DNA from: Chloroflexota bacterium
GTDB lineage: Bacteria > Chloroflexota > Dehalococcoidia > Lucifugimonadales > UBA2985
DNA: 64,000 nt
Assembly: GCA_027622595.1 (NCBI GenBank)
Contig: JAQBZZ010000004.1
Span: 575-64,574, forward strand
Direction of reading: 5' to 3'
Notes under the pieces: generated by a model
The model's input: the letters and a program-made list of their open reading frames with translations, nothing else
Database searches by the model: none
Told to the model about the DNA's origin: nothing
Program-made: the position numbers and the translations under genes
Shown here: positions 1 through 64,000 of the stretch, piece by piece
Layout: the number at the start of each line of letters is the position of its first letter
Numbering within the stretch: position 1 is the stretch's first letter

Positions 1-285
1 CGCGTTGGCCTTTACATTGACCTTGGAACGGCTCAGGAGAACAAGGCCTTCTTCGACTCTGCGTATAGTCAGCGAGAGCATGTTGAGAAGGCATTTGGCG
101 AACCGCTGCAGTGGGAACGCCTTGACCATCGAAAGGCATCCCGGATAACTGTATATCGCGAAGGGCACATAGACGACGATGAGGAGGAGCGACAATCTAT
201 TGCAGACTGGATGGTTGATTCCGTGGTCAAGTTAAGAGATAACGTGGTCCCACTAATAAGTAGGGTGAGCGGGAGCGAGAAATAG
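1..285 (+). CDS. DUF4268-like protein, C-terminal part (5' end lies outside the window)
   Basis: Frame 1 is open from base 1 to TAG at 283-285. The translation ...NKAFFDSAYSQREHVEKAFGEPLQWERLDHRKASRITVY... matches my recollection of the conserved DUF4268 C-terminal core. It is missing from the ORF track because no start codon lies in the window. Confidence 0.45.
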   Translation, partial: RVGLYIDLGTAQENKAFFDSAYSQREHVEKAFGEPLQWERLDHRKASRITVYREGHIDDDEEERQSIADWMVDSVVKLRDNVVPLISRVSGSEK

Positions 286-519
286 ACTACGACGCGGAAC
301 TCCGGGACGCCGAGTCGCGAACCTATGGCACGGCCGATCTGCTCATACGCAGCGACTACCTTCGCCAGGTTCAACCCGCTGCCATCTCCCCAGAGGAGGC
401 GACCGTTCCAGCGCCAGATCTGGTCGACGCTTCCTGGCACTACTGCGTAGTGGACTTCAAGTTCACCACGCTGCACTCCTTGGCGGGCGGTGGGCTCAGC
501 GCCCTCTCCAGTGATATTG

Positions 520-660
520 CTACGCCTTGCCTATTCGATACATTCCAGCACTGCAGACAGGGCAAGTCCCTTTAGTCGCTGGCCTTCCATTCTTCATCGT
601 AACTTGCGCCGGGTTGCTGATCTCTCGCTTGGTCTTGCACTTTACACAATACGCTTCCAT
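520..660 (-). CDS. DUF5679-type zinc-ribbon mini-protein
   Basis: MEAYCVKCKTKREISNPAQVTMKNGRPATKGTCPVCSAGMYRIGKA has two CxxC pairs and the VTMKNGRPA...G.C..C......RIGK pattern typical of DUF5679. I trimmed the start to the internal ATG at 658-660. Confidence 0.7.
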   Translation of the reverse strand: MEAYCVKCKTKREISNPAQVTMKNGRPATKGTCPVCSAGMYRIGKA

Positions 661-1554
661 AGCAAGGGTTCCGGTAAGCTGGGAGGAAACCAGTGACCGG
701 AGGGCAGGAGTGCTCAAAGTGGACCAAGTGGAGCAGATACGCAGAGCTTACTTCATTGATGGCGGGCGGCAGACTCCGTGTACCTTGGGTATTTTCGGGC
801 TCCAATACATCTACCTATAGAGTTTTGGCAGGCCACCACCGATCCAGGTGGGAGTGGTCTTTCCGATTTCGGCCTTTCGGCAAATTCGTCTCGACTATAG
901 CCTGGTGATGGAGTACAATCAGCCAATCCACCTCATACTTATCAAGCGGGTACGATGGCCAGCGAACGAGTCCAACGCCGCATTGAGCGGTTACTGGAAG
1001 CTGACGAGTGTGAACTGCTATTGACCAAAAAGGTGCTCGAAGGCTTGCTATTTGGCCTGCTTTGGCCCGAAGATGCACTGCCAATGCTAGAAACTTGGAT
1101 TGCCGAACCCCAAACTTCTGCGAGACTTGGCGTTGGAGGATTGTCTGTGACTGGCTCGCCTCAAGTCCGAACAGTAGAGGAAGCGTATGAGCAAGCACAA
1201 GCAATTCACCAAGCGTGGCTTGTGGAGAGAAACGGCCCGAGTCGATTACTTTCGTAGCAGACCTCGATTTCCACAACCTTTCCCGCTCCCCACACATGCC
1301 CTGTCCAAAAGTGAGCAAATCAAGCACAACTTGACTCTCACATAACAACCACGAGTCTGGCCTCTTTCTGCGTAGTCAGGCTGTACACGGCACCAATTTT
1401 GCTCAAGTTTCCGCCTTGAATTCTTCGCCCATTCGCCTAAGAGTAATCCACCGTGGTTCACAGCTAAACGTTCTCCTACCCCCTAATAACCGCCTTGTAT
1501 CCGAGAAATAACACGGGTACACTGTGCTTAGCCATCCAGACCACGGGAGGAAAC

Positions 1555-2364
1555 ATGAGCACCTTTCATGAGAAACTGACCTCAGCTTCCAAGAAAAACA
1601 ACTCCCTCCTGTGCGTCGGCCTCGACCCCGACCCGGCCCTCATGCCCGTGAAAGATGTGTTGGAATTCAATCGGGCCATCATAGACGCCACCGCAGACCT
1701 TGTGTGCTGCTACAAACCCAACCTGGCCTTCTACGAGGCCCTTGGCATCCCTGGGCTTGAGGCCCTTCAACGGACACTCGAACACATCCCCAGCGACATC
1801 CCTGTGCTCGGCGATGCCAAGCGCGGGGACATAGGCTCCACCGCCAAGGCCTATGCCACAGCCATGTTCGAGCAATGGGGTTTCGATGCCGTGACCGCCA
1901 ATCCCTACCTGGGAAGAGACGCCGTAGAGCCTTTCCTGGAGTACCCAGACAAAGGCATCCTGGTACTGTGCCACACCTCCAACCCGGGTGCCGCCGATTT
2001 TCAAGAGCTTTCCCTGGGCCGGGGCAGCGAGCAGCGGCCCCTCTACGAGCAGGTGGCCCTCAAAGCCCGCGAATGGAACAGCCGCGGCAACGTCGGCCTT
2101 GTGATGGGCGCTACCCACCCTGAACAGATGCAAACAGTGCGCCATCTCTGCCCGGACATGGTCATACTGGCCCCCGGGATAGGAGCTCAAGGTGGAGACC
2201 TGGAAAACACCGTTAAATTCGGCGTGAATACCGGTGGCGAAGGCCTCATTATAAACTCGTCCAGAGGCATAATATTCGCCTCACGCAACAAGGACGACTT
2301 CGCCAGTGAGGCCAGACGAGCAGCCCAGGAGCTACGCCAGAACATCAACAGGGCCAGAGAATGA
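1555..2364 (+). CDS. pyrF: orotidine 5'-phosphate decarboxylase (type 2)
   Basis: Motifs LCVGLDPD and [12 protein letters not shown] are present. A GGAGG lies 5 nt upstream of the ATG at 1555. The ORF-track start at 1495 has no ribosome-binding site. Confidence 0.9.
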
Positions 2365-2573
2365 ACGACCAAGCGATCATGGAGTGGAACGTCGGCGACA
2401 TTATCACGTTACGGAAGGTCCACCCATGTGGCGGCTACCAGTGGAAAGTCTACCGGGTTGGGGCCGACATCGGCATCCGTTGCACGGTATGCAGCCGCAG
2501 GCTGATGCTGGAGCGCCGTGCCCTTGAGAAACGAACCGCTAATGTCGCGCAAGGGAGTCAGACGCCCGGCTAA
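2361..2573 (+). CDS. DUF951 family protein
   Basis: [49 protein letters not shown] matches the DUF951 pattern (HPCG...W.v.R.G.DI...C..C). An ATGA overlap with the pyrF stop suggests translational coupling. Confidence 0.75.
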
Positions 2574-2660
2574 ACAGCGCGCTTGTCTACTTGGTAAAGT
2601 GAACTTATAATTGGCCGCAAACCCAAGGCGACCAGTACCGCCAATATCGAAAGGTTTCAA

Positions 2661-3335
2661 TTGCCAAAGTCCTCTACTATAGCCATAGACGGCCCTGTCG
2701 CCGCAGGAAAATCCGCGGTCGGTGCTCTTTTGGCCCTTCGCCTGGGCTATCGCTTCATTGACACAGGGGTGATGTACCGTGCCCTGACCTGGGCAGTACT
2801 CAGAGACAAAGTAGACCCTGATGATGAGGCAGCGGTGACTGCACTGGCCGGTAAGACCCATATTGAAGTGACCAGTAGTGATGGGCTTGAAAGCTCGCAA
2901 ATCAGGGTGGACGGACAGGATGTCACCGGACAGCTCAGGACCAGGGAGGTGGAGCAAGGAGTCTCGAGGATTTCCTGTTTCACCGAAGTGCGCCGGGCCA
3001 TGGTGACCCGCCAGAGGACTCTTGCCAAGCAGGGCATGTTGATAATGGCGGGCAGAGACATCGGCACCGTCGTCCTTCCCAATGCAGACCTCAAGATATT
3101 TCTCACCGCCTCTTCTGAGGAGCGCGCCCGCCGACGCCATCTCGACATGAAGGGGTCGGGACCATCCCCAACATTCGAACAGGTCCTGGAAGAACTCCTT
3201 CACCGCGACAAACTGGACACCGAACGGGCCAACTCGCCCCTGCGACCGGCGGACGGCGCCCACATCCTCAACACGGAGAGTATCGACCTCACCCAAGTGG
3301 TGGAGCGCATCATAGCTCTGGCAGAAGACGACTGA
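2661..3335 (+). CDS. cmk: cytidylate kinase
   Basis: It has an IAIDGPVAAGKS P-loop, the YRFIDTGVMYR motif and typical length. Confidence 0.9.
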   Translation: MPKSSTIAIDGPVAAGKSAVGALLALRLGYRFIDTGVMYRALTWAVLRDKVDPDDEAAVTALAGKTHIEVTSSDGLESSQIRVDGQDVTGQLRTREVEQGVSRISCFTEVRRAMVTRQRTLAKQGMLIMAGRDIGTVVLPNADLKIFLTASSEERARRRHLDMKGSGPSPTFEQVLEELLHRDKLDTERANSPLRPADGAHILNTESIDLTQVVERIIALAEDD

Positions 3336-4024
3336 TGGGCATAATATACGGCACCGCCAATGTGCTCCTGAAGGGCGCGTTGGGCATCTTTGGAGACTGG
3401 AAGGTCGAAGGTAGGGAGTACGTGCCGCCAAAGGGCCCACTGATTATCGTGTCCAACCACCAAAGCAACATGGACCCGCCCATACTGGCCATCAGTGTTC
3501 CCAGACGCATCAACTTCATGGCGAAACGCGGCCTGTTCCACAACCCCGTGGCCTCTCGCTTCTTCAAGGCTTACGGCGCGTTCCCACTCAACCAGAGCGG
3601 GAACGACCTGGCGGCAATCCAGCGGAGTATAAGAATACTCAATCAAGACGGTGCATTGCTCATCTTCCCTGAAGGCACTCGTAACCCCGGCGCCATGCGC
3701 AAAGCCATCCCGGGGATCGCACTGATTGCTCTCAGATCGGGAGCCCCGATTCTGCCGGTGGGAATTACTGGAACAGAGGTAATCGGCCCCCCCTGGCAGG
3801 TGGCTGTACCCAAGGGGACGTTCAGGGTAAGGATAGGGCAAGCTTTCACCGTGCCTCCTATGGAGGGCACTGTAATTCGAGGGCAACTGGAAGCCATCAC
3901 CACCATGATTATGGAGCGGGTTGCATCCCTGCTGCCGGAGAGCTATCGCGGAGAATACGCTCGGGGAAAGAATGGAGTCGTTTCAGAAGCGGCTCGGGGA
4001 GAAAGCGGAAACGGGGGCACGTAG
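3335..4024 (+). CDS. plsC: 1-acyl-sn-glycerol-3-phosphate acyltransferase
   Basis: NHQSNMDP (the HX4D motif) and FPEGTR acyltransferase motifs are present. The start overlaps the cmk stop by 1 nt. Confidence 0.85.
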   Translation: MGIIYGTANVLLKGALGIFGDWKVEGREYVPPKGPLIIVSNHQSNMDPPILAISVPRRINFMAKRGLFHNPVASRFFKAYGAFPLNQSGNDLAAIQRSIRILNQDGALLIFPEGTRNPGAMRKAIPGIALIALRSGAPILPVGITGTEVIGPPWQVAVPKGTFRVRIGQAFTVPPMEGTVIRGQLEAITTMIMERVASLLPESYRGEYARGKNGVVSEAARGESGNGGT

Positions 4025-4026
4025 CC

Positions 4027-5871
4027 TTGTGCGGAATCATAGGGTACACAGGTAGCAGAGAAGCCGCCCCAATCCTGCTGGACGGGCTGGCCCGTTTGGA
4101 GTACCGTGGATACGATAGCTCCGGTATCGCCGTGGTCGCTGCCGACAACTCCATAGCCATTAGAAAAGCCCCCGGCAAGCTGAACAGCCTGGTCACCTGC
4201 CTCAATGGCGCCGTTCCGGTTGGGAAGGTGGGAATAGGCCATACACGATGGGCCACTCATGGCGCGCCAAATGAGGCCAACTCCCATCCCCACATGGACT
4301 GTAATGGAGAAGTGGTAGTGGTCCACAACGGTATAGTCGAAAACTACCTGGAGTTGAAACAGGAACTCTTAGGCTATGGCCACACCTTCAGCTCCGTGAC
4401 CGACAGCGAGGTGATTCCACACCTGATCGAGAGCCTGCTATCCCAGGGTTTGAGCATAGAAGAAGCAACGCGCCAGACGGCCACGAGGCTGGCGGGCGCC
4501 CATGCAGTAGTTGTCATATTCAACGGCGAACCTGAGAAGCTCATTGCCTTCAGGAACGGCAACGCCGGAGGCATCGTGGTGGGCTATGGTGATGGCGAGA
4601 TGCTACTGGCCAGCGACCTGCCGGCCATAATTCCAATTACTCAACGAATCGCCTATCTCTCTGCTGGAGAGATGGTATCGTTGACACCCAACGCAGCGTC
4701 CTATTTCTCTATTCAAGGCTCTGCCATAGAGAAAAAACCACAGGTTGTACCCTACGACCCTGTTTCCGTGGCCAAGGGTGGATACAAGCACTTCATGCTG
4801 AAGGAGATATCGGAACAGCCGGAGGCCACCATCTCCACCATGCGGGATAGAATATCGTTCGATCCCTGGGACATCTCATTGGAGGACGTGCACCTCACCG
4901 ACTCGGACATCCGCGGCATAAACCGGGTGATATTCACAGCCATGGGCACAAGCCTGCACGCAGCCCTTGTGGCGCGCCACATGATGGAGCAGCTGAGCGG
5001 CATCCCGTCCGAGGCTGAGAACGCCTCGGAGTTCAGGTACAGGGACCCCATCCTGGACTCCAAGACTCTGGTGGTATCCGTAGGCCAGTCAGGGGAGACC
5101 GTCGATACCCTATCGGCCATGGAGGAGGCAGCCAGGAAGGGAGCCCGGCTGATAACCATATGCAACGTAGAGGGGAGCCAAGCCACCAGGCTGGCAGAGG
5201 GGTACATCAACCTCAGAGCAGGGCCTGAAATAGGAGTGGCTTCCACCAAGACCTTCATTTGCTCCCTTGAGGCCTTGTACATGCTTGCCGCTTATATGGG
5301 GCTTCACCGTGGATTTCTCTCCAGGGCCGACCTGGGAGACGCACTGAGAGAGTTGACGCGCCTGCCTGACCTCCTTGGCCGAATCATCGCCGATCACAAC
5401 CCATACATCCATCTGGCCGAGCTGTATCACAGGAGGTCCGATTTCCTGTATCTGGGACGAGGGGTGAACTACCCTGTTGCCCTGGAGGGGGCGCTCAAAC
5501 TCAAGGAGATCTCCTACATACACGCTGAGGGGTATCCCGCAGGAGAGATGAAACACGGCCCCATAGCCCTCATAGACGAGAACATACCCGTGGTCGCCAT
5601 CGTGCCAAGAGATGGGCTGCGCGACAAGATGCTCAACAACATATCCGAGGTGAAGACCAGGGGCGGAATAGTCATAGCGGTGGCCACTGAAGGAGACGAG
5701 GAGGTCGCCAGCATGGTCGACCACGTCCTGTACATCCCCCAGATATCTCCCCTTCTGACCCCCATACTGGCGTCGGTACCCATGCAACTGCTGTCGTATT
5801 ACATAGCCGTGCGGCGAGGGTGCGACGTCGACCAGCCAAGGAACCTGGCGAAAACCGTCACAGTAGAGTGA
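4027..5871 (+). CDS. glmS: glutamine--fructose-6-phosphate aminotransferase
   Basis: The N-terminus is (M)CGIIGY with the Cys nucleophile. Two SIS domains are present, and the C-terminus ends ...AKTVTVE. The start codon is TTG. Confidence 0.95.
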   Translation: MCGIIGYTGSREAAPILLDGLARLEYRGYDSSGIAVVAADNSIAIRKAPGKLNSLVTCLNGAVPVGKVGIGHTRWATHGAPNEANSHPHMDCNGEVVVVHNGIVENYLELKQELLGYGHTFSSVTDSEVIPHLIESLLSQGLSIEEATRQTATRLAGAHAVVVIFNGEPEKLIAFRNGNAGGIVVGYGDGEMLLASDLPAIIPITQRIAYLSAGEMVSLTPNAASYFSIQGSAIEKKPQVVPYDPVSVAKGGYKHFMLKEISEQPEATISTMRDRISFDPWDISLEDVHLTDSDIRGINRVIFTAMGTSLHAALVARHMMEQLSGIPSEAENASEFRYRDPILDSKTLVVSVGQSGETVDTLSAMEEAARKGARLITICNVEGSQATRLAEGYINLRAGPEIGVASTKTFICSLEALYMLAAYMGLHRGFLSRADLGDALRELTRLPDLLGRIIADHNPYIHLAELYHRRSDFLYLGRGVNYPVALEGALKLKEISYIHAEGYPAGEMKHGPIALIDENIPVVAIVPRDGLRDKMLNNISEVKTRGGIVIAVATEGDEEVASMVDHVLYIPQISPLLTPILASVPMQLLSYYIAVRRGCDVDQPRNLAKTVTVE

Positions 5872-5916
5872 TTCGGAAGAGTACCAGACCGTGTTGAATC
5901 AGAAAACCGTACAAAT

Positions 5917-6012
5917 GTCATTCCGAGAGTCAGCGAAGAACCTGGTGGTGGGGCCATCTCCCCGCCAGATGCTTCACGAAATTTATCCTGAGCGAAGCCG
6001 AAGGGTTTAGCA
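5917..6012. repeat. intergenic REP/MITE-like element (GTCATTCCGAG... / ...CCTGAGCGAAGCCGAAGGG modules)
   Basis: It begins with GTCATTCCGAGAG and ends in the ATCCTGAGCGAAGCCGAAGGG module. Both modules recur elsewhere in the window (26830, 30060, 32270, 37435; 40688, 50528). Confidence 0.7.
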
Positions 6013-6049
6013 TGCCAATGCGAACCCCACGTTATGCAGCGAATCTCTA

Positions 6050-7168
6050 ATGCAGGACGCTAGTCTTTACCAAAGTCCATTATCAAATAATTCGATGATG
6101 GATGATGTGCGACACAGGCTGGAGCTAAAGGAAGAAGGGTTGTCCCCCCACGCCACCAAGTCCAGCGAGTCCAGGGGCCGGCTTACGCCGGAGGAGCCTC
6201 CGCTTCTCAGAACCGAGTTCCAGCGAGACCGGGACCGTATCATCCACAGCAACGCCTTCCGTCGTCTCAAGCACAAGACCCAGGTGTTCATCGCCCCCAC
6301 CGGAGACCACTACGTAACCCGTCTGACCCACACCCTGGATGTGGCGCAGGTAGGCCGCACTATAGCCAGGGCATTGAACCTCAACGAAGACCTGGTGGAG
6401 GCCATAGCCCTTGGTCACGATCTGGGGCATACCCCTTTTGGCCACGTGGGAGAGGAGGAGCTGGACATCTTGCACTCCGAGGGATTCCAGCACGCAGCCC
6501 AGAGCGTCCGGGTGGTGGAGCACCTTGAGAAAAACGGGGATGGACTCAACCTCACAGGGGAAGTGCGAGAGGGCATCGGAGCGCACTCCAAGCCAAGAGA
6601 CAATATAATGGGCGCTTTGAAAGAAGACGTCGTCACCCTGGAGGCCCAGATATGCCGCATATCCGATGCGGTGGCCTATCTCAATCACGACATAGGTGAT
6701 GCCATCAGGGCCGGCGTCCTTTCCGAGGACGATCTTCCCACAGAGTCCAAACGAGTCCTGGGAACCAGCCACTCCCAGCGCATCGGCACCCTGGTCTGCG
6801 ACATCGTGGAGTTCTCGTGGAACGCCAGTGAGGCCGGGGCTGGCCGCGATGCAGACAGTGTGGTCATCGCCATGAGTCCAGCGGTGCAGTCGGCGGCCAA
6901 CGTACTGCGGGAGTTCATGTTCCAGAAGGTGTACCTGCCGGCAGGAGAGGGAGAGCTGGGCCTCCAAGCAAGGGCCGTGATCGGCCTGCTTTACAACAGG
7001 TTCCTCCAACATCCGGAGGAGATACCCACGGAGTACCGCGTAAGAGAGGAGCCTGCATCGCGCATGGCCGTTGATTACGTCTCCGGCATGACTGACTACT
7101 TCCCGCTCCACATGGCGGAGGAGATTCAGCCCGGCATCACTGCGGGAGCGTCCAGGTGGGGACATTGA
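6050..7168 (+). CDS. dgt: dGTP triphosphohydrolase-like HD-domain protein
   Basis: FQRDRDRIIHSNAFRRLKHKTQVF and GHDLGHTPFGH (HD motif) are present. The true start could instead be the ATG at 6095. Confidence 0.85.
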   Translation: MQDASLYQSPLSNNSMMDDVRHRLELKEEGLSPHATKSSESRGRLTPEEPPLLRTEFQRDRDRIIHSNAFRRLKHKTQVFIAPTGDHYVTRLTHTLDVAQVGRTIARALNLNEDLVEAIALGHDLGHTPFGHVGEEELDILHSEGFQHAAQSVRVVEHLEKNGDGLNLTGEVREGIGAHSKPRDNIMGALKEDVVTLEAQICRISDAVAYLNHDIGDAIRAGVLSEDDLPTESKRVLGTSHSQRIGTLVCDIVEFSWNASEAGAGRDADSVVIAMSPAVQSAANVLREFMFQKVYLPAGEGELGLQARAVIGLLYNRFLQHPEEIPTEYRVREEPASRMAVDYVSGMTDYFPLHMAEEIQPGITAGASRWGH

Positions 7169-7185
7169 AAACGCCCTGCTCGCCC

Positions 7186-7241
7186 TTCGACAAGCTCACC
7201 ATGAGCGGGGATTCTCAACCGCTCATGGTGAGCTTGTCGAA
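7186..7241. repeat. perfect 23-bp-stem hairpin (TTCGACAAGCTCA... family), probably also the dgt terminator
   Basis: TTCGACAAGCTCACCATGAGCGG, a 10-nt loop, then CCGCTCATGGTGAGCTTGTCGAA. It begins 18 nt after the dgt stop. Related copies lie at 63748-63803 and 26737-26763. Confidence 0.8.
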
Positions 7242-7432
7242 CCCCATGAGCATACCTGCGGCCCATACTCATGGTGCAACGCTCCCATAAGGCTGACATA
7301 AGGCCTAAGAATCCAAACAGGGCAAAACCCACCCAATCCCCGCCGCCTATCCCTTGTGAGTTATAAAAGGGAATCTGCTAGAATAAGCAGGAGCACATCC
7401 AAGCCCTTCCCCCGTTCACATGAGGTCTTGCA

Positions 7433-9256
7433 ATGACCGCAATCCAGGACGTCAAAAGCCGCGCAGACATAGTGGAAGTAATCTCAGATTACGCCGCCCT
7501 TCAGAAGGCGGGGCGTAACTTCAAGGCCAACTGCCCCTTCCACACGGAGAAGACCCCCTCATTCATCGTGTTCCCGGAGCGTCAGACATGGCGTTGCTTC
7601 GGAGCGTGCGCCACCGGCGGAGACGTCATCTCATTCGTGATGAAGGCGGATAACCAGGACTTCAGCGAAGCACTGAGCAACCTGGCCAAACGCACGGGAG
7701 TAACCCTGCCTACAAGACAGGACAGGGGAAGACAGGAGTCGCTGCACCGCGTTAACGAGGAAGCCGTCGACTACTTCCGGAAGGTGCTTGACTCCTCTGA
7801 GGGGGCCAGTGCCAGGGAATACGTTCAACAGAGGGGTGTAGACAAGGAGACGGCGGAGATGTTCCAACTGGGACTCAGCCCAGGTGGCCGTGAGGCACTT
7901 ACCAGGCACCTCTTGGGCAGAGGGTTCTCGGAGGAAGACGTGCTTTCCGCCGGATTGGCCACAAGGGGAGAAAGAGGAGACGTACGAGACCTCTTCCACC
8001 GACGGCTCATGTTCCCCATCCGGGATGCCTCCGGACGGCTGGCAGGCTTTGGAGGCAGGACACTCGACGACTCGACACCCAAGTACCTCAACACCCCCCG
8101 CACCTCCGTATTCGATAAGAGCAGCATCCTCTACGGACTGTACCTGGCAAAGGAGTCGATCAGCAGCACCGGTGCCGCGGTCATAGTGGAGGGCTACATG
8201 GACGTCATTGCCGCTCACCAGCACGGGTTTCAGAACGTGGTTGCCTCCATGGGCACTGCGTTGACCGAACAGCAGGTCTCCGCCCTCAGGTCGCAGGCAT
8301 CAACCTTTGTGCTGGCCCTTGACCCCGACAACGCGGGCAGGGAGGCCACGCTCCGCAGCCTTGAATCGTCGTGGCAGGCACTGCAGATCAACTTTCTGCG
8401 GGCCGGAGGAAAAAGCGGTGTGGTGTTCAGCCAACGCCATCTTGGCGGGTCTCTCCAAATAGCAGCCCTTCCCGCGGGCAAGGACCCGGATACGCTAATC
8501 AGAGAGGATGCAAAGGAGTGGGAGAGACTGGTCTCGGAGGCAAAGATACTGCTCGACTATCTATTTGAGGTGCTCCCTCCCCGTTTTGACCTCACGGCTG
8601 ACGAGGGGAAACGCCAGTTGGTGGACTCTCTTGGCCCTTTCATACGGAGTGAGAGAAACCCGTTCACCCACAGCCGATACATTCGCCGTCTGGCGGATGT
8701 CGTGTCATTCAACGAGATAGACCTGGAGACATACATATGGCGCACTCAGAAACGCACCACACCCAACAGGCGTAGGACAAATCCTGCCGCTGCCTCCAGC
8801 GCCTCACAGCCAGGCATCGCCCGTCGTGACCCGCTGGAAGAGTACTGCCTCTCCCTTCTCCTGCAGCATCCCGATCTGAGGGAAAAGGGACTTGAGATAC
8901 CTCTAGACCACTTTGAACTGTCTGAAAACAGAGATGTCTTCACAAAATGGGTTTCCTACTCTATAATTACAGATATAAGTAGCAATCTGCCTATAGACTT
9001 AGCCGAGCACCTTCAATCTCTCCTGGACATGGAGAACCCGCCCCTGGACATAAAGGAACGTGAAAAGGCCCTACAGGAAGTAGCGAACCGGCTGAAGGAG
9101 CGATACTTCAAAATCCAGGAACAAGCCCTCATGGAACAACTGGAGGATACCGACTGGAGGGACATCTCCAATCTGGAGCCTTCCCTCAATCAAGCCATAG
9201 AGATCAACCAACAGCTGAAGGAACTATTCTCCGGTTCAAATTCTACCCCTGCGTGA
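7433..9256 (+). CDS. dnaG: DNA primase
   Basis: It has the CPFHTEKTPSF zinc-finger motif and a TOPRIM domain (EGYMDV). Confidence 0.95.
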   Translation: MTAIQDVKSRADIVEVISDYAALQKAGRNFKANCPFHTEKTPSFIVFPERQTWRCFGACATGGDVISFVMKADNQDFSEALSNLAKRTGVTLPTRQDRGRQESLHRVNEEAVDYFRKVLDSSEGASAREYVQQRGVDKETAEMFQLGLSPGGREALTRHLLGRGFSEEDVLSAGLATRGERGDVRDLFHRRLMFPIRDASGRLAGFGGRTLDDSTPKYLNTPRTSVFDKSSILYGLYLAKESISSTGAAVIVEGYMDVIAAHQHGFQNVVASMGTALTEQQVSALRSQASTFVLALDPDNAGREATLRSLESSWQALQINFLRAGGKSGVVFSQRHLGGSLQIAALPAGKDPDTLIREDAKEWERLVSEAKILLDYLFEVLPPRFDLTADEGKRQLVDSLGPFIRSERNPFTHSRYIRRLADVVSFNEIDLETYIWRTQKRTTPNRRRTNPAAASSASQPGIARRDPLEEYCLSLLLQHPDLREKGLEIPLDHFELSENRDVFTKWVSYSIITDISSNLPIDLAEHLQSLLDMENPPLDIKEREKALQEVANRLKERYFKIQEQALMEQLEDTDWRDISNLEPSLNQAIEINQQLKELFSGSNSTPA

Positions 9257-9265
9257 GATGGTGAA

Positions 9266-10813
9266 ATGCCAAGAAGACCAAAAAAAGAACTAGACGAGCT
9301 AATAGATGAGCTTACCGAAGAGGAGGGACCGTCCTCCGATAACATGATGACGGCAGGGGGCTCTGATATAAGCGAAAGCGCTAAAGCGTTGGGCATCGAC
9401 ACCTCAGAGCCACAGGGCGACGGCGAAGCGGATGGACGATCTCTGCCAACCTCCCTGGTCAAGGAGGAGTTGGAGGAGATTGCCGCCGAAGGTGAATTAG
9501 AGGTTGAGGTGGAGCCCGACCTGGAAATCCCTGACATGATAGACGACCCCGTCCGGATGTACCTCAGGGAGATAGGCAGGGTACACCTTCTGACCGCCAA
9601 GGACGAGCGGACACTTGCGCGCCAGATGGAGTGCAGCATACAGATCAAGAGCCTTGAGAAGGAGCTAACCATCCAGGACGGTTGGCCCCCGAAGGCCTAC
9701 GAAATAGTCCTCCTACTGCTCCGGCGTCTTGGGCAGGCCGCGTCCTTGACGGATGCCCTGGCAAAACGACTGGAGATGTCCGGAGCCATGAGCCTCTGGC
9801 ACCTGCGTTCAGACCCGGAAGTCATCACCACCATAGATGGCGAGATAAATCTGGAGATGGTTGCGGACTTGGAAATCGAGTTGGAATATCCCGCCGAGGA
9901 ACTGCGGAGGGATCTCCTTCACTTGTCCGTCAACAGTCGCATAGTACCCCCGGACGTATTCGACATAATTGGAGAGGAAACCCCCCTTCACAAGCTGCCG
10001 CAAATCCTACAGGACTCGGAGTTCATCAGGGACATCAGGGTACGAGAGGTCAGCCTGAGGGCCAACCTGGACGGAGTCGTTGAAGCGGGTACAAAAGCAC
10101 AGCGGCACCTGGCGGAGGCCAACCTTCGGCTGGTGGTGAGCGTTGCAAAGAAGTACATCGGCCGGGGCATGTCCCTGTTAGACCTGGTCCAGGAAGGGAA
10201 CATTGGTCTCATCCGTGCCGTGGAGAAGTTCGACTACCGCAAGGGATTCAAGTTCAGCACCTACGCCACCTGGTGGATTCGCCAGGCCATAACCAGGGCC
10301 ATAGCCGATCAGGCCAGGACCATCCGTATCCCCGTTCACATGGTGGAGACAATCAACAAGCTCATGCGTACCAGCCGACGGCTGGTGCAGGAGTTTGGAC
10401 GAGAGCCGACCAGCGAAGAGATCGGCCTTGACATGGAAGTCACCCCTGAAAAGGTGCGGGAAATCCTCAAAATCTCCCAGGAGCCGGTGTCTTTGGAGAC
10501 TCCCATCGGAGAGGAAGAGGATAACCATCTGGGGGACTTCATTGAGGATAGAAGCGCCATCGCACCCGCGGACGCCGCCTCCTACCAACTCCTGAAGGAG
10601 CTGGTGGAAGATGTTCTGGAAACCCTCAACCTCAGGGAGCGCCGTGTCCTCCAGTTGCGCTTTGGCCTTGAGGATGGCCGCAGCCGCACCCTGGAAGAAG
10701 TCGGAAGAGAGTTCGGCGTTACCCGCGAGCGTATCCGGCAGATTGAGGCCAAGGCGTTACGGAAGCTCCGTCACCCCTCACGTTCCAGAAAGCTCAAAGA
10801 CTTCCTGGAGTAG
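9266..10813 (+). CDS. rpoD: primary RNA polymerase sigma factor (sigma-70)
   Basis: [11 protein letters not shown], the region 2 sequence [39 protein letters not shown], and a region 4 HTH are present. It follows dnaG, as in the canonical operon. Confidence 0.95.
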
Positions 10814-10826
10814 TCCACAGGACACG

Positions 10827-12098
10827 TCAACTCCCGTCTAAAGAATGGGTTCTTACAAACTCTTCTTCAGACATACTGGCGGCGGCGGCCAACCCCGCCA
10901 ACATCTCGGGATCATCCAGGTCCCGTCTCTCCAAGCGGATCATGTACTGCCTGGCGGTAATATAGTAATCGGAGTCGATGTCCACCACACGCACCAGAGT
11001 CCTACCCGTGGTTGGGTCGCGCAACTCCGGTAGAGGCAAGGCCCGCAAACTGCCATCCTCTATGCAGATCATTGCTCCGTGCAGTAACTCTTCGTTTCGC
11101 TCGTCCATAAGGCAACGTACCGCCCCGTAACCCAGAGTGCGTGTATAGTCGATGTCGAAGGGGACGGGTGCCGCCGAACGGAGTCCGTAGCCGAGCGTGG
11201 ATTCCACAATCGGCAGCACCTCACCCCGTTCGGCAAACCTCTTCTGTACTTCTCTACGGATGATGCTGGCCAGCGGTATTTCTTCAAGACGAATGTGCCC
11301 ATATGGGTCGTGTGCCACCACCACGCCTGGAACCCTGGACAGCTCTTCAGGGTCGATCTTGGCGCCTATACCCTCGGCGACGATCACCATGCCATGCTTC
11401 TGACCCATGACCCGCCGCTTGAGGATTGCACCCTCGATAACCCTGGAAACCTCGTTCAACGATAGGGTCGGCTTGGAGAACTCCTCCGGGATTATGGTGA
11501 TGGTGGCCCCCGCCGCCTTGCCTATGCCAAGAGCCAGGTGTCCCGCGGTGCGTCCCATCACCGCCACCAGGTACCAGCGATTTGTGGTGCGTGAGTCTTC
11601 CATCAGGTTGAGCACAACCTGAGTGCCAACCTGCCGAGCGGTCTCAAAGCCGAAGGTGGGCATGCCGCTTAGTAGTGGCAGATCGTTATCTATGGTCTTT
11701 GGGACATGTACCACCCGCACTGAGCCGGAGGACGCATCGGCCACCTCGGAGGCTCCAAAGGCGGTATCATCGCCGCCGATGGTGATGAGATAGCCGATGC
11801 CGAGTTCGCTGAGGGTCTGCACTACCTGGCCCGGGTCTTCCGTACGCTTGGTGGGGTTGGCCCGTGAAGTGCGCAGTATTGAGCCGCCCTGGAAGTGAAT
11901 GCGAGAGACATCGGAGATGGACAATGGCCGTATCTGGTCGGTGCGGCCCGCTATCAGGTGTTCAAAACCATCGTAGATGCCAACCACCTCAAGGCCCGAG
12001 TTGATAGCTTCGATAGTGGCGGCGCTGATAACGCTATTTATTCCCGGCGCGGGCCCGCCTCCCACCAGGATTCCAAGCTTTTTGGTAGTCATGTTCAT
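10827..12098 (-). CDS. pfp: 6-phosphofructokinase, probably pyrophosphate-dependent
   Basis: GILVGGGPAPGIN, TIGGDDT and PKTIDND are present. The Asp in GGDD and the Lys in PKT are the residues that distinguish PPi-type from ATP-type PFKs (GGDG and PGT). I trimmed the start to the ATG at 12098 (MNMTTKK). Confidence 0.8.
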   Translation of the reverse strand: MNMTTKKLGILVGGGPAPGINSVISAATIEAINSGLEVVGIYDGFEHLIAGRTDQIRPLSISDVSRIHFQGGSILRTSRANPTKRTEDPGQVVQTLSELGIGYLITIGGDDTAFGASEVADASSGSVRVVHVPKTIDNDLPLLSGMPTFGFETARQVGTQVVLNLMEDSRTTNRWYLVAVMGRTAGHLALGIGKAAGATITIIPEEFSKPTLSLNEVSRVIEGAILKRRVMGQKHGMVIVAEGIGAKIDPEELSRVPGVVVAHDPYGHIRLEEIPLASIIRREVQKRFAERGEVLPIVESTLGYGLRSAAPVPFDIDYTRTLGYGAVRCLMDERNEELLHGAMICIEDGSLRALPLPELRDPTTGRTLVRVVDIDSDYYITARQYMIRLERRDLDDPEMLAGLAAAASMSEEEFVRTHSLDGS

Positions 12099-12195
12099 AT
12101 AATTTTTCCTAATCCAGGTCAGTTCAACATATTTGGGACTGCATACCACTCAACATGGAAGAGATAAAGAATACCGACCGCGGGAACCATTGAAG

Positions 12196-12271
12196 TGGTA
12201 CCCCAGACAGGACTCGAACCCGTAACCTACGGCTTAGAAGGCCGTCGCTCTATCCTTTGAGCTACTGGGGC
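12196..12271 (-). tRNA. tRNA-Arg (anticodon TCT)
   Basis: A 76-nt cloverleaf folded by hand gives GCCCCAG-TA-GCTC/AAAGGATA/GAGC-G-ACGGC/CTTCTAA/GCCGT-AGGTT-ACGGG/TTCGAGT/CCTGT-CTGGGGT-ACCA. The CCA end is encoded. The 1-72 pair is G-U. Confidence 0.85.
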
Positions 12272-12331
12272 ATGATAGCGCATCCATTTTAGCAACTGTG
12301 AACCGAGTCGCCAAGGGCTGGGGGTTAACCC

Positions 12332-12823
12332 CTAGTCATCTGAAGATGTGCTCACCCTGTGCACAGTCAGGCCACCGACTCCTATGTGGCTGATATCCTC
12401 AATGCTCAGCCGGCCAATGGCCCCGTCGGTGGTGAAATGCTTCTGTACCAGGGTGCCGATTGGCCTCGAGGCCACGAGGGCCGCCAGAGCAACGGAAACC
12501 GCCCTTGGGATATTTCTCCACCGTTGTTCAGTTCCCAGGGCCACAGCACAGGCCAACCCGGTCAACGTCGCAGTAACCAAAAGGTTGGTCCCGCAGTAGG
12601 GCGATATGGCCAGCTCTTCTTCTCCCGTCTTCAGGCGTTCCAGAGCCTCATCCGCTGCACGGGATAGCACGTCGGTTGGCACTTCACCGTAGACGAAAAA
12701 TCCCCACTGCGTGGAGTTGCCTCCCAGAATGCCGCGCTCGTTCAGCTTGGAATGAGCAATGGTTATGGTGGCGTGCTCCAGAGCGTGGTTTTTGCGAATC
12801 CTATTCAGAAAATCCAAATTCAA
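12332..12823 (-). CDS. conserved hypothetical protein (N-terminal NHALEHAT motif, hydrophobic central segments)
   Basis: It is a clean 163-aa ORF with protein-like composition. I cannot name the family securely. Confidence 0.5.
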   Translation of the reverse strand: MNLDFLNRIRKNHALEHATITIAHSKLNERGILGGNSTQWGFFVYGEVPTDVLSRAADEALERLKTGEEELAISPYCGTNLLVTATLTGLACAVALGTEQRWRNIPRAVSVALAALVASRPIGTLVQKHFTTDGAIGRLSIEDISHIGVGGLTVHRVSTSSDD

Positions 12824-12952
12824 AATACTCCCAGTAACCGCAGATGCTCTGCCTCAATGATACCATTCTCTGAAACCATATGCATATTTTGGAATCCTTT
12901 AGAATCCAGAGAGAACCCCGCACACGGAGGAACCCGGCAAGCAATCCCTGAC

Positions 12953-13435
12953 CTAGTCGGCCAGTACGATCTTCCCAAACTCTATTCCGCTCAGAGTGAC
13001 CACGGTGACGATGAGGCCGGCTATGAGCACGCCCAGTGCTATCAGTGGTATTGCTCGACGGGGTGGTATACGGAAAACCCATGCGGCCAGAGAGCCTGTC
13101 CACGCCCCAGTCATAGGCAGGGGTATGGCAACCAGAATAACGAGAGCCAGGGAACCGTACCTCTCGAAGCGGCCGGACTGCACCCGCTGTAAGCGGTTTC
13201 CCTGCCAAACAAGGAGCCGGCCTGCCGGGTTTGGAAAGCTCAACAGTATCCTGGAGAGTCGCTGTAGGCCGGGCACTAAGACCAGCACCGGGACTATGTT
13301 GCCGACCACCGCTATCGGCAGGGCCACATACCAGACGACATCGTATCTGGAGATGGCAAGTGGAATGGCCAGGCGGAGCTCACCAATCGGGGTCATGGCG
13401 GCAACAAATGTCACCAGAAGGTCGAAGAGTTCCAT
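12953..13435 (-). CDS. small membrane protein, putative small multidrug export family (COG2426-like)
   Basis: It has four hydrophobic segments, and the N-terminal TPIGELRLAIPLA resembles the family signature (ELR.AIP). Confidence 0.5.
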   Translation of the reverse strand: MELFDLLVTFVAAMTPIGELRLAIPLAISRYDVVWYVALPIAVVGNIVPVLVLVPGLQRLSRILLSFPNPAGRLLVWQGNRLQRVQSGRFERYGSLALVILVAIPLPMTGAWTGSLAAWVFRIPPRRAIPLIALGVLIAGLIVTVVTLSGIEFGKIVLAD

Positions 13436-13577
13436 CAGTCCCTAAGGATACACGAAGGCGCGTAGCCTGAACAGCAAGCAGCGGGGACATTCGCTGCTGT
13501 TTTCCAATCTATGGTGAATCTGGTATTCTGAGGTGCCTCAAAGCAAACAAGCTGAATTATCAAAAGGTGGTGCACCT

Positions 13578-14351
13578 ATGTATACAATAGACCTGAGTGG
13601 CAAAAATGGAGTGGTATTCGGAGTTGCCAATGAGCACAGCATTGCCTGGCCCATTGCCCGTATTCTCCACCAGGCCGGGGCAAGACTGGCAATCGCCTAT
13701 CAGAACGAGAGGTTCGGCGATCGGGTCTCTCGATTGACGGAATCCATGAAAGACGTGCTGCTCCTGGAGTGCGACGTGTCCAGCGACGAGTCCATAATCG
13801 GAGCCTTCGACGAGATGAAGCAGGAGTTCGGCACCCTGGACTTCATGGTGCACAGCATCGCCTATGCCAACAGGGATGACCTGAAGGGAAACTTCTCAGA
13901 GACATCCCGAGACAGCTTCCTTATGTCAATCGACATCAGTGCCTACTCCCTCATTCCCCTGGTAAGATACGCCGCCCCTCTCATGGAAGATGGTGGAAGC
14001 GTTCTGGCCATGACGTTCCAGGCATCGGAGCGGGTGTTCCCCGGATACAACGTCATGGGTACTGCAAAGGCAGCCCTGGAGAACGAGGTGCGGCAGCTAT
14101 CGCAGGAGTACGGCGACCGGAACATAAGGATAAACGCCGTTTCCGCAGGCCCATTGGAGACCCTGGCATCCCGTGGAATCCACGGTTTTCCGGACATGAG
14201 AAAGATTCACGCGGAGAGGGCCCCTCTGAAGCGCAACATCACCCACGAAGAGGTTGCCAAAACCTCGCTGTTTCTGTGCAGCGACCTGGCCAGCGGTATT
14301 ACAGGGACAATCATTCCGGTGGACGCAGGCTATCACATCATGGGCATCTAG
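13578..14351 (+). CDS. fabI: enoyl-[acyl-carrier-protein] reductase (NADH)
   Basis: GVANEHSIAW, SIAYA and the catalytic Y..MG.AKAALE motif are present. AAGGTGG lies upstream of the ATG at 13578. Confidence 0.9.
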   Translation: MYTIDLSGKNGVVFGVANEHSIAWPIARILHQAGARLAIAYQNERFGDRVSRLTESMKDVLLLECDVSSDESIIGAFDEMKQEFGTLDFMVHSIAYANRDDLKGNFSETSRDSFLMSIDISAYSLIPLVRYAAPLMEDGGSVLAMTFQASERVFPGYNVMGTAKAALENEVRQLSQEYGDRNIRINAVSAGPLETLASRGIHGFPDMRKIHAERAPLKRNITHEEVAKTSLFLCSDLASGITGTIIPVDAGYHIMGI

Positions 14352-14404
14352 CGGCCCTGGCTACCCGTGCGAATCGGCCTCATAGCCTCGGGGGCTAGCA
14401 ACCC

Positions 14405-15358
14405 CTAGTCGAAACGTATCCGGGGGTCCAGCAAGCCGTAGCTTAGGTCCACCAGCAAATTCATCAGTATGATCCACGCTGCGAAGAAGAGTACCAGGGT
14501 CTGCACCACGGGGTAGTCCCACCTGCTCAGACTATAAACCAGGTACTGCCCCATCCCGGGCAGCAGGAAGATGGACTCCAGGATTACGGACCCACCGAGA
14601 ATTCCCGCAGCCTGAATACCAATGATGGTGATTACAGGCAGCATGGCGTTTTTCATGGCATGACGGTATATCACTACGAAGTGCCTGAGACCCTTGGCGT
14701 GGGCAGTCCTGATGTAGTCCTGGCGCAAGACCTCCAGCATAGTGGAACGCATCATCCTGGCCTTGGTGGCCATGGATGACGTGCCCAGCGCGAAAGCGGG
14801 CCAGAAGAACATTCCCAGGTTCTTGACAGGATTGTCGAATATAGAGACATACTCCAGCCGGGGGCTCCAATTAAAGTACATCATCCCGCCAAGGATTATC
14901 ATTGTAGCAATCCAGAAATTGGGAATGGACAAGCCCAACAGGGAGAATATCCGGATGCTATAGTCCGCCCACGTGTCCTGTCTCAGGGCCATGATGATCC
15001 CCGCCGGTATCCCCAGGACGACTGAGATCAGCAAAGTCAGTATCGAAAGCTCTATGGTCAAAGGTATTTTTTGCTTGATCTGTGGCCATATGGGCTTGCT
15101 GTCAACAAGCGAGGTTCCCCATTGTAGAGTGAAGAAATCCCTCATCCAGGTGACATATTGCACAGGGAGTGGCCTGTTTAAGCCTAACTGCTCACGCAGC
15201 AGCTCCGCCGTCTCCGCCGAATAGAATGCGTCCTCGCCTCCCAGAATGACGTCCACCACATCGCCTGGTGCTATGCGCAAAATGGCGAAGACCATCAACG
15301 ACACCAACACAGCCGTAATGCCCCCAAGGTAAAGCCGCCGCAGAGTGTACTGAAGCAT
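14405..15358 (-). CDS. ABC transporter permease, DppB/OppB family
   Basis: The N-terminus MLQYTLRRL...ILRIAPGD and an EAA-like loop (YIRTAHAKGL) are present. No partner permease, ATPase or binding protein lies nearby. Confidence 0.85.
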   Translation of the reverse strand: MLQYTLRRLYLGGITAVLVSLMVFAILRIAPGDVVDVILGGEDAFYSAETAELLREQLGLNRPLPVQYVTWMRDFFTLQWGTSLVDSKPIWPQIKQKIPLTIELSILTLLISVVLGIPAGIIMALRQDTWADYSIRIFSLLGLSIPNFWIATMIILGGMMYFNWSPRLEYVSIFDNPVKNLGMFFWPAFALGTSSMATKARMMRSTMLEVLRQDYIRTAHAKGLRHFVVIYRHAMKNAMLPVITIIGIQAAGILGGSVILESIFLLPGMGQYLVYSLSRWDYPVVQTLVLFFAAWIILMNLLVDLSYGLLDPRIRFD

Positions 15359-15399
15359 GGATACTCCTATTTTTGTCTGACTATATCTACTTCAATCTG

Positions 15400-16353
15400 T
15401 TAAGCGTGTGCTCCGGGAACTGTCATGTTGTCCACTATAGACGTGATAACCTTGGAACCGTCCATTCCACGTGCCCTGGCCTCAGGCGTAAGAATGAGAC
15501 GGTGTGCAAGCACCGCCCCGGCCAGTTCCTTCACGTCGTCCGGGACAACGAACTCGCGACCCCTGATGAGCGCCAGAGCCTGAGAGGTGCGGAACAGGGA
15601 CAACGAACCTCGGTGAGAGGCCCCAAGCACTGTATCCTGGTGCTGGCGGGACGCCTGGGTCAATGAGACTATGTACTGACGCACAAGGGGGTCAACATAG
15701 ATACCCTTGGTCTCCTCCTGCACCAGAATCACCTTCTCCGGCGTCGTGACCGGAGCCACGTCATCAATGGGGTTTTTACTCTCCTGGCGCTCGATAATAG
15801 CCAACTCCTGCTCAAAGCTGGCGTATCCCAGAGTGACCCGAACGGTAAACCGGTCAAGCTCGGCTTCCGGAAGGGGGAAAATGCCGTGGTACTCCACCGG
15901 ATTCAGCGTAGCTATGATGAAGAACGGCCTGTCCAGCTCATAGGTAACGCCGTCCACGGTGACACGGTGCTCCTCCATGGCCTCCAACAGGGCAGCCTGT
16001 GTCTTGGAAGGTGCCCGATTGATCTCGTCTGCCAGGACTACCTGTGTCATAAGAGGCCCCGGCCTGAACTCGAACTCCCCTGTCTTCTGACTGTATATGT
16101 TGACGCCGGTTATATCGCTGGGCAGCAGGTCAGGCACAAACTGGATGCGTTTGAAGCTGCATCCGGAAGAAACGGCTATCGCCTTGGCCAGTGTGGTTTT
16201 CCCAAGTCCGGGCACATCTTCAATGAGCAGATGGCCCTGTGAAAAGAGGGCTACAAGGCTCAGTTCGATAGCCCGCTCCTTGCCCACAATAACGCTCTTG
16301 ATATTGTCCAGCAACTGGTGTGCTATCTGTGATGCTTCGGCTAGTTGGTTCAA
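15400..16353 (-). CDS. MoxR-family AAA+ ATPase
   Basis: Walker A (EDVPGLGKTTLAKA) and Walker B (VLADEINRA) motifs are present, with the typical length of about 317 aa. Confidence 0.9.
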   Translation of the reverse strand: MNQLAEASQIAHQLLDNIKSVIVGKERAIELSLVALFSQGHLLIEDVPGLGKTTLAKAIAVSSGCSFKRIQFVPDLLPSDITGVNIYSQKTGEFEFRPGPLMTQVVLADEINRAPSKTQAALLEAMEEHRVTVDGVTYELDRPFFIIATLNPVEYHGIFPLPEAELDRFTVRVTLGYASFEQELAIIERQESKNPIDDVAPVTTPEKVILVQEETKGIYVDPLVRQYIVSLTQASRQHQDTVLGASHRGSLSLFRTSQALALIRGREFVVPDDVKELAGAVLAHRLILTPEARARGMDGSKVITSIVDNMTVPGAHA

Positions 16354-16417
16354 GCCTTCCTCTCAAAGCGCAAATTTTTGATATTCACCAAGTTTACCAC
16401 GATAGGGCATGAGTATG

Positions 16418-18988
16418 TCACCCAGGGGAAATAGTGGGTTCACCAATCTGCCTCAGGTGGGCCATGAGCGCGCTCTTTATGCGGCGCCATGCCCAAATTA
16501 GACGCAGTTCCTCCATAGCCGTTGGAGCCATGCCTCCATACCGCTGACGCACAAAGCTACTGGATACAAGCTCAACCTCTTCACTGGCCTCTGGAATCAG
16601 CATCGAGAGGCTGTGCGAGAATTCCAGGGCGGTTTGCGATGGAGGCGAGGGAAACCCCAGGAAGGTGGCCAGCCTATGCACTCTTTCGAAGGCCGTTTGC
16701 CCTGTTCCCAATCCACCGTACTGCCGCATCCAAAGAATGCGCATGAGGATGGCTCCAACCACCAAAAAGAGGCCGAATAGGACCCCGCCCATCCCAAGAG
16801 GTGTCCCAAAGTATCGAAGGGGCAGAGCCAGTGGGCCCGACCCTCCCGACAATGGCCCCCCACCAGGATCCATGAGCAGCTCCTCTCCCTCCGGGTCCAA
16901 AAGACCCTCCAGAGCATCCAGTTCCTCTTCCCCGTTTTGATCTAGCAATAGCCCATCACCACTGAATGGGCTTGCAGGGAGGCCGCGTGGGCGGGTAGGA
17001 TAGATTGGTGTAGGCTCGAAGGGCACCCATCCGACGTTGAGGAAGTAGACCTCCGGCCAGGAATGGCTGTCCCGGTCCCTCACCAGGAACCCCTCTTCAT
17101 CAGGGTCGGGTTCTCCAGGGCCAAAGCCCAACACAAGCCGCGTCGGAATCCCCTGGGTCCTGAGCATCATGGCCATGGCCGACGCAAAGTAGTCTCCGTA
17201 GCCTTCCTTGGACTCAAAGAGGAAGTAGTCCACCGTGTCGGCGTCGTGTGGAACGGTCTGAGGAGCAACTGTATACTCAAGGCTTCTCAGATAGGTCTCT
17301 GTAGCTACGGCACTATCATAGATATTGGTCGCTCCAGACACAATGTTGGAGGCCAATACGGATACTCTATCCGGCAGGGAATCCGGGACCTGAAGGTAGC
17401 GCTCAAGTATCCCCAGAGGGTACTGCTCCGGAATGGTACGCAGTGCCTCCTCGCTGACCAGGTTGAACTGGGAGGTAACTCTGTATTGACTGCCGCGCAC
17501 CAACCGCTCAATTGGCTCAATGGAAACGGTAGAGCCTGTCAACTGCGCCCTCACCACCTCCAGGCCCACAATTGTTCCCTGGCTATCGACGGCTTGCCGC
17601 ATATCCGCGTAGTAGGAAGACGAGTCCGGTTCCAGATCAAAGGTGGTCCTGCCGCCCGAAGGCGATAGGTCTTTGACCATCTTGAGCACCAGGATATCTC
17701 CTGGAATCCTCGTCACGAAATTGTTGCCGGGATCGTTCACAAAGGCAGCCAGATTAGAGGCCAGGCTCTGCAAGCCAACGGGTAAATCTCCGTTCTGTTC
17801 CAGGTCGGCCAGGTCTATCTGGTACTTCTTGGAAGCGGGGATGTTCTCCCTGGCATTCGGGTTCAAGAGTACCGGATTTCCAGCCACCAAAAGGTAAGGA
17901 GACGGCACGTACATATCGACCTGGTAAACAACTCCGGATACACCCTCTTCCGATTCATCTATCATCTGTTCAGAGGGTGTAATCACCAGTTGAGACACGG
18001 TATCCCCCACCCTCCACGCCTTGGACGTGTACTGGTCATAGGCTATGGCAGGCCAGTAGAGAGCGTAGCGAGAGTCCGAGAATAGGATGGGGTCGTCAGC
18101 CGTCGGCACAGGCCGAACCAGCGGAAGGATCGAGCCGAAGAAGCGTATGGATGAGGGACTGTAGCCGGGCACGCCGGCGAAGATTCGATAGACCTCGTCC
18201 TGAAAACTGTCCACCACTCTATCCACCGGCTCGAAGGCCCATTCCAGAGGAGCGTCGGGAGTTTTCCAGATGGGAACCATTACGGTAATCCCGAGGATAA
18301 TGGCGCTCAGCCATACGCCATGAAACAGTGACAAACGATGAATCGAGGGTGGATGTGGAGTACCCCTGGCCTGGAGCAGGGAGCGCTGGCTGAGGCTGTT
18401 CATATGCACCAGCATGAGGAGGGCGAAGAAAAGAAAGACGAATAGGTAAACGGAGAACCTGTCCGGCAGGTACGTGAGGTTGATTATGGTGCCCATCCCT
18501 ATTGGCAGAAGAGTCGCCCAGACGTTCCGATGTTTGAAGAGGCCCCAGGAGGTGAAATAGGCCACCATCCAGGTTATCGCTATGACACTGACCGAGAGCG
18601 GTAGGCCATCGGTGGTGGCATCCTCTCCCACTACGGCAGACCACCACTGCGCCAACCTGCCATTCAACTCGCCGAACTTCGAGTACCACTGATCGGCCTC
18701 TATGAGATATATCCCTCCAGCGTAGGCAAGGAAACCCCCTGCCAGGATGGCCCAAAGATGATGCACTCCGCGGTATTCTCCCAAATTGACCAGCAGGATA
18801 GCGGCCAGCGCTGCAAGGAAAGCAAATAGCACAAGAGGCGGAGACTCCACCCACCCGGCGGCCTGCACCGACGCGGCAGCCGTTGTCAACAAGGCCACTT
18901 GAAGCCAGAACGTGATGTCCAGCCCACGCAAAAAGCCCCTTATCCGGTAAATCGGTGACAGGTAGAATGTCCCGGTCTGTAGAGTCAT
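16418..18988 (-). CDS. TgpA-like transglutaminase-domain membrane protein with substituted catalytic residues (DUF4129-like C-terminus)
   Basis: It has N-terminal multi-TM segments. The core FLFESKEGYGDYFASAMAMMLRTQGIPTRLVLGF...DSHSWPEVYF...WVPFEPT aligns to the TgpA-type G.C..FA...GIPAR...H.W.EV...W...DP core, with Gly in the Cys position. I set the start at the ATG at 18988, which overlaps the DUF58 stop (ATGA). Confidence 0.8.
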   Translation of the reverse strand: MTLQTGTFYLSPIYRIRGFLRGLDITFWLQVALLTTAAASVQAAGWVESPPLVLFAFLAALAAILLVNLGEYRGVHHLWAILAGGFLAYAGGIYLIEADQWYSKFGELNGRLAQWWSAVVGEDATTDGLPLSVSVIAITWMVAYFTSWGLFKHRNVWATLLPIGMGTIINLTYLPDRFSVYLFVFLFFALLMLVHMNSLSQRSLLQARGTPHPPSIHRLSLFHGVWLSAIILGITVMVPIWKTPDAPLEWAFEPVDRVVDSFQDEVYRIFAGVPGYSPSSIRFFGSILPLVRPVPTADDPILFSDSRYALYWPAIAYDQYTSKAWRVGDTVSQLVITPSEQMIDESEEGVSGVVYQVDMYVPSPYLLVAGNPVLLNPNARENIPASKKYQIDLADLEQNGDLPVGLQSLASNLAAFVNDPGNNFVTRIPGDILVLKMVKDLSPSGGRTTFDLEPDSSSYYADMRQAVDSQGTIVGLEVVRAQLTGSTVSIEPIERLVRGSQYRVTSQFNLVSEEALRTIPEQYPLGILERYLQVPDSLPDRVSVLASNIVSGATNIYDSAVATETYLRSLEYTVAPQTVPHDADTVDYFLFESKEGYGDYFASAMAMMLRTQGIPTRLVLGFGPGEPDPDEEGFLVRDRDSHSWPEVYFLNVGWVPFEPTPIYPTRPRGLPASPFSGDGLLLDQNGEEELDALEGLLDPEGEELLMDPGGGPLSGGSGPLALPLRYFGTPLGMGGVLFGLFLVVGAILMRILWMRQYGGLGTGQTAFERVHRLATFLGFPSPPSQTALEFSHSLSMLIPEASEEVELVSSSFVRQRYGGMAPTAMEELRLIWAWRRIKSALMAHLRQIGEPTISPG

Positions 18989-20226
18989 GAATGCGTTCCT
19001 GCCTGCTCTCCCACGGGCGGGGTACCGGGAAGACGCCAGGGATGCTGCAAGGCCTGGGCTATATCCTCGTTTTTCCTGAGCAGGTAGGTAGGCACGCCTC
19101 TTCTTTGAAGCTGGCTGAGAAGGAGCCGGGGGTCTCCCGTGGCACCAAAGGATGTGGGGTCTATCAACACCGCCGTTGCCGAAACGCCCTGCCGGATCAC
19201 AGATTCCAAGGCGACACCCCATGCGGGGTCAACGGAAGAGGTTATCACCGCCAGGGAGACGGTAGGAGAGGGAATGTGGGACTGCCAGTAGACGAGGAGT
19301 TCTCTGAGAGGAACAGTGCCCTCGGCACGTGCCTCGGTCAGGGCCACAAACATACGGTCCAGAGAGAGCGCGCCTTCCTGTGGTGAAAGGACGTACTGGC
19401 GGTCTCCGTAAGACATCATCCCCACCGCCCATCCCATCTGTGAGTAGCTCTTGGCAATGGAGGCTGCCGCGGTTACCGCATACTCCTCGGTGTTCTCAAC
19501 CTCGTCCCCTTCCTTAATCTCCGCCTGTAGGTCAAGGAGAATCCAGGCCACATCTTCCATTCCGCCATCGAACTGCTTCAGCATGATGTTGCCCCTGCGG
19601 GCGGTCGCAGGCCAGTGGATATACCTGGTGCTGTCTTCCGACCGGTATTCCCGTAGGGTGGAGGCAGAGGCGCTGGATTCAGGAGTACTCCTCAAGAACG
19701 ACCCCTCTCCGCTGAAGTCCCCCTGGGACAGAGAGAATGGTGGAATGTCCACCATGTACGGCAGCACCACAAGCTGCTCCCCTCCAGGTCCTCGGCATTG
19801 CAGCCGGAATATACCGAATGGGTCTTTGCTGGAAACGGTGGGCGAACCAACCCTGTAGATGCCGCGCTTCATGAGGGGGATTTTCAATACCAGAGATAAA
19901 TCTCCGAAGGGTGGCAGGTTTATCACTGCTCCCGTATTGTGGCCGGGCACCTCAGAAAGATCGTTTATCTCAAGGCTGAACTTGGGCAGCGGGCTTGAGT
20001 TATGAATGGCGACCCGGCTCTCCAGGTACTCCCCCACCCGGAGTTTGCCATACGTCCTGTTGACCGTGACATGGGTTGCCAGCAGGTTCAGATAAGCCCA
20101 CATGAAGCTGCCCGCCGCCACCAGCGCGGTGAGGAAGAATACTCGAAAGTACACGGGCACGCCGGAACCCAGCGCCAGGAGAAGGGTGACGATCAATAGC
20201 AAAAGTATGGTGTATATACGTTTCAT
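18985..20226 (-). CDS. DUF58 domain protein (vWA-like partner of MoxR)
   Basis: Two N-terminal TM helices and REYRSEDSTRYIHWPATARRGNIMLKQF (the DUF58 signature) are present. Confidence 0.8.
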   Translation of the reverse strand: MKRIYTILLLLIVTLLLALGSGVPVYFRVFFLTALVAAGSFMWAYLNLLATHVTVNRTYGKLRVGEYLESRVAIHNSSPLPKFSLEINDLSEVPGHNTGAVINLPPFGDLSLVLKIPLMKRGIYRVGSPTVSSKDPFGIFRLQCRGPGGEQLVVLPYMVDIPPFSLSQGDFSGEGSFLRSTPESSASASTLREYRSEDSTRYIHWPATARRGNIMLKQFDGGMEDVAWILLDLQAEIKEGDEVENTEEYAVTAAASIAKSYSQMGWAVGMMSYGDRQYVLSPQEGALSLDRMFVALTEARAEGTVPLRELLVYWQSHIPSPTVSLAVITSSVDPAWGVALESVIRQGVSATAVLIDPTSFGATGDPRLLLSQLQRRGVPTYLLRKNEDIAQALQHPWRLPGTPPVGEQAGTHS

Positions 20227-21113
20227 GGTCGCTCAACCCGGCCTTGTGCACCGTCATCCACATCTTTCTCGGCCTCGGCGTGCGTACCGCCCTTGAAAAA
20301 GACCTCCCAGCCGGCGACGACGCCCGCGGCGGCTACGATCATACCCGGGATGGTCCAGGCCAGCACCGGCAGCAGCGGATAGCGGTCGAATGGAATCTGC
20401 GCAGTACCCTCAAGGAAGTGGGGGCCGTCGTAAGACCAGGTGGACACCCATTCTATGCCGAGGCCGGTTATCAGCAGCATCACTATTCCCGGAACCACCA
20501 GTCCTTTGCGTGTGAGCACGATGGCAAGGACTATCAAACCGCTGATTCCAATGGGAGTCGCCACATTCAGAAACATACGACGAGGAATAAAGATCAGTAT
20601 GGAGTTGTTGGCAATGTCGCCAATGAGGGCAGTGGTGAAGAACAGGAACGCTATCGCCGATAGAAGCCCTATGGAGAGGAACACGTTGGAGGTGTTGTTG
20701 GGCCTCAAGCTTGGAATGGACGTTTCAAGGAGGAGGAAAAGCAGAAGGGGAATGGCCAGGGTGTATTGCCATAGAGGAGGCGCAAGGGCCTTCACATCCA
20801 GGAGAGTGGGAGTGTCATAATCTATGGGTAGGAACTGCAGAATGGGCAGGAGAATGAGCAAAGCAACACTGACGCCCCAGAAAGCCAGGGCTACCATCCG
20901 GCGTCCCGCAACGGCGTAGGAGCTTGCATAGAGCGTCAGCGCACCAAGGCCAAGGGTCACAAGCATTGCCGGCAACTGTAAAAGAGGCTTGGGTTGACTC
21001 TGTGCCTCGACCAGCAGCACCCCGAATGCTGCGACCAGCGACACACCCACGGCCGCGGCCACCAACCTGGTCAGGCTGTTGGCCTGTAAGTACGAGATAC
21101 GGTTTATCTCCAT
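20223..21113 (-). CDS. polytopic membrane protein, unknown function
   Basis: About 8 hydrophobic segments are present. Its stop overlaps the DUF58 start (ATGA at 20223-20226). Confidence 0.6.
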   Translation of the reverse strand: MEINRISYLQANSLTRLVAAAVGVSLVAAFGVLLVEAQSQPKPLLQLPAMLVTLGLGALTLYASSYAVAGRRMVALAFWGVSVALLILLPILQFLPIDYDTPTLLDVKALAPPLWQYTLAIPLLLFLLLETSIPSLRPNNTSNVFLSIGLLSAIAFLFFTTALIGDIANNSILIFIPRRMFLNVATPIGISGLIVLAIVLTRKGLVVPGIVMLLITGLGIEWVSTWSYDGPHFLEGTAQIPFDRYPLLPVLAWTIPGMIVAAAGVVAGWEVFFKGGTHAEAEKDVDDGAQGRVERP

Positions 21114-21225
21114 CTTCTGTTACCCGTCCGTCCCCCTAAAGATCCGACAGGAGAGACGCCTCCAATACCATTCGGTGATGCAATTGCATCAATAGTAAAT
21201 TGTAACATTTTCGCTGGTTCATCAA

Positions 21226-21270
21226 CCAGTTCCAGTTGTGCCAGTTCCAGTTGTGCCAGTTCCAGTTGTG
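21226..21270. repeat. 3 perfect tandem copies of the 15-mer CCAGTTCCAGTTGTG
   Basis: I read it directly from the sequence. It lies 113-157 bp upstream of the start codon of the 20223-21113 operon. Confidence 0.9.
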
Positions 21271-21361
21271 AGGGTATACGACTCTGCACAGGGGATTATT
21301 AAAAGGGTATCCCAGGTCAGCAGGTGTAAGAAAGTGGAAATTACGGGGTCGCCTTCAAGCC

Positions 21362-21411
21362 GGCATACAGCTTCTTGGATACCATCTTCGAGTCATACTC
21401 CGGTACCTTGC
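21362..21411 (-). pseudogene. displaced remnant of the uvrB 3' end
   Basis: 46 of 50 nt are identical to 22534-22583, the real uvrB 3' end plus stop. It encodes ..VPEYDSKMVSKKL versus the uvrB end ..[13 protein letters not shown], and the stop is mutated (TAA to TAT). Confidence 0.7.
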
Positions 21412-21437
21412 TTCTCGGTTCAAACATGAGCTGATGG

Positions 21438-22430
21438 CTAGGGTATCTCTATTACGACCGTCCAACTGTCTTGACCGCTGATCTCTAGATAGAAACTGCC
21501 CTTTCGACCATAGATCAAGGTTTCCCCAGAAGGCTCGTTACTGATTAGGGTATCAATCCGCGCACCTGTAGCTGGGTTGTACAACGTAAGGTAAAGATTG
21601 CCCGTCGCTTCCCACTTCAATCGCCACGGCGATGCGTCCACTATGAACGGCAAGGTGTTCTGATGGCCAACGCCAGTGAAACTCGCAATTACTCCTGATG
21701 GGGGTGTTGCCGTTGGTAAAGGTGGGTACGTCGCTGTCGCAGTGGGTTCAGTCGTTGGAGTGGGCATGACTGTAGCTGTGGAAGCAGGGGTAATGGTTGC
21801 CTTCGGCGTAGGAGCGACCGTCGGCGTTAAAGGTATGTATGTCGCTGTCGCAGTAGGTACAATCGTTGGAGTCGGCGTGGCTGCAGCTGATGAAGCAGGG
21901 ATAGTGGTTGCCGTCGGCGTAGGAGCGAACGTCGGTATTGAAGCTATGTACCTCACCGTTGCAGTAGGCACTGAGGTGGCTGTCGGCAGAACTGACGGTC
22001 TGAGTCCACCGTCAGATGGTGATTGCTCATCGTCCTTCACAAGGGCTATTCCTAGTAGCAGGATAACAGAAAAAGCCCCAATCATCCCAAATATGAACCC
22101 CTTAGACACATGAGGCACTTTCCACCTGTCTGAGCGGTCGCCTGGGCGTGGAGGACGCGGGGGCGAGCCTGACTGCGATGGAGGTTGGGGTGGATCAGCA
22201 CTGGCGTAACCTCTTCGGGCAAGTTCATCTTGGTCGTATTGCCTGCGGCGGGTAGGGTCGCGTAAGGCTTCGTAGGCAATGTTCACAAGTTTCATCATCT
22301 CAACCGCATTCGGCGATTTGTTCCGGTCAGGATGCCAATAACTAGCCGCGCGATGATATGCTGCCTGCAGCTGTTCCTCGGAGCAGTCAGGAGCAACACC
22401 CAGGATGGTGTAATAGTTCTGTTCAGCCAT
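21438..22430 (-). CDS. J-domain (DnaJ-like) membrane protein with Pro/Thr-rich 37-aa repeats and a C-terminal beta-rich domain
   Basis: The N-terminus NYYTILGVAPDCSEEQLQAAYHRAASYWHPDRN carries the HPD motif. One TM helix (FIFGMIGAFSVILLLGIALV) follows, then P/T/A repeats, then an 85-aa C-terminal domain. Confidence 0.8.
   Translation of the reverse strand: MAEQNYYTILGVAPDCSEEQLQAAYHRAASYWHPDRNKSPNAVEMMKLVNIAYEALRDPTRRRQYDQDELARRGYASADPPQPPSQSGSPPRPPRPGDRSDRWKVPHVSKGFIFGMIGAFSVILLLGIALVKDDEQSPSDGGLRPSVLPTATSVPTATVRYIASIPTFAPTPTATTIPASSAAATPTPTIVPTATATYIPLTPTVAPTPKATITPASTATVMPTPTTEPTATATYPPLPTATPPSGVIASFTGVGHQNTLPFIVDASPWRLKWEATGNLYLTLYNPATGARIDTLISNEPSGETLIYGRKGSFYLEISGQDSWTVVIEIP
21727..21988. 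repeat. about 2.4 tandem copies of a 111-bp (37-aa) unit inside the J-domain gene
   Basis: Units start at 21727, 21838 and 21949. The protein repeat is PTATxxYIxxxPTxAPTPxATxIPASxAxxxPTPTxx. Confidence 0.8.
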
Positions 22431-22536
22431 TAGCTTCCTTGCCCAAGTTATGACGGTGGCATTACCGCATCTGCAAGGGTGAGATTCCCATTTAGTATGG
22501 CTACCGGAGTAGGCGTAGCTCTTGAGTCAGGCTGGC

Positions 22537-24555
22537 TTACAGCTTTTTGGATACCATATTCGAGTCATACTCCGGTTCCTTGCCGGAGGCCATGACCTTG
22601 CGAAGCTCCACCATTTCATCACGCAGCAGAGCAGCCTTCTCGAACTCCAGCGACCTGGACGCCAGTTTCATCTGGGACTCCAGGTCCTTGATCACACGCA
22701 GCAGGTCGTCCTTGGGCATGTCCCGGTGTACCTCATAGGTCGGGCGTCTCTCGGCCACGGCCTTTACCCGTTCCGTGATATCTCTGATGGCCTTGTGAAT
22801 GCCCTGTGGGGTGATGCCGTGTTCCCTGTTGTGTGCTTCCTGGATTTCCCGCCGCCGATAGGTCTCTCCAATCGCCTTTTTCATGGAGTCGGTCATGTTA
22901 TCGGCGTACATGATGACGTGGCCGTCGGAGTGGCGGGCCGCCCGGCCAATGGTCTGGATTAGCGACGACCCGGAGCGCAGGTATCCCTCCTTGTCCGCGT
23001 CCAGAATGGCAACCAGGCTGACCTCCGGCAGGTCGAGGCCCTCCCGAAGAAGGTTGATCCCGACCACCACGTCGTGCACACCCAGACGGAGGTCGCGGAG
23101 TATCTCGCTGCGCTCCAGCGTGTCGATCTCCGAGTGGAGGTAGTGGGTCTTGACGTTCATCTCCTGTAGATAGTCAGCCAGCTCCTCCGCCATTCGCTTG
23201 GTAAGGGTGGTCACAAGGCACCGCTCTCCCCTGTCCACCCGCGTCCGTATCTGGTACAGCAGGTCGTCGATCTGGCCCTTTGTCGGCTTGACCTCGATGG
23301 TGGGGTCAAGCAGGCCGGTTGGTCGTATGACCTGCTCAACCATCTGCTGGCTGTGGCTGTACTCGTAGGCGCTTGGCGTCGCAGAGACGTATACGGCCTG
23401 GTTTATATGCTTCTCAATCTCATCGAAGTTGAGAGGCCGGTTGTCCATTGCAGACGGCAGACGGAAGCCGTAGTCAACAAGGGTCTGCTTCCTGGACATG
23501 TCCCCGTGGTACATCCCATGCATCTGCGGAATGGTCATGTGGCTTTCGTCTATGAACAGGAGGTAGTCGTCTGGGAAGTAGTCCAGCAGACACCAGGGGG
23601 TGCTTCCCTTTGAGCGTCTTCCAAGGGGAGCGGAGTAGTTTTCGACGCCGGAGCAGTAGCCCGCCTCACGCAGCATCTCCAGGTCGTACCTCGTGCGGTT
23701 CTCAAGACGCTGCGCCTCCAGGAGCTTGCCCTGGTCGCGGAACCAACCGACACGTTCCTCCATCTCCGCCTTGATGTCCTCAATGGCCAGGACCAGCTTC
23801 TCTTCAGAAGTGACGAAGTGCTTGGCAGGATATATATCCACCGAGTCTCGCTCACCGAAGACCTCGCCCGTAAGCGGGTCGAGTTCTAGGATACGCTCCA
23901 CCTCGTCGCCCCAGAACTGGACCTGCAACGCCACGTCCTCATACGCGGGCAGTATCTCCAGCGTATCGCCGCGGACGCGGAACTTTCCACGGGAGAGGTC
24001 CATGTCGTTGCGCTCGTACTGCTGGTTCACGAGCCGGCGAATGAGCTTGGAACGACTGTTCTGCTCCCCCTTGCGGAGGGATACAACGAAGCTCTGATAC
24101 TCCTCAGGCGCGCCCAGACCATAGATGCAGGACACGGAGGCTACTATCAGTACGTCACGTCGGGTGAGGAGTGAGCGAGTAGCGGAGTGACGCAGCTTGT
24201 CGATCTCGTCGTTGATGTTGGAGTCCTTCTCTATATATGTGTCCGTCTGGGGAACATATGCTTCCGGCTGGTAATAGTCGTAGTAGGACACAAAGTACTC
24301 AACGGCGTTGTTGGGGAAGAACTCCCTGAACTCCGTGGCAAGCTGGGCCGCCAGGGTCTTGTTGTGGGCGATGACAAGGGTGGGACGCTGCACCTTCTCG
24401 ACGACGTTGGCCATCGTGAAGGTCTTGCCGCTGCCCGTGACGCCAAGCAGGGTCTGATGCCGCAGGCCCTTGTTCACACCCTCCGCGAGCATGTCTATGG
24501 CCTGGGGCTGGTCTCCCGTTGGCCCGTAGTCTGAAACGATCTTGAATTCTGGCAT
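22537..24555 (-). CDS. uvrB: excinuclease ABC subunit B
   Basis: [10 protein letters not shown] Walker A, helicase motifs and a C-terminal UVR domain are present. Confidence 0.97.
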
Positions 24556-24567
24556 GTTACCTTTGGC

Positions 24568-24783
24568 CTATGCTCCTACCGAAACCTTGAATACGACTTC
24601 CTCATCCCTTGGTATGGGCCACTTCGCCTCTATTAGCACCTCCAGATAGAGGTCTATCGCTTCCCTGACATTCCCCAGCGTCTCATCCAAGGTTTCTCCT
24701 TGGGAGTAGCAGCCGGGCAGTGCTGGCACTTCAACCCAGAACCCTCCCTTTTCAGCGCTGTGAACTATGACAGAATATTCCAT
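24568..24783 (-). CDS. hicB: HicB-family antitoxin (short form, no DNA-binding extension)
   Basis: MEYSVIVHSAEKGGFWVEVPALPGCYSQGETLDETLGNVREAIDLYLE is the classic HicB/UPF0150 fold signature. Confidence 0.75.
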   Translation of the reverse strand: MEYSVIVHSAEKGGFWVEVPALPGCYSQGETLDETLGNVREAIDLYLEVLIEAKWPIPRDEEVVFKVSVGA

Positions 24784-24793
24784 CTCAATAACC

Positions 24794-25006
24794 TTACAGG
24801 AGTTGTTCAAACTCCTCTACAGTAATCCCCGCCCTATCCAGGGCATCAAAAAGAATGCCTACCTTAACTGTGCCCCGATGAAACGGCAATACAAGCAGTC
24901 CCCTTTCAGGATGCCTGAGGATATAATGGCTACCCCGCGTCCGCGTTACCACATACCCCAATTTTTCAAAAGCCCGTATCGCGCGCTGTATTCTGACGTC
25001 TTACAC
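24794..25006 (-). pseudogene. hicA: hicA toxin gene with a stop at codon 2 (GTG-TAA)
   Basis: AGGAGA, then 10 nt, then GTG TAA, followed by an open frame DVRIQRAIRAFEKLGYVVTRTRGSHYILRHPERGLLVLPFHRGTVKVGILFDALDRAGITVEEFEQLL*. That frame matches the HicA pattern (.ai.a.ek.G...r..GSH....hp). No usable start codon follows the TAA. Confidence 0.6.
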
Positions 25007-25038
25007 TCTATGGGTTTCTCCTACTGCGATTTGGCCCA

Positions 25039-25809
25039 TTACTCCCTGGACGCAGCCACCCACACCATGTCGTCGCTGGCCTCGTCCAGGGGCTCGCGGT
25101 CGAAGTTCCCAAAAATATCAATCACATGGAAACCGCACAGCTCCAGCAGGTGCTGTGCCTCGAAGCGGTGCATATAGCGGAGCTGAAAGTCTCGGTATAG
25201 CTTTCGCACAACCTCCCCCGTCCCGTCCAACTCCTCGATAATCATGCGGACATCAATGACCTGGTTGTGGTTGTCGAAGCGGCTCTGGTCCCAGACAACC
25301 AGGCGGTGCCCGGTCTCAGGGTGAGACACGTCCCAGGAGTGGACGGCTGCCGTAGAATCTTCGGTCATGGTATCCAGGTCGGGGACAAAGATATCGAAGA
25401 CCAGCTTGCCACCCGGCAGCAGATGTGCCTTGACGCCATCCAGGCAGCGGCGCTGCTCCTCAACGTTGAGGAGGGAGAGGAAACCCCGGTATGGGATGAT
25501 GACCAGGGCGAACTTCCTGGACATGGAGAGGCTGCGCATGTCACCCCGTACCCAGGTGAGCTTTCCTCTGATGCGCCCCGCAGCTTTGGCCTTGCGACGG
25601 GCCACCTGAAGCATCTTCGCGGAGCTGTCCAGCCCAACGACCTCGATGCCTGCCTTTGCGATTGGTATGGCGACCCTACCAGTGCCGCATCCAAGTTCCA
25701 GGACGGGGCCGCCGGACTTCCTGGCCTCTTCGACGTAGAAGGGGATATCGTCCCGCTTCCAGGCATAGACCCAATCGTATAGATCGGCCCATTCATCAAA
25801 GGGGGTCAT
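25039..25809 (-). CDS. class I SAM-dependent methyltransferase
   Basis: Motif I is VLELGCGTGRV. I trimmed the start to the ATG at 25809, which has a GGAGA ribosome-binding site. The longer ORF-track version overlaps yebC. Confidence 0.8.
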   Translation of the reverse strand: MTPFDEWADLYDWVYAWKRDDIPFYVEEARKSGGPVLELGCGTGRVAIPIAKAGIEVVGLDSSAKMLQVARRKAKAAGRIRGKLTWVRGDMRSLSMSRKFALVIIPYRGFLSLLNVEEQRRCLDGVKAHLLPGGKLVFDIFVPDLDTMTEDSTAAVHSWDVSHPETGHRLVVWDQSRFDNHNQVIDVRMIIEELDGTGEVVRKLYRDFQLRYMHRFEAQHLLELCGFHVIDIFGNFDREPLDEASDDMVWVAASRE

Positions 25810-25894
25810 AGGTGGTTCTCCATTGAGGTTAGAGTCTAGCACCTCCCATTTTGGATCGGGTGCTAGGCCAAGATTGTCAGCCCTTACAAAAAAA

Positions 25895-26647
25895 TCAGCC
25901 CTTGTACTGTTCCAGGGCCTCGTCTGGGAAGTCGGCGTTGGTGTACACCTTCTGAATATCGTCCAGTTCTTCCAGGTGGTCCAGAAGGCGCAGCGCCTGT
26001 TCGGCGACCTTGGCATCCAGAAGTACCGTGTTGCTTGGCACCATGGATAGCTCTGCCGAACTGATCTTCACACCTCGCTGCTCCATAGCACTGCGCAGAG
26101 ATTCCAGGTTCCCAGGACTGGCATATAGCTCCAGGTAGGAGCCGTCCAGCTTGAAGTCCTCAGCGCCGGCATCTATCGCCACAAGCGCTATGTCCTCCCC
26201 CTCATCCGGGTTCACTTCCGCCGAGACGACCCCGCGCGACTCAAATATCCAGGACACGCACCCGGCCTCCCCAAGGCTGCCGCCAGCTCTGCTAAAGGAA
26301 GCACGAACATCCGAGACTGTACGTTGACGGTTGTCGGTAAGGGCATGGAGCAGTATGGCTACTCCGCCAGGGCCATATCCTTCGTAGATGGCTTCCACCA
26401 GGGCCTCGCCGCCTTCGCCGCCGCCGGCCCCGCGTTTGATGGCACGGTCAACGTTGTCTAGGGGCATGTTGTTCTCTTTGGCCTTCTGGACAGCCATTCG
26501 AAGGCGTACGTTCATGTCGGGGCTGTCCCCACCTTCCCTGGCCGCGACCGTAATCTCCCGGGCCAGTTTGGTGAATAGCTGACCCCTGCGGGCGTCAGTG
26601 ACACCCTTCTGATGCTTTATTGTGGACCACTTTGAATGACCAGACAT
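25895..26647 (-). CDS. yebC: YebC/PmpR family transcriptional regulator
   Basis: The N-terminus is MSGHSKWSTIKHQKG, with typical length and domain order. Confidence 0.9.
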   Translation of the reverse strand: MSGHSKWSTIKHQKGVTDARRGQLFTKLAREITVAAREGGDSPDMNVRLRMAVQKAKENNMPLDNVDRAIKRGAGGGEGGEALVEAIYEGYGPGGVAILLHALTDNRQRTVSDVRASFSRAGGSLGEAGCVSWIFESRGVVSAEVNPDEGEDIALVAIDAGAEDFKLDGSYLELYASPGNLESLRSAMEQRGVKISSAELSMVPSNTVLLDAKVAEQALRLLDHLEELDDIQKVYTNADFPDEALEQYKG

Positions 26648-26829
26648 CTGATTATTCCTTATGTGATATTTTGATGGCTCTTCGCGGGAATCTTATCATT
26701 GTCGGCCACCAAGGTCAAAGGCAGCAGGGCGAGCCCCTTCGTCAAGCTCAGGGCAGGCTCTGTACCCATAAAGGATATCAGGAGCCACATGTAGGATGCC
26801 TTGAGAAACTGGCCTCACACCCATAAGTT

Positions 26830-26951
26830 GTCATTACGAGGAGACGCAGGCGACCCGTTCGCTCTGGCTCAGGGTAAACTCCGCAATCTGGCCGTGGAGT
26901 GCGCCCCCCTCCAGATTGCCACGCCCCGATTTCATCGGGACTCGCAATGAC
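26830..26951. repeat. nested-palindrome REP/MITE-like element
   Basis: The termini are GTCATTACGAGG...CTCGCAATGAC, and the inner inverted repeat is GCAATCTGG...CCAGATTGC. It shares a 31-nt module, in inverted orientation, with the element at 32270. Confidence 0.85.
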
Positions 26952-26990
26952 GATGTCCTCCGCGGCAGCGAGAACTTCAGAGACGGGCCG

Positions 26991-27521
26991 CTAGCGAAGC
27001 CCTTCCGGCAGGTCCACAGTCATACGGCCCTTTTCCAGGTCCACTTCCAAAATGACGTCCTGAATGGCCGGCACAAGGACTTCATCTTCCCCATGGCGTA
27101 CCACATAGACATCGTTGCTGCCGGTGACGAGGATATCCTCCACCGTGCCAAGGAAGTCCCCCGTTATGGTCCAGACCTCCATGTCCAGAATCTGGAAGTG
27201 GTAATAGCTATCGGAAGACAACGACGGGACTTCATCCAGCGGCACATCCAACTGGAGTCCCTGAAGGCGCTGAGCATCCTCGCTAGTCTCTATGCCGCGG
27301 AACTTTATCAGTGCCAGCCCCTGATGCCATCGACACCGTTCAATCTGAAGAGCGCGGCCCTTTGCAAAAAGGTAGCTTCCCTTGGAAAACCGCTTGGGAT
27401 TATCGGTGTGCGGCTGAACCCTTACCTCGCCGTCAAATCCCCACGGCGCCGCGACGACACCAACGATAGCGACTTGAGGGAGGTGGTACTTGGATTTGGG
27501 AGAGGGAGATTCCTGGTTCAC
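26991..27521 (-). CDS. rimM: 16S rRNA processing protein RimM
   Basis: The VAIVGVVAAPWGFDGEVRV N-terminal barrel motif and a PRC barrel C-terminus are present. The gene sits in rpsP-KH-rimM order. Confidence 0.85.
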   Translation of the reverse strand: MNQESPSPKSKYHLPQVAIVGVVAAPWGFDGEVRVQPHTDNPKRFSKGSYLFAKGRALQIERCRWHQGLALIKFRGIETSEDAQRLQGLQLDVPLDEVPSLSSDSYYHFQILDMEVWTITGDFLGTVEDILVTGSNDVYVVRHGEDEVLVPAIQDVILEVDLEKGRMTVDLPEGLR

Positions 27522-27597
27522 AGCACAGAGTCAATCATTCGAAAGGGGGGAAACTACCAAAGAGATTTACAAGTATTTTACAAGGTATACATAAGAG

Positions 27598-27828
27598 TTA
27601 GACTATCTCAAGGCTGGCACGAACATCTTCTTTCACCGCCCGCACCCGCAACAGGACCCGCATGGCCTGTGCAACCCTGCCCTGCCTGCCGATGATCTTG
27701 CCCTTGTCCTCTTCGGCAACTTCCAGCTTGAGGACAATCTGGCCGTCTTCATCAGTGACCTCTGTGACACTCACCTCATCGGGCTTTGTGGCCAACGACT
27801 TAGCGATGTACTCTATTAACTCTTTCAT
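27598..27828 (-). CDS. KH-domain RNA-binding protein (UPF0109/YlqC-like)
   Basis: The GKIIGRQGR GXXG loop is present, in the conserved position between rpsP and rimM. Confidence 0.8.
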   Translation of the reverse strand: MKELIEYIAKSLATKPDEVSVTEVTDEDGQIVLKLEVAEEDKGKIIGRQGRVAQAMRVLLRVRAVKEDVRASLEIV

Positions 27829-28082
27829 TACCCATTCAGCCTCTCAAGTATTCCCATCCTCTTCAGCATCCCCTCCACCGGTTCCGAGGGCTGGGCCCCA
27901 TTGCCAAGCCACTTCACCACCTTCTCCTCATCCATGGTTATGGTGGGAGGGTCGGTGAGAGGATCATAATGACCTACCTGGTCAACAATGGCACCATCAC
28001 GTGGGGCTCTTGAGTCTGCCACCACTATTCTATAGCTGGGCTTCTTTTTAGCACCAACTCTGCGAAGTCTAATTCTTAGCAT
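27828..28082 (-). CDS. rpsP: 30S ribosomal protein S16
   Basis: MLRIRLRRVGAKKKPSYRIVVADSRAPRDG. Confidence 0.95.
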   Translation of the reverse strand: MLRIRLRRVGAKKKPSYRIVVADSRAPRDGAIVDQVGHYDPLTDPPTITMDEEKVVKWLGNGAQPSEPVEGMLKRMGILERLNG

Positions 28083-28265
28083 TTTCCCTACTTATTGACT
28101 ATATCAACCATACTTTAATAGATGCTGAGAATTGTAGAGGTGGCTAGTGCCCTTGTCAACATCCCACGCATCCACAGATGAATCTCCTTATCCAGGAACA
28201 GGACTTCCGAAGAACATTGGATTCAGGTATTATTCACTCAGACACCATCATCCCAAAAAACTGCT

Positions 28266-29204
28266 ATGACAATACACTCCAAAAGCATCCTGGATTACGT
28301 GGGGAACACCCCCCTTGTGGAAATACCACGCATGAGTCCCAAGCCGGAAGTCCGCATCTTCGCCAAGCTGGAAGGGCATAATCCGACGGGGAGCATCAAG
28401 GACAGGGTGGCCAAGTACCTTGTGCAACAGGCAGAAGAGCGCGGCGATCTGAAGCCGGGCCAGACCCTCATCGAAGCCAGCACAGGGAACACCGCCCTGG
28501 CACTGGCCCTGATAGCCAAGCAAAAGGGGTACAAGCTGAAGGTGGTAATGCTCCGCAGGACAACCCCAGGCGTCGCCGAACTGCTGGCGACCTACGGTGT
28601 GGAGATAGTATGGTGCGATCCCTTGGCAGGGATGAAGGGGGCCATAGAGATGGCGGAACGCCTGAGCCGGGAAGAAGGCTGGTTCAACACCTGTCAGTTC
28701 GAGAGCAAGGGTAATCTTCAGGCCCACTACGAGACAACGGGGCCGGAAATCCTACAGGCCATTCCGCAGGTGGATGCCTTCGTTGCCGGCATAGGCACCG
28801 GCGGGACCATCACGGGGGTGGGAAAGAGACTCAAGGAGCACAACCCTCAGACCAGGATAATTGGTGTGGAGCCAAAGATGGGAGACCAGCTTCAGGGTCT
28901 GAGAAGCCTCCAGGAAGGGTACATCCCTCCCCTGCTTGACATGGGCATGCTCGATGGAAGGTTTCTGGTGGATACGCAGGAAGCTTTCGCCTGCTCCAGG
29001 TCTCTCCTTGAGAAGGAGGGGATATTCGCCGGCGTATCCTCCGGGGCAGTCCTGAGCTGCGCCCAGCGGGTGGCCGAGCGCATGAACGGCGGCAACATCG
29101 TCGTTATCTTCGCCGACGGCGGATGGAAGTACCTGACGGCAGGGCCCTGGAGAGAAGAGATGGAAGCCAGGATGCTTCACCCAAACGAAACGGCCTGGTG
29201 GTAG
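28266..29204 (+). CDS. cysK: cysteine synthase (PLP-dependent, CysK/CysM family)
   Basis: GNTPLVEI and the NPTGSIKDR lysine motif are present. The GIGTGGTITG loop is also present. Confidence 0.85.
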   Translation: MTIHSKSILDYVGNTPLVEIPRMSPKPEVRIFAKLEGHNPTGSIKDRVAKYLVQQAEERGDLKPGQTLIEASTGNTALALALIAKQKGYKLKVVMLRRTTPGVAELLATYGVEIVWCDPLAGMKGAIEMAERLSREEGWFNTCQFESKGNLQAHYETTGPEILQAIPQVDAFVAGIGTGGTITGVGKRLKEHNPQTRIIGVEPKMGDQLQGLRSLQEGYIPPLLDMGMLDGRFLVDTQEAFACSRSLLEKEGIFAGVSSGAVLSCAQRVAERMNGGNIVVIFADGGWKYLTAGPWREEMEARMLHPNETAWW

Positions 29205-29253
29205 AGGGGTGCTGGCAAGCTCATGGTGGACTTGCCATTACTGCTGGTGGGCC

Positions 29254-29946
29254 TCATATTCCCACGCGAAGCATAAAGGAACCAAATTTACCCCAAAGCA
29301 CGAGGGTGAAGTCTAATGCCTCAACGGGAACATCAAACACAATATTCTTCACTACTTCAGCCCCTGGTGAGATTGGTTGCTCATACACCTTACTTGGGGA
29401 GGAGGGATTATCATAATCCACGTTATATCCTAAAACTTGCAGGTAGCCTTCTATGAAATCTGTTCTCTTAGGGAAGTACAGTGTCTGCGTTTCATCATAG
29501 AGCAACATCGTAGCACGAAACTCTTCCTCGGCACGGCCCTCGTTCCTCATGGTGAAGGGAATAGCGAGGAAGACTCCCTGGGGTAATAGATCACTAGCGC
29601 TGTCCCCGCCCGAAATCATCTTCAGCTTCTCGGGTTGCCCTACTGTTACGTCAATGTTACCCCATTCAAGGGTCACAGGTAGCGGAGAGGGGTGAGGTGT
29701 AACCAATGGGGTTGGAGTGGGATGAGGGGTATATGTTGGATACGGCGTAGATGTCGCGTAAGGAGTCGCAGTAGCGTAAACTGTGGCAGTCGGATATGGT
29801 GTTGCGGTAGTAACAGGCGTATAGGTAGGTTGTGCCGTATTTATCGGGTACTGAGTGTAGGTCGGATACGGCGTAGCTGTCTCACTAGTACACCCAACCA
29901 GTACTAGGAGAAGGATAAGACAGGGTAATAGGTTTCTCCAGCGCAT
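29254..29946 (-). CDS. lipoprotein with a Tyr/Pro/Thr-rich linker and a DUF4352-like C-terminal domain
   Basis: A signal peptide with lipobox (LVLVGC) is present. The linker PYPTYTQYP...TPYPTYTPHPTPTP follows. The C-terminal part resembles the DUF4352 beta-sandwich (recollection only). Confidence 0.6.
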   Translation of the reverse strand: MRWRNLLPCLILLLVLVGCTSETATPYPTYTQYPINTAQPTYTPVTTATPYPTATVYATATPYATSTPYPTYTPHPTPTPLVTPHPSPLPVTLEWGNIDVTVGQPEKLKMISGGDSASDLLPQGVFLAIPFTMRNEGRAEEEFRATMLLYDETQTLYFPKRTDFIEGYLQVLGYNVDYDNPSSPSKVYEQPISPGAEVVKNIVFDVPVEALDFTLVLWGKFGSFMLRVGI

Positions 29947-30059
29947 CCTTATCGCCTATCTTTGGCTTCAAGTTGTTAGCTTCACCACTGTACCCAAGTG
30001 GTGAGGCGGCGTCAATGCAACACACCCCGCAAATGTCCAGTCCCAGAAGTTTGTCTAAT

Positions 30060-30164
30060 GTCATTGCGAGGCCCTACGAAGGAGGGCGGTGTCAATCTGG
30101 CCGTGGGGTGCGTCCCTCCTCCAGATTGCTTCGTCTCCCGACACGTCGGCATCCTCGCAATGAC
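30060..30164. repeat. nested-palindrome REP/MITE-like element
   Basis: The 12-bp termini GTCATTGCGAGG...CCTCGCAATGAC are perfect, and the inner inverted repeat is CAATCTGG...CCAGATTG. Confidence 0.9.
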
Positions 30165-30209
30165 AATTTACGGGTGTATTTCAAAGACACCCCACCACGC
30201 CAGTGGTCC

Positions 30210-31790
30210 CTACCCCTGGTGTATCAAGAAATACTCGAAACTATCGGCAAGGGCCATCCAACTGGCCTCGATGATGTTGCTGGAGGAGCCAACCGTCTGC
30301 CACTGGCTCTTGCCGTCGGTCGACTCGATGAGCACCCTCACCACGGCCCGCGTGTCCTGGCCCTGGTCGACCACCCGCACCTTGTAGTCCAGCAGCTTCA
30401 CAGCGTCCAGAGACGGGTATGACTCCAAAAGGCCCTTCCGCAGAGCGTTGTCCAGGGCGTTCACGGGGCCATTGCCCTCCGCGGCGGTGTGCATCAACTG
30501 AGAGCCAACCCTCACCTTGACAACCGCCTCCGACAGCATGTCCTCGTGGTCGCCGTTGGCAGGAGCGCGACGACGGTTTTCGACCAGCACCATGAAGTCC
30601 ACCATATCAAAGGGAGGACGGTAGCCATCCAGGCTCCTTCTCACCATCAACTCAAAGGAAGCCTCCGCCCCTTCGTACTGAAACCCCTTGCTCTCCTGCA
30701 ACTTCAACCTGTCGAGTAGAACGACCACCTGCTCCCGGCTCACCATGTCCGCCAACCCAAGTTCATTGAGTCGATGCAGAATATTCCCACGCCCCGATAG
30801 CTCGGAAATCACAACGCGCTTGGCGTTTCCAACCGTCTCCGGTGCGATGTGCTGGTAGCTCTCCTCCACCTTTGCCATCGCGGCCACGTGCAGACCTCCC
30901 TTGTGGCTGAAGGAACTGACGCCAACGTAGGGCTGCTGGCCGTTTGGAGGTATGTTGACTATCTCGCTGACGTAGTGGGATGCCTCCGTGAGACCGGCAA
31001 GCTGCTCGTCGGTCACGCAGGAAATGCCCATCTTCACCTTCAGATTGGCTATAATGGAGAGAAGGTTGGCATTGCCGCACCGCTCTCCATATCCATTGAT
31101 TGTGCCCTGCACCTGGGTGGCTCCAACCGTCACAGCGGCCAGGGTATTGGCAACGGCCATATCCGCATCACTGTGACAGTGGATGCCCAGAGGGGTCGTC
31201 ACTTCACGACGCACCAGAGAGACTATGTCGGTTATCTCCTTAGTCAGCATGCCACCGTTGGTATCGCACAGCACAAGGCAGTCCGCGCCGACTTCCGCCG
31301 CCACTTTAATGGTCTGAAGGGCGTACTCCGGATTGGCCTTGTAGCCATCGAAGAAGTGCTCGGCATCGTAGAAGACGGTGCGTCCCTGTTTCTTCATGTA
31401 AGAGACGGAGTCGGCAATCATCGCCAGGTTCTCCTCCAGCGTGGTCTCCAACACCCTGAGAACGTGGAGGTCTGAACTCTTTCCAACCAGGGTCACAGCG
31501 GGAGTCTCCGCCGCCAGCAGCGCCTTGATATTGCCGTCGTCCTCCACGCGTATTCCCGCCCGGCGAGTGCTGCCGAACGCGGAGATGCGAGCGTTCGAGA
31601 GAGGAATCGACTTGATTCTTTGGAAATACTCAACGTCCTTTGGGTTGGAGCCGGGCCATCCACCCTCGATGTAGTGGACCCCCAGTTCGTCCAGCTTGAG
31701 GGTAATCTTGATCTTGTCTTCCGCGGAAAGAGAGATACCCTCCTGCTGCGCTCCATCTCTCAGTGTGGTGTCATACAACTGTATTTCCAT
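30210..31790 (-). CDS. cimA: citramalate synthase (CimA, LeuA-like with a LeuA_dimer C-terminus)
   Basis: MEIQLYDTTLRDGAQQEGISLS...YIEGGWPGSNPKD matches the CimA-type N-terminus. The start is the ATG at 31790. The preceding Ile T-box fits a role in isoleucine biosynthesis. Confidence 0.8.
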   Translation of the reverse strand: MEIQLYDTTLRDGAQQEGISLSAEDKIKITLKLDELGVHYIEGGWPGSNPKDVEYFQRIKSIPLSNARISAFGSTRRAGIRVEDDGNIKALLAAETPAVTLVGKSSDLHVLRVLETTLEENLAMIADSVSYMKKQGRTVFYDAEHFFDGYKANPEYALQTIKVAAEVGADCLVLCDTNGGMLTKEITDIVSLVRREVTTPLGIHCHSDADMAVANTLAAVTVGATQVQGTINGYGERCGNANLLSIIANLKVKMGISCVTDEQLAGLTEASHYVSEIVNIPPNGQQPYVGVSSFSHKGGLHVAAMAKVEESYQHIAPETVGNAKRVVISELSGRGNILHRLNELGLADMVSREQVVVLLDRLKLQESKGFQYEGAEASFELMVRRSLDGYRPPFDMVDFMVLVENRRRAPANGDHEDMLSEAVVKVRVGSQLMHTAAEGNGPVNALDNALRKGLLESYPSLDAVKLLDYKVRVVDQGQDTRAVVRVLIESTDGKSQWQTVGSSSNIIEASWMALADSFEYFLIHQG

Positions 31791-32100
31791 GATTCCCCCT
31801 ACAAAATAGAAAAATCCCGTCCCCAAGGGACGGGATCATTTGAAAGAATCCCGCGGTACCACCCTTTTTCCCCGGCTTTCAATTACAACTTACACCGGGG
31901 CGCTCATTCAGGGCACCATCATGCCCTCGTCACTGGTAACGGTGTGCGACTCCGGCCCGGTCTACTAACCCAAAGCCCTTTGTGGTTTTCGGCGGGCAGC
32001 TCAGGAGTGATCTTCCAGGGGGCCTTTCGCGTCTGCTCCCACCATGCCAGACTCGCTTGGCGAGGGCGTCCCCCGTACTCGTCTCCGTCTTTGCTTTTGT
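31791..32100 (-). promoter_or_regulatory. T-box riboswitch leader, apparent specifier AUC (Ile)
   Basis: Read on the minus strand, it has the AGUA box in ACGAGUAC and the distal Stem I motif AGCGAGUCUGGCAUGGUGGGAGC. The specifier loop UGGAAG-AUC-A places AUC at 32011-32009. The F-box CCGUUA lies at 31942-31937 and the T-box AGGGUGGUACCGCGGG at 31852-31867. The UGGU bulge matches a tRNA with discriminator A. Confidence 0.85.
31810..31836 (-). terminator. T-box terminator hairpin plus U-tract
   Basis: The minus strand reads ATCCCGTCC-CTTG-GGGACGGGAT followed by TTTTTCTATTTT. Its 5' arm can pair alternatively with the T-box antiterminator. Confidence 0.75.
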
Positions 32101-32107
32101 GGGCAAA

Positions 32108-32137
32108 ACAGTACCACACAACACGGGTCAAGGTCAA
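32108..32137 (-). promoter_or_regulatory. candidate sigma-70 promoter for the T-box/cimA transcript
   Basis: TTGACC (32137-32132), an 18-nt spacer, then TGgTACTGT (an extended -10 at 32113-32108). Confidence 0.4.
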
Positions 32138-32269
32138 GATTTTAGATGGGTGACTGCCTACTTTGTAGCAAGCGTTCCTCACCACTTGCGATGCATATCT
32201 CTTTCGGGAGTCCGTAAGAACTCTTGAAACGCATGCCAGTGCGGTGTATCTGTAATACACCTTTATAAT

Positions 32270-32391
32270 GTCATTGCGAGGCTCGACGAAGGAGAGCCGT
32301 GGCAATCTGGCGTGGGGTGCCCCCTCTTCAGGCTGCGGAGTTTACCCTGAGCCAGAGCGAACGGGTCGTCCCGATTTATCGGGACTCGCAC
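32270..32391. repeat. REP/MITE-like element with one degraded terminus
   Basis: It starts GTCATTGCGAGG and ends GGGACTCGCAC. It contains TGCGGAGTTTACCCTGAGCCAGAGCGAACGG, the reverse complement of a module in the 26830 element. Confidence 0.8.
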
Positions 32392-32425
32392 AGCCATCTC
32401 TTCGCTGGCAAAGCCTTTACAAAAA

Positions 32426-33313
32426 TTACTTGTCGTCCAGCCTAAGGCCAATCTCACGCAGGAAAGTCTCGACATCAGGAGCAAGGGGTGGAGTTTCCTC
32501 TTCAGGTTCAGGGCTCTGTTGATCGTCGTAGTACTCTTCAAGCTGTGATATCAGGGCTTTGACCTGGGTGTTGTGCTGCAACTGAGTGCCCACCTCTTGG
32601 TATTGGGTAGCGCCCCGATCGGCCTCCATCAAGTGGGGAGGAAGATCATAGAGGGTGCAGAGGACTTCCATCAGTCGTGCCGTCCCTGCATAGTCATCCT
32701 CAAGGCTCAGATAGTGAGGCAGGTGCACCATGAAGTTGATCATCTCCGTACCCGATTTCTCAAGCTCCTCCGCCAACGAGTTCATAATACTGGTCGGGCC
32801 CTGGTATCCTCCGGTTGACTGACGCGGCGTGATAAGACCTGACATGCCGGGCATTTTCTCCAGCTCCGGAGAGCCTGTGACCCTGAGGGGTCTGGTGTGG
32901 GGCACCGCGTTGTACATTCCACTAATACGGCAGTAACGCTTTACATTAAGCGTTTTGAGCAGGTCAACCACGGACTTGACGTATCTCTCGGCAAACGCAT
33001 GTGGCTCCATGAGATGGATGAAAAGGAAGTCAGGGCCGTCTGTCCCAAGGGCGTAGTATATGTTTGTGTTGGGGACTACGATTACGCGCTGGCCCTCCAC
33101 AAACTGAGAGGTGGGGCGATAACGAGTGAAATCGAAGAAGTTCCCGGGGCGATGCAACTTCCCAAGCTCTTTAGCTCCAAAGTGGCTTTCAAGCCTCTCC
33201 AGAGACAGAGTACCCACGTTGCCCGCATCCACCCATGGGTGAAGGAGAGCAATCGCGTGGAGGTTCTTAAACTCCGGAATAGGCTCGTGAATCTCGAAGG
33301 CACCAATTTGCAT
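32426..33313 (-). CDS. PAC2 (proteasome assembly chaperone 2-like) family protein
   Basis: The N-terminal pattern ...LHAIALLHPWVDAGNVGTLSLERLESHF resembles the PAC2 family signature (recollection). I trimmed the start to the ATG at 33313. Confidence 0.55.
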   Translation of the reverse strand: MQIGAFEIHEPIPEFKNLHAIALLHPWVDAGNVGTLSLERLESHFGAKELGKLHRPGNFFDFTRYRPTSQFVEGQRVIVVPNTNIYYALGTDGPDFLFIHLMEPHAFAERYVKSVVDLLKTLNVKRYCRISGMYNAVPHTRPLRVTGSPELEKMPGMSGLITPRQSTGGYQGPTSIMNSLAEELEKSGTEMINFMVHLPHYLSLEDDYAGTARLMEVLCTLYDLPPHLMEADRGATQYQEVGTQLQHNTQVKALISQLEEYYDDQQSPEPEEETPPLAPDVETFLREIGLRLDDK

Positions 33314-33618
33314 GCCACATTTTCCCACACCAATAGATATTTGGCAAATGGAGAAGTCTAGCGTTCAGGTGTAGGTTTTGTGCAAGGGCATCCGCTGCAG
33401 GACACTGAGCAACTGCTATCATCCGGCTGCCGGATTTGTTGACTCGCGAGATTTTCGATGGTAGACTCCCACCGAATTGCATTCTAGGGCTTAAATAGAA
33501 TGCCGCTGTTGCGCTCCGAGGACGCTTCTTGGGTGCTGGCCTGGGTTCCGGGCCAATAGATCACACAGTCAACATAGTGACCTAGAAATGACCCCGGAAA
33601 TTACCTAGGAGGACAGCG

Positions 33619-33903
33619 TTGAGTGATAAGAGTCTGGTATGCCGAGAATGTGGAACCGAGTTCGTTTTTTCCGAAGGCGAACAAGAATTTTATCAGAAGC
33701 GGGGACTGCTCAACGAGCCCAGCCGCTGCCCAGATTGTCGTTCCGCACGCCGACGCACCCGGGATGAAGAAGGTAGTGCGCGTATAATGCATACGGTAAT
33801 CTGTGCCTCATGTGGCAAAGAGGCGCAAGTACCCTTCCAGCCTCGGCTGGGTAGGCCGGTGTACTGCAACGAGTGCTTCACCTCTGAGAGGGCCGCAAGG
33901 TAA
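33619..33903 (+). CDS. double zinc-ribbon protein (zf-trcl-like N-terminus plus a CxxC-x17-CxxC C-terminal domain)
   Basis: CRECGTEFVFSEGEQEFYQKRGL.NEPSRCPDCR is followed by CASCGKEAQVPFQPRLGRPVYCNEC. The TTG start is preceded by AGGAGG. Confidence 0.7.
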   Translation: MSDKSLVCRECGTEFVFSEGEQEFYQKRGLLNEPSRCPDCRSARRRTRDEEGSARIMHTVICASCGKEAQVPFQPRLGRPVYCNECFTSERAAR

Positions 33904-34054
33904 CACTTTGCGCAACTCAGCGCCCTCGGAGGAAAATACCCGGTGACATATATTCGGTAATATTTGGTTGCCCTGTTATATTTGGAGGGAGTGGACAGGT
34001 CGGCTTTGGGAATACCCAAGCAACCCGTCTGCATTAAGACGCATGGGTTTGCGG

Positions 34055-34083
34055 TTTACTCCTCGGGCGACCTATGCTATAAT
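34055..34083 (+). promoter_or_regulatory. candidate rpsO promoter
   Basis: TTTACT, a 17-nt spacer, then TATAAT, about 35 nt upstream of the rpsO ATG. Confidence 0.45.
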
Positions 34084-34118
34084 TCCTGCCGAAGAGAATA
34101 GAGAAAGGTCATATATAG

Positions 34119-34385
34119 ATGCTGGCGACGGAGAGTAAACAGGCCCTCATTCAGGAGTACCAAACAAAGGAAGGTGATACCGGGTCCACAGGTGTGCAGA
34201 TAGCCATCCTCACACAACGGATAAATCACCTTAGTGGACACCTCAGGGTACACCGCAGGGACTATCATTGTCTCCGTGGATTAATGAAACTGGTGGGCCA
34301 GCGGCGACGGCTCCTGCGCTATCTGAGGAAAAAAGATAGCAGTCGGTACATGGAACTGACAACCAGTCTTCTCATTCGGAGGTAG
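34119..34385 (+). CDS. rpsO: 30S ribosomal protein S15
   Basis: [24 protein letters not shown]...H.RD.H..RGL...VGQRR.LL.YL. Confidence 0.95.
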
Positions 34386-34414
34386 CACCCACCCTCGGGT
34401 GCTCTTTCTTTATT
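34384..34414 (+). terminator. rpsO terminator/attenuator hairpin before pnp
   Basis: AGCACCC-ACCCTC-GGGTGCT followed by CTTTCTTTATT. It overlaps the rpsO stop, in the classic position for rpsO-pnp read-through control. Confidence 0.55.
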
Positions 34415-34454
34415 CTCCCCAAGTGTTGATTAGCTAGAGGAGGATATTTTCATT

Positions 34455-36569
34455 TTGATTCACACTACAAGCGTGGAGATCGCTGGACGCCAACTCACCA
34501 TCGAAACCGGCAAGCTGGCAAATCAGGCCGGTGGCTCGGTAACCATCAGGTACGGAGACTCGGTCCTACTTGTCACCGCCTGCGCTTCGCCAACCGCCAG
34601 GGAGGGAATAGACTTCCTGCCCCTGACCATAGACTATGAGGAGCGCCTGTACGCCGTAGGGAAAATTCCCGGTAGCTTTTTCCGAAGAGAGGGCCGGCCA
34701 ACCGAGATCGGAACGCTGGCCGCCCGCCTGACCGACCGCCCACTGAGACCCCTTTTCCCAAAGGGGCTTCACAACGAGATACAGGTGATCGTAACCGTCC
34801 TCTCCGCTGACCAGGAGAACGACCCAGATATCCTCGGCATAATAGGCGCGTCCGCGGCCCTATGCCTGTCCGATATACCATTCGACGGGCCCGTTAGCGC
34901 CACCAGGCTGGGCTACATAGACGGACAGATTGTCGTCAACCCAACCTTTGCTCAGTTGGAGGAAAGCAAGCTGGACCTGGTGGTCGCCGGGACAAGCGAC
35001 GCCATAGCAATGGTTGAGGCGGGCGCCAGCGAGGTGAGCGAAGACGTGATCATCGCTGCCGTCAAGCGTGGACAGGAGATCAACCAGGAGATCGTCGGAC
35101 TTCAACAGAAACTGATCGCCCTTGCGGCAAAGCCCAAAATGTCCCTGAACCTGAATGGCCACGCGGATGACGCGCTTATGGAAAAGCTGGCATCCGCCCT
35201 CGGAGACCGTCTGCACTCCCTCATCTTCACCAATAGAGAAAAGGGGGAAAGGGATAGCGCCGTAGACGACCTGAGGGCCGAAGTTGCGGCCCAGATGGGC
35301 GATGACTACTCTCCCCAGGATATAAGGACAGCCTTTGAAGCCCTTGTCAAAAGGGAGGTCCGCTCCGGAATAGTCCACGGAGGAGAGCGCCCGGACGGAC
35401 GGGGTGCCAAAGAGATAAGGCCCATCAGCAGTGAGGCATCCGTCCTGCCCCGGGCCCACGGCTCCGGCCTCTTCAACCGTGGACAGACTCAGGTTCTCAC
35501 CATCGCGACGCTCGGCTCTATGGCAGAGGTACAGAAACTCGATACCATAAACCCCGAGGTGAGCAAGCGGTACATGCATCACTACAACTTCCCTCCCTAT
35601 TCCGTAGGTGAGGTGAGAAGAGTGGGCGGGCCCGGACGGCGGGAAATAGGACACGGCGCACTGGCAGAGCGCGCACTCCTTCCCGTTCTACCATCGGCTG
35701 AGGATTTTCCATACACCATACGCCTGGTATCGGAGTCCCTTGGCTCCAACGGCAGCACCTCCATGGCCAGCGTATGCGGCAGCACTCTGGCCCTGATGGA
35801 TGCCGGCGTGCCCCTCAAAGCGGCCGTGGCCGGAATAGCAATGGGGCTTGTCATGACCGAGGACGATAAGTACGTCATCCTGACGGACATTCAGGGAGTC
35901 GAAGACGCCCTGGGTGACATGGACTTCAAAGTGGCGGGTACAACCCAGGGAATCACCGCCCTTCAGATGGATATCAAGGTAAAGGGCATAACCTACGGCA
36001 TAATGGAGGAGGCGCTCAGTCAGGCGCGTGATGCCCGCCTCTTCGTGCTGGAACGGATACAATCGACGCTGGCCGAACCAAGGCCTGAATTGAGTCCCTA
36101 TGCCCCGCGGATGCTGCGGATAAGCATCCCGATAGACAAGATTGGCACTATCATCGGGCCTGGTGGAAAGACAATTCGCTCCATCATAGAGGAAACCAAG
36201 ACCACGATAAACGTGGACAACGACGGAACTGTAACCATAGGCTCTATAAGCCAGGAGGCGGCACAGAGGGCCGTGGAGCGCATTGAGATGCTGACCAAGG
36301 AGGCCGAGGTGGGTGCCGTCTACACAGGTAAGGTAGTCCGATTGATGAACTTTGGCGCCTTTGTGGAGATCATGCCAGGCAGAGATGGGCTGGTCCACAT
36401 CAGCGAGCTCTCAAACGAGCGGGTTAATTCAGTCGAAGACGTGGTCCACGTCGGAGATGAGATCACCGTCATGATCAAGGAGATCGACTCCATGGGGCGC
36501 ATCAACCTCTCACGGCGCGCCCTTCTAGGACAGCCGGCACGGGATGGAGACTCGGAGTCAGCCCGATAG
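34455..36569 (+). CDS. pnp: polyribonucleotide nucleotidyltransferase (PNPase)
   Basis: Two RNase PH domains, a KH domain (GKTIRSI) and an S1 domain are present. The start codon is TTG. Confidence 0.97.
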   Translation: MIHTTSVEIAGRQLTIETGKLANQAGGSVTIRYGDSVLLVTACASPTAREGIDFLPLTIDYEERLYAVGKIPGSFFRREGRPTEIGTLAARLTDRPLRPLFPKGLHNEIQVIVTVLSADQENDPDILGIIGASAALCLSDIPFDGPVSATRLGYIDGQIVVNPTFAQLEESKLDLVVAGTSDAIAMVEAGASEVSEDVIIAAVKRGQEINQEIVGLQQKLIALAAKPKMSLNLNGHADDALMEKLASALGDRLHSLIFTNREKGERDSAVDDLRAEVAAQMGDDYSPQDIRTAFEALVKREVRSGIVHGGERPDGRGAKEIRPISSEASVLPRAHGSGLFNRGQTQVLTIATLGSMAEVQKLDTINPEVSKRYMHHYNFPPYSVGEVRRVGGPGRREIGHGALAERALLPVLPSAEDFPYTIRLVSESLGSNGSTSMASVCGSTLALMDAGVPLKAAVAGIAMGLVMTEDDKYVILTDIQGVEDALGDMDFKVAGTTQGITALQMDIKVKGITYGIMEEALSQARDARLFVLERIQSTLAEPRPELSPYAPRMLRISIPIDKIGTIIGPGGKTIRSIIEETKTTINVDNDGTVTIGSISQEAAQRAVERIEMLTKEAEVGAVYTGKVVRLMNFGAFVEIMPGRDGLVHISELSNERVNSVEDVVHVGDEITVMIKEIDSMGRINLSRRALLGQPARDGDSESAR

Positions 36570-36626
36570 GCCATCTCGCTAGATACTTCTGATCCTTCAA
36601 ACTTAGGGCAAACTTAAGGTGAGAAG

Positions 36627-37424
36627 ATGGCATCAATAACTGTCCTTGTTCATGGAGTCCTTGGGAAGATGGGACAGGAGGTCCTTGCCGCCGTTTGCCG
36701 CGAGCCGGACATGGAGCCACTCTGCGGCGTGGATAAAGGCGCTACCGACGACCACATTACGCTGCCAGATGGCTCTGGTCGCATCCCCATCTCCTCTGAT
36801 ATGGAGAGCATACTGGGCACCCACAAGCCCAACGTCATGGTCGACTTCACAAACGCAGCGGCCTCCATTGCCGCGTGCCGCGTCGCAGCCGCCAATGGAG
36901 TCAACATTGTTGTTGGCACCACCGGACTTAGCGATGCCACCATCAAGGAGCTTGACGGACTGGCCAAGGAGCATGGGATAGGGGCCTTCGTGGCCCCCAA
37001 CTTCGCCATCGGAGCGGTGCTGATCATGCACCTGGCCCGCGGCCTTGGAAAGTATTTCGACTACGCCGACATCGTAGAGATGCACCACGAAGCCAAGATA
37101 GACTCCCCTTCCGGCACGGCACTGGCCCTGGCCAGAAACCTCCGCGAGGGCAGAGACGGCCCGTTCACCAGACCCTCCCCTGAAAAAGAGCCTGTGGAGG
37201 GCACCCGGGGCGGAGACGTTGGCGGTGTTTCCATCCACAGCGTGCGAATGCCCGGGAGGATGGCCCACCACGAGGTGCTTCTCGGCACTCAGGGGCAGAC
37301 CCTGAGCCTGCGTCACGACACCATCAACAGGGAGTGCTATATGCCGGGAGTTACACTGGCGATACGAGAAGTGGTAAAATCCAAGGGGCTTGTGGTGGGC
37401 CTGGAGAAACTGCTTAACCTGTAA
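36627..37424 (+). CDS. dapB: 4-hydroxy-tetrahydrodipicolinate reductase
   Basis: The GVLGKMG NAD-binding motif and E.HH..K.D.PSGTA are present. Confidence 0.9.
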   Translation: MASITVLVHGVLGKMGQEVLAAVCREPDMEPLCGVDKGATDDHITLPDGSGRIPISSDMESILGTHKPNVMVDFTNAAASIAACRVAAANGVNIVVGTTGLSDATIKELDGLAKEHGIGAFVAPNFAIGAVLIMHLARGLGKYFDYADIVEMHHEAKIDSPSGTALALARNLREGRDGPFTRPSPEKEPVEGTRGGDVGGVSIHSVRMPGRMAHHEVLLGTQGQTLSLRHDTINRECYMPGVTLAIREVVKSKGLVVGLEKLLNL

Positions 37425-37434
37425 ACGCCGCTTT

Positions 37435-37520
37435 GTCATTCTGAGGCCCGACAGGGCCGAAGAATCTGGGGTTGGAGTGGCCCCCCACCTCACCAGACCC
37501 CTCACTTCGTTCAGGGTGAC
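37435..37520. repeat. REP/MITE-like element (GTCATTCTGAGG ... TTCAGGGTGAC)
   Basis: Its terminal motifs belong to the same family as 5917, 26830, 30060 and 32270. Confidence 0.7.
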
Positions 37521-37558
37521 AAATAGGACAGACATAGGCTTATTCATCGAGGAGAAAA

Positions 37559-38593
37559 ATGGGATTCAATGTCGCAATAGTTGGTGCTACCGGCCTTGTG
37601 GGGGGCGAGTTCCTAAGAATCCTTGAGCAGAGGAAGTTCCCCGTAAATACCCTCCGTCTCTATGCCTCCGACCGTTCAGCCGGCAAAAAGCTCTCCTTCA
37701 TGGGTCAGGAACTGGAAGTCGAGGAGACGACGGATGACTCATTCAGTGGAGTGGACATCGCGCTGTTCTCCGCCGGGGCCGACATCAGCCATCGCTTCTC
37801 CCCCATAGCCGCTCAGGCAGGCGCAGTGGTAATAGACAACAGCTCCGCCTTCCGCATGGATCCCCAGGTGCCACTGGTTGTACCGGAGGTCAACCCAAAG
37901 GACATCCATGCCCACAATGGCATCATCGCCAACCCCAACTGCTCCACAATCCAGATGGTGGTGGCCCTCAACCCTCTGCACCAGATAAGCCCCATCAAGC
38001 GCATCCTGGTATCGACCTATCAGGCCGTCTCCGGCACAGGCTCCAACGCAATGGAGGAACTGCGCCAGCAGACCGCCCAGATGATGGCTGGTGAAGGAGA
38101 CCAGATAACCCCGAAGGCCTATCCGCATCAGATTGCCTTTAACGCCCTACCCTTTGTTGAAGCCTTCCTTGACAACGACTACACCACCGAGGAGTGGAAG
38201 ATGATCCAGGAGACCCGCAAGATATTGCATGACCAGGAAATGCCCATCTCAGCCACCTGTGTCCGGGTGCCGGTGTACATCGGCCACGGCGAGGCGGTGA
38301 ACGTGGAGTTCGGCCGGCCTATGAGTTCCAAAGAGGCCAGGGGAATCCTTTCCAAGGCACCCGGGGTCAAGGTGCTGGACAATCCCAAAGATGACCTGTA
38401 TCCGCTACCCATACAATCGGTTGGCACCGACGACGTCTTCGTTGGCCGAATAAGGCAGGACGCGTCTCATCCCAACGGCCTTGTCATGTGGGTGGTGGCC
38501 GACAACCTGCGGAAGGGTGCCGCCCTGAACGCCGTGCAGATAGCTGAAGTGGTGATAAAAGAAGAAGTATTATCCCCATCCATGAGGAGGTAG
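37559..38593 (+). CDS. asd: aspartate-semialdehyde dehydrogenase
   Basis: The VAIVGATGLVG motif and the active-site sequence NPNCSTI are present. Confidence 0.95.
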   Translation: MGFNVAIVGATGLVGGEFLRILEQRKFPVNTLRLYASDRSAGKKLSFMGQELEVEETTDDSFSGVDIALFSAGADISHRFSPIAAQAGAVVIDNSSAFRMDPQVPLVVPEVNPKDIHAHNGIIANPNCSTIQMVVALNPLHQISPIKRILVSTYQAVSGTGSNAMEELRQQTAQMMAGEGDQITPKAYPHQIAFNALPFVEAFLDNDYTTEEWKMIQETRKILHDQEMPISATCVRVPVYIGHGEAVNVEFGRPMSSKEARGILSKAPGVKVLDNPKDDLYPLPIQSVGTDDVFVGRIRQDASHPNGLVMWVVADNLRKGAALNAVQIAEVVIKEEVLSPSMRR

Positions 38594-38598
38594 GTATC

Positions 38599-39501
38599 AT
38601 GGTTACAGTAGGCAGGCTTATCACAGCAATGGTCACTCCCTTCGATGGACAGGGCGAGATCGACTACGCCCAGGCAAGGCGTTTGGCCTCGGCCCTCCTC
38701 GACTCAGGAAGCGACGGGCTGGTGGTATCCGGCACCACAGGGGAGTCCCCCGCCCTCACCAAGGACGAGAAGCTGCGCCTCTTTAAAGAGATAAAGGCAG
38801 AGTTGGGCGACCGCGGCGCGGTCGTGGCCGGCACCGGGAACTACAGCACGGCGGAGAGCATCGAGTTGACCCGTGAGGCAGAGAAGGAAGGCGCGGACGC
38901 CGCTCTCCTGGTTGTCCCCTACTACAACAAGCCAACGCAGGAGGGACTGTACCTGCACTTCAAGGCCATCGCCGAGAGCACCAGCCTGCCCTGCATCCTG
39001 TACAACGTGCCCAGCCGCACAATAACCAGCCTCTCCTGGGAGATTACTTTGCGACTGGCCCAGGTGGACAACATCATAGGAGTGAAGGAAGCCAGCGGCG
39101 ACTTCGACCAGATTGCACGTATCATCGCCGGCGCGCCCAAGGGTTTCCAGGTCTGGAGCGGCAACGACAGCGATACCTTTGGCATCATGACGATGGGCGG
39201 CTACGGCGTCGTCAGCGTGGCCTCGCACCTGGTTGGACGTCAGATTAAAGGGATGATGGACATGATACTGGCAGGGAAGACAGCAGAAGCGGCCTCGGAG
39301 CACCTTCGTCTGACCCCTATATTCAAGGGCCTCTTCATCGTGTCAAACCCCATCCCGGTGAAGTACGGCGTAAACCAGGCAGGCTTCAACGTCGGCAAGC
39401 CCAGACTACCCCTTACGGAGCCTGACGAAAGGACGGCTCAACAGCTTCAGGCGATGATGAAGGAGTACGCCATAGACCTGCCTGTCACCGCACGGGTGTA
39501 G
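38599..39501 (+). CDS. dapA: 4-hydroxy-tetrahydrodipicolinate synthase
   Basis: GTTGES, YNVPSRT and the IIGVKEASG lysine motif are present. Confidence 0.95.
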   Translation: MVTVGRLITAMVTPFDGQGEIDYAQARRLASALLDSGSDGLVVSGTTGESPALTKDEKLRLFKEIKAELGDRGAVVAGTGNYSTAESIELTREAEKEGADAALLVVPYYNKPTQEGLYLHFKAIAESTSLPCILYNVPSRTITSLSWEITLRLAQVDNIIGVKEASGDFDQIARIIAGAPKGFQVWSGNDSDTFGIMTMGGYGVVSVASHLVGRQIKGMMDMILAGKTAEAASEHLRLTPIFKGLFIVSNPIPVKYGVNQAGFNVGKPRLPLTEPDERTAQQLQAMMKEYAIDLPVTARV

Positions 39502-39536
39502 CGCAGCGAATTTAGGAGGATAGAGTTTTAAGTTAT

Positions 39537-40532
39537 TTGGCTGAGTACATTTGGGTTGATGGGCAACAACCCACTGCCAAGCTGCGTTCCAAAGGCAAAG
39601 TGGTTCCCGACGGAGAGGAGCCGCCCATCTGGGGTTTCGATGGTTCGAGCACCAACCAGGCACCCGCCGATAAATCCGACTGTGTTTTGAATCCGGTCTT
39701 TGTCTGCCCCGACCCCATACGCGGGGGTGCAAACAAACTGGTTATGTGTGAGGTAATCCTCATCGACATGAGCCCACATCCCTCCAACACGAGGGCGGGC
39801 TGTGAAGAGGCGTCCAAGAAGTACGCCGAACTGGACACATGGTTTGGGATTGAGCAGGAATACACCTTCTTCGAAGGCACCCGGCCACTGGGCTGGCCGG
39901 AGAATGGTTTTCCCGCTCCTCAGGGAGGTTACTACTGCGGCGTCGGCTCCGATGAGGTGTTTGGACGTCCCATCGTGGAGGCACATCTAGAGGCTTGTCT
40001 GACGGCTGGACTGGCCATCGGCGGGATCAATGGCGAGGTCATGCCCGCTCAATGGGAATTCCAAATCGGTCCGGTGGGCACCCCGGCGGTGGCCGACCAC
40101 CTCTGGGTGGCCCGGTGGCTGCTCTACCGCATTGGTGAAGAATTCGACATCAGCGCCACCCTCGACCCAAAGCCGATCAGGGGCAACTGGAATGGGGCAG
40201 GCGCCCACACCAATTTCTCGACCATCCAGATGAGGAACGGCTACGACGCTTGCATCGCCGCAGCCGAGGCTTTGGGCACTCGGGCCGACCTCCACATCGC
40301 CAACTACGGCGACCGGATAGAAGAGCGGCTGACGGGGCAACACGAGACCTGCTCCTACAAGGATTTCAGGTATGGCGTTTCGGACCGCGGCGCGTCGGTC
40401 AGGATTCCCTGGCAGGTGGCCCGAGACAGGAAGGGTTACATCGAAGACCGCCGTCCCAACGCCAACTGCGACCCATACGTGGTAACCAGGCTCATCCTGG
40501 ATACGGTCTGCGGAGCAGCTACCGGCAAGTAA
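39537..40532 (+). CDS. glnII: glutamine synthetase, type II (eukaryote-like, short form)
   Basis: The N-terminus (M)AEYIWVDG...LRSK and the GSII motifs FDGSST, GIEQEY and NGAGAHTNFS are present. The start codon is TTG. Confidence 0.8.
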   Translation: MAEYIWVDGQQPTAKLRSKGKVVPDGEEPPIWGFDGSSTNQAPADKSDCVLNPVFVCPDPIRGGANKLVMCEVILIDMSPHPSNTRAGCEEASKKYAELDTWFGIEQEYTFFEGTRPLGWPENGFPAPQGGYYCGVGSDEVFGRPIVEAHLEACLTAGLAIGGINGEVMPAQWEFQIGPVGTPAVADHLWVARWLLYRIGEEFDISATLDPKPIRGNWNGAGAHTNFSTIQMRNGYDACIAAAEALGTRADLHIANYGDRIEERLTGQHETCSYKDFRYGVSDRGASVRIPWQVARDRKGYIEDRRPNANCDPYVVTRLILDTVCGAATGK

Positions 40533-40570
40533 CGATTTCCATTCTCCTGGAAAGCAAAAGGGGCGACCCG

Positions 40571-40681
40571 TCACCCGTGCAGAAAACTTTCCAGCGCCTT
40601 GGTAAGCTGCTGGGGTCGGTGAAGCTGAATGTCGTGGGCCGTGTCCGGAAACCACTCAACACGTCCGTCGCGGACGAGTTC
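40571..40681 (-). pseudogene. displaced remnant of the alpha/beta-hydrolase 3' end
   Basis: It encodes ELVRDGRVEWFPDTAHDIQLHRPQQLTKALESFLHG*, against ELVRDGREEWFPDTAHDIQLHRPSELAKVLESFLHG* in the intact gene at 42685. By hand count, 84 of 91 nt are identical in the core. Confidence 0.8.
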
Positions 40682-40728
40682 CCGCACCGCTCATCCTGAG
40701 CCTGTCGAAGGACATAAGGGAAAAACAG

Positions 40729-42660
40729 ATGCCTACGCGTTTCCTGATCTTAGTTTTATCTATCGGCCTCATGACGGCTGTCACAGTGGCTTGTGAACAG
40801 CCAGCAGAGGATGGACATGACAAATATAACTCCTTGCTTCTTGGCGACGCGAAGAAGCTATCCATAGACGACCTGGTCGATTTGGAGCTGGATGTACCCG
40901 GGGATGTACCCCACAACCAGCAAGCTGGTATTCTGCTGCGAGTCCGCCACGTTGACCCTGACGCGTACCTATCCCTGAGCAACGCCCGCCCTTCCCTTCG
41001 CGTCCTCCAAGAAGACGGCACGGAGATTTACCAGTCGGGGGACAACTACACGGAGACGGCCCGCTACAATACCATCGCACCAGGCGAAACGGCGGAATAC
41101 CGGATGTCCTGGCCGCACCTCTTCCGGGAGCAATGCGTGTCCTTAGACACGGGGTTGGGGTGTCCCGCCCCACCAGGCCGTTACCAGATACAGGCCTCGC
41201 TGTTGGTCGGCTTTGTACAGGTACTTCAGGCCGGTGAGACGCTGGGAGTGGCTGAGCAGAGCGAGGTGAAAGCCGATCCCACATGGCTCACTGTGACCGG
41301 GGAGGCTGGGGATCCGAATGTGTCGCCCTTTTGGGATCCCGTGAATCTGGAGGATCCGATCTTGACACATCCCGCCAGACGCCTCTCCGGCGGCACACAG
41401 GCTCCGGAGCAGGTAAGTCTGGGAGAAACGGCAATATTCAAGATAATCGTGGGAAACGGATTCGACGAGCCGTTGGAGGTGCCGCTACGCCAGCCGATGT
41501 ACGACTTTACAGTGTCCACACTGGATAGCACAGAAGTCTGGCGCTGGTCAGATACTCAAGAGACGGACGATACTCCGGTGGCGTTCCGACTGGAGCCGGG
41601 CCAGTGGGAGGAATTCGAGGTGGAGTGGGACCTGCGTGGCCGGAACGGGGATCCCGTCCCGGCTGGCTTGTATGAGGTCGAAGGCTGGCTTCGGTTGGCC
41701 CCAGAGGGAGAGATATCACTAACTCGGCAGTTCATGTTTGTTGGTTCGAAGCCCTCCTTGAGGGACGTGATGGAAGTTGAGTTGCTGGCGCCCAAGTCGA
41801 CCGCTGCCAGAGAAGACGTGCGTATGCGGGTCATCATCAAGAACGTTAGCGGTAGTATCTTACGCTTGTGGTATGGTGCTGACTACGTGGTCTTCCAGGT
41901 GCGGGACGGCAGTGATAACACCATTGGGCCAGAAGCGGGGGCCTATCTGCTCTGGCTTGGTGGGATGCAGTTGTTTCCAGGACAGGTGCGTGTGGTAGAG
42001 CAAATCAGGTCGCTGGAGCGCGACCTGGAGGGTTTCCCCCTGGAGCCAGGGGAGTACCAGATCAAGGGCATCGTCAAGTTCTCTCTTCAAGACCCACCAC
42101 ACGGTAGCCGCAGCTATGAGCGACTGGAAACCTCTGTCCACACCCTGACCATCACAGAGGCTCCGCTGCCCGAGTATGCCAAGGCAATCGAGCTGGAGTT
42201 GACCGCACCCTCGGAAGTGCGGGCTGGTGAGTCGGTGCCAATGGACATGCGCATCACCAACACCAGTGATAAACCAGTCATCCTGTGGTGGAGTAGCGAC
42301 AAAGTAGGCCCCAGACCCAACGACATTGAAATCGTCGTCTTCCGCGACGGCGAACCTGTCTGGCGTGCGACCTCTGCCCACGGCGTACAGTACCAGGGAA
42401 CAATAACCCTGGGGCCAGGAGAGTCGCAAACCATGAGCGGTATGTCATTCCGTGCTACAAACGGTAGATACAAAAGCTCAGGAGACCCGTGGGAGTGGGA
42501 CCAGCGGGCAGACTGCGGCGAGCCGGTCGAGCCCGGTACTTACACAGTCCGCGGCGTAGTCAACGTCTCACCGCCAGAGACGATGGAGCAGGAACCACCC
42601 TTCACAGCAGAGCGCACGACCATCGCCACCGAACCCCGGGAATTAGTCATAATCCCGTAA
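40729..42660 (+). CDS. lipoprotein with four BsuPI-like (intracellular proteinase inhibitor fold) repeats
   Basis: A signal peptide with lipobox (TVAC) is present. Four units of about 110-150 aa each end in PG.Y.v.g (PPGRYQIQA, PAGLYEVEG, PGEYQIKG, PGTYTVRG). Unit 2 reads QPMYDFTVSTLDSTEVWRWSD...LEPGQ, like the BsuPI signature. Confidence 0.55.
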   Translation: MPTRFLILVLSIGLMTAVTVACEQPAEDGHDKYNSLLLGDAKKLSIDDLVDLELDVPGDVPHNQQAGILLRVRHVDPDAYLSLSNARPSLRVLQEDGTEIYQSGDNYTETARYNTIAPGETAEYRMSWPHLFREQCVSLDTGLGCPAPPGRYQIQASLLVGFVQVLQAGETLGVAEQSEVKADPTWLTVTGEAGDPNVSPFWDPVNLEDPILTHPARRLSGGTQAPEQVSLGETAIFKIIVGNGFDEPLEVPLRQPMYDFTVSTLDSTEVWRWSDTQETDDTPVAFRLEPGQWEEFEVEWDLRGRNGDPVPAGLYEVEGWLRLAPEGEISLTRQFMFVGSKPSLRDVMEVELLAPKSTAAREDVRMRVIIKNVSGSILRLWYGADYVVFQVRDGSDNTIGPEAGAYLLWLGGMQLFPGQVRVVEQIRSLERDLEGFPLEPGEYQIKGIVKFSLQDPPHGSRSYERLETSVHTLTITEAPLPEYAKAIELELTAPSEVRAGESVPMDMRITNTSDKPVILWWSSDKVGPRPNDIEIVVFRDGEPVWRATSAHGVQYQGTITLGPGESQTMSGMSFRATNGRYKSSGDPWEWDQRADCGEPVEPGTYTVRGVVNVSPPETMEQEPPFTAERTTIATEPRELVIIP

Positions 42661-42684
42661 CCTACCCAGTGCCAGAGCTCCCCG

Positions 42685-43533
42685 TCACCCGTGCAGAAAA
42701 CTTTCCAGCACCTTGGCAAGCTCACTGGGTCGGTGAAGCTGGATGTCGTGGGCCGTGTCCGGAAACCACTCCTCGCGACCATCCCTGACCAGTTCCTGCG
42801 CCGCACGCACCGCCTCTCGTTTCCTGTCGTTTGCCTCCACCCTGTCCAACGAGGGACTCAGAGCGGCCGCGAAGAGCACGGGCATTTCAAGCTTTGGGTA
42901 AAGCTCCCTGGCGTTGAGGTCGCCCATAGCCTGTAGGATACGGACGTTGTTCTCCCGCGAAAGGCGCTCGCTTATGGAACCGTCGGGGTTGACGGTGACG
43001 CTGGCCATGAGTATCTCCTCTATCTCAGGGGTCATTACGTCACGAAATCCACCACCAGACGCCTGTAGGTAAGTCTGCCTGTTCTGGTAAACCTCGGGCG
43101 GTGCCATCATCTGCGTATAGTCGGGCGGCGATCCATCCAGCGTCCTGCGGCGGCCTCCAAACCCTCCATCTACCAGCGCCAGGTGAGATATTGTTCCAGG
43201 ACTGGAAGCTGCCAGGCTCAGCGCTACCCCCGCGCCCCAGGAGTGGCCGGCCAGCAGCGCTCCCTCTATGCCTATCTCCCGACATAGCTTCTCCACGTCG
43301 CCGGCGACGGTCTGGTAGTCATACCCCCAGTCGGGCTTGTCCGATTGGCCGTGGCCGCGTAAATCCACGGATATCACCCTGTGCTCCTGGGCAAGGAGAC
43401 GAGCGGTAAGAGACCAGTACTCGGCGCACACAGTCAGACCGTGAAGCAGCAACACAGGAGAGCCGTCTCCCTCCCACTCCAGGTACCGAAGGGATATTTC
43501 TGAATTTGCAGTAACCTTAGCTATGGGATTCAT
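42685..43533 (-). CDS. alpha/beta hydrolase
   Basis: The HGLT oxyanion region and the GHSWG nucleophile elbow are present. I trimmed the start to the ATG at 43533. Confidence 0.8.
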   Translation of the reverse strand: MNPIAKVTANSEISLRYLEWEGDGSPVLLLHGLTVCAEYWSLTARLLAQEHRVISVDLRGHGQSDKPDWGYDYQTVAGDVEKLCREIGIEGALLAGHSWGAGVALSLAASSPGTISHLALVDGGFGGRRRTLDGSPPDYTQMMAPPEVYQNRQTYLQASGGGFRDVMTPEIEEILMASVTVNPDGSISERLSRENNVRILQAMGDLNARELYPKLEMPVLFAAALSPSLDRVEANDRKREAVRAAQELVRDGREEWFPDTAHDIQLHRPSELAKVLESFLHG

Positions 43534-43689
43534 GTATTTGGAAAGAGCCGTGCCATTCCAGCTACGGGACCATCGTAGTCTTACTGGCCATTGTAACTCC
43601 ACAGGGAGATGAGTCAAGGCGCGGTAGACCCTGTGGGCCTTGACGTGAGGCTCATAGCAACGGGATAATCAATTCCCCTGGCAACAAAT

Positions 43690-44307
43690 ATGAGTGACTT
43701 CTTACCGGCTTCCGTTTCCATTGCAGGTGCTTTCCTGTTGGGGTCGTTGCCGTTCGCGTACTGGGTAGCCAGGGCCGTGGCGGGAATAGACATCCGCCTA
43801 GCGGGAAGCGGCAACCCGGGAGCACTCAACGTCTACCGCCAGGTGGGAGGAAAGGCCGCACTGGCGGTCGTGCTTCTCGACGTAGCGAAAGGGGCTGTGG
43901 CGGTCCTGCTGCCGCGGTGGCTCGGAGCTCCTGAGCCGGTCCTGTACCTGGCGGCATTTACCGCGGTGGCGGGACACAACTGGTCTGTATTTCTCGGACT
44001 GCGGGGAGGAAAGGGCGCTGCAACCGTCGCCGGCATATCTTTGACCCTGCTACCCTTGCTGACGGTCGTAGTAGTGCCGTTCCTGGCACTGGCTTTGATG
44101 ATGACAAAGAACGCAGTCGTATCCATTGCCCTTACCTTCATCCTTCTCAACGTGCTCACCATCGCCACAGCCCAGCCCTTAGCACAGATTGGCCTCTGCA
44201 TGGGTCTATCCATCCTTGTGGCAGGGACTCACCTCTACCGCGCGGGAGCACAGATAGTGCCTGCTGTTAAAGAGAAGCGATGGACTGACATCACTCGTGT
44301 GGAGTGA
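43690..44307 (+). CDS. plsY: glycerol-3-phosphate acyltransferase PlsY
   Basis: The GSLPFAYWV and GSGNPGALNV motifs are present, with 5-6 TM segments. Confidence 0.9.
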   Translation: MSDFLPASVSIAGAFLLGSLPFAYWVARAVAGIDIRLAGSGNPGALNVYRQVGGKAALAVVLLDVAKGAVAVLLPRWLGAPEPVLYLAAFTAVAGHNWSVFLGLRGGKGAATVAGISLTLLPLLTVVVVPFLALALMMTKNAVVSIALTFILLNVLTIATAQPLAQIGLCMGLSILVAGTHLYRAGAQIVPAVKEKRWTDITRVE

Positions 44308-44434
44308 GAGTTCTTCACACACATCTTCGTATCAAACAAATGAGATATAATGAGGCGGCAGGCTTGCCATGCTGTCTGTGGTAAGCTTGCCGAACTATCG
44401 AAGATTGAATTTACAGAAAACAAATTTACAAAAT

Positions 44435-45643
44435 ATGCAAAATACTCAGAATTCCGTAATGGTCCGGGTCCACGAGATTGCCCTGAAGGGCAAGAACCGC
44501 CCTCTATTCTTCGACCAGCTGGAACGCAACCTACGGCAGGCGCTGCGTGGAATGGCAGTGGAACAGGTGCGCAATAGGCACATGGGAGTGGAGATCACCC
44601 TTGCGCCGGAAGCGCCCTGGGACGAGATAGCGAAAAGAATCAAGCAGGTATTCGGCGTGGTCAAGTTCTACCGCTACCACAGAGTGACCCCCTCCATGGA
44701 GGCCATCAAAGAGTTCCTGGAGAGCGAACTAACCAAACTTACCTTCAGCACCTTCCGCATAACAGCCAAACGGGGCAATAAGTCTTTCCCCCTGACCTCG
44801 CCTGAGATGAACCAGGAGCTGGGAGCCTTTGTGCAGCAGCTCACCGGAGCAAAGGTCAACCTGAAGCAGGCAGAGGTCAACGTCTTTGTCGAGGTCTTGC
44901 CGGGTGAGGCACTGCTGTACTTCGAGGAAACGACAGGGCCGGGCGGCCTGCCTGTAGGCACAGGTGGCAAGGTTGCTGTACTCCTCTCCGGAGGTATTGA
45001 CTCCCCTGTTGCGGCATGGCGCATGATGAAACGAGGTTGCCAGGTCCTCCTCGTCCACTTCCACAGCTTCCCTCTGGTGGACGGATCGTCCCGGGAGAAG
45101 GCCATAGAACTGGTGGAACTGCTGAACCTGTACCAGTTCCGCTCCACCCTGCTCCTGGTGCCCTTTGCCGACGTGCAGCGGGAAATCATCCTCTCCGTTC
45201 CACCGGCCTACCGTGTCGTCATATATCGACGGTTCATGACCCGCATTGCGGAACGACTGGCTATTGAGCACGGGGCCAAGGCCCTGGTGACTGGCGAGAG
45301 CCTCGGGCAGGTGGGGTCTCAGACCCTCGACAACCTGGTCACAGTCCGCAACGCGGTGACAATGCCTATTCTCAGCCCCCTTATCGGCATGGACAAACAG
45401 GAGATCATCGGCGAGGCCCGTCACATCGACACCTACCCCATATCAATACTACCGGACGAGGACTGCTGCACCCTCTTCGTCCCCAAACATCCGGTCACTC
45501 GGAGCACTCCTGAGGAGGTGGAACGACTGGAGGAGGCATTGGACATCCCCGCACTGATCGAGAGTGCGATGTCCCAGGTTGAGATCAAGCACTTCACCCG
45601 GGACGGTGTTTCTTCTGAAAGAAGCTCAGTAGGGGTGGGGTAG
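44435..45643 (+). CDS. thiI: tRNA 4-thiouridine(8) synthase ThiI (no rhodanese domain)
   Basis: VRVHEIALKGKNR, a THUMP domain and the SGGIDSPVAAW PP-loop are present. The start is ambiguous between 44369, 44435 and 44459. Confidence 0.85.
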   Translation: MQNTQNSVMVRVHEIALKGKNRPLFFDQLERNLRQALRGMAVEQVRNRHMGVEITLAPEAPWDEIAKRIKQVFGVVKFYRYHRVTPSMEAIKEFLESELTKLTFSTFRITAKRGNKSFPLTSPEMNQELGAFVQQLTGAKVNLKQAEVNVFVEVLPGEALLYFEETTGPGGLPVGTGGKVAVLLSGGIDSPVAAWRMMKRGCQVLLVHFHSFPLVDGSSREKAIELVELLNLYQFRSTLLLVPFADVQREIILSVPPAYRVVIYRRFMTRIAERLAIEHGAKALVTGESLGQVGSQTLDNLVTVRNAVTMPILSPLIGMDKQEIIGEARHIDTYPISILPDEDCCTLFVPKHPVTRSTPEEVERLEEALDIPALIESAMSQVEIKHFTRDGVSSERSSVGVG

Positions 45644-45647
45644 CGGG

Positions 45648-46280
45648 TTGGACCGTCCTTTAAAAGAAAGTTCCGGGGCCACGGCAACCAGGTACAACCG
45701 GATTGCCGGTATCTACGACCTGTCTGAATATCTGGTTGAACGGCTGCTGTATCGCCGCTGGCGCAGACGACTCTGGTCTCTGGTAACACCTGGTCGTGGC
45801 CTTGAGGTCGGGGTTGGCACCGGCAAGAACATCCCCGACCACCCCTCGGACAGCCGGATCACCTCCATCGACATGAGCCCCAAAATGCTGAAACAGGCCC
45901 GACGCCAGGCGGATAGACTGGGCACCCCTGTAGAACTGGTTGAGATGGACGCCGAACACCTGGACTTTCAGGACGATACCTTTGATTGGGCCGTGGCGTC
46001 CTTCGTCTTCTGCTCGGTGCCAAATGCCGTAGAGGGTCTCAGAGAGCTGGACAGGGTGGTCAAACCTGGCGGCCCCATCCTGCTTCTGGAGCACGTGCGT
46101 ATCGACAGACCGTTGATAGGCAGGCTGATGGACATTTGCAATCCCCCGGCCGTTCGTGTCACCGGCGCCAACATCAACCGCCGTACGGTGGAAAACGCAG
46201 CGAGGTCGGGGCTCAAGATCGAAGCTGTGGAAGACCTGACACCCCTTGGGGCGTTCAAGCTGATTACCGCCCGTTCTTGA
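45648..46280 (+). CDS. class I SAM-dependent methyltransferase (Methyltransf_11-like)
   Basis: Motif I is LEVGVGTGKN, and LKPGG-like VKPGG is present. The start codon is TTG. Confidence 0.75.
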   Translation: MDRPLKESSGATATRYNRIAGIYDLSEYLVERLLYRRWRRRLWSLVTPGRGLEVGVGTGKNIPDHPSDSRITSIDMSPKMLKQARRQADRLGTPVELVEMDAEHLDFQDDTFDWAVASFVFCSVPNAVEGLRELDRVVKPGGPILLLEHVRIDRPLIGRLMDICNPPAVRVTGANINRRTVENAARSGLKIEAVEDLTPLGAFKLITARS

Positions 46281-46312
46281 GCGAATGGCCGTGGTTATCC
46301 AGAGGGTGGCTC

Positions 46313-47155
46313 TTACCTCGGCGGTCGACGGCTAGCCGAGCTACTGGGTTTCCGAGCAAGTGCCCTATAGCATGTTAAGCACACAGGTTTGGCATAACTG
46401 ACATCCGCATCTTTACCGCACGAGTGGCATACGGCCTCCTGATAATCCACATCTCCAAATCCAGCCCAAATCTCGTAGCAGTCATCGCACAGCGGCCTTG
46501 CCACATCCAGAGATAACCCCTCTCCACAGCGTATACAGAAGCCTGTCTTAGTTCGAGCACGGGGAGCGCCTGTCCTTTTAGGTGCTCTGGTGCTGGGAGC
46601 AGCCGTGTGTGCGTTAACAATACGGTTCTTTGACCTAGCAAAACCTGCGCCGGCCAGTTCTTGCCGGCCATGAGGGCTCGCTAGTCGGAGCAGTCTTGAA
46701 GCGACATAATCCCTGATTATCTTGGCCTCGCTGGGGTCGTTGATGAGGGTAGCGATTTCAAAGGACTCTGTACCCGATGACTGGGTCAGATTCATTGAAC
46801 TGGTTATCACCGTACTCTCGTTGAGATATATCTTTGCGTGCAGCCTGTCTAGTGTTAAGACCACCACCTGGTTGTCTTCAAGCCACTGAATATCTGAACT
46901 CCGAACAACGTCGGGGTCATTCCGAACCAAGAAGGTAACCTTGGCACTCCGCTTGACCGCCAATTGCACTGCATTCTTGACATGTCCCCATAGAGCTATA
47001 TAGGGACTGACAACCATGACGTATTCTTGGGCCTCGCCAATGACGGATAGAATACGGTTTGAAACTTGCTCGTCCTTGAAGACGGTGTTCAAAATGCTCT
47101 CCACGTATCCGCTAGGGTTCGATCCGTCAGCCCAATGGTTGCACAGGGAGCACAT
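46313..47155 (-). CDS. single-HKD phospholipase D-family (Nuc-like) protein fused to a C-terminal double CxxC zinc ribbon
   Basis: LHAKIYLNESTVITSSMNLT is an HxK..(N)....SxN variant of the HKD motif. A basic linker (APKRTGAPRARTKTG) follows. Then comes CIRCG...CDDC...CHSCG...CLTC. Confidence 0.6.
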   Translation of the reverse strand: MCSLCNHWADGSNPSGYVESILNTVFKDEQVSNRILSVIGEAQEYVMVVSPYIALWGHVKNAVQLAVKRSAKVTFLVRNDPDVVRSSDIQWLEDNQVVVLTLDRLHAKIYLNESTVITSSMNLTQSSGTESFEIATLINDPSEAKIIRDYVASRLLRLASPHGRQELAGAGFARSKNRIVNAHTAAPSTRAPKRTGAPRARTKTGFCIRCGEGLSLDVARPLCDDCYEIWAGFGDVDYQEAVCHSCGKDADVSYAKPVCLTCYRALARKPSSSASRRPPR

Positions 47156-47368
47156 ACCGTCAAGCTGAGTTGTTTGGGACGGGCCAATTTCAGCCTGCCA
47201 GGACGGACAACGCTCCTTGAATCACATCCCAACACGGGGTTTACGTAAAGTAACGACCCATTGCCATCTATCTCTGATTGCAATTCAGGCTGTGAATCAC
47301 TGCATCTCGACTGTATAGGGATACTCCGCGCAGCCACTTGACACAGCCATCACGCCATCGTATTCTAC

Positions 47369-47396
47369 ATACCAAAGACCCCCACCCAGTGGGTAT
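47369..47396. promoter_or_regulatory. candidate CsoR operator
   Basis: ATACCaaagaCCCCCACccaGTGGGTAT is a GC-rich pseudo-palindrome with ATACC/GGTAT outer arms and CCCAC/GTGGG inner arms. It ends 18 nt upstream of the csoR ATG and resembles known CsoR boxes. Confidence 0.4.
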
Positions 47397-47413
47397 GGGT
47401 TAAGGAGCAAAAG

Positions 47414-47680
47414 ATGCTAGAAAACACTAAGCAGGAAAGCCTGAAAAGACTCAACTACATTGAGGGACACCTGGCCGGAATTAAACGTATGGTGGAGGAA
47501 GAAAAGTACTGCGTGGATGTCCTGAAACAGACCTACGCCGTCCGCCGCGCCATAGAGAAGCTGGAATCACTGCTCCTTGACGGCCACCTGCACACCTGTG
47601 TCGTCCAAGGCGTCAAGGACGGACGCGAGGAGCAGGTGGTGGGTGAGCTTCTGGAACTGTACAGCCTGAACAGCAAGTAA
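47414..47680 (+). CDS. csoR: CsoR/RcnR-family copper-sensing repressor
   Basis: L.RIEGH..GI.RMVEE..YC.DVL.Q..AV..A and the HTCV (C-H-C ligands) motif are present. Confidence 0.85.
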
Positions 47681-47705
47681 TCATTGCACATGGAAGGACA
47701 AAAAT

Positions 47706-50207
47706 ATGTCAACCAAGACACCAAAGAAGATAGTTCTGCCTGTGGAAGGGATGACCTGTGCCTCCTGCGTCTCCCACGTTGAAGGTGCGCTGAAGGAAGT
47801 ATCAGGCGTGCTATCGGCCAACGTCAACCTTGCCACCGAACAGGCCACGGTTGAATTCGACGACGACAAGGCCACCATCTCTGAGCTAATCCACGCCGTG
47901 GACGACTCCGGGTACAAGACAGGTCTGGCGCACATCACCCTTAACATCGGTCAAATGACCTGCGCCTCTTGCGTTGTCCACGTAGAGCACGCCCTGAAAG
48001 AGGTTGAGGGCGTCCTTTCGGCCAACGTCAACCTGGCCACAGAGCAGGCCACGGTGGAGTATATCCCTGGCATTGCCACACTGGCAGACATGAAGGCCAC
48101 CGTTGACGACGCCGGCTACATCGTGGAAGGCGTGGCGGGAGATGAGTCCACCAACGACGAGGAGCGCCTGTCCCGCACCAAGGAGATCAAGGCACTGCGG
48201 AAGAAGCTGCTCTTCGCCTCTGGATTTGGAGCCGTTATCTTCCTTGGCAGCTTCAAGGAGTGGTTCCCCTGGATGCCCTCCTTCCTCCAAAACTGGTACG
48301 TGCTGTGGGCGCTGGCCACTCCTGTGCAGTTCTGGGCCGGCGCGCAGTTCTACCACGGTGCCTGGGGTGCTCTGAAGCATAAGACCACCAACATGAACAC
48401 CCTCATTGCCGTTGGAACAAGCGCCGCCTACTTCTACAGCGCCGCGGCCACCATCTTCCCTGACTTCTTCCGTGTGGAGCAGGCCGAAGCCAAGGTCTAC
48501 TTCGACACGGCGGCCATTATCATCGCGTTCATCCTCATGGGACGCTTCCTGGAGGCCAGAGCCAAGGGGCAGACGTCCGAGGCCATACGGAAACTGATGG
48601 GCCTGCAACCCAAGACGGCCAGCGTCATTCGTGATGGACAGCAAATGGACGTGCCAATCGAGGATGTGGTGCCAGGCGACGTCATAGTCGTGCGTCCGGG
48701 AGAGAGCATCCCTGTGGACGGCGTGGTCATCGAGGGTTCATCCTCGGTGGACGAGAGCATGCTGACCGGGGAGAGCCTCCCCGTTGAGAAGATGGCGGAC
48801 TCGCCCGTATTCGGGGCCACGATCAACAAGACCGGCAGCTTCCAGTTCCGTGCCACCAAGGTTGGCACGGATACGGCGCTTGCCAGAATCATCAAGCTGG
48901 TGCAGGAAGCCCAGGGCTCCAAGGCCCCCATACAACGGCTGGCGGACCTGGTTTCCAGCTACTTTGTGCCGATAGTAATCGGGATTGCCCTTGTCACATT
49001 CGGAATCTGGCTCTTCACCGGGCCGCCCCCCGCGTTCACATACGCCCTGCTGAACATGGTGGCGGTGCTGATCATCGCCTGCCCCTGCGCCCTTGGGTTG
49101 GCAACTCCAACGGCCATCATGGTCGGCACCGGCAAGGGGGCCGAATGGGGCGTCCTCATCCGCAGCGCCGAGGCCCTTGAGACGGCCCACAAGGTGGATG
49201 TCATCGTCCTCGATAAGACCGGGACCCTCACCATGGGCAGCCCGAAGGTAACGGACGTGATCGTAGATGGAGTGTCTGAGGAAGACCTGCTCATGCTGGC
49301 GGCATCGGCGGAAAAGGGGTCGGAGCACCCCCTTGGTGAGGCGATAGTCGCCTCCGCGGTAGAACACGGACTGGCTCTGCAAGAGGTCAAGGAATTCTAC
49401 GCCATACCCGGTCGCGGCATCGAGGCCAGCGTGAACGGCACCCATGTCACCCTTGGCAACCTGGCCCTCATGCAGGAGCGCAGCTACGCACTGAACGGTC
49501 TGGAGACCAGGGCTGTTGAGCTGTCCACCCAGGGAAAGACACCCATGTACATCGCACTTGGAGACCGCGTAGGAGGCATCATCGCCGTGGCCGACACCCT
49601 GAAACCGGAGGCAAAGGACGTGGTCAAGTCCCTCCATGCGATGGGCCGTGAGGTGATCATGCTCACCGGCGACAACCGCCGCACCGCGGAGGCCATCGCA
49701 AGAGACCTCGGCATAGACCGTATACTGGCCGAAGTTCTGCCGGACGGCAAGTCGCAGGAGATCAAGAAACTTCAGGCCGAAGGGAAAGTGGTCGCGATGG
49801 TTGGCGACGGCATCAACGATGCACCCGCCCTGGCACAGGCCCAGGTTGGCATCGCCATCGGCACCGGCACCGACGTGGCCATGGAGGCGGCGGACATAAC
49901 CCTGGTGAGGGGAAACCTGGGCGGCATCGTGGAAGCCCTTGCCCTGAGCAAAGCGACCATGCGCACCATCAAACAGAACCTCTTCTGGGCCTTTTTCTAC
50001 AACACCGCACTTGTGCCCATCGCCGCCGGAGTGCTCTACCCCGTATTCAGCGGAGGCAGTGTGCCGGGGCCACTTCAGCCCTTCCTGGGAGAGTTCGGCT
50101 TCCTCAACCCTGTGCTGGCAGCAGCAGCTATGGCCATCAGCTCTTTCACCGTGGTTAGCAACTCCCTCAGACTACAGCGTTACAAGGGAGCAAGAATCAA
50201 CAAGTAG
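47706..50207 (+). CDS. copA: copper-translocating P1B-type ATPase
   Basis: Two N-terminal HMA domains (GMTCASC twice), the CPC transmembrane motif, DKTGTLT and GDGINDAP are present. Confidence 0.95.
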
Positions 50208-50219
50208 GAGGTATGTACG

Positions 50220-50423
50220 ATGAGGATTCCATTTCTTAGCAGAGGCAAGTCTGAAACAGCAGTCGATCCGGTATGTCACATGGACGTGGACGTGAAGAAC
50301 CCCAACGGAGGCACGCACGAGCACGAGGGACAGACCTACTATTTCTGTGGGCCGGGCTGCCGGGTGGCTTTCACCAAAGAGCCGGGAGCCTACCTCTCCG
50401 GTGAAAAGAGCATGGAGATGTAG
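50220..50423 (+). CDS. YHS/TRASH-domain metal-binding protein
   Basis: DPVCHM.V......H.HEGQTYYFCGPGC...F is present. Confidence 0.8.
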   Translation: MRIPFLSRGKSETAVDPVCHMDVDVKNPNGGTHEHEGQTYYFCGPGCRVAFTKEPGAYLSGEKSMEM

Positions 50424-50452
50424 CCACACCCTGCAAGCTCGGGGGTGCAAGC

Positions 50453-50549
50453 CCATCCTTCCCGCAGGGGAAGGATGGTTGGATGAATGCATCCGCCTGC
50501 GGCGGACTAAATGTGGGTGCAGAGCCTGTCCTGAGCCTGCCGAAGGAGC
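50453..50549. repeat. 11-bp-stem hairpin plus a GTCCTGAGCCTGCCGAAGGAGC REP module
   Basis: CCATCCTTCCC-GCAG-GGGAAGGATGG lies at 50453-50478. The CCTGAGCC.GnCGAAGGA module at 50528-50549 also occurs at 40688-40714 and 5988-6008. Confidence 0.65.
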
Positions 50550-50604
50550 ACGCCCTGCCACGCAGGTGTATGCTCGATGGCGATGCCTGTGATAGAGTAA
50601 AAGG

Positions 50605-50916
50605 GTGAAGATTGAACTCCTGTATTTCGATGATTGCCCCAACTGGCAAACGACCCTGGAAGAGATCAGGAACCTCCTTGGCGTTAAGGGCTTGGAGGAA
50701 AAGGTCGACGTCATCCGGGTAGCCTCCAACCAGGAGGCCGAGCGTCTGCAATTCCCCGGCTCCCCCACCATCCGCATCAACGGTGAGGACGTTGACCCAG
50801 AAGTTCCCACTTCCGGCTTTCAACTGGCCTGCCGGATATACGAGGTGGATGAGAAGTTCATGGGAAAGCCCCCGATAGAGTGGGTCGATGCCGCAATTGA
50901 CGCCGCCGCCGAGTAG
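50605..50916 (+). CDS. thioredoxin-fold-like protein of unknown function (linked to the copper cluster)
   Basis: It has a GTG start. (M)KIELLYFDDCPNW...FPGSPTIRING resembles small thioredoxin-like proteins. The family assignment is uncertain. Confidence 0.4.
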   Translation: MKIELLYFDDCPNWQTTLEEIRNLLGVKGLEEKVDVIRVASNQEAERLQFPGSPTIRINGEDVDPEVPTSGFQLACRIYEVDEKFMGKPPIEWVDAAIDAAAE

Positions 50917-51067
50917 TTCTTCTAAATATTTTCATCCTTACCCTGACTGTCCAACACAGACACCAATGCCATACAGCACAACTCAGTGCGCGCGCGTGCA
51001 TGGCCTACAACTTGACCAGTTCCGCATAGCGGTATAAAATCCACGCAGCACACAATGAGGTAGAAAA

Positions 51068-51289
51068 ATGCCCGTATACGAGTACGTTTGCACCACCTGC
51101 AGGAACCATTTCGAGAAGATGCGCCCCATGGACACCTATCGGGAAGGAGTGCCCTGCCCCGACTGCGGAAGCCCCGCTGCCAGGGCGCTCTCGACGTTTG
51201 CGGCTTTCACAAAAAGCCCCGGCGGCGAGATGGTGCCTATGGGTGGGGCCGGAGGCGGTTGTGCATGCGGAGGCAGTTGCGGCTGCTAA
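51068..51289 (+). CDS. FmdB-family zinc-ribbon protein
   Basis: MPVYEYVCTTC...F......CPDCGS is followed by a Gly/Cys-rich tail. Confidence 0.8.
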   Translation: MPVYEYVCTTCRNHFEKMRPMDTYREGVPCPDCGSPAARALSTFAAFTKSPGGEMVPMGGAGGGCACGGSCGC

Positions 51290-51304
51290 AGCTGGAATGT
51301 AATT

Positions 51305-52066
51305 CTAGCTGGAAGCCTTCAATAAAAACCGCCTGATTCCCCACATCACCAGTGCCAGCAGTGCAGCCTGCACCACCGCTGACACAGCAATGAACAGTGT
51401 GGCGTCCATGAAAAACCCCTCGGTGAACAGCCGCGTCAGGTAGTTGTACCGTGGGTCGAAGGTGTACGTGCCGCTGGTGAAGCCGAGGACGTGGAACAGG
51501 TCGAAGAGTTGGTCGAAGCCCACCAGCGAGGCCAGCCCTCCAAAGCCAAGCAGCCCCACAGTGACCAGACTTCCCCAAATGACGCGGCCAGCCAGAGCGC
51601 GAGTTCCTTTACAAGTTCCTTTGCCTCTCGTGGCAAGCAGCAACACAACCGCGTAGCCAAGGATATAGGCCCCAGTCACCTCCTGAAGGCGGTGCACCGC
51701 CACCACCATCCCCTTCACGTCCCGCATGTGCAGTATCTCCCCTTCGTTGAACAGGTCACGTTGTTCGCCGTCGATGACCACCCTCGTGTCCAGCAGTTCT
51801 TGGGAAGAGTTGAAGTAATCTATAAATTCCTGTGCCACCGTCATAAGCTGGCCCATGTCAAGGCCAGTGGCGCTGACGACGTTGTACCGCTCGAAGCCGT
51901 ACCTGTAGAGATTTAGGCTATCGAAGGCCATACGGACGTTGGATGTGACAAGGAACGTCGGTATGGCCAGTATGAACAGGACGACGGCCAGCCTGCCCAG
52001 GTCCCCGGCGACGCGCTCCTGCACCAGAAGACGTATTTTTTGTGAGATGGTTGTAGCCTGGTTCAC
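51305..52066 (-). CDS. TIGR01906-family integral membrane protein (Lit-like)
   Basis: An N-terminal TM segment, the pattern YRYGFERYNV...EFIDYF... and EILHMRDVKGMV are present, with C-terminal TM segments. Confidence 0.65.
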   Translation of the reverse strand: MNQATTISQKIRLLVQERVAGDLGRLAVVLFILAIPTFLVTSNVRMAFDSLNLYRYGFERYNVVSATGLDMGQLMTVAQEFIDYFNSSQELLDTRVVIDGEQRDLFNEGEILHMRDVKGMVVAVHRLQEVTGAYILGYAVVLLLATRGKGTCKGTRALAGRVIWGSLVTVGLLGFGGLASLVGFDQLFDLFHVLGFTSGTYTFDPRYNYLTRLFTEGFFMDATLFIAVSAVVQAALLALVMWGIRRFLLKASS

Positions 52067-52125
52067 CTATCTATTGTAGCAGGACGCGCTGTGGCTGGCA
52101 CGGCAGGTAAAAGGTGACCAAGCCT

Positions 52126-52154
52126 TTGACCATATGTACATTTAGATGTACACT
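52126..52154 (+). promoter_or_regulatory. candidate toxin-antitoxin promoter with an overlapping palindromic operator
   Basis: TTGACC (52126-52131), a 17-nt spacer, then TACACT (52149-52154). The perfect inverted repeat TGTACAT-ttag-ATGTACA (52135-52152) spans the spacer and the -10. Confidence 0.45.
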
Positions 52155-52180
52155 AAGACATCAGCCTGCTGAGGGAGCGG

Positions 52181-52495
52181 ATGGCCTACCAGATCGACAT
52201 CACCCCGACAGCCCTGGAAACGCTGGTGGCCATCACCGACCGGCGCACCCGCGACGCCATCGTGAGACGCGTAGATGCCTTGGCAGAAGAACCTGCGAAG
52301 CAGGGAAACACCCTCCTGGGCGATCTAGCCGGGTTCATGAGTGTACGTGCCGCCGGGCAACGATACCGGGTAGTGTACAGAGTGGACGAGGGCGAGCAGC
52401 GGGTGGTGGTGTACCTGGTTGGCATTCGGCGGGAAGGCAGCCGCCAGGACGTGTACACCCTGGCCCAGCGACTGGTCCGGCGGGGACTGATATAG
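52181..52495 (+). CDS. RelE/ParE-family type II toxin
   Basis: ...LLGDLAGFMSVRAAGQRYRVVYRVDEGEQRVVVYLVGIRREG matches the RelE/ParE core (G..R.R.G.YR..Y.........I....R). Confidence 0.75.
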   Translation: MAYQIDITPTALETLVAITDRRTRDAIVRRVDALAEEPAKQGNTLLGDLAGFMSVRAAGQRYRVVYRVDEGEQRVVVYLVGIRREGSRQDVYTLAQRLVRRGLI

Positions 52496-52506
52496 GAGGA
52501 TGAGAC

Positions 52507-52791
52507 ATGACTATACCAAGAGAGACGGACGAACTCACCATGGTGGATGCACGGCGGGAGCTCACCAAGCTGCCCGAGAAGCTGGAGTCCCATCCGGCGA
52601 CTGTGGCGGTCACCCGGCGAGGCAAGCCAGTCCTGGCCATCATGACCTGGAGTGACTACGAGGTAATCCTGGAGACGCTGGAGGTCCTCAGCGACGACGA
52701 GGCCGTTGAGCAGCTACGTCGCAGCATCCGGGAGGTGAAGGAAGACAAGGCCATTCCCTGGGAGGACGCCAAGGCCCGGCTCAGGATTTAG
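52507..52791 (+). CDS. Phd/YefM-family antitoxin
   Basis: ARRELTKLPEKLE...VAVTRRGKPVLAIMTWSDYEVILETLEVLSD is typical of Phd/YefM. It lies downstream of its toxin. Confidence 0.7.
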   Translation: MTIPRETDELTMVDARRELTKLPEKLESHPATVAVTRRGKPVLAIMTWSDYEVILETLEVLSDDEAVEQLRRSIREVKEDKAIPWEDAKARLRI

Positions 52792-52873
52792 CCCACAGGC
52801 TTAGGAGGCGCGAGTGCCAAAGGGAGGCGTCACGATACTTGCGTTCACTTATCCATTGTACCAGACCACTATT

Positions 52874-54406
52874 TTATAAGCTTCGGTCCCACCTCTGCCA
52901 AGCGCCGAAAAATTCCACGCTCACCACTGCCAAGGAACCACCGAATGAATGGCTCTCCCCCCCCCCCCGACGCGATCGTTTCTTGGGGTCATGTTGAGCA
53001 GGCTCACGAGATTTACGGAGACTATCAAGAGCGGAGGGGAGTTTACTAGCGAGGAAACGTTGGTCATCTTCACTCACGCCTCGGTCCTGGACAAATGCCC
53101 TAAAGAACGGGCGCCGACAAACCCATGCATAATTGGAAAGAGTGGGATGCCATCCTCGCGTTTGAAAGTCGTCATCCTTCTGCCGAAACTCTAGGAGATC
53201 TAGGCCTCCTTTGGCCTGCTGGAGCGGTTCCCATATAAAAGCATGGCACATGGTTTCGGCCGCTACTTGCAACTCATTCAATATGGCCTCAAGCCCTATT
53301 CGGGCCTCGGAAAACCAGAGCAAGTCTACATTCACTAGGCGCTCTTGAGCTCGCTGCTGTATCTTATCCCACCACTCTCCAAAGAAGTACCCTTTCAGCC
53401 GAGTTTCCGAAGCCTTTTCTTTTTCTTGGCGCAGGTATTCACGTAGCTCATTCTGCCCTAACTGAGCCTCTGCCCATCCTTGGGCACGATGCCAGTAGAC
53501 GTCCCAATGTTCTTCCTCTCCATCGCCGTTCAGGATTCTTGCATCAGCCAACACTTCATCAGTTGTCAAAGCTAACAAGTTGCAGTAGGCAGCCACTAGT
53601 CGCCAACTCTCGGCCTTGTTCCGCAGGCGCAGTCCTTCGAAGACGTTCACCACCTCCTGAGGCTCTAGGTTAAGCAGGGGGAAGTATCCGCCTAGCTTCA
53701 TACGAAAGGCCCGCTCATCTTCTAAGTCCGCCTCTTCAATGCTGCCCACCTCTATCAGCCATTCTGGCTCGATATCAGTGGCAAATGAAATAGCCTCAAA
53801 TCCTTCCAGCGCTTCCACAGCCAATTTCAGTGCATCCTCATACACACCATCCAGATATTTAATACGGAAGAGTGCGCTCAGGGCCAATGCACTGACCCCC
53901 CAGAAGGAAACAACGCCCATCGGAGCGTCTGACGCACCAGCTAATGAAGGTTCGAAGGCGCGAATATCGGAATGGTATAGAACCTGCCTTATCCTATTCA
54001 AGGTTTGGCTCACATCATCGTAGTTTTGGTTTCTGGCGTGGAGCCTGAGTGCATACGCGGCAGCAATATGGACATACCGACTGGCATCTGAGAAGTCCAT
54101 GGAGTCAGCGGCATCGGGTTCATACGGGATTCGTGCCCAGCGCTCAAGCTCAGTTAGCGTTTCCAGGACTGTACTTTCCTCATCTTCGGGAAGTGGCTGG
54201 GGAGAAGCTGGGTGCCATACATTCCAAAACAACTCTTCAGCGTTATCGTCAACTTTACCAGAGGCTATCGCCGCGATAGACTTCACAATCTGAAGGACGT
54301 CGTTCCTATACGTATCACCTTGCCTCATAGCTTCAGCAAGACGCGGAAGGAGCGCTCGTGCCTTCGTCTCAAATTCAATGGTGGTGTTGTCATCGCTAGT
54401 AGCCAT
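52874..54406 (-). CDS. hypothetical 510-aa protein (mostly helical, C-terminal Rx4H motif, G12 tract near the 3' end)
   Basis: It is a long clean ORF, visibly more AT-rich than its neighbours. I recognise no family. LDSLRKSREPAQHD lies near the C-terminus. Confidence 0.6.
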   Translation of the reverse strand: MATSDDNTTIEFETKARALLPRLAEAMRQGDTYRNDVLQIVKSIAAIASGKVDDNAEELFWNVWHPASPQPLPEDEESTVLETLTELERWARIPYEPDAADSMDFSDASRYVHIAAAYALRLHARNQNYDDVSQTLNRIRQVLYHSDIRAFEPSLAGASDAPMGVVSFWGVSALALSALFRIKYLDGVYEDALKLAVEALEGFEAISFATDIEPEWLIEVGSIEEADLEDERAFRMKLGGYFPLLNLEPQEVVNVFEGLRLRNKAESWRLVAAYCNLLALTTDEVLADARILNGDGEEEHWDVYWHRAQGWAEAQLGQNELREYLRQEKEKASETRLKGYFFGEWWDKIQQRAQERLVNVDLLWFSEARIGLEAILNELQVAAETMCHAFIWEPLQQAKGGLDLLEFRQKDDDFQTRGWHPTLSNYAWVCRRPFFRAFVQDRGVSEDDQRFLASKLPSALDSLRKSREPAQHDPKKRSRRGGGESHSFGGSLAVVSVEFFGAWQRWDRSL

Positions 54407-54416
54407 TGTTTGCCCC

Positions 54417-54452
54417 CTACTCCATATCTTCCCACGTCTGCCCCGCCTTCAC
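54417..54452 (-). pseudogene. displaced remnant of the polA 3' end
   Basis: It encodes VKAGQTWEDME*, against the polA C-terminus LKTGYTWGDME*. A 17-nt perfect core (CCCCCTACTCCATATCT) is shared with 55009-55025. Confidence 0.55.
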
Positions 54453-54681
54453 CTTAAGCCAACCCAGATGTCGGCAGTGATCTCACGGCCCATGATTTCC
54501 GCTACCTCTCGCAGCAACACTCGCAACTGCGGCACTGAATATTCGGCATTGGATGGGACGGCCAAGCGGTACTGCTGATAGACCATGAACTGGTGGCGGG
54601 TGCCGGAAAGGGGCCGTCAAAACCCAGCTTTCGGAGGCGCCGCACAAACTCGCGGCGTCTACAGGGTCTCCACCGGCTCAC
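54449..54681 (-). pseudogene. hicA: HicA/YcfA-like toxin gene with a frameshift
   Basis: A GTG start gives MSRWRPCRRREFVRRLRKLGFDGPF. The frame then shifts near 54603-54612. The other frame continues GTRHQFMVYQQYRLAVPSNAEYSVPQLRVLLREVAEIMGREITADIWVGLR*. The joined sequence matches the HicA pattern (LGF....G..H). Confidence 0.6.
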
Positions 54682-54925
54682 GGCGTGGCTTTCTGTTTAA
54701 ATCGATGCCGTCGATAACTGGCAATGGGTGACCCAGTTTGAGACCGACCAGAATCCAGTCCTCCATGGTGGAGCGCAATTCGTCCTGACATTCACTCAGG
54801 GTCGCACCAAAGCCAACCACGCCCTTACGGGACGGGATGTGACCTGCAAAGGTGCCGTCCACCAGCTTATCGTAGACCGCCTGGGACAGAGCCTGCTCTA
54901 CATAGTCTGTTAGGACAAACTGCAT
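54659..54925 (-). CDS. hicB: HicB-like antitoxin
   Basis: MQFVLTDYVEQALSQAVYDKLVDGTFAGHIPSRKGVVGFGATLSECQDELRSTMEDWILVGLKLGHPLP matches the HicB-like antitoxin family pattern. Confidence 0.7.
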   Translation of the reverse strand: MQFVLTDYVEQALSQAVYDKLVDGTFAGHIPSRKGVVGFGATLSECQDELRSTMEDWILVGLKLGHPLPVIDGIDLNRKPRREPVETL

Positions 54926-55012
54926 GGCAATAGTGCACCTCGTTACCACCTCAAATCATACCACTAAACCCGTTATGCCACATACTAAACCACCGTCTTT
55001 TTACCTGACCCC

Positions 55013-57817
55013 CTACTCCATATCTCCCCAGGTGTAACCTGTCTTCAACTCCACACTCAGTGGCACGATAAGTTCAAGGGCCGCGGGCATCAACTCCAGC
55101 ACCATCGCCCGCATGACCTCCATCTCCTCCACCGGCACCTCGAAGATCAGCTCGTCGTGGACTTGCAGGATCATCCTGGTACGCAGGCCATCTTCCTGCA
55201 TACGCTTGTCTATGTTTATCATCGCCAGCTTGATGATGTCCGCGGCGGTGCCCTGAATGGGCATGTTCACCGCCATCCGCTCGGCGGCCTGCCTCACCTG
55301 GAAGTTGGATGCGTTGACCTCAGGGATGTAGCGGCGGCGGCCACACATCGTCTCAAGGTAGCCCAGCTTCCTGGCCTGCGCCTTGGTGGCCTCCAAGTAC
55401 TCCTGAATGCCGGGGTATCTGGCAAAGTAGCTTTCGATGAACTTGGCCCCCTCGTCACGGGGCAGGTCGGTCTGCTGCGAGATGCCGTAGGCGCTGAGTC
55501 CGTATACAACTCCGAAGTTCATTATCTTGGCGATGCGCCTCATGTCCGATGTCACGGCGTCGAGGGCCACCCCGTACACCTGGGACGCGGTCGCCGCGTG
55601 GATGTCCTCGCCACGCAGGAAGGCGTCCACCAGCCCCTTGTCCTCGGAGAGATGTGCAAGCACTCTCAACTCTATTTGCGAATAATCGGCGGCAAGGAGC
55701 GTCCACCTTGGCGCGTCCTGGGCAACGAAGGCCTTGCGCACCTCCCGGCCAAGCTCCGTACGGACGGGTATGTTTTGCAAATTGGGGTCGTTGCTGGAGA
55801 CGCGCCCCGTTGCCGACCCCGTCTGGTTGTAGCTTGTATGCACCCGCCCGGTCCAGTGGTTGATGAGTTGCGGAAGGGCGTCCACGTAGGTCGACTTCAG
55901 CTTGGCGAGCTCCCTGTATTCCAGGATGCCGTCAAGGACCTGAGGGGCCCTTGGATCCGCGCCCTCCGCATGCCCCTCGTTTATCATCACCTTCAGGTTT
56001 TCTAACACCGAGGCATCGGTGGAGTAGCCCGTCTTGGTGCGCTTGGTCTTTGGAAGCCGCAGCTCGTTGAACAGCACCTCGGCCAGTTGCTGGGTGGAGT
56101 TGAGCATGAACCGATGGCCCACGGTCTGAAGCACCTCATCCTCCACCTGGAAAAGGCGTTCGCCAAGAGTCTTCGACATCTCATTGAGGCGTTCTGCATT
56201 CAGGGATACGCCGTTGCGCTGTATCCTCACAAGCACAGGCACCAGGGGCACCTCCATATTGGCGAAAACGTCCCTCAGCTTGCTCTCAGGCTTCATCTCG
56301 ACCTCGAACAGGTCTCGCAAACGCTGCGTCATGTCTGCGTCCGCGGCGGCGTACTTCGATGCCTCGCCGACGGGCACCTGTGCCATTGTCTTTTGATTAC
56401 GGCCCGTGCCGATGAGGGCATCGATGTGGGTCATCTCAACGTTCAGGCGGGTGAAGGCGAGGCTCTTGAGACCGATGGCCTTCTCTCCAAGCAGGTGCGC
56501 CGCCACCATCGTATCGAAGTCAAGGTTGCGCACCTCAATGCCGTAGTTGGCAAGCACCGTCATATCGTAGTTGCCGTTGTGGGCGGTTTTGGCCACGCTG
56601 GGGTCTTCCAGCAGGGGCTTGAGGAGGGCCAAGGCTTCTTCGATGGGAATCTGTTTTCCCTCCAAGTGCCCAACCGGTATGTAGCTCGCGGTGCCTGAGG
56701 CGCTTGAAAATGAGAGGCCAACAAGGTCGCAGGCCATCGGGTCCTTGCCGGTGGTCTCCAGATCGAAGGCGAAGCTGCCCGCGCCCTGCAAATCCGATAT
56801 AAGGGCCACCAGGTCTTCGACGTTGTCAACGGTGTGGTAGTCCCCTTCTATTGCAGTCTCCGCGGCCATGAGCACTCCCTGGGACGCCTGCTCCGTCGAG
56901 TCGTCCGCGACCTTGGGAACACGGGCCACGATGCTGTTGAACTCAAGCTCACGCAGCAGGGAAAGCACCTTCTCGCGGTCGTAGCGCCAGAAGCGGCACG
57001 CTTCCGCGTCCAGGGTGATCGGCACCTCGTCGACTATGGTGGTGAGTTCAAGGCTCTGCCTTGCATCGGCCTCGTGGTATGCCAGCAGATCGCGTATCCG
57101 TGGTGGTGCTACCTTATCGAGGTTGGCATAAATCCCATCAATGCTGCCATAGTCCTGTATCAGCTTGATGGCGGTCTTCACACCTATGCCGGGGACTCCC
57201 CGAATGTTGTCCGAGGTATCACCCTGCAGGGCCTTCACATGCGGCTGTTGAGTCGGGGTCAAGCCGCCATACCGCTCACGGACCGCTGCCAGGTCGTAGA
57301 TGACCCTGTCCTGGATGCTGCGGTTCAGGGCAACACGCACGGTGGGGGAAACAAGCTGGAGGGTGTCGGTGTCGCCTGTGAGGATGATGGTGTCCATGTC
57401 CTGTTCGGTGGCCTGCCGGCAGAGGGTGCCAATAACGTCGTCGCCCTCGTACTCCTCCACCTCGAATATGGGGACGTTGAAAGCCTCCATCAGGCGTCGC
57501 ACCCAGGGAAACTGCCCTCTCAGGTCCTGGGGGGTCTCGGGCCTCTGTGCTTTGTAATCGGCGTACATGATGTGCCTGAAGGTGGGCGCAGGCAGGTCAA
57601 AAGCGATGGCGCAGTGGCTCGGTCTCCACTCCTGAATGGCCTTTATGAATGCGTTGGCGAAGCCGTACACGCCCCGCACGTCCTCTTCGGTCTTGCTCAA
57701 CGTGAGGGGCGCAGGAATGGCATGCCACGCCCTGTGCACCATCGCATGCCCGTCCATGAGCATGAGGAACGGCCTTTCCGGCAAGAGAGGCATTGTTTCC
57801 GGTTTAGTATTTGGCAT
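55013..57817 (-). CDS. polA: DNA polymerase I
   Basis: It has a 5'-3' exonuclease N-terminus and a 3'-5' exonuclease domain (FAFDLETTG). Pol motifs A (DYSQIELR), B (RRIAKIMNFGVVYG) and C (QVHDE) are all present. Confidence 0.97.
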   Translation of the reverse strand: MPNTKPETMPLLPERPFLMLMDGHAMVHRAWHAIPAPLTLSKTEEDVRGVYGFANAFIKAIQEWRPSHCAIAFDLPAPTFRHIMYADYKAQRPETPQDLRGQFPWVRRLMEAFNVPIFEVEEYEGDDVIGTLCRQATEQDMDTIILTGDTDTLQLVSPTVRVALNRSIQDRVIYDLAAVRERYGGLTPTQQPHVKALQGDTSDNIRGVPGIGVKTAIKLIQDYGSIDGIYANLDKVAPPRIRDLLAYHEADARQSLELTTIVDEVPITLDAEACRFWRYDREKVLSLLRELEFNSIVARVPKVADDSTEQASQGVLMAAETAIEGDYHTVDNVEDLVALISDLQGAGSFAFDLETTGKDPMACDLVGLSFSSASGTASYIPVGHLEGKQIPIEEALALLKPLLEDPSVAKTAHNGNYDMTVLANYGIEVRNLDFDTMVAAHLLGEKAIGLKSLAFTRLNVEMTHIDALIGTGRNQKTMAQVPVGEASKYAAADADMTQRLRDLFEVEMKPESKLRDVFANMEVPLVPVLVRIQRNGVSLNAERLNEMSKTLGERLFQVEDEVLQTVGHRFMLNSTQQLAEVLFNELRLPKTKRTKTGYSTDASVLENLKVMINEGHAEGADPRAPQVLDGILEYRELAKLKSTYVDALPQLINHWTGRVHTSYNQTGSATGRVSSNDPNLQNIPVRTELGREVRKAFVAQDAPRWTLLAADYSQIELRVLAHLSEDKGLVDAFLRGEDIHAATASQVYGVALDAVTSDMRRIAKIMNFGVVYGLSAYGISQQTDLPRDEGAKFIESYFARYPGIQEYLEATKAQARKLGYLETMCGRRRYIPEVNASNFQVRQAAERMAVNMPIQGTAADIIKLAMINIDKRMQEDGLRTRMILQVHDELIFEVPVEEMEVMRAMVLELMPAALELIVPLSVELKTGYTWGDME

Positions 57818-57908
57818 AGTTTATCTCTCCAATCGACCGGGAAACCGACTAAGCAATCGGCTAGGAGATTATACCCCTATATGAGGTTGTGGTGTAAAAA
57901 TCAGGGGA

Positions 57909-58766
57909 TTATGTGACGGCGCTGAAGATGATGACGCCTCCCAGGACCGCGACTATGCCCACCATCTGTAGTTGAGTCAATCGCTCCTTGAAAAGCACGA
58001 CGGCCAGTGCCATGGTCACTGCAGGATAGGCAGTCGCAATGGGAATTACGAGTGATACAGGGTTCCGCTCTATTCCAAGGTTGAAGGCTACGAAACCAAG
58101 GGAGTCCAATATCCCAGCGCCTATCACCAGAAGCCCAGCTCCACTCCTAAAGCGAAACCACGCTACTCTCCTGGCCGTTAGATAAATGCTCAGAAAGACT
58201 GTGGAAAAGATTCGGACGGAGGCCACCGCCAGGAATGGGCCGACGTCATCCACCAATGGCTTCCAAAGGGTAAAGGCAACCCCCATGACCATCATCGCCG
58301 TGACGCCGTACCAGACCCCGCTGATGGAGGCGCCGCTTCTACCTCTGGTTGATGCTAGGACTATCCCCATCAAAATCACGCCTATCAGCAGCCACTTGAC
58401 CAGCCCCACCACCTCATCGAAAAAGATGGCTGTCAGAACGGTGGTGACAACCAGGTAGCACGCCGACAGGGGACTGACTATGGACACCATGCCTCGCTCC
58501 AGTCCCCTGTAGAAAACGGAGTATCCCACGGCGAGAAGCAAACCAGTCAAGACAGCAAGGATCACGAAATCCACACTCACCAGGGCACTCCAGGCGGAGT
58601 CGCTGAGCAGTGCTGCCAGCAGGGGCGGAGCTATACCCAGACCCTGAATCACCAGGGTCACAGATGCGCTTCCCATGCGAACGGACGCATACTTTGCGAG
58701 CATGTCGGCCACACCCCAGGCAAACATGCTCGCAAAACCCCAGAGTGCAGGGTCTGCCTGCGACAT
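57909..58766 (-). CDS. EamA/DMT-family transporter
   Basis: Ten hydrophobic segments form two EamA-like halves. Confidence 0.8.
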   Translation of the reverse strand: MSQADPALWGFASMFAWGVADMLAKYASVRMGSASVTLVIQGLGIAPPLLAALLSDSAWSALVSVDFVILAVLTGLLLAVGYSVFYRGLERGMVSIVSPLSACYLVVTTVLTAIFFDEVVGLVKWLLIGVILMGIVLASTRGRSGASISGVWYGVTAMMVMGVAFTLWKPLVDDVGPFLAVASVRIFSTVFLSIYLTARRVAWFRFRSGAGLLVIGAGILDSLGFVAFNLGIERNPVSLVIPIATAYPAVTMALAVVLFKERLTQLQMVGIVAVLGGVIIFSAVT

Positions 58767-58867
58767 AGATGCTCCCTGTTTTCTATTTTTCTACAACATG
58801 GTAAGAGGCCTCTCGTTGAACAGGGAGGCCTCTTACCGTACTAACGGAGTATAACTTAAGGGTTGGT

Positions 58868-59944
58868 CTAGCCAGTGCTGGATTGGGTTTTCGTCATCTC
58901 TTTCCTGACACTGCGGATAGCGGCGTAATCCTCACGCCGCCAGTTGTAGGGCAGTTCAACCACCGTCCCGGGAGTAGTCACGTTCACCAGGGCCTCCAAT
59001 GAGTCCTCAATGATAACCCGCTGCTGGTCGGCATTGCCCGGCTCTCCCAACGGACGGCCGAACGGAAAGCGAACGTGAACCACCCGCGGAGGCCGTATGC
59101 GCTCCTCGGTCTCCTTGAACATCATCACGATAACCGTTGGAATTCCCACCGCTTCTATCGCCCTTGCTACCAGTCCGCCGGACCGGTTGCAGTGAGGTCA
59201 GGTTGCTGTGATGAAGGCGGCGTCGACACCAGCCTGCTTCAGACGCCGCGCCACCTCCGGCGCAGTCTCTTCCATTAGAGCGTTGGTGTTGGCACTTATC
59301 AGCCCCATGAAGCTATACGCCGTTGGTGCCAGTTCACCTATCTTCCCCTCGGCCTCCATCTCCAGGAGACGCTGCAAGGGGAACACGCAGTTCATGTCGG
59401 CCTCCGGCCCGGAGATATCGTACCCGCGGTGCTTTACCCGAAGCTGGTCAACTGGATGTAAGACGTCAGCGATTTTGGACACTTTTTGAGGCCTAATAAA
59501 CCCGAGAGATTTTGGGGTGGTTAGACCTCCGAGAGTCCGCAGCGTGAGTGCTACCTGGGCTTCCATATTTAGTGCTGGATGGCAGCACGTGAACATCAGG
59601 CGAAGACGATCGTCCTCGAGAGTTGAATCTGATTCATCTTTCATGTCAAACGCTTCTTGAACCAATCGCTCCGGCTCAGCTAAAGCTTCATATTTTTCAG
59701 CCCGTCGGTGCTCGCGGCGGACTCCATCAATGGCCCTATGTTTTGCAGCAGTGACAAGCCATGCTGCCGGGTTGTTCGGGATACCGTCGCGTCGCCATGC
59801 ATGCAAGGCAACCGTAAACGCATCCTGGACAGCTTCTTCAGCCAAATCGAAATCGTTGAGCACACGAATCATTGTCGCAACGATACGACCGTATTCTTCA
59901 CGAAAGACGAGTTCGGCTATTTCCTCCACAGTGGGCATAAGCAA
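58868..59944 (-). CDS. chimeric ORF: ECF sigma factor N-terminus fused to a GrdB/PrdB-family C-terminal region, read through an in-frame TGA (candidate selenocysteine)
   Basis: Residues 1-144 are sigma region 2-like (DAFTVALHAW...DDRLRLMFTCCHPAL...LGGLTTP). From about residue 150 the sequence is GrdB-like (DMNCVFPLQRLLEMEAEGKIG...YSFMG...VDAAFITAT-TGA-PHCNRSGGLVARAIEAVGIPTVIV...VRFPFGRPLG). The frame stays open across the TGA at 59200-59198, giving 358 codons in total. The ORF track splits this into 59198-59944 and 58868-59149. Confidence 0.45.
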
Positions 59945-59995
59945 GTCAACTCTCCCAGCCCGATGTTCTACTGGGTCGAGGGTCTCTAGTCTATC

Positions 59996-60355
59996 CTACT
60001 GGTTCGGGATCTCCCTAACGGGTCGTACCTCTACGGATCCACCAGTGGATACGTGGGGCATCTTGGCAGCCCATTCGATGGCTTCATCAAGATCATTGGC
60101 ATCCATAATAAAGTATCCGCCGAGCTGCTCCTTTGTCTCCGCGAACGGACCATCCGTCATGAGTGTCCTGTCGTGTTCGAGCCGAATCGTAGTGGCGGAC
60201 GGAGTTAGCTGCAGGGCTTCGCCTGCCAGCATCTTACCGGACTTCTGAAAAGCGTCCGTGTATTTCATCCAAGTATCTATATGTGCTGCCATTTCCTCCT
60301 GGGACATGCCTTCCCTGGCCTTCTCGTTGTCGTAGATCAGCAACATGTACCGCAT
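59996..60355 (-). CDS. YciI-family (DGPF domain) protein
   Basis: MRYMLLIY...DGPFAETKEQLGGYFI.D....EA.EWA...P is present. This is the usual upstream partner of COG4941-type ECF sigma factors. Confidence 0.85.
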   Translation of the reverse strand: MRYMLLIYDNEKAREGMSQEEMAAHIDTWMKYTDAFQKSGKMLAGEALQLTPSATTIRLEHDRTLMTDGPFAETKEQLGGYFIMDANDLDEAIEWAAKMPHVSTGGSVEVRPVREIPNQ

Positions 60356-60599
60356 TGTGCCCTCCAGTATTGGTTTTTCGAAGCCATTAAAACGGCCTCA
60401 ATGATACGACGAACAGCTTACAGGAATTTCGACCTTCAAGGGAATGATTGCCAGAGATTGCCCATGGGGAACGGGCTATGGATACTTGGCCCCACTAGGG
60501 TTGCAGTTATCAACCGTCCTTCCCCGCAGAAAAGACAACCGACCATTACAACAGTCGCTAAACGTGGGTGCAGGGTGTACCCTGCCCTGCCCTGCCCTG

Positions 60600-61712
60600 C
60601 TATTCGAAGACGCGAAGAATCTCGTACTTGGTGGTACGCTGCGCGGGCGTAAAGCCAGCGTCCCTAATCATGGACTGAGTTTCCTCCGTGGATGTGCGGT
60701 TGTAGAAGCCGGCCTCCTGCATCACATTCTCATCGAACAGCGTCCCGCCGAAGTCGTCACCACCGAAGCTCAGTGCAACCTCGCCCGTCTTCTTGCCCTC
60801 GGAGAACCACGAGGCCTGGATGTGCTGGATGTTGTCCAGGTATATCCTGGATATCGCTATCATACGCAGATATGGATTGGGGCCTGACTCCTCTTTCACA
60901 CGCTTTGCGAGTGGAGTGTTCCCACGTTTGTAGCTCCAGGGAACAAAGGCCGTGAAGCCCTCCATGCCAGCAACCAGAGCTTCGTCCTGCAGGAAGCGTG
61001 TGCGCTCCAAATGCTCGATGACGTCCTCCGGCTGCTCCAAATGGCCGTACATCATAGTGGCGGTGGTGCGATACCCCAGGCGGTGCGCCTCACGATGCAC
61101 CTCTTCCCAGTCCTCCGCCCTGCCCTTGGGCCACAGGCGGCTGAGACGGCGCTTGACCCTGTTGGAAAGCACCTCTGACCCGCCCCCTGGCAGGGTCTCC
61201 TGGCCCGCTTCCTTTAGCCTGCGGAGCACCTCCGACACCGGCATCTCCGAGACCTGCGACATCTTCTGTATCTCCGGCGCCGAGAAGTAGTGGGGCAGCA
61301 CATGGGGGTACAGACGTTTGGTCTCGCGCACAAGCTCCTCGTAGTACTCCATTGGCAGTTTGGAGTTGAGTCCCCCTTGCAAAAGGACCGTTGTGACTCC
61401 CTTGGCTGACGCCTGGCCGACCATCTCCATGACCTGCTCCACTGTGTAGGTGTAGGCGTCCGAGTCCTTCTCAGTGCGATAGAACGCACAGAAGGTGCAG
61501 AAGGCATCGCATATGTTGGTGTAGTTGAGGTTCGTGTCGATCACAAAGGTGACGATTGGGTCCGGGTTATGCCGGTATCGAACCTCCTGCGCCAGGCTCC
61601 CAAGGTCAAGCAACGGGGCCTCTTTGAGCAGATAAAGCCCGTCCTCCGGCGTAATCCTTTCGCCAGCCAGTACCTTCGCCGCCACGTCTTTCATGGATGC
61701 TACCGTGGTCAT
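60600..61712 (-). CDS. mqnC: cyclic dehypoxanthinyl futalosine synthase (radical SAM)
   Basis: NLNYTNICDAFCTFCAFYR (CxxxCxxC cluster motif) is present. The start ATG at 61712 overlaps the mqnA stop (ATGA). Confidence 0.8.
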   Translation of the reverse strand: MTTVASMKDVAAKVLAGERITPEDGLYLLKEAPLLDLGSLAQEVRYRHNPDPIVTFVIDTNLNYTNICDAFCTFCAFYRTEKDSDAYTYTVEQVMEMVGQASAKGVTTVLLQGGLNSKLPMEYYEELVRETKRLYPHVLPHYFSAPEIQKMSQVSEMPVSEVLRRLKEAGQETLPGGGSEVLSNRVKRRLSRLWPKGRAEDWEEVHREAHRLGYRTTATMMYGHLEQPEDVIEHLERTRFLQDEALVAGMEGFTAFVPWSYKRGNTPLAKRVKEESGPNPYLRMIAISRIYLDNIQHIQASWFSEGKKTGEVALSFGGDDFGGTLFDENVMQEAGFYNRTSTEETQSMIRDAGFTPAQRTTKYEILRVFE

Positions 61713-62503
61713 ATGATTGTCTCCTTTGTCTTTGTCGGGGAGAGGGAGCGCCATGCCCCCTCAAATTCCTCTATAGCCTGCCAATCTTCCTCTGACAGAA
61801 CGTATCGGAAGGCCTCCAGATAGTCGATCACCTCAGTGGAGGTCATGCCCATGTGCTCCCGCCTATCGGCAATGACCTTCAGATTGTTTTTCATATTCTC
61901 AGCCAGGTTCTTCCTCAACCCGTCTGCCAGCATCCTCTTCACACCCGAGTCCAGGGTACGGCGGACCATCCACGCAGCGAAGACAAAGGGAAGGCCCTTC
62001 CATTTCAGCCACTCGTCTGCCAGGTCGTAGCGGTACGGAAAGCCCTCCACACTGTCGTGCGTGACAAGGGCCTCATCGCCGATGAGCAAGAAGGCACTCA
62101 GCCCTGGAGATTCCAGGCCGACGTACTTCCTGGGACGCACTTCGTAACGCTGTTCCAAAAGCACCTTCATAAGCTGCACCGCGGTGGCCGATTCCTGGGT
62201 CACGCCCACCACGGCCCCTGAAATCTCGCCCATTGGAACACGCGAATAGAACAAAATACTCCGCACAGGCCCCTTGACGCTGATGCCCATGTCGCCAAGG
62301 CTCTCGTACTTATCTCTCAGGCCGAAGCTCTGCACAAGGGAGAATGGCGCCGCATCCAACTCTTCTGCCTGTGCCAGCGGCCCCATAGAACTGGGAGGCA
62401 TGGGGCAAAGCTCAATGCCATCAAGGGCAAGGCCGTGAAAGAAAGGCTCGCAGTTCAGGTACGGTATCTGCCCGATCCTAACTATCGTAGACATGAATCT
62501 CAT
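61709..62503 (-). CDS. mqnA: chorismate dehydratase (MqnA family)
   Basis: The N-terminus is RIGQIPYLNCEPF, and the length fits the periplasmic-binding-like fold. The start could be 62503 or 62494. Confidence 0.75.
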   Translation of the reverse strand: MRFMSTIVRIGQIPYLNCEPFFHGLALDGIELCPMPPSSMGPLAQAEELDAAPFSLVQSFGLRDKYESLGDMGISVKGPVRSILFYSRVPMGEISGAVVGVTQESATAVQLMKVLLEQRYEVRPRKYVGLESPGLSAFLLIGDEALVTHDSVEGFPYRYDLADEWLKWKGLPFVFAAWMVRRTLDSGVKRMLADGLRKNLAENMKNNLKVIADRREHMGMTSTEVIDYLEAFRYVLSEEDWQAIEEFEGAWRSLSPTKTKETII

Positions 62504-63584
62504 TGTAGAGGGCGTCCCGCTCCACCGGCGTCTTCCCTGCGTCCCCGATAAGTTTCAGCATCCGCGCCCGTGCAAGGCCAACGGGGCTGGCGGCCTTTGC
62601 CGCGTGGGCAATGCGCTCCTCGCCGATGGTTCCGTCAAGGTCGCTTGCCCCGAAGTTGAGGGCAATGGAGGCGGTCTCCTCGCCTATCATCACCCAGTAG
62701 GCCTTGATGTGGGGAAAGTTGTCCAGCATCAGCCGCGACGTGGCAATCGTCCTCAGGTCCTCGGCGGACGACGCCTGGCGGGGGACCAGGTTGGTGTTAC
62801 CCACCTGGTATTCCAGGGGAATAAAGGCCAGGAAACCGGGGGCCTCGTCCTGCAACTCACGCAGGAGGATCATGTGCTGTATCCGTTCCTCCAGCGTCTC
62901 GATGTGGCCGTACAGTAGGGTGGCGTTGGAGCGGATGCCCATGTTGTGGGCCATGCGGTGAATCTCCAGCCATCGCTCGGCGCTGTTCTTGCCGGGAAAC
63001 AGCTCTTTCCTGACCCGGTTCGAAAAGACCTCGGCGCCGCCGCCGGGCATGGACACCATGCCTGCATCCTTCATGCGACCGAAAACTTCCTCTTCAGTCA
63101 TCTTGAACCGCTTGCAGAAGTAGTCGATCTCCGCGGCCGTCCATGCCTTGATACGGATGGTTGGATAGGCCTCGTGAATACCGCGGATGATCCCCTCGTA
63201 CCGCTCAAAGGGCCAATCGGGGTGGTGCCCCCCCACGATGTGCACCTCCTGCATCTCCGGGTCCAGCTTTGCCAGAATCTCATCCATCCCCATCTCGTAG
63301 GCACCGGCATCGCCCTTCTTCTTGGCAAAGTCGCAGAACGTGCATGAGAGCACACAGATATTGGTGGGGTTTATGTGGCGGTTGAAAACAAAGTAGACCT
63401 TGTCGCCCCAGAGCTTGCGTTTGACGTAATCGGCCATCTGACCAAGCGACATCAGGTCCCGTGTCTGAAGGCAGGTGACGCCGTCTTCAGAGCTGAGCCG
63501 TTGCCCCATTTGCACCTTTTCCCAAATTGGCTCCAGAGACTTGTCTCTGAACTGGATGATGGGTAAAACCGCCGTCGTGGTCAT
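62478..63584 (-). CDS. mqnE: aminodeoxyfutalosine synthase (radical SAM)
   Basis: FNRHINPTNICVLSCTFCDFAKK is present, and the C-terminal part is MqnE-like. Confidence 0.8.
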   Translation of the reverse strand: MTTTAVLPIIQFRDKSLEPIWEKVQMGQRLSSEDGVTCLQTRDLMSLGQMADYVKRKLWGDKVYFVFNRHINPTNICVLSCTFCDFAKKKGDAGAYEMGMDEILAKLDPEMQEVHIVGGHHPDWPFERYEGIIRGIHEAYPTIRIKAWTAAEIDYFCKRFKMTEEEVFGRMKDAGMVSMPGGGAEVFSNRVRKELFPGKNSAERWLEIHRMAHNMGIRSNATLLYGHIETLEERIQHMILLRELQDEAPGFLAFIPLEYQVGNTNLVPRQASSAEDLRTIATSRLMLDNFPHIKAYWVMIGEETASIALNFGASDLDGTIGEERIAHAAKAASPVGLARARMLKLIGDAGKTPVERDALYNEIHVYDS

Positions 63585-63747
63585 TGCGCCTCCGATGTTT
63601 TCTGTGAAGTTTTGCCTGGCAATTCTAAGGACTTCAAGGTGTAGACCGACCAGTCAGTCTACCAATATTACCCATGAGACACACAGGAGTCAAGGGTAAC
63701 TGGTATCTGCCTGTCAAAAAGCGCCTCATGCTGCTCCGTTCGTATGG

Positions 63748-63803
63748 TTCGACAAGCTCAGGGTGAGCGGACTTGCTTTTGCCCGCTCGTGGTGAGCTTG
63801 ACG
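63748..63803. repeat. hairpin repeat of the TTCGACAAGCTCA family
   Basis: TTCGACAAGCTCAGGGTGAGCGG...CCCGCTCGTGGTGAGCTTGACG is related to the hairpin at 7186-7241. Confidence 0.7.
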
Positions 63804-64000
63804 CAATTCAATCCCGGTTCACAGATCGATTCATTGGTCCGATGAGTTTATGGGGGAGATAGCAATGGGAGGGGCAGCAAGGAGGTGGCTAATCTTCCAC
63901 TGCCTCTCCCATTAGTGAGGAGGAGATATCGTTTTTACCCCTGACCCAGGTATGAGTCAGGGTTTCTGTTGAAGGCCCAGGCAGATAGAGGGGCTTCGCG

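Follow-up and report, generated by a model that had tools for sequence, protein, structure and literature searches.

Integrase-mediated entry into the 3' end of a gene, in which the incoming element supplies a replacement end, is known from tRNA and tmRNA islands and from e14 and phage 21 in icd. At Rhs, CDI and T6SS effector loci, new 3' ends arrive by recombination in the conserved part of the gene and the old ends are pushed downstream. One-sided homology can also suffice to integrate foreign DNA, both in Campbell-type insertion and in homology-facilitated illegitimate recombination, which was reportedly described in 2002 by de Vries and Wackernagel and by Prudhomme et al. In E. coli, with a plasmid carrying a lacZ-end segment, most events were single crossovers of truncated circles, giving duplications of 109-950 bp (PMC3240628). 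A further class (Nobusato et al., 2000, Gene 259:99, cited by Furuta, Abe & Kobayashi, 2010, NAR 38:2428, PMC2853133) goes under the name of insertion with long target duplication. Its members are few-kb inserts that lack mobility genes and lie between direct repeats of more than 30 bp; the repeat is unique, and a genome with the empty site has it once. The H. influenzae cases have 46-bp repeats overlapping a gene 3' end and no mobility genes, and the screen of Furuta et al. (2010) required restriction-modification (R-M) cargo, with DNA breakage by R-M systems as the proposed driver (PMC2853133).

The layout behind uvrB in the window (the whole stretch of DNA analysed here, 64,000 nt, from an uncultured Dehalococcoidia bacterium) is best read as an already described, recombinase-free way of gaining genes, here with a cargo other than R-M genes. 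As in the published class, a related genome in which both flanks can be aligned lacks the insert, which is smaller than 20 kb (1115 nt), has no integrase or transposase, and is flanked by a unique direct repeat of more than 30 bp that is single-copy at the empty site. It departs from that class in its cargo, a J-domain membrane protein, and in its repeats, which are 81-90% identical here and at the related loci of this genome, whereas those reported previously are nearly identical.

Other known systems fit less closely. Integrase-borne islands share the order of intact target end, element and displaced partial end copy; in contrast, the insert studied here has no tyrosine or serine recombinase of its own, is a single-gene insert of 1.1 kb, and has counterparts at unrelated targets in one genome. 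What is displaced in the Rhs, CDI and T6SS loci is a toxin tip that still functions, along with the immunity gene belonging to it, whereas here it is a short, non-functional housekeeping tail and the cargo is a separate gene. Campbell-type and homology-facilitated events were obtained in the laboratory with engineered donors and perfect homology, whereas the repeats described here are 42-124 nt long and diverged. Transposons and IS elements, marked by terminal inverted repeats, a transposase and a short target duplication of fixed length, differ as well: the cassette ends form no inverted repeat, a transposase is missing, and the duplication is 57 nt at this locus and 42-124 nt at others. With regard to integron cassettes, the contig has no tyrosine recombinase, and in the repeat search the 3' flank is the copy of the uvrB end, with no imperfect palindrome.

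A J-domain gene inserted at the 3' end of uvrB

A repeat search of the window revealed a 57-nt direct repeat (21355-21411 and 22527-22583; 51/57 identical) with a spacing of 1172. The preliminary description had reported a period of 1172 bp and 46/50 identities over 21362-21411 and 22534-22583, a span that is confirmed and now widened. Blastn found only two copies in the 1.67-Mb assembly (E=4e-16 for the second copy), and the repeat is therefore neither a chance match nor a dispersed element. The copies differ by six scattered mismatches and no indels, and each has unique flanks, different from those of the other. The longest perfect match between them is 18 nt (ACCGGAGTATGACTCGAA), with mismatches on either side. 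The resulting layout, intact uvrB end, then cassette, then orphan uvrB end, is as first described, including the loss of the stop codon from the distal copy (TAA to TAT). The features are:

18985-20226, minus strand: DUF58 protein (Pfam), the next native neighbour
20223-21113, minus strand: 296-aa polytopic membrane protein (mem296), the family's native downstream neighbour of uvrB
21114-21354, minus strand: native uvrB-mem296 spacer, whose start (GGCGACCCCGTAATTTCC) matches the post-uvrB sequence of G002 and G001
21226-21270: 15-nt tandem repeat in three copies inside the native spacer (repeat search)
21355-21411, minus strand: distal repeat copy, the orphan uvrB 3' end (..KVPEYDSKMVSKKLY..), 51/57 to the working end
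21412-22526, minus strand: inserted cassette, 1115 nt, GC 0.54, missing from the relatives' empty sites
21438-22430, minus strand: cargo gene, 330 aa, sole ORF of the cassette (Pfam DnaJ, PF00226, E=1e-19)
21717-21938, minus strand: 111-nt tandem duplication (two copies) in the Thr/Pro linker of the cargo (repeat search)
22431-22526, minus strand: non-coding leader of the cargo gene, with an AAGGAAG Shine-Dalgarno sequence 5 nt before the ATG
22527-22583, minus strand: proximal copy of the repeat, at the working 3' end of uvrB (its last 44 coding nt, the stop codon and 10 nt beyond)
22537-24555, minus strand: intact uvrB, 672 aa (ORF list; Pfam UvrB_inter, UvrB, Helicase_C and UVR)

The uvrB product shares 86-91% amino acid identity with its relatives. 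A small ORF running through the orphan (MFEPRSKVPEYDSKMVSKKLYAGLKATP) was considered as a gene and rejected: it is unconserved and meets a stop at codon 5 in a second genome, G004.

The gene between the two ends is the J-domain gene of the preliminary description. Its product consists of a J domain (residues 5-66) with the HPD motif in ..YWHPDRNK.., as in J-domain (DnaJ/Hsp40) proteins, followed by a Pro-rich linker, one transmembrane helix, a Thr/Pro-rich linker and a C-terminal, eight-stranded beta-sandwich of ~85 aa. DnaJ is the only Pfam domain detected in the insert. About 250 relatives of the C-terminal domain were found, and the two closest matches that were checked (P0005 and P0018) also carry a J domain. 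In an AF2 model of the protein (pLDDT 77.7), the best fold matches are the C-terminal jelly roll of Tk-SP and PPC/collagen-binding domains. The cargo is thus predicted to be a membrane-anchored J-domain co-chaperone recruiting cytoplasmic Hsp70, with a predicted extracytoplasmic, PPC-like beta-sandwich. Scans for promoters, terminators, tRNAs and Rfam families were all empty, and no dispersed copies of the cassette ends were found elsewhere in the genome.

The preliminary description had called for a search for empty sites in related genomes, and these exist in most relatives, contrary to the possibility that all of them share the arrangement. In G002 (same genus), G020 and 13 other genomes (G017, G019, G023, G024, G015, G018, G022, G008, G011, G005, G016, G003 and G012), uvrB is followed directly by mem296 and the DUF58 gene. 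Relatives have a single uvrB end. The gap between uvrB and mem296 is ~215 nt in G002 vs 1424 nt in the source genome (G000), and the downstream flank of the orphan is homologous to the native post-uvrB sequence of G002, G001 and G010. The empty sites and the native flank of the orphan bear out an insertion into the uvrB 3' end, as originally proposed. A precise empty-site variant of this genome would have the uvrB end joined straight to AGGCGACCCCGTAATTTCC. Relatives with longer uvrB-mem296 spacers (G010, G014, G021, G023 and G007) have no orphan uvrB ends. In G010, REP-like inverted repeats in the long spacer enclose a different ORF of 392 aa, and in G014 the spacer holds an IS transposase.

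Recurrence in a second genus and at other genes

The MAG JACVQK01 (G004), from another genus, carries the same cassette behind uvrB. The common stretch runs from AGCTACGCC.. (22520 downward) to ..GAACCGAGAA (21412), and the right junction is identical to that of G000 (..TTTGAACCG(A/T)GAA|GCAAGG..). The cassette of G004 is likewise followed by a uvrB-tail-like open frame, an orphan tail that is shaped unlike the working uvrB end of that genome. The left junctions are dissimilar, with 16 nt from stop codon to cassette in G000 vs 2 nt in G004.

The source genome contains at least four further unique duplications of gene 3' ends that flank inserted genes: at a hydrolase gene, at polA, and at two loci on other contigs. 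Two of them lie in the window:

40567-42804, minus strand: second case, repeat of an alpha/beta hydrolase end, 124 nt, 86% (genome repeat scan)
54413-55050, minus strand: third case, polA end (..TGYTWGDME*) repeated beyond a hicB/hicA module, 42 nt, 81%

At the hydrolase gene (42685-43617, minus strand), the last ~40 codons and the stop codon are repeated beyond a 643-aa lipoprotein-like gene (40729-42660, plus strand); G002 has the empty site, with dapA and the hydrolase gene adjacent. Across the further loci, empty sites or native flanks are seen in relatives. The cargoes at these loci are a lipoprotein, hicBA and ArsR+AHSA1, and given that neither these nor the J-domain protein are R-M genes, the process cannot depend on restriction enzymes. 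Together, the five loci have unrelated target sequences and repeats of 42-124 nt that are 81-90% identical. Among the remaining local repeats of the genome, several proved to be tandem paralogues or dispersed elements of REP/MITE-like type and were left out of consideration.

Routes of entry

On balance, we lean towards a homology-anchored, recombinase-free integration of a fragment that carried its own copy of the gene end. Such a fragment, from a close relative that we infer as the donor, would have brought a uvrB end together with the cassette and integrated through the final ~57 nt of uvrB, the only homology involved. Either the fragment was circularised and entered by a single crossover (Campbell-type insertion-duplication), or it was linear, with homologous exchange in uvrB at one side and, at the other, a join that was short or illegitimate; both the circular or linear intermediate and the dependence on RecA are what we infer. 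This would leave the working uvrB end adjoining the cassette and the displaced one in decay beside the native downstream genes. Given that the orphan end provides a second homology arm, a unit of this kind could, once formed, spread to any genome with uvrB, and recombination of one copy with the other could remove it precisely.

Several observations speak against this route. A perfect match of 18 nt, or usable homology of at most ~23 nt in G004, is short for a RecA-dependent crossover, the left junctions of the two genomes are unlike, and these organisms are not known to be naturally competent or to take up DNA by any route. Identity of 18-23 nt is more reminiscent of microhomology or a recombinase core. 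An unlikely but real competitor is that a recombinase encoded elsewhere acted in trans and integrated the cassette site-specifically, as for a CIME-like or decayed island. The uvrB end would then be attB, mimicked by the attP of the cassette, and the repeats would be attL and attR. The short, att-core-like identity is in line with this reading, as are the discrete cassette ends adjoining different uvrB tails and the inner orphan boundary (GCAAGG), which is identical, along with the right end of the cassette, in two genera; elsewhere the genome has recombinase matches of the tyrosine type (about ten) and the serine type (three). However, profile searches (PF00589 and PF00239) found none in the cassette or on its contig (C3), identity within the repeat is nowhere unbroken for more than 18 nt, with mismatches spread throughout, and the five loci of this layout have unrelated targets and repeats of 42-124 nt. 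A search for a motif common to the ends of the five cassettes yielded none above the shuffled background.

The second competitor, likewise improbable in our estimate, is a long target duplication formed in situ, with no imported gene end: the cassette would have been captured at a long staggered break or by replicative template switching (MMBIR-like), followed by drift of the copies. The published class has been described in such terms (PMC2853133). The two uvrB copies are each other's closest relatives (89% identical, without indels, vs 72-87% to any relative) and equidistant from every available relative, which points to no donor, and duplication in situ followed by drift could therefore also explain the uvrB locus, where it fits as well as an imported end. 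Sliding identity to G010, G002, G001, G004, G020 and G017 showed no step near the 3' end of uvrB that would mark a donor-derived, mosaic part. Derived changes fall on both copies, 16 on working copies and 21 on orphans, a near-equal share that is also in line with an imported end. Against this stands the enrichment of synonymous changes among the differences between working and orphan ends at four loci (pN/pS 0.28, p=1.3e-4 vs neutrality), a bias that rests on 41 differences, mostly from one locus (C67), and has an estimated p~0.02 against a mixed model with one constrained and one neutral branch. In the best-preserved loci, the distal boundary of the repeat also coincides with the gene end or follows it closely (10 nt past the stop codon of uvrB, 4-6 nt for the hydrolase and 4 nt for polA). 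Homology between genomes whose neighbouring genes differ would be expected to stop there, whereas random staggered breaks would not. Moreover, the orphan and working tails of G004 differ in kind, and an identical junction in two genera would need the same break twice or the transfer of the whole structure. Arrival of a replacement uvrB end with the incoming DNA, the other part of the original proposal, is thus favoured by the patterns in the repeats but not established.

Lateral movement of the cassette and its implications

The J-domain gene was acquired laterally as an accessory cassette and is younger in divergence than its host genomes. Between G000 and G004, fourfold-site identity is 0.64 over the whole cargo gene and 0.69-0.78 in its two domains, vs 0.50 (613/1225) for ten other orthologues pooled; pS is 0.26-0.37 for the cassette gene and 0.49 for uvrB. 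The non-coding flanks of the cassette match at 72/90 positions (80%, leader) and at 40/48 (83%), but the native spacer that precedes mem296 cannot be aligned between these two genomes. The cassette has therefore moved laterally, given that at synonymous and non-coding sites it has diverged about half as much as the genome background. The cargo is present in 2 of 29 family genomes, and its C-terminal domain in 5 of 401 genomes of the order. A word-indexed protein search for the cargo matched only the window's own protein; scans for the cassette recovered G004 alone from genome contigs and generic J-domain genes alone from metagenome contigs.

An arrangement ancestral to the clade and lost by repeat-mediated deletion, with no lateral transfer, would need one gain and one or two losses, since G000, G004, G010 and G001/G002 form one clade in the uvrB tree (SH-aLRT 97), and the flanking repeats permit precise loss. 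The halved divergence of the cassette relative to ten background genes and the absence of the cargo from the other 27 family genomes make this history very unlikely, and even so the orphan would still record an insertion at some point. An assembly artefact had been named in the preliminary description as a possible objection. A collapsed or chimeric join of strain variants, for example, might be suspected of a MAG in 86 contigs with 4.9% estimated contamination, but an artefact is excluded for practical purposes by the independent MAG with the same cassette and orphan junction, the six differences between the copies, their unique and different flanks, and the run of the orphan flank into native synteny.

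Insertion with long target duplication is thus not tied to R-M genes, contrary to what was first proposed. In a small-genome environmental bacterium, its cargo ranges from a chaperone-type gene and a lipoprotein to toxin-antitoxin genes and a regulator pair. Some rare evidence on the origin and spread of such inserts comes from comparing two genera and from the way silent changes are distributed. For annotation, orphan ends mark recent gene gain beside housekeeping genes. We tentatively put forward, as a possibility, that displaced gene ends in streamlined Dehalococcoidia are working parts of a general, recombinase-free route for shuttling genes. If so, two copies of the last 40-120 nt of a conserved gene would constitute both homology arms travelling with the cassette, allowing entry into any genome with that housekeeping gene, whatever lies downstream, and exit by recombination between the copies. 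On this view, a major mode of accessory-gene flux would be caught at work in the five loci of a 1.67-Mb genome and in the uvrB cassette found across genera.

The uvrB locus and its empty sites

Every gene in the uvrB region lies on the minus strand:

22537-24555, minus: uvrB, 672 aa, with UvrB_inter, UvrB, Helicase_C and UVR domains
21438-22430, minus: J-domain cargo ORF, 330 aa (DnaJ domain, E=1e-19), downstream of uvrB
20223-21113, minus: mem296, a 296-aa polytopic membrane protein, next after the J-domain ORF
18985-20226, minus: DUF58 protein, after mem296

A repeat search of the window returned a direct repeat of 57 nt (21355-21411 and 22527-22583; 51/57 identical, spacing 1172). The upper, working copy comprises the final 44 nt of uvrB coding sequence, the TAA stop and 10 nt past it; in the lower copy, the orphan, which reads ..KVPEYDSKMVSKKLY.., the stop has mutated to TAT. 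The preliminary description had placed the 330-aa J-domain gene between two uvrB ends matching at 46/50 positions at this spacing, the distal one without a stop codon, and every detail of that observation is confirmed. The repeat is present in two copies only in the 1.67-Mb, 86-contig source assembly (blastn E=4e-16), a MAG (G000; 91% complete, 4.9% contamination).

It had further been proposed that DNA was inserted at the 3' end of uvrB and brought a replacement end along. The insertion itself is upheld by empty sites and by the native flank of the orphan, while the imported end is only mildly favoured. Among the uvrB loci of 30 relatives, mem296 and DUF58 directly follow uvrB in 15 (G002, of the same genus, and G020, G017, G019, G023, G024, G015, G018, G022, G008, G011, G005, G016, G003 and G012); a 16th, G021, has mem296 after uvrB, the examined locus stopping short of DUF58. 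The gap between uvrB and mem296 measures ~215 nt in G002 vs 1424 nt in G000, a difference not far from the repeat spacing of 1172 nt. The sequence immediately downstream of the orphan (GGCGACCCCGTAATTTCC..) resembles that following the uvrB stop in G002 and the relative G001 (GGCGTCCCTGGTATTTTTG..), and the orphan therefore appears to be the original uvrB end, still joined to its native neighbours, with the 1115 nt between the copies as the insert. The 10 nt past the stop resemble the relative G010. GC content gave no signal for the insert (0.54 vs 0.56 for the genome).

Insertions into the uvrB-mem296 spacer are frequent within the family. In G010 (L106, G010:C45, ~2020-3680 of the locus) REP/MITE-like inverted repeats (CCCCGCTCATGGTGAGCTTGTC .. 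GTCGAACCAAATGAGCGGGG) enclose a 392-aa ORF there, and in G014 (L108, 2200-3700) the spacer is occupied by an IS transposase-like 496-aa ORF; neither insert is accompanied by a duplicated uvrB end. The native spacer upstream of mem296 in G000 carries a perfect 15-nt tandem repeat in three units (CCAGTTCCAGTTGTG, 21226-21270), unique in the genome.

Gene-end duplications elsewhere in the genome

Self-comparison of the whole G000 assembly for unique two-copy direct repeats revealed the same layout at other genes:

Duplicated gene ends in G000
Window, 42681-42804 and 40567-40690: alpha/beta hydrolase end (last ~40 codons and stop), 124 nt, 86% identical, bracketing a 643-aa lipoprotein-like gene
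Window, 55009-55050 and 54413-54454: polA end (last 11 codons, stop and GGGG), 42 nt, 81%, bracketing hicB/hicA
Contig C5, 30472-30561 and 31688-31777: end of a 449-aa amidohydrolase-like gene, 90 nt, 88%, bracketing an ArsR and AHSA1 pair
Contig C67, 18585-18664 and 19407-19486: end of a 512-aa HerA-like ATPase gene, 80 nt, 87.5%, bracketing a 112-aa ORF
Contig C65, 1-124 and 1420-1543: unique gene-end duplication around a PIN-domain gene, cut by the contig start

The lipoprotein-like gene lies on the strand opposite to the hydrolase, whose orphan, with a REP-like element ahead of it, retains the stop; at polA, hicA is apparently split into ORFs of 59 aa and 45 aa. Empty sites were found here as well: dapA adjoins the hydrolase in G002, the two convergent C5 genes adjoin in G001, and the C67 orphan is continued by the sequence that in G002 lies beyond the intact gene. 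Later deletions have removed the final 15 to ~150 nt of the C5 and C67 orphans. No motif common to the cassette ends rose above shuffled controls, the uvrB-cassette region gave no tRNA or Rfam match, and tyrosine or serine recombinase genes are absent from contig C3, which contains the window, with matches elsewhere in the genome.

A second host and the J-domain cargo

Within the family, the cargo gene was found in only one other genome, G004 (a MAG of another genus, Dehalococcoidia bacterium B4_bin.23, JACVQK01), which brings the known hosts to two. As in G000, it lies directly behind uvrB. Homology between the two hosts starts at AGCTACGCCTACTCCGGTAGC, 16 nt past the uvrB stop in G000 and 2 nt past it in G004, and spans the gene to ..CATGTTTGAACCG(A/T)GAA|GCAAGG.., the identical cassette/orphan junction. 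Past this junction G004 reads SKEPEHDSRPAARNTRDSE in the uvrB frame and then TAA, a uvrB-type tail unlike its own working end (..GQGPEQEPRTVSKEL). A YajQ-like gene lies beyond the tail, and the mem296-DUF58 pair of G004 is located on a separate contig, behind a citramalate-synthase-like gene. The uvrB of G004 (L052 2861-4795) encodes 644 aa, with ~28 middle codons missing relative to all other family members and the frame still open. Directly upstream of uvrB, G000 has a lone HicB-like antitoxin gene (80 aa, 24568-24810), the place of which is taken by a different small gene in G004.

In ten orthologues, G000 and G004 are identical at a fraction of 0.38 to 0.59 of the fourfold-degenerate sites (613/1225 = 0.50 when pooled; uvrB 0.50). 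The cargo gene reaches 0.64 (81/126), its J domain 0.69 and its C-terminal domain 0.78; uncorrected pS is 0.26-0.37 for the cargo vs 0.49 for uvrB. The non-coding cassette flanks are identical at 72/90 and 40/48 positions. For the native spacer upstream of mem296, no similarity was found between G000 and G004, and even G000 and same-genus G002 share only 71% over 79 nt. Given that G000, G001/G002, G004 and G010 form one supported clade in the uvrB tree, purely vertical descent of the cassette with losses would be parsimonious, but it leaves the lower silent divergence of the cassette unexplained. Judged from these comparisons, the cassette appears younger than the genomes holding it and most probably moved between lineages after they had split, taking along the junction that joins it to a uvrB end.

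The cargo protein combines a J domain with HPD motif, a proline-rich stretch, one predicted TM helix, a Thr/Pro-rich linker and a C-terminal domain of ~85 aa. The linker, which contains a 111-nt tandem duplication in G000 (84% identical, 21717-21938) and, at the corresponding position in G004, a (GCCACN)n Ala-Thr run, is evolving by repeat expansion. The C-terminal domain has about 250 detectable relatives; in the ten closest matches scanned, its fusion partners are trypsin-like proteases, PD40 propellers or a J domain (two cases, P0005 and P0018). Its AlphaFold model (single sequence, pLDDT 77.7) is an eight-stranded beta-sandwich, with the C-terminal jelly roll of Tk-SP subtilisin and PPC/collagen-binding domains as closest folds (TM 0.58-0.66). 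Most likely, the cargo is a predicted Hsp70 co-chaperone that is anchored in the membrane and bears an extracytoplasmic binding module. Its pN/pS between G000 and G004 (0.3-0.6) points to a gene that is functional but loosely constrained; no functional tie to uvrB was seen.

Route of entry and origin of the working end

Integration with the gene end as sole homology is the reading with the best support. A circularised fragment could enter by a single crossover, which by construction would leave a copy of the homologous segment at each end of the insert, or a linear fragment could pair homology at one end with a short or illegitimate junction at the other. In the resulting structure, the orphan could provide the other homology arm for transfer by ordinary double crossover into any uvrB-bearing genome, which would explain the identical junction beside different downstream DNA in G000 and G004. 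In E. coli, single crossovers were the prevailing outcome with a plasmid bearing only a lacZ-end segment, and the resulting duplications measured 109-950 bp (PMC3240628). The distal repeat boundaries lie 4-10 nt past the stop codon at uvrB, hydrolase and polA, the point at which genomes that differ in the neighbouring genes would stop being homologous; this position favours a homology-limited process. The weakest point of integration through gene-end homology is the short usable identity between the uvrB-end copies (18 nt in G000, at most ~23 nt in G004), which keeps a trans-acting site-specific recombinase in play.

Duplication of the resident uvrB end in situ would agree with the finding that both copies are each other's closest and equidistant from every relative; no mosaic step was seen in uvrB. 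Three tests of working against orphan ends, one of them this comparison of distances, bear on this alternative, with statistics resting on a few dozen sites. At four loci (109 codons) the copies differ by 20.3 synonymous and 20.7 non-synonymous changes (pN/pS 0.28, p=1.3e-4 against neutrality). A model with a constrained working copy and a neutral orphan leaves an excess of silent changes (estimated p~0.02), the synonymous signal being strongest at C67 (0.08). With relatives as outgroups, 16 derived changes fall on working copies vs 21 on orphans, when about 10 to 27 would be expected if only the orphan had decayed. Taken together, the three tests mildly support the divergence of two alleles that were both still coding, and therefore a donor closely related to G000; in-situ duplication is mildly disfavoured.

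The uvrB cassette is a further case of an already known class, the "insertion with long target duplication", a term for which Furuta et al. (2010, PMC2853133) cite Nobusato et al. (2000). Such insertions are characterized by the lack of a mobility gene, a unique repeat of >30 bp and a single copy at the empty site, and some of the published repeats overlap gene 3' ends (Furuta et al., 2010). The anatomy at uvrB is the same, with no mobility gene, a unique 57-nt repeat and one copy at the empty site; the sole departure is the cargo, which is an R-M system in the published cases and not in the uvrB cassette. DNA breakage by R-M enzymes has been proposed to drive these insertions (Furuta et al., 2010), yet the non-R-M cargoes predicted in G000 argue against such breakage as a general requirement. 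To this class, the uvrB cassette adds comparative evidence on how such inserts spread and where the working end comes from.

Follow-up and report, generated by a model that had tools for sequence, protein, structure and literature searches.

Duplicated gene ends beside small accessory cassettes in a marine SAR202 genome look like traces of gene gain by recombination

Described systems that displace or duplicate gene ends

The icd gene, with e14 and phage 21, provides one analogue of gene-end displacement, and the pseudo-SCC at rlmH is an integrase-less element at the 3' end of a protein-coding gene.

In the laboratory, re-circularised fragments that integrated by a single crossover produced duplications of 109-950 bp of the homologous locus, and such products were ten times commoner than those of homology-facilitated illegitimate recombination (PMC3240628). 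Microhomology of 3-10 bp is reported for illegitimate joints, and the classical outcome of homology-facilitated illegitimate recombination is usually an insertion with a deletion, not a duplication (PMC3240628). The genes fda, rpsI, rpmG and rplL carry cis-mobilizable elements (CIMEs) at their 3' ends (PMC7563491). The 'C-terminal displacement' of Rhs and T6SS loci leaves orphaned 3' ends, and Rhs, CDI and T6SS effector loci also carry orphan immunity genes (PMC5361080).

We analysed a 64-kb stretch of DNA (hereafter the window) from a metagenome-assembled genome of marine SAR202 (Chloroflexota), in which three cassettes lie beside duplicated gene ends. Similar to Campbell-type insertion-duplication (PMC3240628), the insert lies between direct copies of the homologous segment, which vary in length; a site-specific recombinase is apparently not involved, and a fragment that includes the end of the gene leaves that gene intact. 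Unlike the laboratory products, these are natural, with very short homology (42-124 nt) and a cargo of one or two chromosomal accessory genes; a circle was not observed. Homology-facilitated illegitimate recombination in S. pneumoniae, Acinetobacter and P. stutzeri combines one homologous anchor with one illegitimate microhomology joint and adds foreign genes beside conserved ones (PMC3240628, PMC5361080). Here the illegitimate joint would sit upstream of where the homology stops, giving a duplication in place of an insertion with a deletion. As in Rhs, CDI and T6SS displacement (PMC5361080), a new tip and cargo follow the conserved 5' part and the old 3' end is kept downstream as an orphan; however, the displaced tips of those systems are distinct toxin domains under diversifying selection, while here the same gene end is repeated and the cargo has no relation to the target. 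CIMEs too are small cargo elements lacking an integrase, and the direct repeats around them contain the 3' end of a conserved gene (PMC7563491). They derive, however, from ICEs or IMEs, and integrase-bearing elements that occupy the same site share their att sites. Neither att cores nor such elements were seen here, and one case is at a gene 5' end. Given CIMEs, Rhs/T6SS displacement and laboratory insertion-duplication, the suggestion of an earlier sequence-only reading that no described system does exactly this was too strong (PMC7563491, PMC5361080, PMC3240628).

Direct repeats at three gene ends in the window

The features of the three loci are listed in Table 1. Direct repeats separated by at most 5 kb were scored against 20 composition-preserving shuffles. 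The uvrB, hydrolase and polA repeats scored 39, 73 and 19, all above the shuffle maximum of 16, and the repeat search yielded no further gene-end repeat in the 64-kb window. The window-wide E values were 3e-14 for uvrB and 2e-35 for the hydrolase; the polA repeat was not reported by the window-wide search at E<=1e-3. Nevertheless, it keeps the register of the stop codon, and its orphan still translates as the polA C-terminus, VKAGQTWEDME*. The repeat search returned exactly the periods first read from the sequence (1172, 2114 and 596), with identities of 89, 86 and 81% instead of the 92, 92 and 77% given then. The orphans had been said to include the stop codon, which holds for the hydrolase and polA, while the uvrB orphan has lost it. 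Insertion at different ages, as first proposed, is plausible without being cleanly recorded: beside the stop, the two copies at the hydrolase and at polA are almost the same, and upstream they are far more diverged. The outer repeat edges lie 5-12 nt beyond the stop codon at all three loci, and for uvrB and polA alignments place this edge at the point where lineages with different neighbours lose homology.

Table 1. Positions of the repeats, target genes, cargo and neighbouring genes in the window
Feature	Position	Strand	Details	Basis
uvrB gene-end direct repeat	21355-21411 vs 22527-22583		57 nt, 89% identity, period 1172; cargo DnaJ-domain	
Hydrolase gene-end direct repeat	40567-40690 vs 42681-42804		124 nt, 86% identity, period 2114; cargo BsuPI	
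polA gene-end direct repeat	54413-54454 vs 55009-55050		42 nt, 81% identity, period 596; cargo hicBA	
Conserved membrane protein	20223..21113	-	296 aa; native downstream neighbour of uvrB	alignment with relatives
Orphan uvrB 3' end	21355..21411	-	stop mutated TAA -> TAT	repeat and alignment
Cargo 1, DnaJ-domain membrane protein	21438..22430	-	330 aa	PF00226
Resident uvrB 3' end	22527..22583	-	last 47 nt including stop, plus 10 nt past stop	repeat, 89%
uvrB, intact target	22537..24555	-	672 aa	Pfam UvrB domains
GSII-type glutamine synthetase-like gene (glnII)	39537..40532	+	331 aa	Pfam
Orphan hydrolase 3' end	40567..40690	-	frame and stop retained	repeat; variant residues in relatives
Truncated REP-like hairpin, inner joint of orphan and cargo 2	40690..40713	+		exact 24-mer also in L084
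Cargo 2, BsuPI-domain putative lipoprotein	40729..42660	+	643 aa	PF12690
Resident hydrolase 3' end	42681..42804	-	124 nt	repeat, 86%
Alpha/beta hydrolase, target	42685..43617	-	orthologue-length start near 43533 (282 aa)	Pfam
510-aa gene	52874..54406	-	start 10 nt past polA orphan stop	
Orphan polA 3' end	54413..54454	-		repeat; reads as polA C-terminus
Cargo 3b, hicA-like toxin	54449..54681	-	frameshifted near 54612	by-eye similarity; no Pfam hit
Cargo 3a, hicB antitoxin (UPF0150)	54659..54949	-		PF21748, E 4e-24
Resident polA 3' end	55009..55050	-		repeat; 41/45 positions match L084
polA, intact target	55013..57817	-	934 aa	Pfam

The uvrB gene of the window has relatives of equal length at 84-93% identity ending in ...L*, as do the C-termini of all 66 relatives with at least 84% identity and a complete C-terminus (66/66). 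In L083, L092, L093, L097 and L106-L115, representing at least five lineages, the site is empty and the gene for the 296-aa membrane protein follows uvrB after about 155-250 nt. The orphan of the window and its spacer of about 250 nt are collinear with the uvrB end and spacer at the empty site of L083. In L082 the site is occupied by a different cargo, with no flanking repeat. The DnaJ cargo is missing from the uvrB site in all relatives examined; its protein is a singleton at both 90% and 50% clustering, and no full-length homologue above 42% identity was found among representatives of about 15 billion proteins. The two uvrB copies are each other's closest relatives.

The hydrolase has homologues of 282 aa, and the ORF in the window extends to 43617. 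The gene is itself flexible, being missing from the related lineage L098-L105, so that the earlier label of housekeeping targets does not fit it. In relatives it directly faces DHDPS with neither glnII nor BsuPI in between, and the glnII-like gene, whose stop is 38 nt from the stop of the orphan, is missing at this locus in the relatives examined. The BsuPI gene is convergent with the hydrolase and points in the same direction as glnII, and both the BsuPI and the glnII-like proteins are singletons at 90% clustering. At the inner joint, the stem of a REP-like 24-mer, of which near-identical copies occur in L084 and L083, overlaps the hydrolase sequence by 4-7 nt, GCGG(TGC); this may be inner-joint microhomology, and its length fits the 3-10 bp reported for illegitimate joints (PMC3240628). 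The copies are each other's closest relatives over the 3' 90 nt. Upstream, the 5' part of the orphan is a natural allele differing from that of the resident copy, whose 5' 35 nt match the L095 allele. The pair differs by many synonymous changes, and the variant residues of the orphan are found in functional alleles of relatives; judged by their sequences, both copies look like functional alleles.

At polA, the TGA stop of the hicA-like gene falls within the first bases of the orphan. The orphan also contains GGAGTAGGGGG, which serves as the Shine-Dalgarno region of the 510-aa gene. In relatives unrelated genes occupy the position of this gene, and the true polA stop lies 15-43 nt ahead of the next gene, compared to 10 nt for the orphan in the window. 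Upstream of hicB the only promoter-like signal visible is the extended -10-like TGGTATGAT, and scanning the uvrB and polA cassettes for sigma-70 promoters gave no support to the earlier description of the cargo as promoter-bearing.

Insertion of the cargo beside the gene end, with displacement of the native end, had been proposed from the window, and it is supported by the empty or alternatively occupied sites in relatives, whose proteins are 85-93% identical, and by the orphans, each of which lies at the native position of the gene end. Tandem duplication in situ, followed by deletions or paralogue decay and with no horizontal transfer, might account for the similarity and direct orientation of the copies. 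We regard it as very unlikely, as it needs a native cargo that was then duplicated: relatives have empty sites and no full-length paralogues, the cargo is missing at these sites in the close relatives examined, and no protein at least 90% identical to it is in the collection.

A duplicated 5' end and the search for recombinases

A fourth case was found in L097, where a repeat of 82 nt (97.6% identity, period 546) at the 5' end of uvrB flanks a hicBA cassette. The repeat consists of 5 nt upstream of the ATG, where its outer edge lies, and the first 77 nt of uvrB, and the orphan directly follows a HicB-like gene, where the uvrB of the window begins. Therefore, the pattern of gene-end duplication is not specific to 3' ends. 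A hicBA cargo is present in two of the four cases (polA in the window and uvrB 5' in L097). The density of scars is three in the 64-kb window versus one in about 170 kb from close relatives, the latter being all DNA fetched from them with near-identical loci counted once.

The source being a metagenome-assembled genome, and the orphan and resident copies looking like alleles of co-occurring strains, a chimeric strain join during assembly was considered. The uvrB junction is present in two contig records, and proteins of the window were located on an ENA scaffold of 53,814 nt and an NCBI MAG contig of 64,773 nt, which in both instances may stem from the same reads. However, the repeat copies differ by 11-19% and keep the register of the gene ends at all three loci, every joint is a unique sequence and not a shared k-mer, and the similar structure of L097 comes from an unrelated JGI assembly, making an artefact highly improbable.

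No integrase or transposase domain was found in the 64-kb window, where every sizeable ORF was scanned against Pfam or had precomputed Pfam hits, and the cassettes have no terminal inverted repeats, as noted in the earlier reading. The att-like core that it had suggested looking for was also absent, with no common core of at least 6 nt among the eight boundaries of the four junctions, which involve three unrelated genes and four different target sequences. None of the relatives examined carried an integrase-bearing element at the end of uvrB, polA or the hydrolase gene. Transposases of the IS3, IS110 and Mutator types occur nearby in relatives and are unrelated to the junctions.

These observations were compared with the known classes. 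Transposons, IS elements and MITEs were rejected, with no terminal inverted repeats, no transposase in the window, and duplications of 42, 57, 124 and 82 nt. Integron cassettes were rejected as well, since intI and a shared or inverted-repeat cassette-end structure are lacking and the sites are dispersed. The form of a CIME, that is, integration at a 3' end by an element supplying the replacement end, is present at the three window sites and the L097 case is at a 5' end; the assignment to CIMEs or other integrase-dependent elements is unlikely, with no core of at least 6 nt common to the boundaries and no integrase-bearing element at these gene ends in the relatives examined.

Non-autonomous cassettes resembling CIMEs or pseudo-SCC, moved in trans by tyrosine or serine recombinases encoded elsewhere and using the replacement gene end as att, would leave the same footprint of intact end, cargo and displaced end. 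CIMEs of 1.2-13 kb that lack an integrase are known from the 3' ends of protein-coding genes (PMC7563491), and the uvrB site holds different cargo in two lineages. However, several unrelated targets would demand several recombinase specificities, the junctions have no core in common, and no integrase-bearing element occupies these sites in the relatives examined. In addition, the alternative cargo of L082 has no flanking repeat, L097 duplicates a 5' end, which the logic of tRNA islands does not predict, and the cassettes are of 0.5-2 kb, with unrelated content and no ICE or IME remnant. Movement in trans is thus unlikely. The sequence-only reading had offered it beside recombination anchored in conserved gene ends, and the latter is favoured by the lack of a common core, the unrelated targets, the 5'-end case and the absence of an integrase-bearing occupant.

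Insertion-duplication as the favoured route

We lean, at little better than even, towards insertion-duplication that is independent of a recombinase and has homology on one side only, by a Campbell-type single crossover or by homology-facilitated illegitimate recombination. The incoming DNA would be a short fragment released by a close relative, carrying the conserved gene end and the accessory gene that adjoins it there. The fragment would recombine with the matching gene end of the recipient, and its other, non-homologous end would be attached by an illegitimate joint a few tens of nucleotides within that gene. If the fragment circularised, a single Campbell-type crossover would suffice; if it stayed linear, homology-facilitated illegitimate recombination would apply. 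A mirror version, in which the incoming piece consists of the orphan and the downstream gene, may also be envisaged. The product would be ordered as intact gene, cargo, truncated second copy of the gene end and original neighbour. The target gene would remain intact only if the duplicated piece spans its stop or start, so only scars at gene ends would survive. Short, diverging repeats may resist deletion, and a toxin-antitoxin cargo, such as the hicBA found here, or the ribosome-binding site in the polA orphan may add selection for retention.

As this process is independent of sequence, scars at both 5' and 3' ends are expected, which an att-type system at 3' ends does not predict. The coincidence of the outer repeat edge with the end of homology between lineages at uvrB and polA is consistent with insertion-duplication. 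The close relationship of the two uvrB copies, and of the hydrolase copies over their 3' 90 nt, suggests a donor from the same population. A single crossover on just 42-57 nt of homology would be inefficient, and the high local density of scars in the window is left unexplained by the model. To account for the identity gradient in the hydrolase and polA repeats, the model must also assume either that alleles were replaced later or that selection acted on the orphan. When the resident genes were compared in sliding windows, no clear donor tract emerged. The donor arrangement, with the cargo beside the same gene and no orphan, was not found, and the cargo proteins have no close database relatives.

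The missing donor arrangement, the mutually closest copies and the 97.6% identity of the L097 repeat would also suit an undescribed insertion mechanism in which staggered cuts of 40-125 nt are filled in to give long target-site duplications, with selection keeping those that span gene ends. To our knowledge, no bacterial system makes such long and variable duplications. Such a mechanism leaves unexplained why the outer edge is always 5-12 nt from the stop or start, even with the uvrB spacer of about 250 nt, and the 5' part of the hydrolase orphan is a different natural allele from that of the resident copy. The cargos have no common ends either, and we consider this mechanism rather unlikely.

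Based on the three window loci and the L097 case, we infer that insertion-duplication from donors of this kind may have added accessory genes beside conserved gene ends. The three cassettes resemble traces left when genes were gained by recombination more than they resemble a new type of mobile element.

Direct repeats of gene ends across cargo genes

Self-comparison restricted to direct repeats at most 5 kb apart recovered three repeats, at uvrB, an alpha/beta hydrolase gene and polA (see the table). In all three pairs, the copy that comes first when the gene is read 5' to 3' is the genuine 3' end of an intact gene (the resident copy), and the second copy (the orphan) lies across one or two cargo genes. 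The sensitive self-comparison gave scores of 73 (hydrolase), 39 (uvrB) and 19 (polA) against a maximum of 16 across 20 shuffles; polA thus scores lowest of the three, and its repeat misses E ≤ 1e-3 when scored window-wide. The other matches in the window were one intragenic domain repeat and REP-like elements (intergenic hairpin repeats) only. The three-repeat feature is real and recurrent, and is an insertion footprint.

A previous sequence-only reading had described cassettes at the 3' ends of housekeeping genes. Its periods of 1172, 2114 and 596 bp were recovered exactly, and its identities of 92, 92 and 77% (uvrB, hydrolase, polA) are replaced by the measured values in the table. Retention of the stop codon by the orphans holds at the hydrolase, where frame and stop are kept, and fails at uvrB, where TAA is mutated to TAT. 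The polA orphan is in register with its stop codon, and its translation is still a polA-like C-terminus. The cargo faces either way as proposed, the BsuPI gene lying on the strand opposite to its target and the hicBA and DnaJ genes not. In agreement with the same reading, Pfam scans of the remaining window ORFs revealed no integrase or transposase, and no terminal inverted repeats were found at the cassettes. The cargo had also been called promoter-bearing; in the two cassettes scanned, uvrB and polA, neither sigma-70 promoters nor terminators were detected.

Locations of repeats, genes and intergenic elements (window coordinates unless prefixed by the handle of a related locus)
Feature	Location	Strand	Details
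uvrB repeat	21355-21411 vs 22527-22583		57 nt, 89% identity, period 1172
Hydrolase repeat	40567-40690 vs 42681-42804		124 nt, 86% identity, period 2114
polA repeat	54413-54454 vs 55009-55050		42 nt, 81% identity, period 596
uvrB, target	22537-24555	-	intact gene
Alpha/beta hydrolase, target	42685-43617	-	intact gene
polA, target	55013-57817	-	intact gene
DnaJ-domain membrane protein, cargo at uvrB	21438-22430		
Tandem duplication in DnaJ cargo gene	21717-21938		111 nt, 84% identity
BsuPI-domain protein, cargo at hydrolase	40729-42660	opposite to hydrolase	
hicB, cargo at polA	54659-54949		looks intact; followed by hicA
hicA, cargo at polA	54449-54681	-	frameshifted near 54612
L097 repeat with hicB-hicA cassette	L097:1854-2481		82 nt, 97.6% identity, period 546 nt
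Second hicA-hicB module	24568-24995	-	between methyltransferase and uvrB
Convergent ORF in alternative cargo	L082:11951-12826		291 aa
Post-polA gene	52874-54420; L084:12802-13723; L085:12802-13338; L098:12805-13336		unrelated across lineages
DHDPS-ThiI interval	39501-44369; L086:20351-21656; L098:18420-18566; L091:7679-11644		
Methyltransferase and PLD-like protein	45648-47155		210 and 280 aa
leuA	30210-31826		
T-box leader	31823-32100	-	RF00230, 102 bits
REP-like copies, window	7186-7241; 63746-63803; 40690-40713		
REP-like copies, L083	19290-19400; 21090-21300		
REP-like copies, L084	2281-2373; 5518-5587; 14292-14381; 15084-15153		
MITE-like copies	30059-30166; 26851-26954; 32239-32368		

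Occupied and empty sites in relatives

The contig comes from a SAR202-type Chloroflexota metagenome-assembled genome, as judged from a 'Chloroflexi bacterium' annotation at NCBI, an ENA scaffold and a SAR202 single-cell genome among the hydrolase matches. Many relatives carry UvrB and PolA of 85-93% identity on long contigs. A genome-collection scan with full-length uvrB gave, among the matches listed, distant taxa only (≤71% identity). The uvrB site is empty in four related loci (L083, L092, L093 and L097) and in ten contigs of the P0006 lineage, with a conserved 296-aa gene beginning roughly 155-250 nt past the uvrB stop; a metagenome scan with this neighbour gave two loci only, both empty sites. 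The closest relative, L082, carries two unrelated genes at the site and no repeat. These comparisons bear out insertion beside the uvrB end. The uvrB orphan and its downstream spacer are collinear with the real uvrB end and spacer of an empty site, and therefore the orphan marks the native position. A remnant of a longer ancestral C-terminus was ruled out for this orphan, as the protein stops at one and the same residue in all close relatives. In L082, the convergent ORF of the alternative cargo, as called, shares 69 nt with the 3' end of uvrB. The tandem duplication in the DnaJ gene lies in a Pro/Thr/Ala-rich linker. The second hicA-hicB module near uvrB, whose hicA has no obvious start codon, is also present in L097 and not in L082, L083 or L106; no flanking duplication was found around it.

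At polA, the gene that follows in relatives differs per lineage (of 292 aa, of 173 aa, or absent) and lies 15-43 nt past the stop. The motif GGAGTAGGGGG is kept at the polA end in all relatives compared, and the window orphan also carries it, 10 nt ahead of an unrelated 510-aa gene. The post-polA gene always begins 10-43 nt after this motif, which serves both as the end of polA and as a Shine-Dalgarno sequence. The stop codon of the cassette hicA falls within the first bases of the orphan; its frameshift could reflect a pseudogene or a sequencing error.

The hydrolase gene of relatives is convergent with DHDPS at 25 or 314 nt, stands beside IS elements, or is lacking altogether. The two are separated in the window by glnII, the orphan and the BsuPI gene. 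The DHDPS-ThiI interval is a gene-gain hotspot, ranging across the lineages compared from no gene in one and a single gene in another to four genes in the window, which also has the hydrolase-end orphan there; a fourth lineage has IS3-family elements there. Truncation of the 331-aa glutamine synthetase by insertion was rejected: the protein has the length expected for the GSII type, and no continuation was found in another frame. Between ThiI and a CsoR-like repressor, the methyltransferase and PLD-like pair is an insertion relative to L084 and L086, and no flanking repeat was found around it.

A further junction was found in L097, whose UvrB is 92% identical. Here the direct repeat comprises the first 77 nt of uvrB and 5 nt upstream, with a complete hicB-hicA cassette between its two copies. 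A HicB-like gene immediately precedes the orphan 5' end, which occupies the exact place of the uvrB start in the window. This scar is evidently recent. Therefore, the architecture is recurrent in the clade, can be recent and is not confined to 3' ends. Self-comparison of every other related locus revealed no further scars.

Junctions and kinship of the two copies

The outer repeat edges of the three window cases are found 5-12 nt past the stop and that of L097 5 nt ahead of the ATG, and the edge stays close to the stop even at uvrB, despite a spacer of ~250 nt being available. In alignments of uvrB and polA, lineages with different neighbours are no longer alignable from this edge on. On the inner side, the edges fall 38-120 nt within the gene, in sequences unrelated to one another. 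No shared word of at least 6 nt exists among the eight boundaries of the four junctions, so the att-like core that had been suggested as a check is not seen. A GAGCT 5-mer near three of the four left boundaries was set aside, with ~0.2 such 5-mers expected by chance.

The inner joint at the hydrolase holds a truncated REP-like hairpin copy, a 24-mer that overlaps the hydrolase sequence by 4-7 nt; it matches an L084 copy exactly and has near-identical copies in L084 and L083. This hairpin family, CCGCTCATCCTGAGC...GTCGAAGGAC...ATGAGCGG and GGTTCGACAAGCTCACCA(C/T)GAGCGG, is scattered in the intergenic DNA of the clade, and one member forms a perfect 23-bp hairpin (z = -10.9). In L084, the mqn operon and Lit are surrounded by direct repeats that were rejected as extra scars, being copies of these hairpin elements. 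Copies of a palindromic, MITE-like element of ~110 nt, which has TGTCATTGCGAGG termini and a strong fold (z = -4.8), flank leuA and its upstream leader in direct orientation with a spacing of 2210. An Rfam scan found this T-box leader and one tRNA only.

The two uvrB copies are mutual closest relatives, and so are the two hydrolase copies over their 3' 90 nt. Over the 5' 35 nt of the hydrolase repeat, the resident sequence corresponds to the L095 allele and the orphan to an L091-like one. The hydrolase orphan shows many synonymous changes against the resident copy, and the residues at which it varies are found in functional alleles from relatives. The resident polA end agrees with L084 at 41 of 45 positions and with its own orphan at only 34 of 45. 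Such gradients may reflect a later exchange of the resident allele through ordinary homologous recombination, with a tract that would stop at the non-homologous cargo, unable to extend into it; the polA gradient might alternatively come from selection on the ribosome-binding site of the orphan. Sliding-window identity of the three genes against relatives showed no clear recombination breakpoint, the relatives being too distant.

Proposed recombination model and biological meaning

The several targets are unrelated, no core is shared and no recombinase was found, the cargo takes either orientation, the repeats vary in length, and both 5' and 3' ends are involved. Therefore, a sequence-independent process is indicated, and the footprints are most likely recombination scars rather than a new class of mobile element. 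We propose that a conserved gene end serves as the homology in such an insertion. A re-circularised fragment with a truncated homologous piece could enter by single crossover, a route that gave duplications of 109-950 bp in E. coli conjugation and was 10 times commoner there than homology-facilitated illegitimate recombination (PMC3240628). The latter, also a documented route to such a product, might operate instead, with the illegitimate joint upstream of the end of homology. Only gene-end scars would be seen because selection requires an intact gene, and the repeats would be short because long ones recombine out; long terminal homology would yield a clean replacement. The structure may also gain stability from toxin-antitoxin cargo.

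Against recombination scars, classical homology-facilitated illegitimate recombination gives deletions, and the local density of scars is left unaccounted for by the model. In addition, the donor arrangement, cargo beside the same gene without an orphan, was not found, and the cargo proteins are essentially unique in databases: the DnaJ, BsuPI and glnII-like proteins are all singletons at 90% identity, and no full-length homologue of the DnaJ protein above 42% identity was found. It is unlikely, though compatible with the evidence, that the cassettes circulate in SAR202 as homology-addressed units, or that an enzyme not yet described makes very long staggered target duplications. A homology-addressed cassette would consist of one or two genes on a small circle, with 40-125 nt of a conserved gene end as an address read by RecA; recombination between the repeats at its flanks would excise it, and it would then integrate anew in any relative, as integron cassettes do but with no integrase.

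Of the mechanisms offered by the sequence-only reading, gene-end homology agrees with the missing core and the 5' case. Mobilisation in trans by a recombinase is less favoured, as the window cassettes differ from the integrase-dependent class in lacking a shared att core and, in the relatives examined, integrase-bearing partners at the same sites. Elements of the icd/e14 type, which carry replacement gene ends, are among the nearest to that idea. So are the CIMEs (cis-mobilizable elements) at the 3' ends of fda, rpsI, rpmG and rplL (PMC7563491). The nearest natural architecture to the scars is C-terminal displacement in Rhs/T6SS loci, where 3' ends are orphaned too (PMC5361080), and in mechanism the scars come closest to laboratory insertion-duplication and homology-facilitated illegitimate recombination.

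Classical mobile elements are few in streamlined marine bacteria, SAR202 among them, yet these bacteria differ by many single accessory genes wedged among conserved genes. Gene-end scars are a readable record of gene arrival, giving the polarity of insertion and telling the native end from the other copy. In the alignment, ~50 kb of the window is comparable with relatives and holds at least 7 variable spots, 3 of them with gene-end orphans, which suggests that one-sided homology recombination accounts for an appreciable share of gains. As a natural variant of a known event the scars are new, and are of moderate interest for single-gene gain in streamlined marine bacteria. If they occur genome-wide, they would be usable for counting and dating gene gains in uncultivated lineages, and could help explain why toxin-antitoxin modules settle beside essential genes.

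Follow-up and report, generated by a model that had tools for sequence, protein, structure and literature searches.

The 124-nt copy of an alpha/beta-hydrolase gene end found here is a real, old scar of gene insertion at the locus, and the extra genes beside it were probably gained through ordinary recombination with DNA of related bacteria. The scar is of an already known kind, and it does not reveal a new mobile element or a new mechanism. The window, by which we mean the whole 64,000-nt stretch that was analysed, comes from an uncultured marine SAR202 (Chloroflexota) bacterium, whose 1.67-Mb genome is an 86-contig metagenome-assembled genome (MAG) with 4.9% estimated contamination. G, L and P codes denote related SAR202 genomes, contigs and metagenomic lineages, and C codes denote contigs within the window's own genome.

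A repeat search detected a single direct repeat, 40567-40690 against 42681-42804, which is 124 nt long and 86% identical with a spacing of 2114, and genome-wide BLAST gave the pair an E-value of 8.9e-37. Exact counts showed identity at 107/124 positions in total, 29/29 in the first 29 nt, 84/91 in the first 91 nt and 23/33 in the next 33 nt; an identical stretch of 41 nt is still common to both copies. According to the repeat alignment, the copy at 42681-42804 (minus strand) is the functional 3' end of the resident hydrolase (42685-43533, minus strand; Pfam Abhydrolase_1/6). The longest ORF reaches 43617, and the protein was taken as 282 aa since its homologues are 282 aa and start with MNPIAK. 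The copy at 40567-40690 (minus strand) holds the last 39 codons and stop (40571-40690) plus 4 nt downstream. Its minus-strand translation reads ...SG, a stop, AVRELVRDGRVEWFPDTAHDIQLHRPQQLTKALESFLHG and a stop, and the full gene ends in ...AAQELVRDGREEWFPDTAHDIQLHRPSELAKVLESFLHG and a stop. Upstream of the distal copy there is an in-frame stop and hydrolase homology is absent. Its inner end abuts CCTGAGCCTGTCGAAGGA, the loop of a dispersed REP-type hairpin unit, where homology ends abruptly 120 nt from the stop codon. A single ORF lies between the copies (40729-42660, plus strand). The sequence-only reading had described such a pair, with a hand count of 84/91 followed by about two-thirds identity, a distal copy consisting only of the hydrolase C-terminus and cut off at a repeat module, and one gene between copies of period 2114; all of this was borne out.

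Directly after the stop codon of the distal copy, a terminator scan identified a terminator-like hairpin and T-run (40561-40576, minus strand; GGGTGACGGGTCGCCC then CTTTTGCTTT). At the full hydrolase copy, homology ends 4 nt past the stop and no such hairpin is present. Because the terminator-like hairpin is kept after its stop, we read the remnant at 40567-40690 as the putative original hydrolase 3' end, now displaced. The REP-type unit, CCGCTCAT-CCTGAGCCTGTCGAAGGA-CATAAGGG (40686-40722, plus strand), and the inner end of the remnant overlap in CCGC. The unit has 58 matches with at most 3 mismatches in the 1.67-Mb genome, typically of the form CCCGCTCAT...CATGAGCGGG. In L071 it likewise stands ahead of the lipoprotein, and L065 has it within its empty-site spacer. 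The ORF between the copies encodes a predicted 643-aa lipoprotein with BsuPI-like modules (Pfam BsuPI, E 1.7e-18) and a signal peptide, read from the sequence, ending in ...TVAC. Its orthologue in L071 has 357 aa and both ends in common with the 643-aa version. Only three homologues were found in the protein collection, and a scan of the genome collection with the lipoprotein gave no match. A metagenome scan with the hydrolase returned one close contig only, which does not include the 3' end.

The ancestral convergent neighbour of the hydrolase is dapA (38599-39501, plus strand; Pfam DHDPS, E 5e-91). In most related SAR202 contigs the two genes are direct neighbours in convergent orientation with a spacer of 24-328 nt, and this adjacency was seen in G002 and in five metagenomic lineages (P0009, P0010, P0013, P0019 and P0022). 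Judged from these gene orders, the empty site is dapA/hydrolase. The claim that the insertion site would be empty in relatives therefore stands for this junction, but not for a glnII-hydrolase empty site, since glnII is itself imported. The glnII fragment (39507-40543, plus strand; 1,037 nt) is 87.5% identical at the nucleotide level to L072 over exactly this stretch, and in L072 it sits after amtB-glnB. The CDS (39537-40532) has a TTG start and, by N-terminus comparison, is without the first 3 codons of its homologues. The glnII genes of family relatives, including both same-genus genomes, are located elsewhere and are only 65-67% identical in nucleotides and 70-73% in amino acids. These comparisons indicate that glnII is a foreign single-gene import. 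A donor with glnII adjoining the hydrolase was sought, and the closest glnII homologues stand in amtB-glnB-glnII contexts.

The closest relative, L071, is 91-94% identical to the window at the nucleotide level on dapB/asd/dapA. It carries the same REP-lipoprotein block at this site, adjoining the hydrolase tail, without glnII and without the left-hand remnant. The extra DNA of the window relative to L071 is thus glnII plus the remnant (39503-40687), not the lipoprotein. L071 also has a hydrolase remnant of its own (59 nt, 83%), which brackets a hicAB pair at the same gene end and is a second, independent one. At least six configurations of the site were observed: empty; REP only (L065); lipoprotein with hicAB (L071); glnII with lipoprotein (window); IS-rich (L057); and REP inside the gene tail (L077). 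The convergent dapA/hydrolase junction is a gene-gain hotspot in this SAR202 lineage. No dapA-glnII-hydrolase genome, the putative parent, was found among the relatives, and sliding identity against L071 and five other lineages revealed no step in the flanks that would mark a recombination breakpoint.

The sequence-only reading had also proposed that the architecture recurs at uvrB and polA, and remnant/resident repeat pairs were found at both. A displaced uvrB 3' remnant (21355-21411, minus strand; 57 nt, 89%) and its resident copy (22527-22583) enclose a J-domain protein gene (21438-22430), and the site measures 108 nt in G002 versus 1318 nt in the window. The displaced polA 3' remnant (54413-54454, minus strand; 42 nt, 81%; resident copy 55009-55050) accompanies a 554-nt cargo with a UPF0150 (HicB-like) gene and a small partner ORF, and here the site measures 447 nt in G001 versus 2926 nt in the window. 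In DNA sequence, this hicBA cargo is unrelated to the hicAB cargo of L071. The genome has at least two further sites with the same architecture (contigs C47 and C67), and C77 and C65 hold two shorter candidates. Wherever the case is clear, the duplication has its outer edge no more than 10 nt from the stop codon, without ever running into the neighbouring gene, a pattern to be expected from the joining of two alleles whose neighbours differ.

We consider, with moderate confidence, that the arrangement arose by one-ended, homology-anchored recombination between two variants of the hotspot. Two locus variants would have come together in one cell, one with glnII next to the hydrolase and the other with the REP-lipoprotein block next to it. 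DNA of a related cell would have recombined by homology on one side only, and illegitimate joining on the other side would have used 3-4 nt of microhomology (CGC/CCGC) shared by the edge of the REP hairpin and a site in the hydrolase gene 120 nt ahead of its stop. Because homology would act on one side and illegitimate joining on the other, the incoming block would be added rather than swapped, and one hydrolase tail would stay behind as a dead fragment. Such a process would correspond to homology-facilitated illegitimate recombination (HFIR), or 3'-end displacement, and would require no element-encoded recombinase. We infer the recombination mechanism itself; the orphan fragment is homologous only to the 3' end of an intact nearby gene in the same orientation, and relatives show the empty site and, in L071, the cargo beside the gene without an orphan, the dapA-glnII-hydrolase parent being hypothetical. 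The overlap of remnant and REP unit, CCGC, shrinks to only 3 nt (CGC) against the L071 proxy and is too short to weigh much, so that it hints only faintly at an illegitimate junction. Set beside a divergence of 0.245 at 4-fold sites between the window and L071, the ten remnant-derived changes in 120 nt show the scar to be old. The incomer may have been either the REP-lipoprotein-hydrolase tail or the glnII-hydrolase tail, which are equally parsimonious. Because L071 has the REP-lipoprotein block without glnII or the remnant, the earlier proposal that a lipoprotein cassette was inserted and the gene end duplicated survives as one of two histories.

HFIR-type displacement has been proposed for T6SS/Rhs loci (Kirchberger et al. 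2017, PMC5361080), and 3'-end ('C-terminal') displacement in Rhs/CDI loci was described by Jackson et al. 2009 (PMC2935791), as cited in PMC5361080. As in Rhs/CDI and T6SS effector loci, DNA anchored in the conserved part of a gene would bring a new end and downstream genes, the old end would be pushed downstream as an orphan without need of a recombinase, and events would stack. Unlike in those loci, the targets here are an ordinary metabolic gene, together with uvrB and polA, rather than a polymorphic toxin; the replaced tail is a near-equivalent allele rather than a new toxin domain; and the cargo consists of unrelated genes (lipoprotein, glnII and toxin-antitoxin pairs).

An in-situ insertion with long target duplication is possible, although we consider it unlikely. 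Foreign DNA would be copied or ligated in at the gene end after a staggered break or a switch of replication template. The 124 nt that separate the two break or switch points would thereby be doubled, and the copies would be identical at birth, with the distal one decaying later. Polarisation with 7 orthologues assigned 10 changes to the remnant and 6 to the full gene, and the presence of changes on both copies is in keeping with such a duplication. So are the remnant-branch changes, 5 synonymous and 5 non-synonymous in 120 nt, for which a test of purifying selection was not significant; this ratio would not significantly support a separate functional-allele history of the remnant. Six codons differ only synonymously between remnant and resident tail, five of them among codons 5-10. 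The uvrB and polA remnants resemble simple copies of the resident tail decaying neutrally in place, which suits target duplication equally well, and the C47 repeat, 63 nt long, has only 2 differences and encloses a non-coding insert of 131 nt. The gene-end bases are identical within each genome over the first 29 nt in the window and the first 23-24 nt in L071, and the same bases differ at 6 positions between window and L071. Within-genome identity of this sort would not be predicted by the displacement model without later gene conversion. However, target duplication requires that L071 has secondarily lost both the remnant and glnII, and divergence along the repeat is uneven (7/91 versus 10/33 differences; Fisher p = 0.003). 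The outer edge close to the stop codon also argues against it, as does the want of a consistent boundary hairpin to explain a stall site: among five examples, only the hydrolase remnant has one.

Features of mobile elements were also sought. No inverted repeats were found within 39000-45000, the cargo ORF matched only BsuPI in Pfam with no recombinase or transposase in the cargo, an Rfam search of the region gave no match, and GC content is uniform. A transposon, IS or MITE was rejected on the basis of the missing inverted repeats and transposase, the 124-nt length of the duplication and the lack of common sequence at the cargo ends. The view of the block as a self-contained mobile cassette was not upheld, as there was no recombinase, no terminal repeats and no motif common to the other sites.

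It is doubtful that the block is a decayed or trans-mobilised element of the e14/icd type, with its recombinase encoded elsewhere, a hydrolase 3' end of its own and the 29 identical nt as att core. The architecture does resemble two known systems. In E. coli, prophage e14 (and phage 21) occupies the icd 3' end and leaves the icdC pseudogene (Hill et al. 1989, described in PMC13626634). There the intact gene likewise ends in a replacement 3' segment with the diverged original end at the far side of the insert, and recombination between the copies restores a chimeric functional gene, as is predicted here; e14, however, spans 15 kb, encodes an integrase and has a defined att core, unlike the present 2-kb insert with one gene and no integrase or att-like common motif. 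Tycheposons and genomic islands of Prochlorococcus are flanked by partial tRNA copies (Hackl et al., bioRxiv 10.1101/2020.12.28.424599). They resemble the present case in their streamlined marine genome, in successive one-site insertions that each leave a partial copy of the target end, and in degenerate integrase-less remnants; they differ in that they target tRNA genes and encode tyrosine recombinases, and no gene of that kind is linked to the present site. The perfect identity from the stop codon, which at polA extends over 17 nt, would also fit an att core, and the genome encodes about 8 tyrosine and 2-3 serine recombinases, with all PF00589 and PF00239 matches on other contigs. However, none of the six cargos contains or adjoins a recombinase or a remnant of one, and the cargos span 131-1990 nt and have no common sequence or end motif. 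The uvrB repeat has no identical core, and gene conversion could also produce identical cores. In G010 a lipoprotein homologue sits at an unrelated locus, where the neighbour genes include no dapA or hydrolase.

As a long shot, the displaced ends may act as portable homology arms: copy-copy recombination would loop the cargo out as a circle with one hybrid tail, and a RecA-type single crossover would let it re-enter the same gene end in related cells. If true, cassettes of one or two genes (lipoprotein, hicAB, DUF6883/DUF4926, J-domain protein) would gain recombinase-free, locus-specific mobility, and this mobility would be a main gene-gain route in streamlined SAR202 genomes.

Decay in place of a second full-length hydrolase paralogue is highly improbable: the remnant does have residues that occur in other functional orthologues (VR, RVEW and LT), but none of the relatives carries a further hydrolase gene between dapA and the resident one, the similarity breaks off sharply at the REP unit, and the genome's other hydrolase paralogues are at most 36% identical, so that the earlier view of a truncated 3' end holds. 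Equally hard to credit is an assembly artefact in which two strain variants were stitched together, for which the fragmentation and estimated contamination of the MAG could speak, because the copies differ at 17/124 positions and their flanks are unrelated; the contig is continuous over 64 kb, a comparable remnant occurs in the independent assembly L071, and the structure recurs at other sites of this genome.

Genes are gained here by addition, the additions lie at the ends of conserved genes, and a scar that can still be read stays behind. Homologous recombination between the copies could still delete the lipoprotein gene, yielding an intact chimeric hydrolase with the original terminator. 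Displaced-tail scars could serve for counting and dating gene-gain events in metagenome-assembled genomes, and annotators should be aware that short 'orphan' ORFs beside accessory genes may be displaced gene tails. The site provides a dated, sequence-level case of a small-genome uncultured ocean bacterium acquiring single genes, including a lipoprotein, a second glutamine synthetase and toxin-antitoxin pairs, without visible mobile-element machinery.

The window corresponds to C3:575-64574 in a MAG of 1.67 Mb and 86 contigs, assigned to the SAR202 group of Chloroflexota by the names that its close protein homologues carry. Around the locus, a repeat search identified a single strong direct repeat, pairing 40567-40690 with 42681-42804 (124 nt, 86% identity, spacing 2114). 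The right copy forms the 3' terminus of a minus-strand alpha/beta-hydrolase gene, whose longest ORF spans 42685-43617 and whose 282-aa CDS, with its extent set by homologues, spans 42685-43533. Counted from the stop-codon end, identity was 29/29 at the start, 84/91 over the first 91 nt and 23/33 thereafter (107/124 in total), in agreement with the hand count of the sequence-only reading (84/91, then about two-thirds). That reading had also described a distal copy encoding the C-terminus only, truncated at a repeat module, and a single 643-aa BsuPI gene within a period of 2114 bp, and all of this was confirmed. The left copy, hereafter the remnant, retains only 39 terminal codons plus the stop codon, is immediately preceded by another in-frame stop, and breaks off where a REP-type hairpin unit, CCGCTCAT-CCTGAGCCTGTCGAAGGA-CATAAGGG (40686-40722), starts; the sole ORF between the copies encodes a predicted BsuPI-like lipoprotein (40729-42660, 643 aa). 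Allowing up to 3 mismatches, the REP unit has 58 matches in the genome.

Directly beyond the remnant lies a terminator-like hairpin with its T-run (minus strand, 40576-40561), and the homology of the full copy ends 4 nt past the stop codon, within the remnant's hairpin, before passing into the lipoprotein flank. At the uvrB site, another window locus with a displaced gene tail, the downstream flank in the related genomes G001 and G002 matches the remnant's flank and not that of the full gene. From the hairpin and the uvrB flank match, we read the remnants as the original ends of the genes, still in their native surroundings.

We then compared the locus with relatives. In G002 (same genus, contig C63), dapA and the hydrolase are convergent and adjoining with a 33 nt spacer; the window carries 3.2 kb extra between them. 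The two genes are also adjacent in contigs of five lineages (P0009, P0010, P0013, P0019 and P0022) whose hydrolase orthologues are 80-83% identical; their spacers measure 24-328 nt, and no internal repeats were seen. Thus, the site is empty in relatives as anticipated, but the empty junction is dapA/hydrolase rather than glnII-hydrolase. The closest relative at the locus, metagenomic contig L071 (ENA ERZ24794639), shares 91-94% identity with the window across dapB/asd/dapA and 88% across hydrolase-plsY-thiI. Its order is dapA, REP units, a 357-aa lipoprotein gene and a 59-nt hydrolase tail remnant, followed in the opposite orientation by hicA, an antitoxin gene and the hydrolase. The REP unit, signal peptide and C-terminus are common to both lipoproteins, and the junction of lipoprotein stop, about 20 nt and hydrolase tail is homologous. 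In L071, glnII is absent, as is any remnant to the left of the REP unit; therefore, the window's extra DNA relative to L071 is 39503-40687, comprising glnII and the remnant. The bracketed architecture proposed earlier is real, but the lipoprotein, taken there as the inserted cassette, is not part of this extra DNA. In L071 the hydrolase gene end also bears the architecture a second time, independently, around a hicAB cargo. The lipoproteins contain about four BsuPI-like modules in the window and about two in L071 (L071:3019-4092); since signal peptide and C-terminus are near-identical while the module count differs, module number changes quickly.

The window glnII is an import. Window 39507-40543 showed 87% DNA identity to contigs L072-L075, in which glnII follows amtB and glnB, and the matching stretch runs from 30 nt upstream of the gene to 11 nt downstream. 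In the relatives compared within the family, both same-genus genomes among them, glnII is only 65-67% identical at the DNA level and located elsewhere. The window gene lacks its first three codons and has a TTG start. A second glnII lies on C83 (G000:C83:1469-2452), a 2.5-kb contig that could be contamination. Both genes are unlike the same-genus copy (~70% aa), with 88% (window) and 80% (C83) identity to the amtB-glnB-glnII clade.

The 17 differences between the hydrolase copies were polarised with seven orthologous tails, which assigned 10 to the remnant (5 synonymous, 5 not) and 6 to the full gene, with 1 ambiguous. Given a four-fold-site divergence of 0.245 between window and L071, the age of the remnant is roughly between half and the whole of their split. 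Six codons differ only synonymously between the tails, five of them among codons 5-10, which hints that the tails diverged as functional alleles, although the test was not significant. The differences are unevenly spread along the repeat (p = 0.003), and within each genome the copies match perfectly for 23-29 nt starting at the stop, a stretch with 6 differences between the genomes. Gene conversion, or crossover within the conserved WFPDTAHDIQLHRP segment, would account for this pattern; simple uniform decay of a copy would not.

A census comparing gene tails with their downstream 8 kb across the whole MAG recovered the hydrolase, the uvrB and polA sites to which it had been likened, and four further sites. 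On C47 (G000:C47:12586-12842), a 63 nt tail duplicate (97%, 2 differences) of a 546-aa solute-binding-like lipoprotein gene encloses 131 nt of non-coding, hairpin-rich, REP-like cargo, and this is the youngest example. On C67 (G000:C67:18585-19486), an 80 nt tail duplicate of a 552-aa ATPase-like gene brackets a toxin-antitoxin-like DUF6883 and DUF4926 pair; a second REP family, TGGGTGCAGGGCGTGCCCTGC, adjoins the remnant, and a REP unit has taken the place of its last 10 nt. The two shorter cases are candidates: C77 has a 40 nt duplicate with a haem-binding-domain ORF, and C65 a 30 nt duplicate with a DUF6789-like membrane protein just under the Pfam cut-off. The uvrB site measures 108 nt in G002 versus 1318 nt in the window, and the polA site 447 nt in G001 versus 2926 nt. 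For C47 and the four aligned cases from the window and L071, the outer duplication edge lies 0-10 nt beyond the stop, and in these and C67 the duplication never reaches into the neighbouring gene.

Other repeats were also observed in the window. The uvrB-site cargo, a J-domain protein gene, contains a tandem 111-nt (37-aa) repeat (84%, 21717-21938). At 26851-26951, 30056-30195 and 32239-32368, GTCATTGCGAGG-type units cluster with further REP/MITE-like ones in direct and inverted orientation; a T-box leader (31823-32100, minus strand) adjoins one cluster. A 104-nt direct repeat (47751-47854 / 47955-48058, 78%, 204 nt apart) in an 833-aa ORF (47706-50207) is possibly a duplicated N-terminal domain.

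The best-supported explanation is additive one-ended recombination between two locus variants, that is, homology-facilitated illegitimate recombination. One side of the incoming DNA would be anchored by homology and the other joined at short microhomology, the CCGC/CGC overlap between the hydrolase fragment and the REP edge, which would leave one hydrolase tail over. L071 supplies one parental configuration; the other, dapA-glnII-hydrolase, was not found among the relatives compared, in a database very poor in close relatives. The incoming block may have been REP-lipoprotein-tail, arriving in a genome that bore glnII, or equally glnII-tail, arriving in one that bore the lipoprotein. In-situ long target duplication is a serious rival that fits the uvrB, polA and C47 cases, although at the hydrolase it requires secondary loss in L071 and leaves the uneven divergence unexplained. 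A trans-mobilised e14-like element is a less likely alternative, its one positive sign being the perfectly matched bases next to the stop codon. The repeat search found no inverted repeats at the hydrolase locus, the cargo contains no recombinase or transposase genes, and every recombinase gene of the MAG is on other contigs. The locus showed no compositional anomaly and the region no Rfam matches; six examples compared had no motif common to their cargo ends, and the hic modules of the polA site and L071 are unrelated to each other. The architecture matches that of icd/icdC on either side of prophage e14 (PMC13626634) and of the partial tRNAs beside tycheposons (bioRxiv 10.1101/2020.12.28.424599), but the hydrolase locus has no integrase. 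Homology-facilitated illegitimate recombination, which we propose here, is also the suggested origin of the orphan 3' ends found at T6SS and Rhs loci (PMC5361080).

Further rearrangements were seen at this locus in metagenomic contigs from relatives. In L077 (ENA ERZ1643211), from another SAR202 lineage, a GCAGGGCACGCCCTGC-type REP unit in the final codons of the hydrolase orthologue (L077:5060-5100) alters the C-terminus, being translated as an extension (...HGAGHALPPQ*). L057 (P0005 lineage, ENA ERZ26167216) has an IS-rich region there, with inverted, 98% identical IS3-family copies on both sides of the hydrolase (L057:5316-6847 and 10948-12492), one of them between plsY and the hydrolase, and no dapA within 7 kb. 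L065 carries a REP unit within the dapA/hydrolase spacer. Judged by these gene arrangements, the dapA/hydrolase junction is a hotspot.

Follow-up and report, generated by a model that had tools for sequence, protein, structure and literature searches.

A PrdB-like selenoprotein gene in a Chloroflexota genome, probably disrupted, with its selenocysteine codon and SECIS-like hairpin in place and a sigma-factor fragment at its 5' end

The systems most similar to the locus reported here are PrdB of D-proline reductase (NCBIfam model TIGR04483), known from Clostridium sticklandii and Clostridioides difficile, and GrdB, GrdF and GrdH of glycine, sarcosine and betaine reductase (TIGR01918 and Pfam PF07355), and the selenenylsulfide chemistry of the UxxC motif is carried over from GrdB and PrdB (review PMC13188914). 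In the ocean, "proline reductase PrdB" proteins with UxxC (pfam07355) ranked third in abundance among the selenoprotein families of the Sargasso Sea (PMC1088965, 2005) and belonged to the top families of the GOS data, where Sec forms number 235 and Cys forms 110 (PMC2398784). For the Dehalococcoidia, Sec-containing formate dehydrogenases have been described in marine single-cell genomes (PMC5736913), as have genomes with 46-49 selenoproteins (PMC13326102). Since both the family and the use of Sec in this lineage are already known, the assignment of a Sec codon is in itself a rediscovery. What is specific to the window—the whole 64-kb stretch of Chloroflexota DNA that was analysed—is a truncated, chimeric remnant of this known selenoprotein family. 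The explanation that we hold with good confidence is that an in-frame TGA in the window is a genuine Sec codon of a stand-alone PrdB-like gene, and that the local copy of this gene is broken, most likely a recent pseudogene, with Sec codon and SECIS intact. The features on which the argument draws are collected in Table 1.

Table 1. Features of the PrdB-like locus and its surroundings (window coordinates)
Feature	Coordinates	Strand	Evidence
Perfect 13-nt inverted repeat, GGTAAGAGGCCTC / GAGGCCTCTTACC, terminator-like, between the remnant and the EamA gene	58800..58837	-	Also in L001-L003
3' remnant of PrdB-like selenoprotein gene, codons 131-325 of the intact gene	58868..59455	-	Identity to L001; TIGR04483
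SECIS-like hairpin inside the CDS	59165..59191	-	RNAfold; conservation of stem pairs; frozen synonymous sites
In-frame TGA, predicted selenocysteine codon of PrdB-like family, T-U-P-H-C	59198..59200	-	Open frame; homologue column; end of Pfam GRDB match
A+T-rich junction filler, ~59 bp	59456..59514	-	DNA comparison with L001 and L005; sigma protein alignment
ECF sigma-factor 5' fragment, region 2 and first helix of region 4	59515..59944	-	PF04542 match
YCII-family gene	59996..60355	-	PF03795, E = 4e-25

The minus-strand ORF starts with TTG at 59944 (an ATG lies at 59938) and terminates at TGA 59200-59198, and the annotated downstream ORF begins with GTG at 59149, 16 codons past that TGA. The initial annotation had claimed that the frame is open straight through, and it is: past the TGA it continues for 109 further codons to TAG 58870-58868, and the protein context reads ...VDAAFITAT-U-PHCNRSGGLVARAIEAVGIPT..., with the motif T-U-P-H-C. 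A scan of the window for other TGA-interrupted ORFs gave off-frame noise alone, this locus excepted; no second prdB-like sequence was found in the 64 kb, and a sigma-70 promoter scan of 58700-60700 returned no match. A genome scan with one genome per species yielded 80 related loci, ~70 of them from Dehalococcoidia, Chloroflexota or SAR202. TGA stands at this column in 77 of the 80, within the motif [ST]-U-P-x-C-[NH]-[RQ]-S, and in four further metagenome loci, while the two loci with Cys (C-x-x-S) are both from Acidobacteriota; distant non-Sec homologues have Ser or Gly there. When 5.8 billion proteins were searched, the closest homologues (84-95% identical) proved to be 215-aa ORFs that all end in ...FITAT, and separate ORFs of ~115 aa begin just past that point, which is the pattern expected if gene callers halt at an in-frame TGA that is conserved. 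In five metagenome loci, translation through the TGA yields proteins 317-335 aa long, in which Sec is residue 210-219. The proposal that the TGA occupies the Sec/Cys column in a UxxC context has therefore held, and the adverse outcome named with it, a TGA lying outside that column, does not occur. Judged from these alignments, the relatives make the predicted Sec reading of TGA 59200-59198 very strong. An ordinary stop or nonsense mutation, with the downstream frame open by chance, has in its favour the split made by gene callers and nothing more; with the TGA so constant among the related loci, coding conserved on both sides of it (dN/dS ~0.07 across the TGA) and both the hairpin and its UxxC context retained, we regard it as practically impossible.

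The non-Sec relatives (P0013, P0016, P0018, P0020, L089 and L091) show something other than a plain swap of Sec for Cys. P0016 has S-P-L-C at the Sec motif, the Acidobacteriota loci L089 and L091 have C-E-L-S, and the distant Symbiobacteriaceae-type proteins have Gly at the Sec column and no Cys nearby. The redox pair thus appears, from these sequences, to have been lost or rearranged several times in the PrdB-like family.

The hairpin downstream of the TGA, initially drawn with 11 pairs around one A-A mismatch and interpreted as a SECIS element, has an upper stem of 8 bp, ACCGGUCC / GGACUGGU (59187-59180 / 59176-59169), closed by a GGC loop (59179-59177) that starts 18 nt past the UGA; below the upper stem come the A-A mismatch and then a weaker lower stem of 3 bp. 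RNAfold recovers the 8-bp upper stem from the window sequence, and the single-sequence fold is mildly unusual (z = -1.78; 10 of 200 shuffles fold equally well). Because this single-sequence evidence is weak, the case rests on the comparison with relatives, for which we used an ungapped alignment of 82 sequences, 80 of them distinct. First, 92.4% of the stem cells pair in the 80 distinct sequences, compared with 20-45% after a shift of the 3' partners by 1-3 columns. Second, the two sides of pair 21-37 change together, in that 47 sequences have U-A and 16 have C-G (a compensatory change), and 17 have a C-A mismatch. Third, since the stem overlaps the conserved peptide CNRSGGLV, synonymous sites were examined, and in the upper stem they are nearly invariant: Arg is CGG in all 44 cases, Ser TCC in all 79, Leu CTG in all 80 and Gly GGA in 72 of 80. 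Third-position entropy is 0-0.55 bits within the upper stem, the covarying column 21 excepted, against 1.1-1.9 bits elsewhere, whether in the loop, at the A-A mismatch or beyond the stem. This restriction of the frozen sites to the stem reflects selection at the RNA level. In bacterial SECIS elements (E. coli fdhF, bSECISearch), the stem starts ~11 nt past the UGA and the apical loop 16-37 nt downstream, with G as its first base. The hairpin at 59191-59165 has this geometry: its stem starts 10 nt past the UGA (7 nt if the weak lower stem is counted), and the first loop base is G in 73 of the 80 sequences. An Rfam search of 59050-59300 gave no match to a SECIS or any other family. Pairing, covariation and synonymous-site freezing support the original interpretation, and the hairpin behaves as a conserved bacterial SECIS element. 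As for its 11 pairs, the 8-bp upper stem, the GGC loop and the A-A mismatch are present as drawn, and the three lower pairs are less well supported, lower-stem pair 16-42 being formed in only 37 of 80 sequences.

A different hairpin is favoured by RNAfold in the homologues that encode U-P-V-C with CCG GTG TGC (loci L012, L015, L017, L018, L020, L022 and L025-L034). This 7-bp structure, GACCGGU-GUGCA-ACCGGUC, takes in the GA of the UGA and competes with the SECIS stem, and most of the sequences concerned also have the C-A mismatch at pair 21-37. It may be due to chance or may represent a regulatory alternative fold.

Family assignment was made by profile matching with Cys placed at the TGA position of the read-through product. 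Residues 161-335 match TIGR04483 (PrdB), the best-scoring model, at positions 63-236 of 238 (E = 8e-43). The score of 146.5 bits is below the equivalog cut-off of 300 bits, and so is that of the intact relative L001 (193.9 bits). The more inclusive tests are passed. With TIGR01918, the selenoprotein B subfamily model, the window copy scores 68.7 for a cut-off of 65.45, a margin that is narrow because the protein is truncated (88.1 in the intact relative), and with PF07355 (GRDB) it scores 43.8 bits for a cut-off of 22 (67.9 in L001). In the window copy as in the intact relative, the PF07355 match ends exactly one residue before the TGA. Membership of the GrdB/PrdB selenoprotein B family, which the initial annotation had proposed, is thereby confirmed. 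A complete selenoprotein B domain is absent from the window copy, in which codons 1-130 are gone and the TIGR04483 match is confined to the range given above.

That the gene is intact, as the first reading implied, is where the evidence turns the other way, because the ORF is chimeric. Intact relatives are 317-335 aa long with Sec near residue 216. Homology to the intact L001 gene begins abruptly at 59455, which is codon 131 of 325; from there on identity is 93% at the nucleotide and 95% at the amino-acid level, and just upstream of 59455 a DNA comparison finds no similarity to the prdB-like gene of L001. The 130 missing N-terminal codons hold 28 positions that are invariant among relatives, including the ALVTTGG strand. 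The first ~145 residues of the ORF are instead 52-65% identical to ECF sigma factors, with Pfam Sigma70_r2 (PF04542, region 2) in residues 12-78, and this homology ends near LGGLTTP. Sigma relatives carry PF08281 (region 4) and PF20239 (DUF6596), both absent here, so that of the two regions expected in an ECF sigma factor only region 2 gives a Pfam match. The fragment shares with ECF sigma factors that have a C-terminal DUF6596 its N-terminal sequence and a YCII gene directly upstream, as in L101, and differs from them in that most of region 4 and all of PF20239 are gone and the frame continues into the PrdB-like remnant. Intact YCII-associated sigma genes encode ~410 aa, and when intact lengths are compared with the fragments kept here, ~260 sigma codons and 130 selenoprotein codons are missing. 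A GrdB/PrdB-family selenoprotein gene that is intact and functional, and that gene callers divide solely at its Sec codon, would account for the open frame through the TGA, the family match, the UxxC motif and the hairpin; faced with the partial TIGR04483 match, a sigma fragment as residues 1-~145 and relatives that are longer by 130 N-terminal codons with their invariant positions, it is very improbable.

Between the two halves lies the junction filler, which is not homologous to the prdB-like gene. An imperfect direct repeat of 11 nt (10 of 11) on the minus strand, CCAAAATCTCT at 59515-59505 and CCAAAATCGCT at 59478-59468, has its copies 37 nt apart, and they flank most of the filler. The filler may descend from sigma sequence that has decayed and shifted frame, or it may have been left by microhomology-mediated joining. 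Translated in another frame, the first repeat copy reads PKISRVY followed by a stop, resembling the sigma motif PEIARAF. The simplest rearrangement would be one deletion that removed the 3' two-thirds of the adjacent ECF sigma gene, the intergenic region and the first 130 selenoprotein codons; its product would be a chimeric ORF composed of sigma region 2, filler, PrdB-like residues 131-215, the UGA and 109 codons. Insertion of a foreign fragment is an equally possible origin of the junction. The comparison turned up no relative in which an intact YCII-sigma operon occupies this position (the nearest sigma factor is 65% and the nearest YCII protein 53% identical), and deletion and insertion are inseparable because the databases hold no close relative of the YCII-sigma block.

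Upstream of the junction, at 60600-63584 on the minus strand, are futalosine-pathway menaquinone genes, in which two CofH/MqnC-type radical-SAM genes flank a VitK2_biosynth (MqnA-like) gene; their order matches that of related Dehalococcoidia. In L005-L008, the order is mqn radical-SAM (368 aa), MqnA-like (266 aa), radical-SAM (370 aa), prdB-like, EamA and polA, and the flanks are the same in the window, where a YCII gene and the sigma stub stand instead of the 5' part of the prdB-like gene. This block sits between the radical-SAM gene, which ends at 60600, and prdB-like codon 131. YCII is the usual upstream partner of such sigma factors, and a YCII gene followed by a sigma gene is also found in L101; YCII is absent at this position in L001 and L005-L008. 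A second assembly, ENA scaffold L009 (53.8 kb), has the identical junction arrangement and differs from the window by 2 mismatches in 14,803 positions (99.986% identity over 14.8 kb), both outside the locus. The two assemblies may derive from the same source reads.

An assembly artefact, in which the true genome has an intact gene and a YCII-sigma piece was wrongly joined to it, must be weighed against this arrangement. In its favour are the metagenomic origin of the assembly, the absence of the junction from JGI metagenome contigs and a G+C content of the block slightly lower than that of its surroundings (50-54% vs 55-61%). However, because the 1.1-kb block is syntenically flanked on both sides, an artefact would require two wrong joins within 1.2 kb and the loss of 555 bp; a separate ENA assembly, whose scaffold differs in length and has two mismatches elsewhere, shows the identical structure; and we found no repeat at the junctions long enough to mislead an assembler. 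We therefore consider an artefact rather improbable, and a real rearrangement the better account of the locus.

Two observations concern the region upstream of the gene. A perfect tandem repeat, CCCTGCCCTG x2, lies at 60580-60599, directly past the radical-SAM stop codon, and marks the exact point where similarity to the syntenic loci L005-L008 ends. What precedes the prdB-like gene also varies among close relatives, in that L001-L003 have response regulators and a 1073-aa protein there, L005-L008 have mqn genes and L010 has an HMGL-like gene. On these gene orders, the 5' side of the prdB-like gene appears to be a recurrent rearrangement point in the lineage.

How much function the remnant could retain was considered on a structural model and on its rate of change. 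The modelled protein, P0016, is a full-length non-Sec homologue (AlphaFold; pLDDT 82.8, pTM 0.81) and is predicted to have an alpha/beta fold, in which the Sec column opens helix 184-199, directly past strand 176-180. The remnant aligns to P0016 from residue ~102 on, so it lacks the N-terminal helices and strands 62-67 (invariant VALVTTGG) and 92-95 of the model. A sequence search of the PDB returned no GrdB/PrdB structure, and a Foldseek search of the PDB with the P0016 model gave nothing below E = 0.04, with generic Rossmann-like folds only. When T-C-P-H-C was placed for the Sec motif, there was a weak PDB match (E = 0.006) to 3emx, a thioredoxin with a CPHC active site; the likeness is at the level of the motif only, as the predicted fold is not that of a thioredoxin. 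The dN/dS of the remnant relative to L001 is 0.071 (21 synonymous and 5 non-synonymous changes), for a family value of 0.076, and its 195 codons contain no frameshift and no extra stop. We estimate that ~36 non-synonymous changes would be expected had the remnant drifted neutrally over the whole branch. The low dN/dS and the absence of a disabling change mean that a neutral period, if there was any, was short, and hence that the event was recent. The low number of non-synonymous changes thus fits two readings, a recent disruption or a remnant under continued constraint.

Several points bear on this choice. With a sigma half that has no complete region 4 and a PrdB-like half without its N-terminal helices and first two strands, the locus is most likely a recent pseudogene, and we infer loss of function of both halves. 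An undecayed remnant with a family-level dN/dS also fits a product still under selection, and since the fusion is in frame and the TTG start is preceded, five nt away, by a Shine-Dalgarno-like GGGAGAG that is plausible as a ribosome-binding site, a chimeric protein could be made. The remnant or chimera might then still be used, as a shortened Sec protein made from an internal start or as a fusion of a sigma N terminus to a PrdB C terminus, which would suit the dN/dS, the 195 codons free of disabling mutations, the intact SECIS and the in-frame junction behind its GGGAGAG. We consider continued use unlikely, because the fusion is known from one population and has no homologue among 5.8 billion proteins, the predicted sheet has lost two strands, the invariant ALVTTGG strand being one of them, the sigma part is without most of region 4, and low dN/dS is expected anyway if the event was recent. 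A functional family of sigma/selenoprotein fusions was rejected as a candidate, as the search of the protein database gave no second example. There is likewise little probability that the chimeric ORF is a selected fusion of sigma region 2 to a Sec-containing C terminus, be it a selenium-dependent redox-sensing regulator or a minimal UxxC selenoprotein, or that the intact Dehalococcoidia family has an undescribed reductase chemistry.

In intact genes, the in-CDS hairpin 11-37 nt past the UGA would act as a bacterial SECIS and SelB would deliver Sec-tRNA to the UGA; Sec, placed at the start of a helix in U-P-x-C, would join with the Cys three residues further along in a selenenylsulfide redox pair, as the family suggests. 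A "Stickland-like" role, the other possibility raised at the outset, is not borne out: the intact relative stays below the PrdB equivalog cut-off, and no PrdA or other partner gene was found conserved beside the prdB-like gene in 77 loci, where no neighbour family is common to more than 15. The neighbours in the window are mqn genes, EamA and polA, and prdA or other prd genes, which are co-encoded with PrdB proper, are not among them. Intact relatives also have an extra N-terminal extension of ~70 residues, predicted to be helical in the P0016 model. The score below the cut-off, the extension, the lack of a conserved neighbour and the lack of a PDB relative together define a stand-alone PrdB-like selenoprotein that is not demonstrably a D-proline reductase.

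Comparison with the described systems places this family more precisely. PrdB is similar in that its model scores best, the domain is of similar size, Sec sits in UxxC at ~150 of 238 (estimated from matched ranges) and the SECIS is within the CDS; unlike PrdB, the family here has no prdA, prdC or other prd genes nearby, does not reach 300 bits and occurs in Dehalococcoidia rather than in Stickland-fermenting clostridia, with intact relatives that are extended and a window copy that is truncated. GrdB, GrdF and GrdH have the Sec column in common with it, and the cut-offs of their models are passed, but the match is to the C-terminal half only of the ~430-aa GrdB, the motif is UxxC and not UxxCxxC, and there are no grdA, grdC, grdD or grdE neighbours. 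The PrdB UxxC selenoproteins of marine metagenomes (PMC1088965, PMC2398784) are also similar, as they belong to pfam07355, have UxxC, are abundant in the ocean and are mostly Sec forms. These and the Dehalococcoidia subfamily are probably the same broad stand-alone group, an assignment made from papers that list counts, not sequences.

The initial annotation had further predicted that the genome would encode the Sec-incorporation machinery. In the 64-kb window, ARAGORN and Rfam found no tRNA-Sec, the sole tRNA being tRNA-Arg; none of its 20 largest ORFs, which belong to housekeeping families, is SelA, SelB or SelD, and none of the 60 related loci scanned has a tRNA-Sec. These negatives cover the window and those 60 loci and have no bearing on the prediction for the whole genome. 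Besides tRNA-Arg, the only Rfam match was a T-box leader (RF00230, 101.9 bits) at 31823-32100 on the minus strand, directly upstream of a 2-isopropylmalate-synthase-like gene (30210-31826; HMGL-like and LeuA_dimer domains), so that a gene of the leucine pathway is predicted to be under tRNA-sensing control in a Chloroflexota genome.

The locus has consequences for annotation and for the family. For the interval 58868-59944, an annotation as two genes would be wrong, and so would one as a single intact selenoprotein; it should be entered as a disrupted selenoprotein B-family gene fused to a sigma fragment. A TGA with a SECIS signature proves descent from a Sec codon, not a working gene, and selenoprotein surveys that count UGA/SECIS matches would score this locus as a selenoprotein. 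Beyond the window, the intact form is a stand-alone PrdB-like Sec protein present in the genomes of ~70 Dehalococcoidia, Chloroflexota and SAR202 species, and it is abundant in the sea.
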